Below are positions 1 through 64,000 of a DNA stretch of 64,000 bases, in pieces (the stretch's first letter is position 1; each line of letters opens with the position of its first letter). The stretch lies in the NCBI GenBank assembly GCA_964016885.1, contig OZ024753.1, positions 21,638,001 to 21,702,000 on the forward strand. The letters run 5' to 3'. The stretch comes from Eledone cirrhosa (lineage: Eukaryota). Made by a program: the position numbers and the translations under genes. The notes beneath the pieces were generated by a model. The model made no database searches and was not told where the DNA came from. It worked only from the letters and a program-made list of their open reading frames with translations.

Positions 1-2044
1 TTCAATGTAGAAAAGCACTGGGAGTTCCTAAAAAATAAATTACTAAAGGTGACAGACAAGATTTGTGGTTGGAACAAGACCACAGGGAAAAGGAGAGTGA
101 CTTGGTGGTGGAACAATAAGGTAGATGAGGTAATTAAGGCTAAGGGACAAGCATGGAAACAATGGAAGAATGGGGGAAGCAGGGTACATTACATAGAGAC
201 CTGGAGGGAAGCTAGGCGACAAGTATAATTAGCAAGAAGGGAAGTGGAGGATTCAAGCATGTTTTGCAACGTGAGGACCAGAAACAGGAGGTGTTCAGGA
301 TTGTGAGACAGTGTGTCAGAAAGAATCGTGATGTCATTGGTGAGAAGTGTTTCTGGAATGATAAAGGTGAGGTTGCCCTCACAAGTGCTGAGAAGAAAGC
401 TGCATGGAAGAGCCATTATGAAAGATTACTAAATGAGGCGATTGCATGGGAGAAAGAGACCCTACTCCAAGTGGACCCTATAGAGGGCCAAACAATACAA
501 GTCAGCAGCAGCGTAGTAAGTAAGGCAATCAAAGATATGAAGACGGGAAGGCAACCGGTCCATCGGGTATAGCTAGAGGGTATCATACCAAAGGATTGGT
601 GCAGCAGCATCATTGTCAACTGCTACAAAGGTAAAGATAGAGGAAACTATAGAGGTATAAAACTGATGGACCAGGTCATGGAAGTAACAGAAAGAGTTAT
701 AGCACAGTTGATTAGGGACGGGTAAATCTAGATGAGATGCAGTTCAGGTTTGTGCCAGGCAAAAGCACCACTGATGCTCTCTTCCTTGTGAGGCAATTAC
801 AGCAATAGTACCTAGTTAAAAACAAGCTGTTCTACCTGGCATTCGTCGATCTGGAAAAAGCCTTCAACAGAGTTCTCCGTGCTATAATCTGGTGGGCTCT
901 TAGAAAAGTAGGAGTAGATGAATGGCTTGTGAAGGCTGTACAAGCCATGTATAGAGGAGCAGTCAGAAAATTTAGGGGTAACATGACTATAGCGAGGAAT
1001 TTAGCATACAGGTCAGTGTCCACCAGGACTCAGTTCTTAGCCCGCTCCTGTTTATTATCATATTGCAGGCTATAACAGAGGAGTTTAAGACCAGATGCCC
1101 ATGGGAACTTCTGTATGCAGATGATTTTACACTCATATCTGAATCTATGGTGGAACTAGAGAAGAAATTCCAAACATGAAAGAAGGGGTCTTAAAGTCTA
1201 CCTGACAAAGACTAAGTAGAAGAGAAAACAGAACCCAGATCCCTTCAGGGAAATGGCCTTGCTCAGTATGTAGGAAAGGTGTAGGTAGAAATTCCATCCT
1301 CTGCCCCAAATGCAAAATGTGGGTACACAAGTGATGTAGTGGGATCTCAGGAAGTTTAGTTAGGTATATAGTCTTTACATGTAGCAGTTGCACCAGGATA
1401 GTAAACAGCAAACGACTGCAGGGAACAAGTGCTGCCAAATTCTGGGAGGGCCCTGTAGAAACAGTAAATAGCTTCTGCTACTTAGGTGACTGAATTAGCA
1501 TCGAAGATGAGTGTTCTGAAAGTACATTAGCCAGAGTAAGAATGGGATGGAGGAAGTTCAGGGAGCTACTACCACTGCTGGCTACAAAAGGCAGAATAAA
1601 AGGCAGTCTGTATGTTGCGTGCATACAAACAGCAATGTTGCATGGTAGTGAGACCTGGGCACTGTGTGCAGAAGACTTGCAGAAAGAAATGAAGCTTGCA
1701 TGCTCCGATGGATGTGTAATAGTAATATATGGGAATGGCAAAGCATAAACAAATTGAGAGAGAAACTAGGCATAAGAGGAATCAAATGCTGTGTGTAGGA
1801 GAGGAGATTACGTTGATATGGACATGTGATGCGTATGAAGGATGACAGCTGCATAAAAGGGTGCAGAACATTCAAAGTCAATGAAAGGCTTGGAGTGGGG
1901 AGACCCAGAAAGACCTGGGATGCAGTAATAAAAGCTGATCTTGCTCAATTACACCTCTCAAAGGTGATGACACAAGACCAAGATCTCTGGCGTTACACAG
2001 TAATACAGAAGACCCAACTTCTCACGGGCACAGGCCATAGCTGA
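1..2044 (+). mobile_element. Decayed RTE-type non-LTR retrotransposon, RT and C-terminal region (multiple stops and frameshifts; starts before the window)
   Basis: RT motifs across frames: NYRGIKL (~645), AFVDLEKAF (~840-865), HQDSVLSP (1021), LLYADD (YADD 1114-1125). Cys-rich CSVCRKGVGRNSILCPKCKMWVHK (~1260-1330), FCYLG (~1473), LHGSETW (~1640), GRPRKTW (~1900). Confidence 0.9.
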
Positions 2045-2066
2045 AAATATATATACATTACGCCCC

Positions 2067-2288
2067 CACCCCCTCCCTCTGTAAAGTGGTTGTGTAGGTG
2101 TCACAACAAAAAGCACCCCCTCCCTCTGTAAAGTGGTCATGTAGGTGTCACAACAAAAAGCACCCCCTCCTTCTGTAAAGTGGTTGTGTAGGTGTCATAT
2201 CAAAAAGCACCCAGTCCACACTGCAAAGTGGTCGTGTAGGTGTCATGAGAAAAAGCACCCAGTCCAGTCCACACTGTAAATGTGGTTG
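2067..2288 (+). repeat. 47-bp tandem repeat, ~4.6 copies (caccccctccctctgtaaagtggttgtgtaggtgtcacaacaaaaag)
   Basis: Unit starts at 2067, 2114, 2161, 2208 and 2256. Confidence 0.95.
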
Positions 2289-2412
2289 GCTTTAGGAAAA
2301 GCATCCAGCTGTAGAAACCAAGCCCAAATCAATTCTGTATGAGCAAGACATGGTCACCTGACCCAGCATTGGCCACAATAGGTCAACTTGTCTAACCCAT
2401 GCTAGTGTGTAC
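2250..2412 (+). mobile_element. 3' part of a cephalopod-type SINE whose internal segment forms the 47-bp repeat
   Basis: aaaaagcaccc...gtggttggctttaggaaaagcatccagctgtagaaacc...aacccatgctag resembles a recalled octopus SINE 3' region. Family assignment is from memory and was not searched. Confidence 0.55.
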
Positions 2413-2649
2413 ATACAGAACTAATTTTGGCTTGTTTTATTATGTGTTTGTTTTGGAGACATGTTTCGTAGGTTAGAATCGTGTGAACCAAATAATACCA
2501 AACTGCTCCTGGCTCTATGATATAAAACTTTCTTTTAAAATGTTTATAGTTATCTAAAAGCATTTTATGAGAGAGCCTTTGTTAAGTTATACTCCAAACA
2601 CCAACTTAATATCGCACCTCACAACATCTGAAGCCTGAGGCTCATCAAG

Positions 2650-2868
2650 CTGGGGCTTATCTTGATTTCCTGACATAAAGCGACTGAGAATACAAGACTC
2701 CCCCTGGACAGGATGCCAGTCCATTGCAGGGTTAAACTTCCAGCAATTGCTGGTACTTATATTCAGCTGGGTTTACTTGAGCAATGTGAAATGCAGTGTT
2801 TTTCTCAAGAACACAACACACAACATTATGATTGTAAGTCAAACACCCTAACCACTAGGCCACACACC
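2650..2868 (-). mobile_element. tRNA-derived SINE (second family) with a conserved central domain
   Basis: Minus strand begins gtggcctagtggttagg (A box), then gtgttcttgagaaaaacact and aaccctgcaatggactggcatcctgtccaggggg, motifs typical of metazoan SINE superfamily cores. B-box region appears deleted. Confidence 0.65.
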
Positions 2869-3254
2869 TCTAATAACTTAATAACAAGAAAGTTAATTAT
2901 TTGACTGAATATATTCAAATTATTGATTTTCAAAGTTATTTGAAACTGGTATTTTCTTTTTACTATGATAAAATGCTTTGAATACTAAAAACAGTCATAA
3001 CTAAATCTTATAGATACCCCCGCACCAAATGTAAATAAGTTTGTTAGTACATGCCTGGTTGTGTTTGACATATTGTTAAACACATTATAAGTGTGTATGG
3101 CTGAAGTACACTAAGACGAATCTAATAGTAAAGATTATATATTTAGTCTTTATTGTATAAAATAAACATGTTTAACAATTTATACATGTTTAGATTGTGT
3201 AGAAGAGGATATATATCTAAATATGCCGGAAAAGTTTATAAAATTATATATAAT

Positions 3255-3362
3255 TATTATAGTTAAGATATAAACTAGTTTTACTGTGTAATTCCATGTT
3301 TGTATTGGGAATATTTTGTACAGTTTGGAGCTGTGTGGGTAAAAGAGGGTTTATATTATATT
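3255..3362 (+). repeat. Copy of a degenerate AT-rich local repeat, separated from its siblings by LINE/SINE insertions
   Basis: agatataaactagtttta...catgtttgtattgggaatattttgtacagtttggagctgtgtg recurs at ~4716-4790. Confidence 0.7.
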
Positions 3363-3374
3363 ATAGGTGGAGTC

Positions 3375-4015
3375 TTTACGAAGGTCCGACTTCCACACCG
3401 ATCTCAAGCTGTGGCACGCCGCCCAGGCTTTGCTCTTCCTCTCAACTACATCATCTTCCGTATTCCCAATCTTTGCTCCCAAATAGAGGAAGTCCTCAAC
3501 CAATTCTAGCGGCTTCCCGCCTACATTAGTGATCCCTTCTGGCTTCTCAACATTCTCTACCAGATATTTTGTTTTAGTCTCATTCATTGCTGTAGTGGAG
3601 TCTCTGCTGCTGTACGGGTCTGAGACTTGGACACTGACCGAGAAACTCACTCAGATGGTGGATGGGTGCTACACAAGAATACTGAGGATGGCTCTGAACA
3701 TTAATCAGTATACACTGAGGATGAAAAACTCAGAGCTGTATGGGAGCCTCCCAAAAGTTAGCTCAAAAGTGACACAGAGGAGACTGAGGTTAGCTGGACA
3801 TGCTCACCAACATCCAGAGTTGACATTGTACTCAGTGCTCCTGTGGGAGCCCCTACATGGACACACTGGAAGAGGAAGACCAAGGTTAACGTATGTTGAT
3901 GCCCTAAGGACAGACACTGGTCTGTTGGAGACGCAGGACATGGCAGCGATAATGAGGGACAGAGACCACTGGAGAGAACTAGTCCATGGATTTCGGGAAT
4001 TTTACCCGCCCTAGA
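3375..4015 (+). mobile_element. 5'-truncated RTE-like LINE with an inverted 5' segment (~3375-3585 on minus) and a 12-bp TSD
   Basis: Plus strand: FIAVVESLLLYGSETW...RLRLAGH...GRGRPRLTY to the stop at 4014. Minus strand: NETKTKYL...VEDFLYLG...AWAACHSLRSVWKS. Direct repeat ataggtggagtc at 3363-3374 and 4016-4027. Confidence 0.85.
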
Positions 4016-4160
4016 ATAGGTGGAGTCATTAGAATATAGGATAGAATGCTTTATGGTATTCCAGCTCTCTGCCCTGAGTTCAAATCCCGCTGAGGTCAAC
4101 TTTGCCTTTCATTCTTTCAAGGTCAATAAAAAAAGTACGAGTTTGTACTGGGGTGGATTT
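4016..4160 (+). mobile_element. tRNA-derived SINE, family A
   Basis: B box gagttcaaatccc (~4077-4089) followed by gaggtcaactttgcctttcattc...aagtacgagtttgtactgggg. Homologous to the copies at 10731, 11581, 13112 and 62141. Confidence 0.85.
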
Positions 4161-4504
4161 TTCCTCTCCCTGGTAGAAATCTGCTGTACTCAGGCTTGTA
4201 GAGGGATGGGCAGCGCCAGGCTTACAATGCCCAAGAAATGCTGTATGTCAGTACGGTGCTCCTACAATTCTATCAGGAGTTACGGGACCATACATTATAT
4301 TATGTCTATATTTGACACTTTAGGAAATTATAATTTAATCACTTTAGTTAACATATGAACTAAATTTATTATGTGACAACATGTGTGTTTATGTTGAGTT
4401 AGTTTTGTGTTAAGGGTGAAGTGATTACATAAAATACTACAGAAATATATTCTAGATATGACAATATATGAGTATATAAAATTATATCATATAATGGTTT
4501 CAAT

Positions 4505-4890
4505 GAATATAGTTAAGATAGAAACTAGTTTGTATAGGAGATATTTTGTACAGTTTGGAGCAGTGTGTAATGGCTATAGTTCAGATATAAACTAGTTTTA
4601 CTATGTGAAAACAAGTTTGCTTTTATTGGAAATATGTTGTACACTTTGAATAGGTAAATATTGTATTGTATCTAAATCTGACTGAAAAGCGTTTAAGATT
4701 ATATGGTAGACTATAAGATATAAACTAGTTTTATGTGTCAGTTCATGTTTGTATTGGGAATATTTTGTACAGTTTAGAGCTGTGTGTGGGTGAAATGGTT
4801 GTATAAAAGAGGATATGTTTTATATAATATATTATAATAGACTATAGTAAACATGTATGTTTCTATTGAAAATATGTTGTAGTTTAGAGC
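4505..4890 (+). repeat. Degenerate AT-rich tandem repeat (3-4 partial units)
   Basis: Recurrent tatagttaagatataaactagtttt and atattttgtacagttt(g/a)gagc blocks at ~4510, 4575, 4712 and 4843. Confidence 0.65.
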
Positions 4891-4946
4891 TTATTCTTGG
4901 GAAGGTGGTGGTGGCAAAATCCTCAAACACTCCTTCCAGTAGGTTC

Positions 4947-5766
4947 TTGTCAGAAGCAACCATCTCCAATTGAGTTGACCCTGATCTCTATGTGAGACCA
5001 GCTGAGCTCCTATCAGAAACAACGTCCAATTGAGCTGACCCTGATCTCTATGTGAGACCAGCTGAGCTCCTATCAGAAGCAACGTCCAATTGAGCTGACC
5101 CTGATCTCTATGTGAGACCAACTGAGCTCATATCAGAAACAACCTCCAATTGAGCTGACCCTGATCTCTATGTGAGACCAACTGAGCTCCTATCAGAAAC
5201 AACGTCCAATTGAGCTGATCCTGATCTCTATGTGAGACCAGCTGAGCTCATATCAGAAACAACGTCCAATTGAGCTGACCCTGATCTCTATGTGAGACCA
5301 GCTGAGCTCCTATCAGAAACAACGTCCAATTGAGCTGACCCTGATCTCTATGTGAGACCAGCTGAGCTCCTATCAGAAACAACCTCCAATTGAGCTGACC
5401 CTGATCTCCATGTGAGACCAGCTGAGTTCCTATCAGAAACAACGTCCAATTGAGCTGACCCTGATCTCCATGTGAGACCAGCTGAGCTCCTATCAGAAAC
5501 AACCTCCAATTGAGCTGACCCTGATCTCCTATCAGAAACAACATCCAATTGAGCTGACCCTGATCTCCATGTGAGACCAGCTGAGCTCCTATCAGAAACA
5601 ACGTCCAATTGAGCTGACCCTGATCTACATGTGAGACGAGCTGAGCTCCTATCAGAAACAACCTCCAATTGAGCTGACCCTGATCTCTATGTTAGACCAG
5701 CTGAGCTCCTATCAGAAACAACGTCCAATTGAGCTGACTCTGATCTCCATGTGAGACCAGCTGAAT
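4947..5766. repeat. 60-bp minisatellite, ~14 copies (ccaattgagctgaccctgatctctatgtgagaccagctgagctcctatcagaaacaacgt)
   Basis: Successive 60-nt lines are nearly identical from 4981 to 5520. One unit carries a 21-bp deletion at ~5528. Confidence 0.97.
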
Positions 5767-5889
5767 TCATCTTCCAACATATTATTTTATTTGAGAAGTG
5801 TAAGTTAAATTAGTATCTTAGTATTGAATTAATAATTCCCTTCAAATACTTCATTAATTAATTAAAATACCATATATTATATATATATA

Positions 5890-6066
5890 TGGCAAAGAAG
5901 GGTTTCTCCCTGCGTACGAAAGGCTGGTTACACGATGCCTGTGTGAGATGCGTGATGCTGCATGGTAGTGAGACATGGGCAGCAACTGCAGAGGATATGT
6001 GATGGCTAGAGAGAAATGAAGCAAGCATGCTCCGTTGGATGTGCAATGTCAATGTGCATGAACGAC
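5890..6066 (+). mobile_element. Short RTE-type LINE fragment next to a (TA)n tract
   Basis: Translates AKKGFSLRTKGWLHDACVRCVMLHGSETWAATAEDM*WLERNEASMLRWMC, homologous to 1580-1720. Confidence 0.85.
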
Positions 6067-6403
6067 AATTTTTAAAGTTCTAGTTAAACTTTAATTAGTT
6101 ACCTACCTAGTTATGTGTGCTTACACACTTTTACAAACTATTCCCTGTGATTGTTTCATATGTTTATTTTAGATATATATATATGTCAATCAATTTCTAG
6201 TTGATATAAAATGCTCGGATCTATTCATATTCTTGGAGCATATTCTACAGTGGATATGGCGCATGTCTCTCTGACAGGACACCCTTAATTTAATTTTGTA
6301 TATATATATATATATATATAACAAAGGAATTGTGGTAAGGAACCAGATGGACCAAAACGCTCCAGAGTACTCAATACTTAGGGTAGTAGAGTGGGAAAAA
6401 GGA

Positions 6404-6516
6404 AAAAGTATGACCCCGACGGCAGAGCTCAAGCCGGTTCGACGGCTATTTCTGGACTCTGAGTCCAGAAATAGCCGTCGAACCGGCTTGAGCTCTGCCG
6501 TCGGGGTCATACTTTT
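6404..6516. repeat. Perfect inverted repeat: 56-bp arms, 1-nt spacer (centre 6460)
   Basis: aaaagtatgacc...tctggactc T gagtccaga...ggtcatactttt. The same peptide appears in the + and - ORFs. Confidence 0.97.
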
Positions 6517-6593
6517 ACCTATTTATATATATATAGAGATAGATAGATAGATATGTTTTTTTATGTAGATAGATAGATAGATATATGTATGTA

Positions 6594-8718
6594 TGTTCTT
6601 CTGGTTTTATAATTTCACAAATTTTTACCAATAGAGAGAGTCGGTTTCTAACATAGGCACAAGACTCTCTCATTGGAATTTACACAACATCAACTAGGTA
6701 GATTATGTATGTATGTCTGCATGTGTAGATATGGATATTATTGTATGTTTTAAGTTGTATGTGTGCATGTGTATATGCCTTGTATCTGTACATGTGTATA
6801 TGCAGTTATTAGATGCAACATTTTTGGAATGTTTTACATATTTTTTACTGTTCCATTAATGGATTATACTTGTAATTTCCTAACAAGTTGTGTTCTTTCT
6901 GTTCCTGTGAAGCCTAGCTTCTCAAGATTTGTATTGAAGCAGTTACTAACATGCCCCAGTGCCCCAATAATCACAGGCATAAATCTGAAGGTGTAATCAG
7001 GGTGGAGTATCTGCAGATTTCTCATCAGTTCTGCATAAATATTCTCCTTTTTGCTAATCTTTGATATTATATTGGCATCTGCTGGGCAGCTAACTTCCAC
7101 TACTGTGCATGCTTTCTTTTCCCTGTCCCATATTATAATATCTGGTCTGTTATGCCTGCATTTTATTGGGGTTTTTACTGGAACATTCCACCAATACTCT
7201 TTCATATTATGTATATGGATGTCTTCCACATTGCTGTAGCTTTTAATGTGTTTATTATCGGGGCTATCTTTTCTACAGATTGCATTGTACAGTATTTTGG
7301 CCACTACATCATACCTCATAGGTAGATAGTACCGCGATGACATCTTTGGGCAGCTGCTGATGACATGGGTGACATCTTCGATGTTAATTCTGCAGAGTCT
7401 GCACTTGTTATCACATCTAGGTGTTTTGCCTGCATCCCTATCTCTTTTGTGAATAAGGTACTTCGTGTTGATTTCCTGTTCTTGGATTGCAAAACGTATC
7501 CTTCAAAGTGGGAGCCAATATAGCGGTTGTTGGTCCAAGATAGACTACTTTCCTTATCTATATTACTCTCACTCTGGAGCTTCTTGGCAACATATCCATG
7601 CATGATTTTTTGCTAATAAGCATGGAGTTTTTCATCCATGGATTCACTGCAATACTGCTGAGCAACTTCGCTGGGTGTGAGTTTTTGATTATCACACAGG
7701 GAATATCTCTCGAGGAGTTCCTTCCCAACTCTCATGATCTTATCTGTTTCATGCAGATAGACTTGCTCGAGAGACGGGCTCCTACGCTTCGAGGTTCGTA
7801 GATGTTGTCGGAGAGATATGATGCGACTTTCAAATGCTGTCTGGACTGATGTTAGGCGCTCTTCCTCCCTGCTTATGTTTCTGGTGTTGTTTAGTATTTT
7901 TCGAGTTCCAACATCAACTGCTCGGATTTCGTCTATCGTCCAGTTGTGTATTCCAAATGTTGGTGTTAGGACAGGTGCAGCAAACACATTGTCAGCCACT
8001 GTTTTGTTTTGCACAGAGAGTTCCGATGACTAAATCTTTCTTAATCGGGTGTAGTATTCCTTGGTTACGCGTTCCTTATTACAGATACCACTATAGGATA
8101 TGTTGTCATCTATCCACAGGTATCTGTAGCAGTCCTCATCAGATATCGGTGAAACAGTTAGGCCATTGATGACAATGTTGCTAGATTGGGTTGTAGTTTT
8201 TCCCCGCTTTACAGTCATGCATGAGCATTTATCTTGGCCAAACTCCATTCCTATATCCTTTGAGAACGTTGTAACCAGGTCAAGATTTTTCTTCATCCCA
8301 TCCATGTTCTTGGCATAGTGTTTCAGATCATCCACAAATAAATTATGGGTTAGGTTCCTATTTCTGTCCTCCTGTGAGCCAATGATGTATCCCTCACATT
8401 TCTTGAGCAGAAAGGACAAGGGATTTAGAGACAGCATGAATAATATCACAGAGAGACTGTCCCCCTGAAATATACCCCTGCAATATTTTATTTTATCAGT
8501 GAAAATTGAGTCCTCCCTTTATGTCTTTAACATTAGGATAGTAGCCCAAGAAGACAGCTTCTCTATGGCTGACAATAATGTCTGGGACTTTAGCAAGTTG
8601 GAGGGCCTCTATCATCCAAGAGTGGGGAGCAGAATCGAAAGCTTTCCTGTAGTCCCCCTGATTGTAATCATATTCCCCTTAAGTTGTCGCACCTCCGACA
8701 TCGCAGTTTTGTTGATAA
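6594..8718 (-). mobile_element. R4/Dong-type (REL endonuclease) LINE, copy A: 5'-truncated, RT + CCHC finger + endonuclease + 3' UTR, decayed
   Basis: Minus strand: KAFDSAPHSWMIEAL (~8600-8645), RGIFQGDSLS (~8452-8480), LFVDDLK (~8325-8345), CRLCRINIEDVTHVISSC (~7350-7403), RYDVVAK, RPDIIIWDREKKACTVVEVSCP. Both ends lie in TA/TATG microsatellite. Confidence 0.88.
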
Positions 8719-8736
8719 TGTATATATGTATGTTAT

Positions 8737-9285
8737 GTAGGGTCACTCTTGAGTGCTACTGGTAACATGTAACCCCCCAGTACAACCTGTCGCATGGTTG
8801 GGTCGTCGGCGACAAAACCGGCAATCCCACCAAGTTTACTTGGTGGGGAGGGTGATTTTGGATACACTGCAGGACAAAAAACAAAATCTGACAAAGAGCG
8901 GTAGAACTCGTAAGAGTCAACAGCCATCCGAAAGTGTGTAAATATGTATATACACATGTACATATGTATGTATATATGTATATACATGGGTGCATGTGTG
9001 TGTATATGCGCGGGAACATAAAAACAGACGGGCTGGACACCCTATCGCGTGGTTAAACCACTGGGAGTGAAGGAGCCCTAGCCTTTGTCAGGACATTCTT
9101 CTAGGAGAAGGCAACTCAGGAAACTGGGATAACTCCTATATAAAACCTGCGGCTCAGTAGTTACTGATGATGTTGATCTTTTCTTCTTTTCGGGTTATAG
9201 CTACTGTCGCTCAGAGAGTGGGATTGGCTCAGTGCACAGTCTTTCCTCACTTTAAAAAATATCTTCATGCATAGGCATTGCATGA
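8737..9285 (+). mobile_element. Dispersed repeat, probably an RTE-type LINE 5' UTR or non-autonomous derivative, interrupted by a TA/TG microsatellite
   Basis: Homologous to 63470-63900 (minus): ctactggtaacatgta...ccagtacaacctgtc, tagcctttgtca, ctaggagaagg(c/a)aaactc, gagagtggga(t/c)tggct. The RTE link is inferred from the recalled aggagaaggaaaactc motif. Confidence 0.6.
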
Positions 9286-9370
9286 TGGAATTAATTAATA
9301 ATGTTATATCATGCAATGGCCATACTCGATAACAAGGGGGCAGCCATCATACATGTATGTATGTATATAT

Positions 9371-11330
9371 GTTCTTCTGGTTTTATAATTTCACAAATTT
9401 TTACCAATAGAGAGAGGGCCTCTATCATCCAAGAGTGGGGAACAGAATCAAAAGCTTTCCTGTAGTCCAGCCAGACTGTAGTCATATTCCTCCTAAGTTG
9501 TCGCACCTCCGACATCGCAGTTTTGTTGATTAGGAGTTGTTCAGCACATCCCCAAACATCTTTCTTTCCAGCTGCTTGTTCATCTGTGATGATGTTATTA
9601 TTTTCACAGTAATCTTGGAGGAATAGGTTCAGGCAGGCTGTATACATCTTATACATTTGGTTCTGGCATGCAATGGGTCGGTAGTTTTTTGCCAAGTGGG
9701 TGTCTTTGTTCTTGGGGACCAGTAACGTTAGTGCTAATGTGAACCATTCTGGTATAAGTGTATCTCCCTTAAGAACTTGTTGGTAGAGGTCAGTAAGATA
9801 CCTCCGATAGAATATCAGTTTTTTGTACCCGTAGCCGACAATCATGTCTCTTCCTGGTGTTTTCTTATCTTGGAGTTTTCCTATCACAGTCTCAAGGGTA
9901 CCCTCTCTTATTTCGTATGTTTTTGCAATAGTTCTTTTGGATTTCTCTTAGCCACACTGCATCTTGGTTTTAATTCTTCTTTTCACCCCATATCTTTCTC
10001 CAAAAGGAATCTATGTCTTTCTGGGATGGGGCCTCAGTGACACTTATTATTTTGTTCTTCATATCTCTATAGACTGATGTTTGGTTTCGTCTGAATCTTT
10101 TATTAAGCACTTTTCTCTCCTCTACCCTCTCCAGGTATCGGCGTTTTTCGCTAACAGCTCTCAATTCTTGTTTGAGGGTGATCAGCTTATATTGGAGAGT
10201 TCTGGTTCTACTATTACCAAACATCGTCTCTATTTTATTTTTCACTCTTTGTTGGTGAGGAGTAAGATTTTTGTGTGTTTGTTTGCATGTAAGGAGCATT
10301 GTCACATATCCTATGGTTTTTCGTAGGTCAGCAATCTTTTTTTCTATTTTAGTTATATATGATGGTTTTTTTGGTGGTGTTTTGTTCTTGTTAATATCTC
10401 TGCTATCACCAAGATAATGCTTCACTGTCGTTGCTAAGGAATATAAACAGGCGTGATTTGCCAAAATGTTGGGGTTTTTATCCCCTATTTCGTCAATAAC
10501 AATTTCATTATTTGTTTTTTTTTATTAAATATTGTTTTAATACGTTCAAGCAAGAGAGATATTTATACATGAATTAATTTCTCTCTGGAAGATTTCGTTG
10601 AGGGAAATTTTCAATTGTTTATACTTTTGATTATTATCATTATCGATAGTATTTTCCACAACAGTCGAGGTAGACTCGGATGGTACACGTGGTGTCAAAT
10701 TTCTTCGATTATTATTATTATTTCTTCGATGGGCGGTGGATTGGCAGTATCGGTAGAGGGTCGGACGCCATGCTTTGCAGCAAAGAGTTACGGCCCTTTA
10801 TGATCTGAGTTCAAATCCCGCCAGGGTTAACTTTGCCTTTCATCCTTACGGGGCCGATAAAATAAAGTACCAGTAATGCACTGGGATAATTGCTGGACTT
10901 GTGCCAAAAGTGGAAATAATAATTATTTCTTCGATTATTATTATTATCCATAGTGTTTTCCCCAGCATTCGAGGTAGACTTAGATGGTACAGGTGGTGTC
11001 AAGTTTCTTACAGGCATAGTTGTTTCAAGGCGCTGTTCGACCTGGCTGCTAGGAAGTCTAGTAGCATGGCGACCTGTAGCACGTGTTGTTGATAACATGT
11101 TTGTTGTGCTCAGCCATGCTGTTTGTAGCAAATCCTTGTAAAATGAATTATGTATTTAGTCGGATATCTCTACGAATTCGAATAAAAGGTGTCTTCAGTA
11201 GATATAGTTAGAAGAATAACCAGTTATTCAACATGACTTTAGTTGTGGCATTACTGTCGGAGATAGTGTTCATCTTGAATTTAATAAATAGTCTCCCACG
11301 CCAAATATGCGACTGATCGCGTTGACTGTG
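9371..11330 (-). mobile_element. R4/Dong-type LINE, copy B: 5' region and N-terminal RT fused to the last ~45 bp of the 3' end (internal deletion)
   Basis: KTPGRDMI, KNYRPIAC, WLDYRKAFDSVPHSWMIEAL, plus upstream ORF 9970-10464 (...FRRNQTSVY...FWRKIW). 9371-9416 is identical to the copy A 3' end at ~6595-6640. The 5' boundary is inferred from the start of the microsatellite. Confidence 0.8.
10731..10921 (+). mobile_element. Full-length tRNA-derived SINE, family A, with a 14-bp TSD
   Basis: A box tggcagtatcgg (~10742), B box gagttcaaatccc (~10807), (AAT)n tail. TSD attatttcttcgat at 10717-10730 and 10922-10935. Confidence 0.92.
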
Positions 11331-11580
11331 TATTGTATGTATATATATATATATGTATGTATGTATATATGCATGTATGTATATATGTAAGTATGTACGT
11401 ACGTATGTATGTATGTACGTATGTATGTATATATGTATGTACGTACGTACGTATGAATGTATATATATATGTATGTATGCATATATGTATGTATGTATAT
11501 ATGTATCTATGTATGTATGTATGTACGTATGTATGTATGTACGTATGTATGTACGTATATGTGTACGTACGTACATACAT
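11331..11580. repeat. Compound (TATG/TACG/TA)n microsatellite
   Basis: Seen directly; it produces the spurious YIHT/MYVC ORFs. Confidence 0.97.
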
Positions 11581-11748
11581 GGTGAATTGGCGGACATGCT
11601 TTCCAGCGTAGTTGCGTCCCTTTACGGTCTGAGTTCAAATCCCGCCGAGGTTAACTGCCTTTCATCCTTACGGGGTCGATAAAATAAAGTACCAGTAATG
11701 AACTGGGTATTTGCTGGCCTTGTGCTAAAAGTAGAAACAATTATTATT
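11581..11748 (+). mobile_element. tRNA-derived SINE, family A, with a deletion in the A-box region
   Basis: ggtgaattggcggacatgcttt...gagttcaaatcccgccgagg...ggggtcgataaaataaagtaccagt...cttgtgctaaaagtagaaacaattatt. Confidence 0.9.
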
Positions 11749-12270
11749 GCAACACTGAAAAGCTATCTTGATAGTCTTGCTTTGTTAAGAAGACATATTG
11801 TTAATACTAAATAGATTTGCTTTCTTCGTTTAGTCTACACAATGGTTAAATTGACATTAAACAAGACAGATACAGAATGAACATTAAATTAGAGCATATA
11901 TTTTCTTTTTAACATTTATATTTGTAATTATTTTGAATTTTATTGGTATGTTTTTGTTTTTATCTGATAAAAGTTTGTAAAGAAACAGAAAAAATTGATA
12001 CAAAGGTATTTATTGATTTATTCTTTCACTGTCTTGAATTTAGACATTTCCTCGTTGTTACATCTTTTCAGCAGACTTACTAGATTGAAGCCCTGTCACT
12101 TTCACACCTTAATCAATAACTACCGCTTATGTCGGTCCAGGTTTCGGCGTTTTCAAAGTTACGGAGGGTTTTCTTAATATTGGCCAAACTAATGAAGCTC
12201 GTCTTTGACTCAACTTCGTCAGTCTGCCAGTAATATTAAACTATAAAGATCACTAAAAAACAAGAAAACA

Positions 12271-12490
12271 TATATAATAGTCTACAGTCTACTATATATA
12301 GTAGTGTACAGTCTACAATATATAATAGTGTACAGTCTACTATATATAGTAGTGTACAGTCTACTATATATAGTAGCGTACAGTCTACTCTATATAGTAG
12401 TGTACAGTCTACTCTATATAATAGTGTACGGTCTACTGTATATAATAGTGTACCGTCTACTCTATATAGTAGTGTAAGGTCTACTGAATA
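12271..12490. repeat. 24-bp minisatellite, ~9 copies (tatatatagtagtgtacagtctac)
   Basis: gtctac recurs at 12287, 12311, 12335 and onward with a 24-bp period. Confidence 0.93.
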
Positions 12491-12535
12491 TACAAGTATA
12501 GTACTGGGGGATGTCTATAGGGGGTTGATTCGACT

Positions 12536-12620
12536 ACGACGGTTGACTGAAAAGCTCATAGGCTGACTAAGATACTCTCATGGAATGACCAAATGAGGTT
12601 TATTTTTCAGCATAGTTCCT
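12536..12620 (-). mobile_element. Terminal fragment of a mariner-like DNA transposon
   Basis: tacgacggttgactgaaaagctcataggctgac resembles mariner TIRs (TACGAGGG...AAAAGTT). Minus strand ends NYAEK*, like the mariner GDYVEK* C-terminus. Confidence 0.55.
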
Positions 12621-13111
12621 CGATATAAACAATGCAGTTATTTATAAGAAGAGTTGAAATTAAATGAATGCAATATTTCACAGCTCTAGCATCACTCCTT
12701 CATAGTCAGCCTGGTGAAGTATACCTGATCCACCTTCCATGACTAATCCCCTGTCTTTTTCGTTTAATGCATCACTTATCTTTTGTTATCTGTCCTTTTC
12801 CAATCAACCTTCTTCCATCATCTAATGCCACTGTGGAATGGACCTCCACCGGTTTCCACGATGAGTATTCCAGATGTTCCATCAACGTGAGTATTCCAGA
12901 CACGTCTACATTTGGCGTAATTCTATAAATATGTTATTCTTAGCGAGATTCAGCCTCATACTGTGTGACAAGCCTGGATCTTTGAAGTACCGGTGTAGTC
13001 CACCCAACGGGCTTACAAATAGTTTCCGTCTACCCAATTTCACTCGCAAAGTCAATTTATCCGAAAGAAGCATAAAGAATGAGAAGAAGGAAGTGAGAAA
13101 GAGATATAGAT

Positions 13112-13224
13112 GAAGTATCTACCCCAGTATTTGACTGGTATCTTTTTAATTAACCCCGAAATAATGAACAGCAAAGTTGATCTTGGCGGGATTTGAACAG
13201 AGAAGCGGAACGAATGTAGTAAAG
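13112..13224 (-). mobile_element. B box, body and tail of the family A SINE that hosts the satellite
   Basis: Minus strand: (gatagaatg)ctttactac...ctgttcaaatcccgccaagatcaactttgctgttcattatttcggggttaattaaaaagataccagtcaaatactgggg, colinear with the other family A copies. Confidence 0.88.
13188..13198 (-). promoter_or_regulatory. Pol III B box of the host SINE
   Basis: gttcaaatccc matches GTTCRANNC. Confidence 0.75.
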
Positions 13225-16200
13225 CATTCTATCAGACGTTCTAACCACACTACCATTCTATCAGACGTTCTAACCACTCTACCATTCTATCTAACGTTCT
13301 AACGACTCTGCCATTCTATCAGACGTTCTAACCACTCTACCATTCTATCAGACGTTCTAACCACTCTACCATTCTATCAGACGTTCTAACCACACTACCA
13401 TTCTATCAGAAGTTCTAACCACTCTACCATTCTATCTGACGTTCTAACGACTCTGCCATTTTATCAGACGTTCTAACCACTCTACCATTCTATCAGACGT
13501 TCTAACCACTCTACCATTCTATCTGACGTTCTAACCACTCTACCATTCTATCTGACGTTCTAACGACTCTGCCATTCTATCAGAGGTTCTAACCACACTA
13601 CCATTCTATCAGACGTTCTAACCACTCTACCAGTATATCAGACGTTCTAACCCCTCTACCATTCTATCAGACGTTCTAACCACTCTACCATTCTATCAGA
13701 CGTTCTAACCACTCTACCATTCTATCAGACGTTCTAAGCACACTACCATTTTATCAGACGTTCTAACCACTATACCATTCTATCTGACGTTCTAACGACC
13801 CTACCATTCTATCTGACGTTCTAACGACTCTGCCATTTTATCAGACGTTCTAACAACTCTACCATTCTATCAGACGTTCTAACGACTCTACCATTCTATC
13901 TGACGTTCTAACCACTCTACCATTCTATCTGACGTTCTAACGACTCTGCCATTCTATCAGACATTCTAACCACTCTATCATTCTATCTAACGTTCTAACG
14001 ACTCTGCCATTCTATCAGACGTTCTAACCACACTACCATTATATCATACGTTCTAACCACTCTACTATTCTATCAGACGTTCTAACGACTCTACAATTCT
14101 ATCTGACGTTCTAACGACTCTGCCATTTTAACAGACATTCTAACCACTCTACCATTCTATCAGACGTTCTAACCACTCTACCATTCTATCTGACGTTCTA
14201 AACACTCTACTATTCTATCGGACGTTCTAACCACTCTACCATTCTATCATACGTTCTAACCACTCTTCCAGTCTATCAGACGTTCTAACCACTCTACCAT
14301 TCTATCAGACGTTCTAACCACCCTACCATTCTATCAGATGTTCTAACCACTCTATCATTCTATCTGACGTTCTAACGACTCTGCCATTCTATCAGACGTT
14401 CTAACCACTCTACCATTATATCATACGTTCTAACCACACTACCATTCTATCAGACGTTCTAACCACTCTATCATTCTATCGGACGTTCTAAGCACTCTAC
14501 CATTCTATCAGACGTTCTAACGACTCTACAATTCTATCTGACGTTCTAACGACTCTACCATTCTATCAGACGTTCTAACCGCTCTACCATTCTATCTGAC
14601 GGTCTAACCACTCTACCATTCTATCTGATGTTCTAACCACCCTACCATTCTATCTGACGTTCTAACCACTCTACTAGTCTATCAGACATTCGAACCACTC
14701 TACCATTCTATCAGACGTTCTAACCACTCTACCATTCTATCTGACGTTCTAACGACTCTGCCATTTTATCAGACGTTCTAACCACTCTACCATTCTATCA
14801 GACGTTCTAACCACTCTACCATTCTATCTGACGTTCTAACCACTCTACCATTCTATCTGACGTTCTAACGACTCTGCCATTCTATCAGAGGTTCTAACCA
14901 CACTACCATTCTATCAGACGTTCTAACCACTCTACCAGTATATCAGACGTTCTAACCCCTCTACCATTCTATCAGACGTTCTAACCACTCTACCATTCTA
15001 TCAGACGTTCTAACCACTCTACCATTCTATCAGACGTTCTAAGCACACTACCATTTTATCAGACGTTCTAACCACTATACCATTCTATCTGACGTTCTAA
15101 CGACCCTACCATTCTATCTGACGTTCTAACGACTCTGCCATTTTATCAGACGTTCTAACAACTCTACCATTCTATCAGACGTTCTAACGACTCTACCATT
15201 CTATCTGACGTTCTAACCACTCTACCATTCTATCTGACGTTCTAACGACTCTGCCATTCTATCAGACATTCTAACCACTCTATCATTCTATCTAACGTTC
15301 TAACGACTCTGCCATTCTATCAGACGTTCTAACCACACTACCATTATATCATACGTTCTAACCACTCTACTATTCTATCAGACGTTCTAACGACTCTACA
15401 ATTCTATCTGACGTTCTAACGACTCTGCCATTTTAACAGACATTCTAACCACTCTACCATTCTATCAGACGTTCTAACCACTCTACCATTCTATCTGACG
15501 TTCTAAACACTCTACTATTCTATCGGACGTTCTAACCACTCTACCATTCTATCATACGTTCTAACCACTCTTCCAGTCTATCAGACGTTCTAACCACTCT
15601 ACCATTCTATCAGACGTTCTAACCACCCTACCATTCTATCAGACATTCTAACCACTCTATCATTCTATCTAACGTTCTAACGACTCTGCCATTCTATCAG
15701 ACGTTCTAACCACACTACCATTATATCATACGTTCTAACCACTCTACTATTCTATCAGACGTTCTAACGACTCTACAATTCTATCTGACGTTCTAACGAC
15801 TCTACCATTCTATCAGACGTTCTAACCGCTCTACCATTCTATCTGACGGTCTAACCACTCTACCATTCTATCTGATGTTCTAACCACCCTACCATTCTAT
15901 CTGACGTTCTAACCACTCTACTAGTCTATCAGACATTCGAACCACTCTACCATTCTATCAGACGTTCTAACCACTCTACCATTCTATCAGACGTTCTAAC
16001 CAGTCTACCATTCTATCTGACGTTCAAACCACTCAACCATTCTATCTGACGTTCTAACCACACTACCATTCTATCAGACGTTCTAACCAATCTACCATTC
16101 TATCAGACGTACTAACCATTCTACCTGACGTTCTAAAATCACTACCATTCTATCAGACGTTCTAACTATTCTACCATTCTATCTGACGTTCTAACCACTA

Positions 16201-19200
16201 CCATTCTATCTGACGTTCTAAAGACAATACCATTCTATCAGACGTTCTAATCACTCTACCATTCTATCTGACATTCTAATGACTGCCATTCAATCGAACG
16301 TTCTAACCACACGACCATTCTATCTGATGTTCTAACCACACTACCATGCTATCTGACGTTCTAACCATTCTACCATTCTATCTGATGTTCCAACGACACT
16401 ACCATTCTATCAGACGTGCTAACCACTCTGCCATTCTCTCTGACATTCTAATGACTGCCATTCTATCCAACGTCCTAACCACACTACCATTCTATCAGAC
16501 GTTCTAACCACTCTACCATTCTATCAGAGGTTCTAACCACTCTACCATTCTATCATACGTTCTAACCCTTCTACCATTCTATCAGACGTTCTAACCACTC
16601 TACCATTCTATCAGACGTTCTAAGCACTCTACCATTCTATCAGACGTTCTAACGACTCTACCATTCTATCCGACGTTCTAACCACTCTAGCATTCTATCT
16701 GACGTTCTAACCACTCTACCATTCTATCTTACGTTCTAACAACTGCCATTCTATCTGACGTTCTAACGACACTACCATTCTATCAGACGTTCTAACCACT
16801 CTACCATTCTATCTGACATTCTAATGACTGCCATTCTATCGAACGTTCTAACCACTACCATTCTATCTGATGTTCTAACCACACTACCATTCTATCAGAC
16901 ATTCTAACCACTCTACCATTCTATCTGACGTTCTAACCATTCTACCATTCTATCTGATGTTCTAATGACACTAGCATTCTATCAGACGTTCTAATCACAC
17001 TACCATTTATCTCATGTTCTAACGACACTACCAATCTATCAAACGTCCTAACGACTATACCATTATATCTGACATTCTAATGTCTGCTATTCTATCCAAC
17101 GTCCTAACCACAGTACTATTCTATCAGACGTTTTAACCATTCTACCATTCTATCAGATGTTCTAACCACTCTACTAGTCTATCAGACGTTCGAACCACTC
17201 TACTATTCTATAAGACGTTCTAACCACACTACCATTCTATCTGACGTTCTAACCACTCTACCATTCTATCTGACGTTCTAACGACTCTGCCATTCTATCA
17301 AACGTTCTAACCACTCTACCATTCTATCAGACGTTCTAACCACTCTACCATTCTATCTGACGTTCTAACGACTCTGCCATTCTATCAGATGTTCTAACCA
17401 CTCTACCATTCTATCATACGTTCTAACCACACTACCATTCTATCATACGTTCTAACCACTCTACCATTCTATCAGACGTTCTAACCACTCTACCATACTA
17501 TCAGACGTTCTAACCACACTGCCATTCTATCTGAAGTTCTAACCACTCTACTATTCTACCTGAGAGTTCTAACCACTCGACCATTCTATCTGACGTTCTA
17601 ATCATTCAACCATTCTATCTGACGTTCTAACCACACCACCATTCTATCAGACGTTCTAACCATTCTACCATTCTATCTGACGTTCTAACGACACTACCAT
17701 TCTATCAGACGTTCTAACCACTCCACCATTCTTTCTGACATTCTAATGACTGCCATTCTATCGAACGTTCTAACCACTACCATTCTATCTGATGTTCTAA
17801 CCACTCTACCATTTTATCTGACGTTCCGACCATTCTACCATTCTATCTGATGTTCTAACGACACTACCATTCTATCAGACGTTCTAACCACACTACCATT
17901 CTATCTGATGTTCTAACCACACTACCAGTCTATCAGAAGATCTAACCACTCTACCATTATATCTGACGTTCTAACCATTCTACCATTCTATCTGATGTTC
18001 TAACGACACTACCATTCTATGTGATGTTCTAACGACACTACCATTCTATCAGACGTTCTAGCCACTCTACCATTGTATCTGACATTCTAATGACTGCCAC
18101 TCTATCCAACATCCTAACCACACTACCATTCTATCAGACGTTCTAACCACTCTACCATTCTATCAGACGTTCTAACCACTATACCATTTTATCTGACGTT
18201 CTAACGACTCTGCCATTCTATCAGATGTTCTAACCACTCTACCATTCTATCATACGTTCTAACCACACTACGATTCTATCATACGTTCTAACCACTCTAC
18301 CATTCTATCAGACGTTCTAACCACTCTACCATACTATCATACGTTCTAACCACACTGCCATTCTATCTGACGTTCTAACCACTCTACTATTCTACCTGAC
18401 GTTCTAACGACTCTGCCATTCTATCAGACGTTCTAACCACTCTATCATTCTATCAGACGTTCAAACAACTCTACCATTCTATCTGACGTTCTAACGACTC
18501 TGCCATTCTATCAGATGTTCTAACCACTCTACCATTCTATCATACGTTCTAAGCACACTACCATTCTATCAGACGTTCTAACCACTCTACCTTTCTATCA
18601 GACGTTCTAAGCACTCTACCATTCTATCAGACGTTCTAACCACTCTAGCATTCTAGCATTCTATCTGACGTTCTAACGACTCTACCATTCTATCTGACGT
18701 TCTAACGACTCTACCATTCTATCTAACGTTCTAACGACTCTGCCATTCTATCACACGTTCTAACCACTCTACCATTCTATCAGACGTTCTAACCACTCTA
18801 CCGTTCTATCTGACATTCTAATGACTGCCATTCAATCGAACGTTCTAACCACACGACCATTCTATCTGATGTTCTAACCACACTACCATTCTATCTGACG
18901 TTCTAACCATTCTACCATTCTATCTGATGTTCTAACGACACTACCATTCTATCAGATGTTCTAACCACTCTACCATTCTATCAGACGTTCTAAGCACTCT
19001 ACCATTCTATCAGACGTTCTAACGACTCTACCATTCTATCTGACGTTCTAACCACTCTAGCATTTTATCTGACGTTCTAACCACTCTACTATTCTATCTT
19101 ACGTTCTAACGACTGCCATTCTATCTGACGTTCTAACGACACTACCATTCTATCAGACGTTCTAACCACTCTACCATTCTATCAGACGTTCTAACCACTC

Positions 19201-22200
19201 TACCATTCTATCTGACGTTCTAACCACTCTACTATTCTATCAGACGTTCTAACCACTCTACCATTCTATCAGACGTTCTAACCACTCTTCCAGTCTATCA
19301 GACGTTCTAACCACTCTACCATTCTATCAGATGTTCTAACCACTCTACCATTATATCATACGTTCTAACCACACTACCATTCTATCTGACGTTCTAACCA
19401 CTCTACTATTCTATCAGACGTTCTAACCACTCTACCATTCTATCAGACGTTCTAACCACTCTTCCAGTCTATCAGACGTTCTAACCACTCTACCATTCTA
19501 TCAGACGTTCTAACCACTCTACCATTCTATCAGATGTTCTAACCACTCTATCATTCTATCTGACGTTCTAACGACTCTGCCATTCTATCAGACGTTCTAA
19601 CCACTCTACCATTATATCATACGTTCTAACCACACTACCATTCTATCAGACGTTCTAACCACTCTATCATTCTATCAGACGTTCTAAGCACTCTACCATT
19701 CTATCAGACGTTCTAACGACTCTACAATTCTATCTGACGTTCTAACGACTCTACCATTCTATCAGACGTTCTAACCACTCTACCATTCTATCAGACGTTA
19801 TAACCACTCTACCAGTCTATTAGACGTTCTAACCCCTCTACCATTCTATCAGACGTTCTAACCACTCTACCATTCTATCAGACGTTCTAACCACACTACC
19901 ATTCTATCAGACGTTCTAACCACTATACCATTCTATCTGACGTTCTAACGACCCTACCATTCTATCTGACGTTCTAACGACTTTGCCATTTTATCAGACG
20001 TTCTAACAACTCTACCATTCAATCAGACGTTCTAACGACTCTACCATTCTATCTGACGCTCTAACCACTCTACCATTCTATCTGACGTTCTAACGACTCT
20101 GCCATTCTATCAGACGTTCTAACCACTCTATCATTCTATCTGACGTTCTAACGACTCTGCCATTCTATCAGACGTTCTAACCACACTACCATTATATCAT
20201 ACGTTCTAACCACTCTACTATTCTATCAGACGTTCTAACGACTCTACAATTCTATCTGACGTTCTAACGACTCTGCCATTTTAACAGACGTTCTAACCAC
20301 TCTACCATTCTATCAGACGTTCTAACCACTCTACCATTCTATCTGACGTTCTAACCACTCTACTATTCTATCAGACGTTCTAACCACTCTACCATTCTAT
20401 CATACGTTCTAACCACTCTTCCAGTCTATCAGACGTTCTAACCACTCTACCATTCTATCAGACGTTCTAACCACTCTACCATTCTATCAGATGTTCTAAC
20501 CACTCTATCATTCTATCTGACGTTCTAACGACTCTGCCATTCTATCAGACGTTCTAACCACTCTACCATTATATCATACGTTCTAACCACACTACCATTC
20601 TATCAGACGTTCTAACCACTATACCGTTCTATCTGACGTTCTAACGACCCTACCATTCTATCTGACGTTCTAACGACTCTGCCATTTTATCAGACGTTCT
20701 AACAACTCTACCATTCTATCAGACATTCTAACGACTCTACCATTCTATCTGACGCTCTAACCACACTACCATTCTATCTGACGTTCTAACGACTCTGCCA
20801 TTCTATCAGACGTTCTAACCACACTACCATTATATCATACGTTCTAACCACTCTACTATTCTATCAGACGTTCTAACGACTCTACAATTCTATCTAACGT
20901 TCTAACGACTCTGCCATTTTAACAGACATTCTAACCACTCTACCATTCTATCAGACGTTCTAACCACTCTACCATTCTATCTGACGTTCTAACCACTCTA
21001 CTATTCTATCGGACGTTCTAACCACTCTACCATTCTATCATACGTTCTAACCACTCTTCCAGTCTATCAGACGTTCTAACCACTCTACCATTCTATCAGA
21101 CGTTCTAACCACCCTACCATTCTATCAGATGTTCTAACCACTCTATCATTCTATCTGACGTTCTAACGACTCTGCCATTCTATCAGACGTTCTAACCACT
21201 CTACCATTATATCATACGTTCTAACCACACTACCATTCTATCAGACGTTCTAACCACTCTATCATTCTATCGGACGTTCTAAGCACTCTACCATTCTATC
21301 AGACGTTCTAACGACTCTACCATTCTATCAGACGTTCTAACCGCTCTACCATTCTATCTGACGGTCTAACCACTCTACCATTCTATCTGATGTTCTAACC
21401 ACCCTACCATTCTATCTGACGTTCTAACCACTCTACTAGTCTATCAGACATTCGAACCACTCTACCATTCTATCAGACGTTCTAACCACTCTACCATTCT
21501 ATCAGACGTTCTAACCAGTCTACCATTCTATCTGACGTTCAAACCACTCAACCATTCTATCTGACGTTCTAACCACACTACCATTCTATCAGACGTTCTA
21601 ACCAATCTACCATTCTATCAGACGTACTAACCATTCTACCTGACGTTCTAAAATCACTACCATTCTATCAGACGTTCTAACTATTCTACCATTCTATCTG
21701 ACGTTCTAACCACTACCATTCTATCTGACGTTCTAACCACTACCATTCTATCTGACGTTCTAAAGACAATACCATTCTATCAGACGTTCTAATCACTCTA
21801 CCATTCCATCTGACATTCTAATGACTGCCATTCAATCGAACGTTCTAACCACACGACCATTCTATCTGATGTTCTAACCACACTACCATTCTATCTGACG
21901 TTCTAACCATTCTACCATTCTATCTGATGTTCTAACGACACTACCATTCTATCAGACGTGCTAACCACTCTGCCATTCTCTCTGACATTCTAATGACTGC
22001 CATTCTATCCAACGTCCTAACCACACTACCATTCTATCAGACGTTCTAACCACTCTACCATTCTATCAGAGGTTCTAACCACCCTACCATTCTATCATAC
22101 GTTCTAACCCTTCTACCATTCTATCAGACGTTCTAACCACTCTACCATTCTATCAGACGTTCTAAGCACTCTACCATTCTATCAGACGTTCTAACGACTC

Positions 22201-25200
22201 TACCATTCTATCCGACGTTCTAACCACTCTAGCATTCTATCTGACGTTCTAACCACTCTACCATTCTATCTTACGTTCTAACAACTGCCATTCTATCTGA
22301 CGTTCTAACGACACTACCATTCTATCAGACGTTCTAACCACTCTACCATTCTATCTGACATTCTAATGACTGCCATTCTATCGAACGTTCTAACCACTAC
22401 CATTCTATCTGATGTTCTAACCACACTACCATTCTATCAGACATTCTAACCACTCTACCATTCTATCTGACGTTCTAAACATTCTACCATTCTATCTGAT
22501 GTTCTAATGACACTAGCATTCTATCAGACGTTCTAATCACACTACCATTTATCTCATGTTCTAACGACACTACCATTCTATCAAACGTCCTAACGACTAT
22601 ACCATTATATCTGACATTCTAATGTCTGCTATTCTATCCAACGTCCTAACCACAGTACTATTCTATCAGACGTTTTAACCATTCTACCATTCTATCAGAT
22701 GTTCTAACCACTCTACTAGTCTATCAGACGTTCGAACCACTCTACTATTCTATAAGACGTTCTAACCACACTACCATTCTATCTGACGTTCTAACCACTC
22801 TACCATTCTATCTGACGTTCTAACGACTCTGCCATTCTATCAAACGTTCTAACCACTCTACCATTCTATCAGACGTTCTAACCACTCTACCATTCTATCT
22901 GACGTTCTAACGACTCTGCCATTCTATCAGATGTTCTAACCACTCTACCATTCTATCATACGTTCTAACCACACTACCATTCTATCATACGTTCTAACCA
23001 CTCTACCATTCTATCAGACGTTCTAACCACTCTACCATACTATCAGACGTTCTAACCACACTGCCATTCTATCTGAAGTTCTAACCACTCTACTATTCTA
23101 CCTGACGTTCTAACCACTCGACCATTCTATCTGACGTTCTAATCATTCAACCATTCTATCTGACGTTCTAACCACACCACCATTCTATCAGACGTTCTAA
23201 CCATTCTACCATTCTATCTGACGTTCTAACGACACTACCATTCTATCAGACGTTCTAACCACTCCACCATTCTTTCTGACATTCTAATGACTGCCATTCT
23301 ATCGAACGTTCTAACCACTACCATTCTATCTGATGTTCTAACCACTCTACCATTTTATCTGACGTTCCGACCATTCTACCATTCTATCTGATGTTCTAAC
23401 GACACTACCATTCTATCAGACGTTCTAACCACACTACCATTCTATCTGATGTTCTAACCACACTACCAGTCTATCAGAAGATCTAACCACTCTACCATTA
23501 TATCTGACGTTCTAACCATTCTACCATTCTATCTGATGTTCTAACGACACTACCATTCTATCTGATGTTCTAACGACACTACCATTCTATCAGACGTTCT
23601 AGCCACTCTACCATTGTATCTGACATTCTAATGACTGCCACTCTATCCAACATCCTAACCACACTACCATTCTATCAGACGTTCTAACCACTCTACCATT
23701 CTATCAGACGTTCTAACCACTATACCATTTTATCTGACGTTCTAACGACTCTGCCATTCTATCAGATGTTCTAACCACTCTACCATTCTATCATACGTTC
23801 TAACCACACTACGATTCTATCATACGTTCTAACCACTCTACCATTCTATCAGACGTTCTAACCACTCTACCATACTATCATACGTTCTAACCACACTGCC
23901 ATTCTATCTGACGTTCTAACCACTCTACTATTCTACCTGACGTTCTAACGACTCTGCCATTCTATCAGACGTTCTAACCACTCTATCATTCTATCAGACG
24001 TTCAAACAACTCTACCATTCTATCTGACGTTCTAACGACTCTGCCATTCTATCAGATGTTCTAACCACTCTACCATTCTATCATACGTTCTAAGCACACT
24101 ACCATTCTATCAGACGTTCTAACCACTCTACCTTTCTATCAGACGTTCTAACCACTCTAGCATTCTATCTGACGTTCTAACGACTCTACCATTCTATCTG
24201 ACGTTCTAACGACTCTACCATTCTATCTAACGTTCTAACGACTCTGCCATTCTATCACACGTTCTAACCACTCTACCATTCTATCAGACGTTCTAACCAC
24301 TCTACCGTTCTATCTGACATTCTAATGACTGCCATTCAATCGAACGTTCTAACCACACGACCATTCTATCTGATGTTCTAACCACACTACCATTCTATCT
24401 GACGTTCTAACCATTCTACCATTCTATCTGATGTTCTAACGACACTACCATTCTATCAGATGTTCTAACCACTCTACCATTCTATCAGACGTTCTAAGCA
24501 CTCTACCATTCTATCAGACGTTCTAACGACTCTACCATTCTATCTTACGTTCTAACGACTGCCATTCTATCTGACGTTCTAACGACACTACCATTCTATC
24601 ATACGTTCTAACCACTCTACCATTCTATCTGACATTCTAATGACTGCCATTCTATCGAACGTTCTAACCACTACCATTCTATCTGATGTTCTAACCACAC
24701 TACCATTCTATCAGACATTCTAACCACTCTACCATTCTATCTGACGTTCTAACCATTCTACCATTCTATCTGATGTTCTAATGACACTAGCATTCTATCA
24801 GACGTTCTAATCACACTACCATTTATCTCATGTTCTAACGACACTACCATTCTATCAAACGTTCTAACGACTATACCATTATATCAGACGTTCTAAGCAC
24901 TCTACCATTCTATCAGACGTTCTAACGACTCTACCATTCTATCTGACGTTCTAACCACTCTAGCATTCTATCTGACGTTCTAACCACTCTACTATTCTAT
25001 CTTACGTTCTATCGACTGCCATTCTATCTGACGTTCTAACGACACTACCATTCTATCAGACGTTCTAACCACTCTACCATTCTATATGACATGCTAATGA
25101 CTGCCATTCTATCGAAAGTTCTAACCACTACCATTCTATCTGATGCTCTAACAACAGTACCATTCTATCAGATATTCTAACCACTCTACCATTCTATCTG

Positions 25201-28200
25201 ACGTTCTAACCATTCTACCATTCTATCTGATTTTCTAACGACACTACCATTCTATCAGACGTTCTACTGACTACACAATTATATCTGACATTCTAATGTC
25301 TGCTATTCTATCCAACGTCCTAACCACAATACTATTCTATCCAACGTCCTAACCACAATACTATTCTATCAGACGTTTTAAACATTCTACCATTCTATGA
25401 GACGTTCTAACCACTCTACTAGTGTATCAGACGTTCGAACCACTCTACTATTCTATAAGACGTTCTAACCACACTACCATTCTATCTGACGTTCTAACCA
25501 CTCTACTATTCTACCTGACGTTCTAACGACTCTGCCATTCTATCAGACGTTCTAACCACTCTACCATTCTATCAGACGTTCAAACCACTCTACCATTCTA
25601 TCTGACGTTCTAACGACTCTGCCATTCTATCAGACGTTCTAACCACACTACCAATATATCATACGTTCTAACCACTCTACTATTCTATCAGACGTTCTAA
25701 CAACTCTACAATTCTATCTGACGTTCTAACGACTCTGCCATTTTAACAGACGTTCTAACCACTCTACCATTCTATCAGACGTTCTAACCACTCTACCATT
25801 CTATCTGACGTTCTAACGACTCTACCATTCTATCTGACGTTCTAACCACTCTAGCATTCTATCTGTCGTTCTAACGACTCTACCATTCTATCTAACGTTC
25901 TAACGACTCTGCCATTCTATCAGACGTTCTAAGCACTCTACCATTCTATCAGACGTTCTAACCACTCTACCATTCTATCAGAAGTTCTAACCACACTACC
26001 ATTCTATCTGACGTTCTAACCACTCGACCATTCTATCTGACATTCTAACGACACTACCATTCTATCAGACGTTCTTACCACTCCACCATTCTTTCTGACA
26101 TTCTAATGACTGCCATTCTATCGAACGTTCTAACCACTACCATTCTATCTGATGTTCTAACCACTCTACCATTCGATCTGACGTTCCAACCATTCTACCA
26201 TTCTATTTGATGTTCTAACGACTCTACCGTTCTATCAGACGTTCTAACCACACTACCATTCTATCTGATGTTCTAACCACACTACCATTCTATCAGAAGA
26301 TCTAACCACTCTACCATTCTATCTGACGTTCTAACCATTCTACCATTCTATCTGATGTTCTAACGACACTACCATTCTATCTGATGTTCTAACGACTCTA
26401 GCATTCTATCAGACGTTCTAGCCACTCTACCATTGTATCTGACATTCTAATGACTGCCACTCTATCCAACATCCTAACCACACTACCATTCTATCAGACG
26501 TTCTAACCACTCTTCTATTCTATCAGACGTACTAACGACTCTAACATTCTATCAAATGTTCTAACCACTCTACCATTCTATCAGACATTCTAACCACACT
26601 ACTATTCTATCTGACGTTCTAACCACTCTACCATTTTATTTGACGTTCTAACGACTCTGCCATTCTATCAGACGTTCTAACCACTCTACCATTCTATCAG
26701 ACGTTCTAACCACTTTACCATTCTATCTGACGTTCTTACGATTCTGCCATTCTATCATACGTTCTAACTACTCTACCATTCTATCTTACGTTCTAACGAC
26801 TGCCATTCTATCTGACGTTCTAACGACACTACCATTCTATCAGACGTTCTAACCACTCTACCATTCTATATGACATTCTAATGACTGCCATTCTATCGAA
26901 AGTTCTAACCACTACCATTCTATCTGATGCTCTAACCACACTACCATTCTATCAGACATTCTAACCACCCTACCATTCTATCTGACGTTCTAACCATTCT
27001 ATCTCATGTTCTAACGACACTACCATTCTATCAGACGTTCTAACGACTATACCATTATATCTGACATTCTAATGTCTGATATTCTATCCAACGTCCTAAT
27101 CACAATACTATTCTATCAGACGTTTTAAACATTCTAACATTCTATCAGACGTTCTAACCACTCTACTAGTCTATCAGACGTTCGAACCACTCTACTATTC
27201 TATAAGACGTTCTAACCACACTACCATTCTATCTGACGTTCTAATCACTCTACTATTCTGCCTGACGTTCTAACGACTCTGCCATTCTATCAGATGTTCT
27301 AACCACTCTACCATTCTATCATACGTTCTAACCACACTACCATTCTATCAGACGTTCTAACCACTCTACCTTTCTATCAGACGTTCTAAGCACTCTACCA
27401 TTCTATCAGACGTTCTAACGACTCTACCATTCTATCTGACGTTCTAACCACTCTAGCATTCTATCTGACGTTCTAACGACTCTACCATTCTATCTGACGT
27501 TCTAACCACTCGACCATTCTATCTGACGTTCTAATCATTCAACCATTCTATCTGACGTTCTAACCACACCACCATTCTATCAGACGTTCTAACCACTCTA
27601 CCATTCTATCTGACGTTCTAACCATTCTACCATTCTATCTGATGTTCTAACGACACTACCATTCTATCAGACGTGCTAACCACTCTCCCATTCTCTCTGA
27701 CATTCTAATGACTGCCATTCTATCCAACGTCTTAACCACACTACCATTCTATCAGACGTTCTAACCACTCTACCATTCTATCAGATGTTCTAACCACTCT
27801 ACCATTCTATCATACGTTCTAACCACTCTACCATTCTATCAGCCGTTCTAAGCACTCTACCATTCTATCAGACGTTCTAACGACTATACCATTATATCTG
27901 ACATTCTAATGTCTGCTATTCTATCCAACGTCCTAACCACACTACTATTCTATCAGACGTTTTAACCATGCTACCATTCTATCAGCCGTTCTAACCACTC
28001 TACTATTCTATCAGACGTTCCAACCTCTCTACTATTCTATAAGACGTTCTAACCACACTAACATTCTATCTGACGTTCTAACCACTCTACCATTCTATCT
28101 GACGTTCTAACGACTCTGCCATTCTATCAGATGTTCTAACCACTCTACCATTCTATCATACGTTCTAACCACACTACCATTCTATCAGACGTTCTTACCA

Positions 28201-31200
28201 CTCTACCATACTATCAGACGTTCTAAGCACTTTACCATTCTATCAGACGTTCTAACGACTCTACCATTCTATCTGACGTTCTAACCACTCTAGCATTCTA
28301 TCTGACGTTCTAACCACTCTAGCATTCTATCTGACGTTCTAACCACTCTACCATTCTATCTGACGTTCTAACCACTCTACCATTCTATGTTACGTTCTAA
28401 CGACTGCCATTCTATCTGACGTTCTAACGACAATACCATTCTATCAGACGTTCTAACCACTCTACCATTCTATCTGACATTCTAATGACTGCCATTCTAT
28501 CGAACGTTCTAACCACTACCATTCTATCTGATGTTCTAACCACTCTACCATTCTATCAGACATTCTAACCACTCTACCATTCTATCTGACGTTCTAACCA
28601 TTCTACCATTCTATCTGATGTTCTAACGACACTAGCATTCTATCAGACGTTCTAATCACACTACCATTCTATCTCATGTTCTAACCACACTACCATTCTA
28701 TCTAACGTTCTAACCACTCTACTATTGTATCTGACGTTCTAACGACTCTGCCATTCTATCAGACGTTCTAACCACTCTAGCATTCTATCTGACGTTCTAA
28801 CCACTCTACCATTCTAGCTTACGTTCTAACGACTGCCATTCTATCTGACGTTCTAACGACACTACCATTCTATCAGACGTTCTAACCACTCTACCATTCT
28901 ATCTGACATTCTAATGACTGCCATTCTATCGAACGTTCTAACCACTACCATTCTATCTGATGTTCCAACCACACTACCATTCTATCAGACATTCTAACCA
29001 CTCTACCATTCTATCTGACGTTCTAACCATTCTACCATTCTATCTGATGTTCTAACGACACTAGCATTCTATCAGACGTTCTAATCACACTACCATTCTA
29101 TCTCATGTTCTAACCACACTACCATTCTATCTAACGTTCTAACCACTCTACTATTGTATCTGACGTTCTAACGACTCTGCCATTCTATCAGACGTTCTAA
29201 CCACTCTACCATTCTATCAGACGTTCTAACCACTCTACCATTCTATCTGACGTTCTAACGACTCTGCCATTCTATCAGATGTTCTAACCACTCTACCATT
29301 CTATCATACGTTCTAACCACACTACCATTCTATCATACGTTCTAACCACTCCACCATTCTTTCTGACATTCTAATGACTGCCATCCTATCGACCGTTCTA
29401 ACCTCTACCATTCTATCTGATGTTCTAACGACTCTACCATTCTATCTGACGTTCCGACCATTCTACCATTCTATCTGATGTTCTAACGACACTACCATTC
29501 TATCAGACGTTCTAACCACACTACCATTCTATCTGATGTTCTAACCACACTACCATTCTATCAGAAGATCTAACCACTCTACCATTCTATTAGACGTTCT
29601 AACCACACTACCATTCTATCAGACGTTCTAACCACTCTACTATTCTATCAGACGTACTAACTACTCTAACATTCTATCAGATGTTCTAACCATTCTACCA
29701 TTCTATCAGACATTCTAACCACTCTAATAGTCTATCAGACGTTCGAACCACTCTACCATTCTATCAGACATTCTAACCACACTACTATTGTATCTGACGT
29801 TCTAACCGATCTACCATTCTATTTGACGTTCTAACGATTCTGCCATTCTATCAGACATTCTAACCACTCTACCATTCTATCAGACGTTCTAACCACTCTA
29901 CCATTCTATCTGACCTTCTAACCACTCTACCATTCTATCAGACGTTCTAACCACTCTACCAATTTATCAGACGTTCTAACCACTCTACCATTCTATCGGA
30001 CGTTCTAACCACTCTACCAATCTATCAGACGTTCTAACCACTTTACCATTCTATCTGACGTCCTTACGAATCTGCCATTCTATCAGACGTTCTAACCACT
30101 CTACCATTCTATCATACGTTCTAACTAGTCTACCATTCTATCAGACGTTCTAAGCACTCTACCATTCTATCAGACGTTCTAACCATTCTATCTGACGTTC
30201 TAACCATTCTATCTGACGTTCTAACCACTCTACCATTCTATCAAACGTTCTAACCACGCTACCATTCTATCTGACGTTCTAACCACTCTACCATTCTATC
30301 AAACGTTCTAAATACGCTACCATTCTATCTGACGTTCTAACCACTCTACCATTCTATCTGACGTTCTAACCACTCTACCATACTATCTGACGTTCTACCC
30401 ACTCTGCCATCCTATCTGACGTTCTAACCACACTACCATTCTATCTGCCGTTCTAACCACACTACCATTCTATCTGACGTTCTAACCACTCAACCATTCT
30501 ATCAGACGTTCTAACCATTCTACCATTCTACCTGACGTTCTAACCACACTACCATTCTATCAGACGTTCTAACCTCTCTACCATTCTATCTGACGTTCTA
30601 ACCACTACCATTCTATCTGACGTTCTAACGACACTACCCTTCTATCAGACGTTCTAACCACTCTACCATTCTATCTGACATTCTAATGACTGCCATTCTA
30701 TCGAACGTTCTAACCACTACCATTCTATCAGACGTTCTAACTCATGTTCTAACGACACTACCATTCTATCAGACGTTCTAACCACTCTACCATTCTATCT
30801 GACATTCTAATGACTGCCATTCTATCCGACGTCATAAACACTCTACCATTCTATCAGACGTTCTAACCACTCTACCATTCTATCACAGGTACTAAGGACT
30901 CTACCATTCTATCAGATGTGTCTAACCATTCTACCATTATATCAGACGTTCTAACCACTCTACTAGTCTATCAGACGTTCGAACCACTCTACCATTCTAT
31001 CAGAGGTTCTAACCACACTACCATTCTATCTGACGTTCTAACCACTCTACCATTCTATCAGACGTTCTAACCTCACTACCATTCTATCAGACGTTCTAAC
31101 GACTCTGCCATTCTATCAGACATTCTAACCACTCTACCATTCTATCAGACGTTCTAACCACTCTACCATTCTATCTGACTTTCTAAACACTCTACCATTC

Positions 31201-34200
31201 TATCAGACGTTCTAACCACTCTACCAATCTATCAGACGTTCTAACCACTCTACCATTCTATCGGACGTTCTAACGACTCTACCATTCTATCAGACGTTCT
31301 AACCACTCTAGCATTCTATCTGACGTTCTAACCACTCTAGCATTCTATCTGACGTTCTAACCACTCTACCATTCTATCATACGTTATAACTACTCTACCA
31401 TTCTATCAGACGTTCTAGGCACTCTACCATTCTATCAGACATTCTAACCATTCTATCTGACGTTCTAACCACTCTACCAATCTATCAAACGTTCTAACCA
31501 CGCTACCATTCTATCTGACGTTCTAACCACTCTACCATTCTATCTGACGTTCTAACCACTCTACCATACTATCTGACGTTCTAACCACTCTACCATTCTA
31601 TCAGACGTTCTAATCACTCTACCATTCTATCTGACCTTCTAACCACTCTACCATTCTATCAGACGTTCTAACCACTCTACCAATCTATCAGACGTTCTAA
31701 CCACTCTACCATTCTATCGGACGTTCTGACCACTCTACCATTCTATCAGACGTTCTAACCACTTTACCATTCTATCTGACGTTCTTACGATTCTGCCATT
31801 CTATCATACGTTCTAACTACTCTACCATTCTATCAGACGTTCTAAGCACTCTACCATTCTATCAGACGTTCTAACCATTCTATCTGACGTTCTAACAACT
31901 CTACCATTCTATCAAACGTTCTAACCACGCTACCATTCTATCTGACGTTCTAACCACTCTACTATTCTATCAGACGTTCTAAGCACTCTACCATTCTATC
32001 AGACGTTCTAACCACTCTACCATTCTATCCGACGTTCTAACCACTCTAGCATTCCATCAGACGTTCTAACTACTCTACCATTCTATCAAACGTTCTAACT
32101 ACGCTACCATTCTATCTGACGTTCTAACCACTCTACCATTCTATCTGACGTTCTAACCACTCTACCATACTATCTGACGTTCTAACCACTCTACCATCCT
32201 ATGTGACGTTCTAACCACACTACCATTCTATCTGCCGTTCTAACCACACTACCATTCTATCTGACGTTCTAACCTCTCAACCATTCTATCAGACGTTCTA
32301 ACCATTCTACCATTCTACCTGACGTTCTAACCACACTACCATTCTATGAGACGTTCTAACCTCTCTACCATTCTATCTGACGTTCTAACCACTACCATTC
32401 TATCTGACGTTCTAACGACACTACCATTCTATCAGACGTTCAAACCACTCTACCATTCTATCTGACATTCTAATGACTGCCATTCTATCGAACGTTCTAA
32501 CCACTACCATTCTATCAGACGTTCTAACCACACTACCATTCTATCTCATGTTCTAACGACACTACCATTCTATCAGACGTTCTAACCACTCTACCATTCT
32601 ATCTGACATTCTATTGACTGCCATTCTATCCGACGTCCTAACCACTCTACCATTCTATCAGACGTTCTAACCACTCTACCATTCTATCAGAGGTACTAAC
32701 GATTCTACGATTCTATCAGATGTGTCTAAACATTCTACCATTCTATCAGACGTTCTAACCACTCTACTAGTCTATCAGACGTTCGAACCACTCTACCATT
32801 CTATCAGACGTTCTAACCACACTACCATTCTATCTGACGTTCTAACCACTCTACCATTCTATCAGACGTTCTAACCACACTACCATTCTATCAGACGTTC
32901 TAACCACTCTACCATTCTATCTGCCGTTCTAACCACACTGCCATTCTATCTGACGTTCTAACCACTCAACCATTCTATCAGACGTTCTAACCATTCTACC
33001 ATTCTACCTGACGTTCTAACCACACTACCATTCTATCAGACGTTCTAACCTCTCTACAATTCTATCTGACGTTCTAACCACTACCATTCTATCTGACGTT
33101 CTAACGACACTACCCTTCTATCAGACGTTCTAACCACTCTACCATTCTATCTGACATTCTAATGACTGCCATTCTATCGAACGTTCTAACCACTACCATT
33201 CTATCAGACGTTCTAACTCATGTTCTAACGACACTACCATTCTATCAGACGTTCTAACCACTCTACCATTCTATCTGACATTCTAATGACTGCCATTCTA
33301 TCCGACGTCATAACCACTCTACCATTCTATCAGACGTCCTAACCACTCTACCATTCTATCAGAGGTACTAACGACTCTACCATTCTATCAGATGTGTCTA
33401 ACCATTCTACCATTATATCAGACGTTCTAACCACTCTACTAGTCTATCAGACGTTCGAACCACTCTACCATTCTATCAGATGTTCTAACCTCACTACCAT
33501 TCTATCAGACGTTCTAACGACTCTGCCATTCTATCAGACATTCTAACTACTCTACCATTCTATCAGACGTTCTAACCACTCTACCATTCTATCTGACCTT
33601 CTAAACACTCTACCATTCTATCAGACGTTCTAACCACTCTACCAATCTATCAGACGTTCTAACCACTCTACCATTCTATCGGACGTTCTAACCACTCTAC
33701 CATTCTATCAGACATTCTAACCACTTTACCATTCTATCTGACGTCCTTACGATTCTGCCATTCTATCATACGTTCTAACCACTCTACCATTCTATCATAC
33801 GTTCTAACTACTCTACCATTCTATCAGACGTTCTAAGCACTCTACCATTCTATCAGACGTTCTAACCATTCTATCTGACGTTCTAACCACTCTACCAATC
33901 TATCAAACGTTCTAACCACGCTACCATTCTATCTGACGTTCTAACCACTCTACTATTCTATCAGACGTTCTAAGCACTCTACCATTCTATCCGACGTTCT
34001 AACCACTCTAGCATTCCATCAGACGTTCTAACCACTCTACCATTCTATCATACGTTCTAACCACACTACCATTCTATCATACGTTCTAACCACTCCACCA
34101 TTCTTTCTGACATTCTAATGACTGCCATTCTATCGAACGTTCTAACCACTACCATTCTATCTGATGTTCTAACCACTCTACCATTCTATCTGACGTTCCG

Positions 34201-37200
34201 ACCATTCTACCATTCTATCTGATGTTCTAACGACACTACCATTCTATCAGACTTTCTAACCACACTACCATTCTATCTGATGTTCTAACCACACTACCAT
34301 TGTATCAGAAGATCTAACCACTCTACCATTCTATTAGACGTTCTAACCACACTACCATTCTATCAGACGTTCTAACCACTATACCATTCTATCTGATGTT
34401 CTAACGACACCACCATTCTATCTGATGTTCTAACGACACTACCATTCTATCAGACGTTCTAGCCACTCTACCATTGTATCTGAGATTCTAATGACTGCCA
34501 CTCTATCCAACATCCTAACTACACTACCATTCTATCTGACGTTCTAACCACTCTACTATTCTATCAGACGTACTAACGACTCTAACATTCTATCAGATGT
34601 TCTAACCATTCTACCATTCTATCAGACATTCTAACCACTCTAATAGTCTATCAGACGTTCGAACCACTCTACCATTCTATCAGACATTCTAACCACACTA
34701 CTATTGTATCTGACGTTCTAACCACTCTACCATTCTATTTGACGTTCTAACGATTCTGCCATTCTATCAGACGTTCTAACCACTCTACCATTCTATCAGA
34801 CGTTCTAACCACTCTACCATTCTATCTGACCTTCTAACCACTCTACCATTCTATCTGACGTTCTAACGACTCAGCCATTCTATCAGACATTCTAACCACT
34901 CTACCATTCTATCAGACGTTCTAACCTCACTACCATTCTATCAGACGTTCTAACGACTCTGCCATTCTATCAGACATTCTAACCACTCTACCATTCGATC
35001 AGACATTCTAACCACTCTACCATTCTATCTGACCTTCTAAACACTCTACCATTCTATCAGACGTTCTAACCACTCTACCAATCTATCAGACGTTCTAACC
35101 ACTCTACCATTCTATCGGACGTTCTAACCACTCTACCATTCTATCAGACATTCTAACCACTTTACCATTCTATCTGACGTCCTTACGATTCTGCCATTCT
35201 ATCATACGTTCTAACCACTCTACCATTCTATCATACGTTCTAACTACTCTACCATTCTATCAGACGTTCTAAGCACTCTACCATTCTATCAGACGTTCTA
35301 ACCATTCTATCTGACGTTCTAACCACTCTACCAATCTATCAGACGTTCTAACCACCCTACCATTCTATCCGACGTTCTAACCACTCTAGCATTCCATCAG
35401 ACGTTCTAACCACTCTACCATTCTATCAAACGTTCTAACTACGCTACCATTCTATCTGACGTTCTAACCACTCTACCATTCTATCTGACGTTCTAACCAC
35501 TCTACCATACTATCTGACATTCTAACCACTCTACCATCCTATCTGACGTTCTAACCACACTACCATTCTATCTGCCGTTCTAACCACACTACTATTCTAT
35601 CTGACGTTCTAACCACTCAACCATTCTATCAGACGTTCTAACCATTCTACCATTCTACCTGACGTGCTAACCACACTACGATTCTATCAGACGTTCTAAC
35701 CTCTCTACCATTCTATCTGACGTTCTAACCACTACCATTCTATCTGACGTTCTAACGACACTACCATTCTATCAGACGTTCTAACCACTCTACCATTCTA
35801 TTTGACATTCTAATGACTGCCATTCTATCGAACGTTCTAACCACTACCATTCTATCAGACGTTCTAACCACACTACCATTCTATCTCATGTTCTAACGAC
35901 ACTACCATTCTATCCGACGTCCTAACAACTCTACCATTCTATCAGACGTTCTAACCACACTACCATTCTATCAGACGTTCTAACCACTCTACCATTCTAT
36001 CAGACGTTCTAACCACTCTACCATTCTATCAGAGGTACTAACGACTCTACCATTCTATCAGATGTGTCTAACCATTCTACCATTCTATCAGACGTTCTAA
36101 CCACTCTACTAGTCTATCAGACGTTCGAACCACTCTACCATTCTATCCAACGTCTTAACCACACTACCATTCTATCAGACGTTCTAACCACTCTACCATT
36201 CTATCAGATGTTCTAACCACTCTACCATTCTATCATACGTTCTAACCACTCTACCATTCTATCAGACGTTCTAACCACTCTACCATTCTATCAGACGTTC
36301 TAAGCACTCTACCATTCTATCAGACGTTCTAACGACTATACCATCATATCTGACATTCTAATGTCTGCTATTCTATCCAACGTCCTAACCACACTACTAT
36401 TCTATCAGACGTTTTAACCATGCTACCATTCTATCAGACGTTCTAACCACTCTACTAGTCTATCAGACGTTCGAACCACTCTACTATTCTATAAGACGTT
36501 CTAACCACACTACCATTCTATCTGACGTTCTAACCACTCTACCATTCTATCTGACGTTCTAACGACTCTGCCATTCTATCAGATGTTCTAACCACTCTAC
36601 CATTCTATCATACGTTCTAACCACACTACCATTCTATCATACGTTCTAACCACTCTACCATTCTATCAGACGTTCTTACCACTCTACCATACTATCAGAC
36701 GTTCTAAGCACTCTACCATTCTATCAGACGTTCTAACGACTCTAGCATTCTATCTGACGTTCTAACCACTCTACCGTTCTATCTGACGTTCTAACCACTC
36801 TACCATTCTATCTTACGTTCTAACGACTGCCATTCTATCTGACGTTCTAACGACACTACCATTCTATCAGACGTTCTAACCACTCTACCATTCTATCTGA
36901 CATTCTAATGACTGCCATTCTATCGAACGTTCTAACCACTACCATTCTATCTGATGTTCTAACCACTCTACCATTCCATCAGACCTTCTAACCACTCTAC
37001 CATACTATCTGACGTTCTAACCATTCTACCATTCTATCTGATGTTCTAACGACACTAGCATTCTATCAGACGTTCTAATCACACTACCATTCTATCTCAT
37101 GTTCTAACCACACTACCATTCTATCTAACGTTCTAACCATTCTACTATTGTATCTGACGTTCTAACGACTCTGCCATACTATCAGACGTTCTAACCACTC

Positions 37201-40200
37201 TACCATTCTATCAGACGTTCTAACCACTCTACCATTCTATCTGACGTTCTAATGACTCTGCCATTCTATCAGATGTTCTAACCACTCTACCATTCTATCA
37301 TACGTTCTAACCACACTACCATTCTATCATACGTTCTAACCACTCCACCATTCTTTCTGACATTCTAATGACTGCCATTCTATCGAACGTTCTAACCACT
37401 ACCATTCTATCTGATGTTCTAACCACTCTACCATTCTATCTGACGTTCCGACCATTCTAACATTCTATCTGATGTTCTAACGACACTACCATTCTATCAG
37501 ACGTTCTAACCACACTACCATTCTATCTGATGTTCTAACCACACTACCATTCTATCAGAAGATCTAACCACTCTACCATTCTATTAGACGTTCTAACCAC
37601 ACTACCATTCTATCAGACGTTCTAACCACTATACCATTCTATCTGATGTTCTAACGACACCACCATTCTATCTGATGTTCTAACGACACTACCATTCTAT
37701 CAGACGTTCTAGCCACTCTACCATTGTATCTGAGATTCTAATGACTGCCACTCTATCCAACATCCTAACCACACTACCATTCTATCAGACGTTCTAACCA
37801 CTCTACTATTCTATCAGACGTACTAACGACTCTAACATTCTATCAGATGTTCTAACCATTCTACCATTCTATCAGACATTCTAACCACTCTAATAGTCTA
37901 TCAGACGTTCGAACCACTCTACCATTCTATCAGACATTCTAACCACACTACTATTGTATCTGACGTTCTAACCACTCTACAATTCTATTTGACGTTCTAA
38001 CGATTCTGCCATTCTATCAGACGTTCTAACCACTCTACCATTCTATCAGACGTTCTAACCACTCTACCATTCTATCTGACCTTCTAACCACTCTACCATT
38101 CTATCTGACGTTCTAACGACTCAGCCATTCTATCAGACATTCTAACCACTCTACCATTCTATCAGACGTTCTAACCACTCTACCATTCTATCTGACATTC
38201 TAATGATAGCCATTCTATCGAACGTTCTAACCACTACCATTCTATCAGACGTTCTAACCACACTACCATTCTATCTCATGTTCTAACAACACTACCATTC
38301 TATCAGACGTTCTAACCACTCTACCATTCTATCTGACATTGTAATGACTGCCATTCTATCCGACATCCTAACCACTCTACCATTCTATCAGACGTTCTAA
38401 CCACTCTACCATTCTATCAGAGGTAATAACGACTCTACCATTCTATCAGATGTGTCTAACCATTCTACCATTCTACCATTCTATCAGACGTTCTAACCAC
38501 TCTACTAGTCTATCAGACGTTCGAACCACTCTACCATTCTATCAGACGTTCTAACCTCACTACCATTCTATCTGACGTTCTAACCACTCTACCATTCTAT
38601 TAGACGTTCTAACCACACTACCCTTCTATCAGACGTTCTAACCGCACTACCATTCTATCTGACGTTCTAACCATTCTACCATTCTATCTGATGTTCTAAC
38701 GACACTACCATTCTATCAGACGTGCTAACCACTCTACCATTCTATCTGACATTCTAATGACTGCCATTCTATCGAACGTTCTAACCACTACCATTCTATC
38801 TGATGTTCTAACCACTCTACCATTCTATCAGACATTCTAACCACTCTACCATTCTATCTCACGTTCTAACCATTTTACCATTCTATCTGATATTCTAACG
38901 ACACTAGCATTCTATCAGACGTTCTAATCACACTACCATTCTATCTCATGTTCTAACCACACTACCATTCTATCTAACGTTCTAACCATTCTACTATTGT
39001 ATCTGACGTTCTAACGACTCTGCCATACTATCAGACGTTCTAACCACTCTACCATTCTATCAGACGTTCTAACCACTCTACCATTCTATCTGACGTTCTA
39101 ATGACTCTGCCATTCTATCAGATGTTCTAACCACTCTACCATTCTATCATACGTTCTAACCACACTACCATTCTATCATACGTTCTAACCACTCCACCAT
39201 TCTTTCTGACATTCTAATGACTGCCATTCTATCGAACGTTCTAACCACTACCATTCTATCTGATGTTCTAACCACTCTACCATTCTATCTGACGTTCCGA
39301 CCATTCTAACATTCTATCTGATGTTCTAACGACACTACCATTCTATCAGACGTTCTAACCACACTACCATTCTATCTGATGTTCTAACCACACTACCATT
39401 CTATCAGAAGATCTAACCACTCTACCATTCTATTAGACGTTCTAACCACACTACCATTCTATCAGACGTTCTAACCACTATACCATTCTATCTGATGTTC
39501 TAACGACACCACCATTCTATCTGATGTTCTAACGACACTACCATTCTATCAGACGTTCTAACCACTCTACTATTCTATCAGACGTACTAACGACTCTAAC
39601 ATTCTATCAGATGTTCTAACCATTCTACCATTCTATCAGACATTCTAACCACTCTAATAGTCTATCAGACGTTCGAACCACTCTACCATTCTATCAGACA
39701 TTCTAACCACACTACTATTGTATCTGACGTTCTAACCACTCTACCATTCTATTTGACGTTCTAACGATTCTGCCATTCTATCAGACGTTCTAACCACTCT
39801 ACCATTCTATCAGACGTTCTAACCACTCTACCATTCTATCTGACCTTCTAACCACTCTACCATTCTATCTGACGTTCTAACGACTCAGCCATTCTATCAG
39901 ACATTCTAACCACTCTACCATTCTATCAGACGTTCTAACCACTCTACCATTCTATCTGACATTCTAATGATAGCCATTCTATCGAACGTTCTAACCACTA
40001 CCATTCTATCAGACGTTCTAACCACACTACCATTCTATCTCATGTTCTAACAACACTACCATTCTATCAGACGTTCTAACCACTCTACCATTCTATCTGA
40101 CATTGTAATGACTACCATTCTATCCGACATCCTAACCACTCTACCATTCTATCAGACGTTCTAACCACTCTACCATTCTATCAGAGGTACTAACGACTCT

Positions 40201-43200
40201 ACCATTCTATCAGATGTGTCTAACCATTCTACCATTCTACCATTCTATCAGACGTTCTAACCACTCTACTAGTCTATCAGACGTTCGAACCACTCTACCA
40301 TTCTATCAGACGTTCTAACCTCACTACCATTCTATCTGACGTTCTAACCACTCTACCATTCTATTAGACGTTCTAACCACACTACCCTTCTATCAGACGT
40401 TCTAACCGCACTACCATTCTATCTGACGTTCTAACCATTCTACCATTCTATCTGATGTTCTAACGACACTACCATTCTATCAGACGTGCTAACCACTCTA
40501 CCATTCTATCTGACATTCTAATGACTGCCATTCTATCGAACGTTCTAACCACTACCATTCTATCTGATGTTCTAACCACTCTACCATTCTATCAGACATT
40601 CTAACCACTCTACCATTCTATCTGACGTTCTAACCATTTTACCATTCTATCTGATATTCTAACGACACTAGCATTCTATCAGACGTTCTAATCACACTAC
40701 CATTCTATCTCATGTTCTAACCACACTACCATTCTATCTAACGTTCTAACCATTCTACTATTGTATCTGACGTTCTAACGACTCTGCCATACTATCAGAC
40801 GTTCTAACCACTCTACCATTCTATCAGACGTTCTAACCACTCTACCATTCTATCTGACGTTCTAATGACTCTGCCATTCTATCAGATGTTCTAACCACTC
40901 TACCATTCTATCATACGTTCTAACCACACTACCATTCTATCATACGTTCTAACCACTCCACCATTCTTTCTGAGATTCTAATGACTGCCATTCTATCGAA
41001 CGTTCTAACCACTACCATTCTATCTGATGTTCTAACCACTCTACCATTCTATCTGACGTTCCGACCATTCTAACATTCTATCTGATGTTCTAACGACACT
41101 ACCATTCTATCAGACGTTCTAACCACACTACCATTCTATCTGATGTTCTAACCACACTACCATTCTATCAGAAGATCTAACCACTCTACCATTCTATTAG
41201 ACGTTCTAACCACACTACCATTCTATCAGACGTTCTAACCACTATACCATTCTATCTGATGTTCTAACGACACCACCATTCTATCTGATGTTCTAACGAC
41301 ACTACCATTCTATCAGACGTTCTAGCCACTCTACCATTGTATCTGAGATTCTAATGACTGCCACTCTATCCAACATCCTAACCACACTACCATTCTATCA
41401 GACGTTCTAACCACTCTACTATTCTATCAGACGTACTAACGACTCTAACATTCTATCAGATGTTCTAACCATTCTACCATTCTATCAGACATTCTAACCA
41501 CTCTAATAGTCTATCAGACGTTCGAACCACTCTACCATTCTATCAGACATTCTAACCACACTACTATTGTATCTGACGTTCTAACCACTCTACCATTCTA
41601 TCTGACGTTCTAACGACTCAGCCATTCTATCAGACATTCTAACCACTCTACCATTCTATCAGACGTTCTAACCACTCTACCATTCTATCTGACCTTCTAA
41701 CCACTCTACCATTCTATCAGACGTTCTAACCACTCTACCAATCTATCAGATGTTCTAACCACTCTACCATTCTATCGGACGTTCTAACCACTCTACCATT
41801 CTATCAGACGTTCTAACCACTTTATCATTCTATCTGACGTTCTTACGATTCTGCCATTCTATCAGACCTTCTAACCACTCTACCATTCTATCATACGTTC
41901 TAACTACTCTACCATTCTATCAGACGTTCTAAGCACTCTACCATTCTATCAGACGTTCTAACCACGCTACCATTCTATCTGACGTTCTAACCACTCTACC
42001 ATTCTATCAAACGTTCTAACCACGCTACCATTCTATCTGACGTTCTAACCACTCTAATATTCTATCAGACGTTCTAAGCACTCTACCATTCTATCAGACG
42101 TTCTAACCACTCTACCGTTCTATCCGACGTTCTAACCACACTAGCATTCCATCAGACGTTCTAACCACTCTACCATTCTATCAAACGTTCTAACTACGTT
42201 ACCATTCTATCTGACGTTCTAACCACTCTACCATTCTATCTGACGTTCTAACCACTCTACCATACTATCTGACGTTCTAACCACTCTACCGTCCTATCTG
42301 ACGTTCTAACCACACTACCATTCTATCTGCCGTTCTAACCACACTACCATTCTATCTGACGTCCTAACCACTCAACCATTCTATCAGACGTTCTAACCAT
42401 TCTACCATTCTACCTGACGTTCTAACCACACTATCATTCTATCAGTCGTTCTAACCTCTCTACCATTCTATCTGACGTTCTAACCACTACCATTCTATCT
42501 GACGTTCTAACGACACTACCATTCTATCAGACGTTCTAACCACTCTACCATTCTATCTGACATTCTAATGATAGCCATTCTATCGAACGTTCTAACCACT
42601 ACCATTCTATCAGAGGTTCTAAGCACACTACCATTCTATCTCATGTTCTAACAACACTACCATTCTATCAGACGTTCTAACCACTCTACCATTCTATCTG
42701 ACATTGTAATGACTGCCATTCTATCCGACATCCTAACCACTCTACCATTCTATCAGACGTTCTAACCACTCTACCATTCTATCAGAGGTACTAACGACTC
42801 TACCATTCTATCAGATGTGTCTAACCATTCTACCATTCTACCATTCTATCAGACGTTCTAACCACTCTACTAGTCTATCAGACGTTGGAACCACTCTACC
42901 ATTCTATCAGACGTTCTAACCTCACTACCATTCTATCTGACGTTCTAACCACTCTACCATTCTATTAGACGTTCTATCCACACTACCCTTCTATCAGACG
43001 TTCTAACCGCACTACCATTCTATCTGACGTTCTAACCATTCTACCATTCTATCTGATGTTCTAACGACACTACCATTCTATCAGACGTTCTAACCACACT
43101 ACCATTCTATCTGATGTTCTAACCACACTACCATTCTATCAGAAGATCTAACCACTCTACCATTCTATTAGACGTTCTAACCACACTACCATTCTATCAG

Positions 43201-46200
43201 ACGTTCTAACCACTATACCATTCTATCTGATGTTCTAACGACACCACCATTCTATCTGATGTTCTAACGACACTACCATTCTATCAGACGTTCTAACCAC
43301 TCTACTATTCTATCAGACGTACTAACGACTCTAACATTCTATCAGATGTTCTAACCATTCTACCATTCTATCAGACATTCTAACCACTCTAATAGTCTAT
43401 CAGACGTTCGAACCACTCTACCATTCTATCAGACATTCTAACCACACTACTATTGTATCTGACGTTCTAACCACTCTACCACTCTATTTGACGTTCTAAC
43501 GATTCTGCCATTCTATCAGACGTTCTAACCACTCTACCATTCTATCAGACGTTCTAACCACTCTACCATTCTATCTGACCTTCTAACCACTCTACCATTC
43601 TATCTGACGTTCTAACGACTCAGCCATTCTATCAGACATTCTAACCACTCTACCATTCTATCAGACGTTCTAACCACTCTACCATTCTATCTGACATTCT
43701 AATGATAGCCATTCTATCGAACGTTCTAACCACTACCATTCTATCAGACGTTCTAACCACACTACCATTCTATCTCATGTTCTAACAACACTACCATTCT
43801 ATCAGACGTTCTAACCACTCTACCATTCTATCTGACATTGTAATGACTGCCATTCTATCCGACATCCTAACCACTCTACCATTCTATCAGACGTTCTAAC
43901 CACTCTACCATTCTATCAGAGGTACTAACGACTCTACCATTCTATCAGATGTGTCTAACCATTCTACCATTCTACCATTCTATCAGACGTTCTAACCACT
44001 CTACTAGTCTATCAGACGTTCGAACCACTCTACCATTCTATCAGACGTTCTAACCTCACTACCATTCTATCTGACGTTCTAACCACTCTACCATTCTATT
44101 AGACGTTCTAACCACACTACCCTTCTATCAGACGTTCTAACCGCACTACCATTCTATCTGACGTTCTAACCATTCTACCATTCTATCTGATGTTCTAACG
44201 ACACTACCATTCTATCAGACGTGCTAACCACTCTACCATTCTATCTGACATTCTAATGACTGCCATTCTATCGAACGTTCTAACCACTACCATTCTATCT
44301 GATGTTCTAACCACTCTACCATTCTATCAGACATTCTAACCACTCTACCATTCTATCTGACGTTCTAACCATTTTACCATTCTATCTGATATTCTAACGA
44401 CACTAGCATTCTATCAGACGTTCTAATCACACTACCATTCTATCTCATGTTCTAACCACACTACCATTCTATCTAACGTTCTAACCATTCTACTATTGTA
44501 TCTGACGTTCTAACGACTCTGCCATACTATCAGACGTTCTAACCACTCTACCATTCTATCAGACGTTCTAACCACTCTACCATTCTATCTGACGTTCTAA
44601 TGACTCTGCCATTCTATCAGATGTTCTAACCACTCTACCATTCTACCATACGTTCTAACCACACTACCATTCTATCATACGTTCTAACCACTCCACCATT
44701 CTTTCTGACATTCTAATGACTGCCATTCTATCGAACGTTCTAACCACTACCATTCTATCTGATGTTCTAACCACTCTACCATTCTATCTGACGTTCCGAC
44801 CATTCTAACATTCTATCTGATGTTCTAACGACACTACCATTCTATCAGACGTTCTAACCACACTACCATTCTATCTGATGTTCTAACCACACTACCATTC
44901 TATCAGAAGATCTAACCACTCTACCATTCTATTAGACGTTCTAACCACACTACCATTCTATCAGACGTTCTAACCACTATACCATTCTATCTGATGTTCT
45001 AACGACACCACCATTCTATCTGATGTTCTAACGACACTACCATTCTATCAGACGTTCTAGCCACTCTACCATTGTATCTGAGATTCTAATGACTGCCACT
45101 CTATCCAACATCCTAACCACACTACCATTCTATCAGACGTTCTAACCACTCTACTATTCTATCAGACGTACTAACGACTCTAACATTCTATCAGATGTTC
45201 TAACCATTCTACCATTCTATCAGACATTCTAACCACTCTAATAGTCTATCAGACGTTCGAACCACTCTACCATTCTATCAGACATTCTAACCACACTACT
45301 ATTGTATCTGACGTTCTAACCACTCTACCATTCTATCTGACGTTCTAACGACTCAGCCATTCTATCAGACATTCTAACCACTCTACCATTCTATCAGACG
45401 TTCTAACCACTCTACCATTCTATCTGACCTTCTAACCACTCTACCATTCTATCAGACGTTCTAACCACTCTACCAATCTATCAGATGTTCTAACCACTCT
45501 ACCATTCTATCGGACGTTCTAACCACTCTACCATTCTATCAGACGTTCTAACCACTTTATCATTCTATCTGACGTTCTTACGATTCTGCCATTCTATCAG
45601 ACCTTCTAACCACTCTACCATTCTATCATACGTTCTAACTACTCTACCATTCTATCAGACGTTCTAAGCACTCTACCATTCTATCAGACGTTCTAACCAC
45701 GCTACCATTCTATCTGACGTTCTAACCACTCTACCATTCTATCAAACGTTCTAACCACGCTACCATTCTATCTGACGTTCTAACCACTCTACTATTCTAT
45801 CAGACGTTCTAAGCACTCTACCATTCTATCAGACGTTCTAACCACTCTACCGTTCTATCCGACGTTCTAACCACACTAGCATTCCATCAGACGTTCTAAC
45901 CACTCTACCATTCTATCAAACGTTCTAACTACGTTACCATTCTATCTGACGTTCTAACCACTCTACCATTCTATCTGACGTTCTAACCACTCTACCATAC
46001 TATCTGACGTTCTAACCACTCTACCGTCCTATCTGACGTTCTAACCACACTACCATTCTATCTGCCGTTCTAACCACACTACCATTCTATCTGACGTTCT
46101 AACCACTCAACCATTCTATCAGACGTTCTAACCATTCTACCATTCTACCTGACGTTCTAACCACACTATCATTCTATCAGTCGTTCTAACCTCTCTACCA

Positions 46201-49200
46201 TTCTATCTGACGTTCTAACCACTACCATTCTATCTCATGTTCTAACAACACTACCATTCTATCAGACGTTCTAACCACTCTACCATTCTATCTGACATTG
46301 TAATGACTGCCATTCTATCCGACATCCTAACCACTCTACCATTCTATCAGACGTTCTAACCACTCTACCATTCTATCAGAGGTACTAACGACTCTACCAT
46401 TCTATCAGATGTGTCTAACCACTCTACCATTCTATTAGACGTTCTAACCACTCTACTAGTCTATCAGACGTTCGAACCACTCTACCATTCTATCAGACGT
46501 TCTAACCTCACTACCATTCTATCTGACGTTCTAACCACTCTACCATTCTATTAGACGTTCTATCCACACTACCCTTCTATCAGACGTTCTAACCGCACTA
46601 CCATTCTATCTGACGTTCTAACCATTCTACCATTCTATCTGATGTTCTAACGACACTACCATTCTATCAGACGTGCTAACCACTCTACCATTCTATCTGA
46701 CATTCTAATGACTGCCACTCTATCGAACGTTCTAACCACTACCATTCTATCTGATGTTCTAACCACTCTACCATTCTATCAGACATTCTAACCACTCTAC
46801 CATTCTATCTGACGTTCTAACCATTTTACCATTCTATCTGATATTCTAACGACACTAGCATTCTATCAGACGTTCTAATCACACTACCATTCTATCTCAT
46901 GTTCTAACCACACTACCATTCTATCTAACGTTCTAACCACTCTACTATTGTATCTGACGTTCTAACGACTCTGCCATTCTATCAGACGTTCTAACCACTC
47001 TACCATTCTATCAGACGTTCTAACCACTCTACCATTCTATCTGACGTTCTAACGACTCTGCCATTCTATCAGATGTTCTAACCACTCTACCATTCTATCA
47101 TACGTTCTAACCACACTACCATTCTATCATACGTTCTAACCACTCCACCATACTTTCTGACTTTCTGACATTCTGATGTTCTAACCACTCTACCATTCTA
47201 TCAGACATTCTAACCACTCTACCATTCTATCTGACGTTCTAACCATTTTACCATTCTATCTGATGTTCTAACGACACTAGCATTCTATCAGACGTACTAA
47301 TCACACTACCATTCTATCTCATGTTCTAACCACACTACCATTCTATCTAACGTTCTAACCACTCTACTATTGTATTTTACCATTCTATCTGATGTTCTAA
47401 CGACACTAGCATTCTATCAGACGTTCTAATCACACTACCATTCTATCTCATGTTCTAACCACACTACCATTCTATCTAACGTTCTAACCACTCTACTATT
47501 GTATCTGACGTTCTAACGACTCTGCCATTCTATCAGACGTTCTAACCACTCTACCATTCTATCAGACGTTCTAACCACTCTACCATTCTATCTGACGTTC
47601 TAACGACTCTGCCATTCTATCAGATGTTCTAACCACTCTACCATTCTATCATACGTTCTAACCACACTACCATTCTATCGAACGTTCTAACCACTACCAT
47701 TCTATCTGATGTTCTAACCACTCTACCATTCTATCTGACGTTCCGACCATTCTACCATTCTATCTGATGTTCTAACGACACTACCAATCTATCAGACGTT
47801 CTAACCACACTACCATTCTATCTGATGTTCTAACCACACTACCATTCTATCAGAAGATCTAACCACTCTACCATTCTATTAGACGTTCTAACCACACTAC
47901 CATTCTATCAGACGTTCTAACCACTATACCATTCTATCTGATGTTCTAACGACACTACCATTCTATCTGATGTTCTAACGACACTACCATTCTATCAGAC
48001 GTTCTAGCCACTCTACCATCGTATCTGATATTCTAATGACTGCCACTCTATCCAACATCCTAACCACTCTACCATTCTATCAGACATTCTAACCACTCTA
48101 CTATTCTATCAGACGTACTAACGACTCTAACATTCTATCAGATGTTCTAACCATTCTACCATTCTATCAGACATTCTAACCACTCTAATAGTCTATCAGA
48201 CGTTCGAACCACTCTACCATTCTATCAGACATTCTAACCACACTACTATTGTATCTGACGTTCTAACCACTCTACCATTCTATTTGACGTTCTAACGATT
48301 CTGCCATTCTATCAGACGTTCTAACCACACTACCATTCTATCAGACGTTCTAACCACTCTACCATTCTATCTGACCTACTAACCACTCTACCATTCTATC
48401 AGACGTTCTAACCACTCTACCAATCTATCAGACGTTCTAACCACTCTACCATTCTATCGGACGTTCTAACCACTCTACCATTCTATCAGACGTTCTTACG
48501 ATTCTGCCATTCTATCAGACGTTCTAAGCACTCTACCATTCTATCAGACGTTCTAACCATTCTATCTGACGTTCTAACCACTCTACCATTCTATCAAACG
48601 TTCTAACCACGCTACCATTCTATCTGACGTTCTAACCAGTCTACTATTCTATCAGACGTTCTAAGCACTCTATCATTCTATCAGACGTTCTAACCACTCA
48701 ACCATTCTATCCGACGTTCTAACCACTCTAGCATTCCATCAGACGTTCTAACCACTCTACCATTCTATCAAACGTTCTAACTACGCTACCATTCTATCTG
48801 ACGTTCTAACCACTCTACCATTCTATCTGACGTTCTAACCACTCTACCATACTATCTGACGTTCTAACCACTCTACCATCCTATCTGACGTTCTAACCAC
48901 ACTACCATTCTATCTGCCGTTCTAACCACACTAACATTCTATCTGACGTTCTAACCACTCAACCATTCTATCAGACGTTCTAACCATTCTACCATTCTAC
49001 CTGACGCTCTAACCACACTACCATTCTATCAGACGTTCTAACCTCTCTACCATTCTATCTGACGTTCTAACCACTACCATTCTATCTGACGTTCTAACGA
49101 CACTACCATTCTATCAGACGTTCTAACCACTCTACCATTCTATCTGACATTCTAATGACTGCCATTCTATCGAACATTCTAACCACTACCATTCTATCAG

Positions 49201-52200
49201 ACGTTCTAACCACACTACCATTCTATCTCATGTTCTAACGACACTACCATTCTATCATACGTTCTAACCACACTACCATTCTATCAGACGTTCTAACCAC
49301 TCTACCATTCTATCAGACGTTCTAAGCACTACCATTCTATCTGACGTTCTAACGACACTACCATTCTATCAGACGTTCTAACGACTATACCATCATATCT
49401 GACATTCTAATGTCTGCTATTCTATCCAACGTCCTAACCACACTACTATTCTATCAGACGTTTTAACCATGCTACCATTCTATCAGACGTTTTAACCACT
49501 CTAGTAGTCTATCAGACGTTCGAACCACTCTCCTATACCATAAGACGTTCTAACCACACTACCATTCTATCTGACGTTCTAACCACACTACCATTCTATC
49601 TGACGTTCTAACGACTCTGCCATTCTATCAGATGTTCTAACCACTCTACCATTCTATCATACGTTCTTAACACACTACCATTCTATCATACGTTCTAACC
49701 ACTCTACCATTCTATCAGACGTTCTTACCACTCTACCATACTATCAGACGAGCTAAGCACTCTACCATTCTATCAGACGTTCTAACGACTCTAGCATTCT
49801 ATCTGACGTTCCAACCACTCTACCATTCTATCTGACGTTCTAACCACTCTACCATTCTATTTTACGTTCTAACGACTGCCATTCTATCGAACGTTCTAAC
49901 CACTACCATTCTATCAGACGTTCTAACCACTATACCATTCTATCTGATGTTCTAACGACACTACCATTCTATCTGAAGTTCTAACGACACTACCATTCTA
50001 TCAGACGTTCTAGCCACTCTACCATTGTATCTGAGATTCTAATGACTGCCACTCTATCTAACATCCTAACCACACTACCATTCTATCAGACGTTCTAACC
50101 ACACTACCATTCTATCAGACGTACTAACGACTCTAACATTCTATCAGATGTTCTAACCATTCTACCATTCTATCAGACATTTTAACCACTCTAATAGTCT
50201 ATCAGACGTTCGAACCACTCTACCATTCTATCAGACATTCTAACCACACTACTATTGTATCTGACGTTCTAACCACTCTACCATTCTATTTGACGTTCTA
50301 ACGATTCTGCCATTCTATCAGACGTTCTAACCACTCTACCATTCTATCAGACGTTCTAACCACTCTACCATTCTATCTGACCTTCTAACCACTCTACCAT
50401 TCTATCTGACGTTCTAACGACTCTGCCATTCTATCAGACATTCTAACCACTCTACCATTCTATCAGACGTTCTAACCACTCTACCATTCTATCTGACCTT
50501 CTAACCACTCTACCATTCTATCAGACGTTCTAACCACTCTACCAATCTATCAGACGTTCTAACCACTCTACCATTCTATCGGACGTTCTAACCACTCTAC
50601 CATTCTATCAGACGTTCTAACCACTTTACCATTCTATCTGACGTTCTTACGATTCTGCCATTCTATCAGACGTTCTAACCACTCTACCATTCTATCATAC
50701 GTTCTAACTACTCTACCATTCTATCAGACGTTCTAAGCACTCTACCATTCTATCAGACGTTCTAACCATTCTATCTGACGTTCAAACCACTCTACCATTC
50801 TATCAAACGTTCTAACCACGCTACCATTCTATCTGACGTACTAACGACTCTAACATTCTATCAGATGTTCTAACCATTCTACCATTCTATCAGACATTCG
50901 AACCACTCTAATAGTCTATCAGACGTTCGAACCACTCTACCATTCTATCAGACATTCTAACCACTCTACCATTCTATCTGACGTTCTAACCATTTTACCA
51001 TTCTATCTGATGTTCTAACGACACTAGCATTCTATCAGACGTTCTAATCACACTACCATTCTATCTCATGTTCTAACCACACTACCATTCTATCTAACGT
51101 TCTAACCACTCTACTATTGTATCTGACGTTCTAACGACTCTGCCATTCTATCAGACGTTCTAACCACTCTACCATTCTATAAGACGTTCTAACCACTCTA
51201 CCATTCTATCAAACGTTCTAACTACGCTACCATTCGATCTGACGTTCTAACCACTCTACCATTCTATCTGACGTTCTAACGACTCTGCCATTCTATCAGA
51301 TGTTCTAACCACTCTACCATTCTATCATACGTTCTAACCACACTACCATTCTATCATACGTTCTAACCACTCCACCATACTTTCTGACTTTCTGACATTC
51401 TGATGTTCTAACCATTCTATCTGACGTTAAATCCACTCTACCATTCTATCAAACGTTCTAACCACGCTACCATTCTATCTGACGTTCTAACCACTCTACT
51501 ATTCTATCAGACATTCTAAGCATTCTACCATTCTATCAGACGTTCTAACCACTCTACCGTTCTATCCGACGTTCTAACCACTCTAGCATTCCATCAGACG
51601 TTCTAACCACTCTACCATTCTATCAAACGTTCTAACTACGCTACCATTCTATCTGACGTTCTAGCCACTCTACCATTCTATCTGACGTTCTAACCACTCT
51701 ACCATACTATCTGACGTTCTAACCACTCTACCATCCTATCTGACGTTCTAACCACACTACCATTCTATCTGCCGTTCTAACCACACTACCATTCTATCTG
51801 ACGTTCTAACCACTCAACCATTCTATCAGACGTTCTAACCATTCTACCATTCTACCTGACGTTCTAACCATTCTACCATTCTACCTGACGTTCTAACCAC
51901 ACTACCATTCTACCTGACGTTCTAACCTCTCTACCATTCTATCTGACGTTCTAACCACTACCATTCTATCTGACGTTCTAACGACACTACCATTCTATCA
52001 GACGTTCTAACCACTCTACCATTCTATCTGACATTCTAATGACTGCCATTCTATCGAACGTTCTAACCACTACCATTCTATCAGACGTTCTAACCACACT
52101 ACCATTCTATCTCATGTTCTAACGACACTACCATTCTATCAGACGTTCTAACCACTCTACCATTCTATCTGACATTCTAATGACTGCCATTCTATCCGAC

Positions 52201-55200
52201 GTCCTAACCACTCTACCATTCTATCAGACGTTCTAACCACTCTACCATTCTATCAGAGGTACTAACGACTCTACCATTCTATCAGATGTGTCTAACCATT
52301 CTACCATTTTATCAGACGTTCTAACCACTCTACTAGTCTATCAGACGTTCGAACCACTCTACCATTCTATCAGACATTCTAACCACACTACCATTCTATC
52401 TGACGTTCTAACCACTCTACCATTCTATCAGACGTTCTAACCACTCTACCATTCTATCTGACGTTCTAACCATTCTACCATTCTATCTGATGTTCTAACG
52501 ACACTACCATTCTATCAGACGTGCTTACCACTCTGCCATTCTCTCTGACATTCTAATGACTGCCATTCTATCCAACGTCTTAACCACATTACCATTCTAT
52601 CAGACGTTCTAACCACTCTACCATTCTATCAGACGTTCTAACCACTCTACCATTCTATCATACGTTCCGACCATTCTACCATTCTATCTGATGTTCTAAC
52701 GACACTACCATTGTATCAGACGTTCTAGCCACTCTACCATTGTATCTGACATTCTAATGACTGCCACTCTATCCAACATCCTAACCACACTACCATTCTA
52801 TCAGACGTTGTAACCACTCTACTATTCCATAAGACGTACTAACGACTCTAACATTCTATCAGATGTTCTAACCATTCTACCATTCTATCAGACATTCTAA
52901 CCACTCTAATAGTCTATCAGACGTTCGAACCACACTACCATTCTATCAGACATTCTAACCACACTACTATTGTATCTGACGTTCTAACCACTCTACCATT
53001 CTATTTGACGTTCTAACGATTCTGCCATTCTATCAGACGTTCTAACCACTCTACCATTCTATCAGACGTTCTAACCACTCTACCATTCTATCTGACCTTC
53101 TAACCACTCTACCATTCTATCTGACGTTCTAACGACTCTGCCATTCTATCAGACATTCTAACCACTCTACCATTCTATCAGACGTTCTAACCACTCTACC
53201 AATCTATCAGACGTACTAACCACTCTACCATTCTATCAGATGTTCTAACCACTCTACCATTCTATCATACGTTCTAACCACTCTACCATTCTATCAGACG
53301 TTCTAACCACTCTACCATTCTATCAGATGTTCTAACCACTCTACCATTCTATCATACGTTCTAACCACTCTACCATTCTATCAGACGTTCTAACCACTCT
53401 ACCATTCTATCAGACGTTCTAAACACTCTACCATTCTATCAGACGTTCTAACGACTATACCATTTTATCTGACATTCTAATGTCTGCTATTGTATCCAAC
53501 GTCCTAACCACACTACTATTCTATCAGACGTTTTAACCATGCTACCATTCTATCAGACGTTCTAACCACTCTACTAGTCTATCAGACGTTCGAACCACTC
53601 TACTATTCTATAAGATGTTCTAACCACACTACCATTCTATCAGACGTTCTAACCACTCTAGCATTCCATCAGCCGTTCTAACCACACTACCATTCTATCA
53701 AACGTTCTAACCACGCTACCATTCTATCTGACGTTCTAAGCACTCTACCATTCTATCTGACGTTCTAACCACTCTACCATAATATCTGACGTTCTAACCA
53801 CTCTACCATCCTATCTGACGTTCTAACCACACTACCATTCTATCTGACGTTCTAACCACACTACCATTCTATCTGACGTTCTAACCACTCTACCATTCTA
53901 TCAGACGTCCTAACCATTCTACCATTCTACCTGACGTTCTAACCACACTACCATTCTATCAGACGTTCTAACCTCTCTACCATTCTATCTGACGTTCTAA
54001 CCACTACCATTCTATCTGACGTTCTAACGACACTACCATTCTATCAGACGTTCTAACCACTCTACCATTCTATCTGACATTCTAATGACTGCCATTCTAT
54101 CGAACGTTCTATCCACTACCATTCTATCAGACGTTCTAACCACACTACCATTCTATCTCATGTTCTAACCACTACGATTCTATCTGACGTTCTAACGACA
54201 CTACCATTCTATCAGACGTTCTAACCACTCTACCATTCTATCTGACATTCTAATGACTGCCATTCTATCCGACGTCCTAACCACTCTACCATTCTATCAG
54301 ACGTTCTAACCACTCTACCATTCTATCAGAGGTACTAACGTCTCTACCATCTTATCAGATGTGTCTAACCATTCTACCATTCTATCAGACGTTCTAACCA
54401 CTCTACTAGTCTATCAGACGTTCGAATCACTCTATCATTCTATAAGACGTTCTAACCACACTACCATTCTATCTGACGTTCTAACCACTCTACCATTCTA
54501 TCAGACGTTCTAACCACACTACCATTCTATCAGACGTTCTAACCACTCTACCATTCTATCTGACGTTCTAACCATTCTACCATTCTATCTGATGTTCTAA
54601 CGACACTACCATTCTATCAGACGCGCTAACCACTCTGCCATTCTATCAGATGTTCTAACCACTCTACCATTCTATCATACGTTCTAACCACTCTACCATT
54701 CTATCAGACGTTCTAACCACTCTACCATTCTATCAGATGTTCTAACCACTCTACCATTCTATCATACGTTCTAACCACTCTACCATTCTATCAGACGTTC
54801 TAACCACTCTACCATTCTATCAGACGTTCTACGCACACTACCATTCTATCAGACGTTCTAACGACTATACCATTATATCTGACATTCTAATGTCTGCTAT
54901 TGTATCCAACGTCCTAACCACACTACTATTCTATCAGACGTTTTAACCATGCTACCATTCTATCAGACGTTCTAACCACTATACTAGTCTATCAGACGTT
55001 CGAACCACTCTACTATTCTATAAGATGTTCTAACCACACTACCATTCTATCAGACGTTCTAACCACTCTACCATTCTATCTGACGTTCTAACGACTCTGC
55101 CTTTATATCAGAGTCGTTCTAACGACTCTGCCTTTCTATCAGATGTTCTAACCACTCTACCATTCTATCATACGTTCTAACCACACTACCATTCTATCAT

Positions 55201-58200
55201 ACGTTCTAACCACTCTACCATTCTATCAGACGTTCTTACCACTCTACCATACTATCAGACGTTCTAAGCACTCTACCATTCTATCAGACGTTCTAACGAC
55301 TCTACCATTCTATCTGACGTTCTAACCACTCTAGCATTCTATCCGACGTTCTAACCACTCTACCATTCTATCTGACGTTCTAACCACTCTACCATTCTAT
55401 CTTACGTTCTAACGACTGCCATTCTAGCTGACGATCTAACGACACTACCATTCTATCAGACGTTCTAACCACTCTACCATTCTATCTGACATTCTAATGA
55501 CTGCCATTCTATCGAACGTTCTAACCACTACCATTCTCTCTGATGTTCTAACCACACTACCATTCTATCAGACATTCTAACCACTCTACCATTCTATCTG
55601 ACGTTCAAACCACTCTACCATTCTATCTGATGTTCTAACGACACTAGCATTCTATCAGACGTTCTAATCACACTACCATTCTATCTCATGTTCTAACCAC
55701 ACTACCATTCTATCTAACGTTCTAACCACTCTACTATTCTATCTGACGTTCTAACGACTCTGCCATTCTATCAGACGTTCTAACCACTCTACCATTCTAT
55801 CATACGTTCTAACCACACTACCATTCTATCATACGTTCTAACCTCTCCACCATTCTTTCTGACATTCTAATGACTGCCATTCTATCAAACGTTCTAACCA
55901 CTACCATTCTATCTGATGTTCTAACCACTCTACCATTCTATCTGACGTTCCGACCATTCTACCATTCTATCTGATGTTCTAACGACACTACCATTCTATC
56001 AGACGTTCTAACCACACTACCATTCTATCTGATGTTCTAACCACTATACCATTTTATCTGATGTTCTAACGACACTACCATTCTATCTGATGTTCTAACG
56101 ACACTACCATTGTATCAGACGTTCTAGCCACTCTACCATTGTATCCGACATTCTAATGACTGCCACTCTATCCAACATCCTAACCACACTACCATTCTAT
56201 CAGACGTTGTAACCACTCTACTATTCTATAAGACGTACTAACGACTCTAACATTCTATCAGATGTTCTAACCATTCTACCATTCTATCAGACATTCTAAC
56301 CACTCTAATAGTCTATCAGACGTTCGAACCACTCTACCATTCTATCAGACATTCTTACCACACTACTATTGTATCTGACGTTCTAACCACTCTACCATTC
56401 TATTTGACGTTCTAACGATTCTGCCATTCTATCAGACGTTCTAACCACTCTACCATTCTATCAGACGTTCTAACCACTCTACCATTCTATCTGACCTTCT
56501 AACCACTCTACCATTCTATCTGACGTTCTAACGACTCTGCCATTCTATCTGACGTTCTAACGACTCTGCCATTCTATCAGACATTCTAACCACTCTACCA
56601 TTCTATCAGACGTTCTAACCACTCTACCAATCTATCAGACGTACTAACCACTCTACCATTCTAACGGACGTTCTAACCAATTCTACCATTCTATCAGACG
56701 TTCTAACCACTCTACCATTCTATCTGACGTTCTACCGAATCTGCCATTCTATCAGACATTCTAACCACTCTACCATTCTATCATACGTTCTAACTACTCT
56801 ACCATTCTATCAGACGTTCTAAGGACTCTACCATTCTATCAGACGTTCTAACCACTCTACCATTCTATCTGACGTTCTAACCACTCTACCATTCTATCAA
56901 ACGTTCTAACCACGCTACAATTCTATCTGACGTTCTAACCACTCTACTATTCTATCAGATGTTCTAAGCACTCTACCATTCTATCAGACGTTCTAACCAC
57001 TCTAGCATTCCATCAGCCGTTCTAACCACACTACCATTCTATTAAACGTTCTAACCACGCTACCATTCTATCTGACGTTCTAAGCACTCTACCATTCTAT
57101 TTGACGTTCTAACCACTCTACCATAATATCTGACGTTCTAACCACTCTACCATCCTATCTGACGTTCTAACCACACTACCATTCTATCTGACGTTCTAAC
57201 CACACTACCATTCTATCTGACGTTCTAACCACTCTACCATTCTATCAGACGTCCTAACCATTCTACCATTCTACCTGACGTTCTAACCACACTACCATTC
57301 TATCAGACGTTCTAACCTCTCTACCATTCTATCTGACGTTCTAACCACTACCATTCTATCTGACGTTCTAACGACACTACCATTCTATCAGACGTTCTAA
57401 CCACTCTACCATTCTATCTGACATTCTAATGACTGCCATTCTATCGAACGTTCTAACCACTACCATTCTATCAGACGTTCTAACCACACTACCATTCTAT
57501 CTCATGTTCTAACCACTACCATTCTATCTGACGTTCTAACGACACTACCATTCTATCAGACGTTCTAACCACTCTACCATTCTATGTGACATTCTAATGA
57601 CTGCCATTCTATCCGACGTCCTAACCACTCTACCATTCTATCAGACGTTCTAACCACTCTACCATTCTATCAGAGGTACTAACGACTCTACCATTCTATC
57701 AGATGTGTCTAACCATTCTACCATTCTATCAGACGTTCTAACCACTCTACTAGTCTATCAGTCGTTCGAACCACACTACCATTCTATCTGACGTTCTAAC
57801 CGCTCTACCATTCTATCAGACGTTCTAACCACACTACCATTCTATCTGACGTTCTAACCACTCTACCATTCTATCTGACGTTCTAACCATTCTACCATTC
57901 TATCTGACGTTCTAACCACACTACCATTCTATCAGACGTTCTAACCATTCTACCATTCTACCTGACGTTCTAACCACACTACCATTCTATGAGACGTTCT
58001 AACCACTCTACCATTCTATCAGACGTTCTAACCACTACCATTCTATCTGACGTTCTAACGACACTACCATTCTATCAGACGTTCTAACCACACTACCATT
58101 CTATCTGATGATCTAACGACACTACCATTCTATCTGACGTTCTAACCACTCTACCATTCTATAAGACGTTCTAACGACTCTACCATTCTATTAGACGTTC

Positions 58201-58490
58201 GAACCACTCTACCATTTTAATGACTGCCATTCTATCCAACGTTCTAACCACTCTACCATTCTATCTGACATTTTAACCACTCTTCCATTCTATCTGACGT
58301 CCTAACCACTCTACCATTCTATCTGCTGTTCTAACCACTCTCCCATTCTATTATACGTTCTAACCACTCTGCCATTCTATCTGACGTTCTAACCACTCTA
58401 CCATTCTATCAGTTGTTCTAACCACTCTACCATTCTATCAGACGTTCTAACCACCCTACCATTCTATCAGACGTTCTAACCATTCTGCCA
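13225..58490. repeat. ~45.3-kb satellite array, 29-bp monomer cattctatc(a/t)gacgttctaaccactctac, with 27-, 21- and 30-bp variants and higher-order duplications
   Basis: First units start at 13225 and 13254. Single orientation, with no foreign insertion seen on reading through. Length/29 is about 1,560 units. Confidence 0.99.
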
Positions 58491-58499
58491 AATCCACCG
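58480..58499 (-). mobile_element. 5' head and A box of the family A SINE hosting the satellite
   Basis: Minus strand cggtggatttggcagaatgg aligns with cggtggattggcagtatcgg of the intact copy at 10734. Confidence 0.8.
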
Positions 58500-58610
58500 A
58501 AATACAGATAAAAATATATAAAAAAGAAAACTATGCGAATACTTAAATACTTAAATAAACATTTTTGATTTTACGATGTTTTTAATACAACAAAGTTTCT
58601 ATTTCACAAA

Positions 58611-61421
58611 ATGGCGACTTGGACATGACTAAACAAAGTCAAGAATCGAAACAGCTCAGATAAGGTTCCAACTACTACGGTCTTTTGAATAATAAAGTTT
58701 TTAACCACAATACTCGGATACCGCGTAGCTTCAACGAGAAGAGTGCTTTCTATAGGGAATCCATTAATTTCAGTTGAAAATACAACCACGAAGCGCCAAC
58801 TGAGAGAACTTGCCGTAAGTACAATATATTATATTAACTGTCATAATTACAGTGTGGTACACTAATTTCTCAATGATGAAAGCAAGAAACACTTTATAGA
58901 ATAATTATTTCATAAAAATATAAATTCATAACGAAAACAGTAATACTTTCAAAACAAAGAATATATTATTGCCAAACAATACATATATAATATGAAGGGT
59001 ACTTCCAATACTTCCAAGTAGAAAACCCACACAAAGTGCCATACTGTTTTTATTGGACTAAATAATCAGGTTTTATAATTTTACATGACCCAAACGGAGC
59101 TAAATTTCCTTCTATTTAACGTGTCTGAAAGCCCAGACAGGATATTATGCCTTAGAAACAAGTCAAATAATCCACAGCCAGATATATTGATGGTATCAGG
59201 TAAAATATAAGTAAAATATAAGTGTCGATCTAAAAAAATCTAACAAAGTCCACGTCCACTCTGACAAAACTGGAAATCTATACCACATGGATATTGATAA
59301 TTACAATGAGTTTATTTATAAAGAACTCAGGAAAAATTATAAAAAAAACAAATAATGTGGCTCTTACCAATATCAACAACAAAACACACAACATAGTAAA
59401 TAAACTCAATATTGAAGACAGAACTGAACCTTTGGCACTGAAACTTTAACCTGAAAGATCACAAATCTAACTTTAACTCTAATCCTTCTATAAGACTTAT
59501 ATGCCCTTCCAAATCTGACATTGGCATCATTAGTAAAAACATTTTAGACAGAATCATCCCACAATTAAGAAAACACGTTAATTTACCACTCTGGGAAAAC
59601 ACATCCCAAGTAATTAACTGGTTTACTAATATTAGAAATAAATCATCTGCTTCATTTCTACAATTTAATATAGATGCTTATTATTCCTCTATATCACCCA
59701 TACTCCTGAACAAAGCCTTGATATTTTCCAAAAATAGATCAAACTTAACTATGGATGACATTAATATTATCACACACGCTACACAAACACTACTGGAATT
59801 TCAGAAGAAATACTGGACCACATATAGTAAGCTCTTCGACATTACTATGGGCTCTAGTGATTCTGCCCAAATTACCGATCTTGTGGGCCTCTTTCTTCTA
59901 TTTAACATAAATTCTTCTTTTCCCATCTTAAAGGTGGTTTATATCGTGATGACTGTCTTCTTCTTTCCGCTAATCTTAGCCTATCAGAAATTGAAAAAAA
60001 TAAAAAACTTATTAGAACTTTCCTCAAAGACTATTATAATCTCACTATTACATTTGAAAACACCAGTAAAATAGTTAATTTCCTAGATATAACATTAGAC
60101 TTATCTACGGGTATCTAACAACCTTACCATAAACCTAACCAAAACTTACATTACATACACTCACAATCCAATCCCCCTAGATCTATCCTTAAAAACCTAG
60201 CATATAATATCTCATTCAGAATTTCTAACCTTTCATCTGACCAGGATGTATACGATAAAAATGCGACCTTTTATAACGAAGCTTTAGCTAGAAGCGGCCA
60301 CAATAATACTTCAAACATACAACCCAATATTACCAACAAACACCAAATGAAAAACACACACCTAAATGCCACTCACACTACACCCAAAAATACCAACATA
60401 AAACTTAATTTCTCTACCTCCTCTCACATAAAATATAATAACTTTCAAAAAACCATTCATCCTAATACTCCAATATACGTTAATAACATTACTAACAAAA
60501 TTCCTAATAATCATACTAAAACACCTAAATCAGTTAAGCTAACTAAACCTATATATAATAAATTCACTAATACTAACTCTCATAGTAAACATCCTGATAC
60601 ATCGTATAAATATAAAAAAAACATCGAAACCGTAATAGACGAGTTACTTGGTATAATGCTCCATTTAATCTAATCTTTACAAATTAAAGATAATATCCCT
60701 AAAAATTTGTTTACTATCCTAGAGAAAAGCTTCCCGCCAAACCATAAATACCATCAAATTTTAAATAGATCAACTGTCAAATTTTCCTACTCCACTACCA
60801 AAAATATACAACAAAATATAAGTGCGTACAACGCATATACATGTAAAAAAAACCACGAATATACCACCAACACGTCAAACCAACCATAATACTAAAATAA
60901 ACCGCAACAAACCACCATCTCCTTCACATATAACAAGTCGAGTAAATTCCACACCAAATTTGACTAACTCCCCTGATATAATATTCACGAATGGTTGTAA
61001 CTGTAGAAACAAAAGAAATTGCCCATTAAAGGGAAATTGTCTTATTAATAACATAGTCTATAAATGTAAAATTAGCACTAAGGACTCAACTTATTCATAT
61101 ATAGGAGCTACTTCTAACCAATTTAAAGTAAGATTTAATACCCACAAACATAGTTTTAAAAATGCCGCATTAGCTAATACAACATCCTTGGCTGAAACAA
61201 TTAATAATTATAGAAAAAAGAATATCGATTACAACCTGACCTGGAGTGTGCTCAAAAGGGCCACCCCTTATCAAAATAACAGATATGAGTGTAGATTATG
61301 CTCCCAGGAACTTTTTGAAATAATGAAATTTAAGGATATCCTATTAAATAAGCGACAAGGATTAATTATATCTTGCAATCATAGAATTAGAAGAACCTTC
61401 AAATATTATAAACCTAATTAA
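58611..61421 (+). mobile_element. Decayed Penelope-like retroelement (RT + GIY-YIG endonuclease), Naiad-like
   Basis: SDKTGNLY (~59260), LKDHKSNFNSNPSIRLICP (~59451), FDITMGSSDSAQITDLVG, GGLYRDD (59933-59953), VNFLDITLDL, and CNCRNKRNCPLKGNCL-IVY...YIGAT...FKVRFNTH...CRLC in ORF 60822-61421. Frameshifted. The 5' boundary upstream of ~59250 is uncertain. Confidence 0.88.
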
Positions 61422-61572
61422 TATACACCTTACACTTATATTTTACATATTATAATTAGTTTTTTTTATTTAGTTAACCTAAAATTAGTACTTTACTACA
61501 GAGAACTTCATAATTTTATTTCCCTCTTACAGCTCTCTTTTCCTAAAATTAATACCTAAAAGTATACATATA

Positions 61573-61890
61573 AATTAATTTAATTTCCTGTTATGAATCT
61601 AGATTCCTTGTAGTCTATATAAGATTGGTATTTCTCACTACTACACTTATCACAAAATTTTATTTTCCTTCGTTTTTAACAACATTCTTTAATAACATCT
61701 AATTCTTATTTATCACATCCATATGAATTAATATAAATTTATCCATATAAGTATACCTATCAATTAATTTAATTTCTTGTTATAGATCTAAATTCCTTGT
61801 GTTTTAAATAAGATTGGTATTTCTCACTAATACCTTTACCCTAACATTTTTCTCTCCTTCGTTTTTAACATTATTCTTTAATAACATCAA
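61573..61890 (+). repeat. Imperfect direct repeat, two ~125-bp copies 189 bp apart, downstream of the PLE ORF
   Basis: aattaatttaatttc...attccttgt...ataagattggtatttctcacta...tccttcgtttttaaca at 61573 and 61762. Confidence 0.85.
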
Positions 61891-62140
61891 ATTTTCGTGC
61901 ACCCTTCACCGGCTTGACCTCTTTTCATCCCCAAAGTATTCTTTTCATTCAAAGTATTCTTTCCATTCAAAACATAAGTTTGCATTCCTCTACCCCTAAA
62001 TTAAATTTCTACTACTACTATTCTATCAACTTGACCTCTTAATACTTTTCTATTGGTCAATTCAAAACCTCTTCCCAAACAGACCTATTATATTAAATCT
62101 TTGTTGGTTTTTTTTTCAATAAACAAATCTCATTATTTCA

Positions 62141-62240
62141 TCCCGCCGAGGTTTACTTTGCCTTACGGGGTCGATAAAATAAAGTACCAGTAATGCACTG
62201 CGTAATTGCTGGCCTTGTGCCTAAAGTAGAAACAATTATT
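62141..62240 (+). mobile_element. 5'-truncated family A SINE
   Basis: tcccgccgaggtttactttgccttacggggtcgataaaataaagtaccagtaatgcactg...cttgtgcctaaagtagaaacaattatt. Confidence 0.9.
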
Positions 62241-62422
62241 TATGAAGACAGCATATATATGTGAAGGTATGTATATTTCCTCTGATAGTTTGTAATATTT
62301 TTACATAGATCTATATGATATACATACCAACACACACATATATCCTAGAAACGATCGTAAAATGATGAATTTTTTAATATAAGGAACTTGTTCTTTGTTT
62401 TTATTCACTGTTTTTATTAATT

Positions 62423-62482
<60 letters not shown>
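62423..62482. repeat. (TA)n microsatellite
   Basis: Seen directly. Confidence 0.97.
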
Positions 62483-62486
<4 letters not shown>

Positions 62487-63469
62487 ATTTTTCCATTGTC
62501 TTTATTCTAAAGATTTAGCCGTGTGGGATTTTTGACCCCCCCCCCCCCCTCCCCACACACACACATGTTTGTAGCCACAACCCCAACAATTGCAACAGTT
62601 TTATCTATATATTGCTAGTGAACACACTGAATATTATTAATGATTCTTGTAATGTCTTTATGACATAAAGTAACTTCTGTTTTCAATCTATATGTTCCAA
62701 CTAGAATTAAGTAATATTTTCCCGTCTCTAAAGATCTTTACCCGATTTTTATAAGTTATTTTATAGTAACTGGTTGTTAGTGCAGTTATTAGTTTGCACT
62801 TGAGCACCCAGAAATATATTTCCTCGGTGCTTCGTAAATTCCACAATTTGAGCTTCACAAAAAAAAAAGAAAGTTTTCTACCATTCGGAGACACCTTCCC
62901 TCCTTGGGTCTTATTTCAGGGACTTGTGTCAGGATTCTCCATACTTCAAACATGGATACCAGTAATATCTTCTGGGTGGTTTGGTAGACAATTATCTCTT
63001 TGTGTATATTGTATTTTCCGCTCGATTTGTCTGATATGCTTGAGGTGTTGTATGTGGATGAAGTGTCATGGGGGGAGGGTCTTCACCAAATATGGATTTC
63101 TATGTTAGTCTATACAGAATTGTATTCTTTTTCCTCACGATTGACTCTGCTCCCTCACCCTATCTTTGAAATACCCCCAGCTAGACGTTTGCATGTTTAT
63201 TATACATAAATCCATTGTATATGCTTCCATATATGCCTCGATTGAAACATATACATACGTACACAAAAGCGTGCATAAGTAGGTACACACACACACATAC
63301 ACACACGCGCGCACGCGCACATGGTGGCTGCCAACTCGTTTTCGAGTACGGCCACTACTTTATATCCATGTAGGAGAACCCCTACCGATGCGCTGAACGA
63401 GTGTGACTTTTTAGTCCAGCCAGCGGCTTGAAAACTCTGTTACAAACACTACACATGTGACAATTATTG

Positions 63470-63900
63470 ACACATAGTGCTGGGCCCATGGTACCATGTG
63501 ACAAGTGCAGAGAGATCTCCAGATATAAAGCAATGCCTGTGCCGTGAAGCTTTTATAGTGAGCAAAGGCACTGCACAAAGCCAGTCCCACTCTCTTAACC
63601 AAGATGATATTTACCAAAAAGAAGAACAAGTCAACATCATTGGATACCATCAGGGTTGCAGGCGTTATATCAGAGTTTTCCTTCTCCTAGAATTCTGCCT
63701 TGACAAAGGCTAAGAGGTCATCTCTCCCGGTTATTTTGGATGGCCATTGACTCTTTGCCCTTTGACAGGTTTTGTTTTTAGTACTGCAGGATGTCCAAAG
63801 TCACCCTCATCACCAAGCAACCTTGGTGGGGTTGCCAGTTTAGTCGCCAACGACCCGACCATGAGACAGGTTGTACTGGGATACATGTTACCAGTAGTAC
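63470..63900 (-). mobile_element. Second copy of the putative RTE 5'-UTR-like repeat
   Basis: Reverse complement aligns with 8755-9285. Its 5' end abuts the (ACAT)n tract. Confidence 0.65.
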
Positions 63901-63984
63901 ATACATACATACATACATACATACATACATACATACATACATACATACATACATACATACATACATACATACATACATACATAC
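63899..63984. repeat. (ACAT)n microsatellite
   Basis: About 21 perfect units. Confidence 0.98.
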
Positions 63985-64000
63985 ACATATATATTGTTAT

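What the first reader, a model, noticed from the sequence alone, without database searches (positions are those of the whole stretch)
13112..58499. A 45-kb satellite grown inside one SINE: the monomer is the Pol III A-box segment
Seen: on the minus strand the array is entered from cggtggatttggcagaatggttagaacgtctgatagaatg (58499 downward). It exits into ctttactac...ctgttcaaatcccgccaagatcaactttgc...ataccagtcaaatactgggg (13224-13112). Collapsing the array to one unit rebuilds a SINE colinear with the intact copy at 10731 (ggtggattggcagtatcggtagagggtcggacgccatgcttt...gagttcaaatcccgcc). The monomer tggtagagtggttagaacgtctgatagaa begins with TGGTAGAGTGG, which fits the A-box consensus TRGYNNANNNG. 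Established: TE-derived satellites are known. Inference: this is the birth site of the array with both parental junctions preserved, a short SINE expanded more than 200-fold in place.
Basis: partly seen in the sequence, partly recalled or inferred. Interest (0 to 1): 0.9.

Follow-up and report, generated by a model that had tools for sequence, protein, structure and literature searches.

The report
SINE promoter piece grown into satellites
A 45-kb block of a 29-base repeat sits exactly where that 29-base promoter piece lies in an old short jumping element (a SINE); dozens of other copies of the element carry the same block at lengths from two to about two thousand units, likely grown in place after insertion, which gives a ready-made series for studying how satellite DNA is born.

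Summary
Observation confirmed. Window 13227-58490 is 1,568 units of a 29-mer between a SINE head remnant and a SINE body. Two corrections.

(1) The parent is not the 10731 copy (sister family A). It is a longer, older family B; a one-unit copy lies at 4014-4295.

(2) This is not the only birth site. Of 322 family-B heads with an exact first unit, 48 carry arrays. 69 of 85 arrays keep the head, and 10 of 22 long ones keep target-site duplications. Four more span 42-60 kb. Family A amplifies the same segment.

Best reading: duplication in place, growth by unequal exchange, some exchange between loci. Unexplained: independent arrays converge on the same three base changes.

This is a new variant of the SINE-derived satellites of squamates (PMC10702118). 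The scan noted a similar case before in another genome. The array was not checked with long reads, and no target-site duplication survives at this locus.

The parts
58491..58499 (-). SINE head remnant (9 bp) upstream of the first unit
   Evidence: 6/10 to family-B head, 8/10 to family-A head. Junction spanned by an 817-bp contig without differences.
58462..58490 (-). First unit; keeps the parental C at unit position 4, where 1,274 of 1,394 units have T
   Evidence: Edge retention is family-wide: 16 of 18 first units, 8.0 expected from inner units.
13227..58490 (-). Tandem array of 1,568 units of the 29-bp A-box segment, with nested block duplications of 1.3, 1.8, 3.7 and 5.5 kb
   Evidence: Longest internal exact repeat 1,082 bp.
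13055..13226 (-). Family-B SINE body: rest of the tRNA-like head, central part and start of the CT-rich tract; 3' third missing
   Evidence: Consensus 15-224 aligns to 13255-13055 at 77.6%, E 1e-44. Best genomic relatives about 80%.
13189..13198 (-). B-box core (GTTCAAATCC), single, downstream of the last unit
   Evidence: The B-box consensus is recalled.
4014..4295 (+). One-unit family-B SINE copy: the right comparator inside the window
   Evidence: Consensus 11-340 aligns at 247/330, E 1e-68.
10731..10915 (+).
   Evidence: Best genomic copies 94-98% identical; 117/154 to family-B consensus.

Best explanation
The array is a SINE-internal satellite: the 29-bp A-box segment of one family-B SINE copy, likely duplicated in place long after insertion and then likely enlarged by repeated unequal exchange to 1,568 units, as at dozens of other copies. 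The first duplication likely used the short repeats at the two ends of the segment (GAAT followed by TG at both ends). Later growth likely went by block duplications of 1-6 kb. Occasional exchange between arrays likely spreads a common unit type. Shown: the anatomy, the independent loci, the target-site duplications and the length series. Inferred: the molecular steps. No function is indicated; it reads as a by-product of SINE sequence and recombination.
For: 48 of 63 head-pattern hits are arrays with distinct flanks (14 are single units, 1 lies inside the window's array); 47 of the 48 run out into SINE body, read by eye. Head at least 7/10 in 69 of 85 arrays with both ends held, and in 27 of 34 picked by their tail only; chance 0.28%. 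Target-site duplications in 10 of 22 arrays of 16+ units, 9 of 23 of 2-15 units and 17 of 41 single copies; shuffled-flank controls 0.95, 0.65, 2.7. In 38 short arrays units differ by 3.9% while the bodies are 12% from consensus, and 4 of 38 have a private change fixed in the units. Loci sharing a flank differ in length: 49 vs 13, 34 vs 21, 409 vs 90 units. No body column separates 50 long-array copies from 82 single copies (best p 0.0015 in 691 tests). The window array holds imperfect block duplications, longest exact run 36 units. Arrays lie nearer contig ends than single copies (median 10.8 vs 24.4 Mb, p 3.5e-5).
Against: At this locus the SINE 3' end and target-site duplication are gone and the 9-bp head fits family A better than B, so one insertion is not proven here. 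The window array is mid-chromosome (0.46 of the length), and the end bias is not significant on small chromosomes (p 0.12). Purely local growth does not explain why T4, G10 and A22 are the majority state in 41, 37 and 39 of 53 arrays while no other change exceeds 4. Family A duplicates the same 29-bp register with only TG shared at the ends, so microhomology is not the whole cause. Two-unit copies are rare (3 of 38 short arrays). The body comparison has little power against a master whose body equals the consensus, and its single-copy set included a few family-A copies.
Confidence: 0.78

Rival explanations
1. Arrays are mostly imported: a one-unit SINE copy repairs a break by copying many units from an existing array elsewhere, so old SINEs act as landing pads and keep their head, body and target-site duplication.
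For: The same three derived bases recur in most arrays but are rare in single copies (T4 in 9 and G10 in 5 of the first 100 listed, counted by eye; A or T at 22 in 65 of 260). First units keep parental C4. In 24 short arrays these three sites differ at 0.165 per site against 0.026 elsewhere. Double-change unit types shared between loci: 112 against 84.7 +/- 7.1, 0 of 100 shuffles as high. L163/L246 and L097/L098 have different 5' flanks but share private changes at the start of the body.
Against: Large arrays share at most 125 bp of exact sequence, mostly common units. Many short arrays are purely parental or carry private fixed changes. T4 and G10, 6 bp apart, often occur separately. The shuffle null ignores mutation hot spots and misparsed indels.
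Confidence: 0.3
2. A master SINE already carried a few tandem units differing at positions 4, 10 and 22; its daughters inherited them and only grew afterwards.
For: Would explain the three shared variable sites at once. In family A, 13 of 16 arrays share a 45-bp unit with a similar junction. Vondrak et al. (PMC7004042, abstract) describe satellites grown from arrays carried inside LTR elements.
Against: No diagnostic body change. The three two-unit and nine three-unit copies show no common pattern. Family-A 45-bp arrays sit on at least three different body variants, read by eye.
Confidence: 0.15
3. This locus is a chimera: a family-A head recombined with a family-B array, or two nearby SINEs were fused, so head and body are not from one insertion.
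For: The head matches family A 8/10 (chance 0.14%) and family B 6/10. No target-site duplication survives.
Against: CGGTGAAT is the second commonest head ending among 125 family-B copies (13) and is one substitution and one insertion from the window's head. The first unit is family-B type.
Confidence: 0.12
4. The 45-kb length or the joining of the flanks is an assembly artefact.
For: No long read was available; no contig spans the array or bridges the tail junction.
Against: No N in the window, 406 unit types, longest exact internal repeat 1,082 bp, uniform locus-specific variant mix end to end (T7 in 12-34% of every 100-unit bin). Head and body are in register and orientation.
Confidence: 0.05

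Closest known systems
SINE-derived satellites (sSat1-3) of squamate reptiles, Vassetzky, Kosushkin and Ryskov 2023, PMC10702118 (parts 1-4 of 5 of the text read)
   Same: Tandem arrays of a SINE segment with SINE sequence at the array ends, many loci, a few to over 1,200 units, subtelomeric bias, long arrays converging on one variant.
   Different: Their units are about 70-290 nt; here 29 nt limited to the A-box segment. They call both SINE termini kept an uncommon variant; here it is the rule (69 of 85), with target-site duplications. Arrays here reach about 2,000 units. The host is likely an invertebrate (recalled, untested).
Alu-derived minisatellites (Ahmed and Liang 2012, PMC3389668, passages; Jurka and Gentles 2006 seen only as cited) and the B1-derived mouse VNTR family (Bois et al. 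1998, seen only as cited in PMC6947457)
   Same: Short SINE segment duplicated between short direct repeats and expanded in place at many loci.
   Different: Alu-derived arrays average 2.3-2.4 units and come from many parts of Alu. Here one fixed segment is used, the median of 40 head-selected arrays is near 30 units, and several reach 42-60 kb.
Retrotransposon-derived satellites of Lathyrus sativus (Vondrak et al., PMC7004042, abstract only)
   Same: Short arrays inside a dispersed element occasionally expand to satellite length.
   Different: There the LTR element carries the array; here the usual element has one unit (274 of 322 exact heads).
PcH-Sat of the limpet Patella (PMC11121367, passages)
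   Same: Mollusc satellite related to a SINE.
   Different: 179-bp monomer lacking boxes A and B, pericentromeric, with no SINE head and body bracketing shown in the passages seen.

Membership tests
SINE-derived satellite (sSat) | Repeat unit is a part of a dispersed SINE, shorter than the SINE | tested here: met
   29-mer = consensus positions 13-41 of family B; 260 exact single-unit copies.
SINE-derived satellite (sSat) | At least four middle units in tandem | tested here: met
   1,568 units.
SINE-derived satellite (sSat) | Terminal unit extends into SINE sequence on one or both sides | tested here: met
   Body 13226-13055 at E 1e-44; short head remnant; 69 of 85 other loci keep the head.
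SINE-derived satellite (sSat) | Many loci with subtelomeric bias | tested here: met
   48 arrays vs 64 single copies, p 3.5e-5; holds on large chromosomes, not significant on small ones; this locus is mid-chromosome.
SINE-derived satellite (sSat) | Longer arrays are more homogeneous within | tested here: not met
   Within-array identity 0.96, 0.96, 0.95, 0.94 from short to long bins in 78 loci. This is a reported tendency of sSats, not part of their definition.
tRNA-derived SINE (parent element) | Dispersed copies with target-site duplications and simple-repeat tail | tested here: met
   17 of 41 single copies with duplications, control 2.7; CATA-type ends.
tRNA-derived SINE (parent element) | A and B boxes at tRNA-like spacing | tested here: met
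Consensus patterns are recalled.
tRNA-derived SINE (parent element) | Head traceable to a named tRNA or named SINE family | tested here: inconclusive
   ARAGORN found none in the window; Rfam no tRNA match on one single copy; SINEBase supplement unreadable. Likeness to octopus OR-type SINEs is recalled only.
tRNA-derived SINE (parent element) | Transcription by RNA polymerase III | not testable with these tools
   No RNA holder listed.
Centromeric satellite | One major block per chromosome bound by centromeric histone | not testable with these tools
   Three giant arrays on one arm of C1 and two on C13 do not look like one block per chromosome; binding untested.

The most novel reading that the evidence does not exclude
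The A-box segment of these SINEs is a built-in satellite generator. Two sister families only 76% alike duplicate the same 29-bp register although one shares just two bases at the breakpoints, which would point to a cause tied to the Pol III promoter or its tRNA-like fold. Once arrays exist, they would spread by being copied into old one-unit SINE copies, seeding a satellite family across the genome without any transposition.
Probability: 0.25. Interest if true: 0.75.

Novelty: new variant of a known kind. Interest (0 to 1): 0.5.

Why it matters
How a short duplication becomes a long satellite is usually inferred from end products. Here one genome holds dozens of replicate loci with a known one-unit ancestor, both ends intact, often target-site duplications, and lengths from 2 to about 2,000 units. 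That makes growth rate, position effects and exchange between loci directly testable. The convergence of independent arrays on three base changes is a concrete puzzle that this series can settle. The loci are also candidates for highly variable markers.

Tried and rejected
Family A as parent: rejected.

Long-array copies as a body-defined subfamily: not found; no tree was built.

Local templating of the three changes from 8 bases upstream: lag 8 is the only one of 28 lags that gives all three, and 9 window units lack 8 bases, but lag-8 changes as a set are not enriched (permutation p 0.29) and a general context test was weak. It remains a lead only.

Hairpin loss: the parent tetramer folds at -8.8 kcal/mol, the common unit at 0. 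C10G ranks 4 of 87 for destabilising, but C4T ranks 22 and G22A 43, and C18T (rank 5) does not spread; longer arrays fold slightly less (rho 0.30, p 0.008, 78 loci). This is partial at best.

Plain CpG decay: does not fit C10G or C4T, and the other CpG changes rarely reach majority.

Copies launched from inside an array (5' end in unit sequence): candidates L064, L204 and L217 showed no target-site duplication that could confirm it.

Microhomology control with family A: failed as a control, since A also forms arrays.

ARAGORN and Rfam gave nothing. No RNA holder listed. Summed contig depth was not used as copy number. One RAD-seq run did not cover the unique head flank. The contingency table had wrong counts and was redone (41 of 110 vs 7 of 212, p 2e-15).
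Full report
Observation. The window is G000:C13:21,638,001-21,702,000 of a 3.0-Gb assembly. TRF finds one 29-bp array at 13225-58490. Parsed on the minus strand it has 1,568 units of 406 types; 1,394 are 29 bp and 129 are 27 bp. Contigs of runs X1 and X2, probably the source sample, cover 58457-59273 without a difference. No listed contig bridges the tail junction or spans the array. The array shows nested, imperfect block duplications of 1.3, 1.8, 3.7 and 5.5 kb, the longest exact run being 36 units. This is what real growth leaves, and it argues against an assembly loop.

The parent. The 10731 copy belongs to a young family A (94-98% among best hits; 37,804 exact head matches, array units included). 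The array's exit instead finds an older, longer family B at about 80%. A consensus of 44 single copies aligns to head flank + one unit + exit over positions 11-224 at 165/214, and to a one-unit copy at window 4014-4295. The 29-mer is the segment right after the 10-bp head and fits the A-box pattern in 855 of 1,568 units; one B-box core follows at 13189-13198 (consensus patterns recalled). The 3' third of the SINE is missing, so there is no target-site duplication here. The 9-bp head remnant fits family A (8/10) better than B (6/10). The host is likely an octopod, from recalled SINE motifs; I did not test this, and could not name the SINE family.

Not one birth site but many. An exact pattern of head + unit gives 260 matches followed by the body and 63 followed by a second unit start. 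Of the 63, 48 are arrays, 14 are single units with one base change and 1 lies inside the window array; 47 of the 48 run out into SINE body, read by eye. So 48 of 322 such heads (15%) carry arrays, probably an upper estimate since arrays keep units fresh. A tail-side pattern gave 109 matches, 100 listed; I fetched 40 new places, and 27 of 34 arrays with both ends held have a head of at least 7/10. Over all sources it is 69 of 85, chance 0.28%. Target-site duplications flank 10 of 22 arrays of 16+ units, 9 of 23 shorter ones and 17 of 41 single copies, against 0.95, 0.65 and 2.7 with shuffled flanks.

Other giant arrays, measured by their ends with interiors only partly read: C1:2.703-2.757 Mb (54 kb, head not seen), C1:11.146-11.206 Mb (60 kb), C1:21.406-21.465 Mb (60 kb, a family-A body where the head should be) and C13:22.124-22.165 Mb (42 kb). 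All four end in family-B body. C18:3.9 Mb and C2:18.7 Mb exceed 21 and 23 kb with one end not reached. The window holds 164 of 3,072 exact matches to a common 35-mer. Arrays lie nearer contig ends than single copies (48 vs 64 loci, 10.8 vs 24.4 Mb, p 3.5e-5). The effect is on large chromosomes only (p 5e-5; small ones p 0.12), the single-copy set is the subset with A or T at position 22, and this locus is mid-chromosome.

Growth in place. Bodies of single and long-array copies are equally old (86.5% and 88.0% to consensus) and no column separates them. In 38 arrays of 2-15 units, units differ by 3.9% against 12% body divergence, and 4 carry a private change in the units. Whole arrays of 27-bp and 34-bp variants occur. 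Loci sharing a flank differ in length. Both ends of the segment carry GAAT followed by TG, the short-repeat setting that Haber and Louis proposed for minisatellite birth (as summarised in PMC6947457). The steps themselves are inferred.

The open puzzle. Against the parent unit, T4, G10 and A22 are the majority in 41, 37 and 39 of 53 arrays; no other change exceeds 4. G10 rises with length (rho 0.33, p 0.003, 78 pattern-selected loci), while T4 and A22 do not significantly. First units keep C4 (16 of 18, 8.0 expected), but last units show only weak retention (G22 in 9 of 30, 5.6 expected). Heads whose first unit has A or T at 22 are expanded in 41 of 110 cases, against 7 of 212 with G. For exchange between loci: shared double-change unit types exceed a shuffle null (112 vs 84.7 +/- 7.1; 47 vs 33.8 +/- 4.8), and two pairs of neighbouring loci with different flanks share private body changes. 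Against it: no shared exact tract over 125 bp between large arrays. Local templating and hairpin loss were tested and are weak. I think some exchange between loci is likely, on top of local birth.

The sister family does it too. A family-A junction pattern has 309 matches. Of 19 regions examined, 16 gave TRF rows: 13 with a 45-bp unit covering the whole head (up to 144 units) and 3 with a 29-bp unit at the same breakpoints as family B; those with the end held run into family-A body. So the head segment is amplified in both families, though A shares only TG at the 29-bp breakpoints.

What is known. The closest kind is the SINE-derived satellites of squamates (PMC10702118, parts 1-4 of 5 read): same architecture, subtelomeric bias and convergence of long arrays, but units of 70-290 nt and both termini kept only uncommonly. 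Alu- and B1-derived minisatellites are the short-unit analogues (PMC3389668 and PMC6947457, passages). Seven searches listed no paper on an A-box-only array or on such arrays in cephalopods. Passages of an Octopus vulgaris repeat annotation had no word starting 'satellite' (PMC13282606). PMC4758252 and PMC3531059 (passages) only cite the octopus SINEs. The library misses most subscription papers, and the SINEBase supplement, which may name the family, could not be read. Two unchecked notes of this scan describe a like case in another genome.

Verdict. Real, and a clean case, but a new variant of a known kind. Its value lies in the replicate series and the unexplained convergence. Interest 0.5.

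Noticed in passing
window 59442-61421 (+): Three frames of a decayed element, likely Penelope-like (recalled). Pfam gives only a weak GIY-YIG match, E 0.035, below the cut-off.
   Followed up: partly
window 4965-5764: 60-bp tandem repeat, about 13 units at 92-96%, with a 39-bp variant.
   Followed up: no
window 12270-12492 and 2067-2260: 24-bp (9.3 units) and 47-bp (4.1 units) tandem repeats; contigs of X1-X3 show a joint going back 72 bases in the 24-bp one.
   Followed up: no
window 6368-6520: Palindromic element with long inverted arms, MITE-like by eye; a similar one interrupts the SINE body in L058.
   Followed up: no
window 1-2000 and 6850-8700: Decayed LINE-like reverse-transcriptase sequence, judged by eye and recalled.
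   Followed up: no
L265 4450-10000 (G000:C4:75.2 Mb): Family-B array whose later units are longer and take in the start of the body: a second breakpoint in the same SINE.
   Followed up: no
L163 and L246 (C17:14.20 and 13.69 Mb); L097 and L098 (C2:35.29 and 35.42 Mb): Array-bearing copies with different 5' flanks that share private body changes; likely conversion between neighbouring loci.
   Followed up: partly
L288-L289 5631-12130; L281 1249-2237: Family-A arrays: 144 units of 45 bp, and 34 units of 29 bp at the family-B breakpoints.
   Followed up: partly
window 58461-59273: Run X3 holds an 814-bp contig with three substitutions and one insertion, likely the other haplotype; it stops in the first unit, so its array length is unknown.
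   Followed up: no
window 11590-11745 and 62140-62235: Two more family-A-type SINE fragments, 5' truncated.
   Followed up: no
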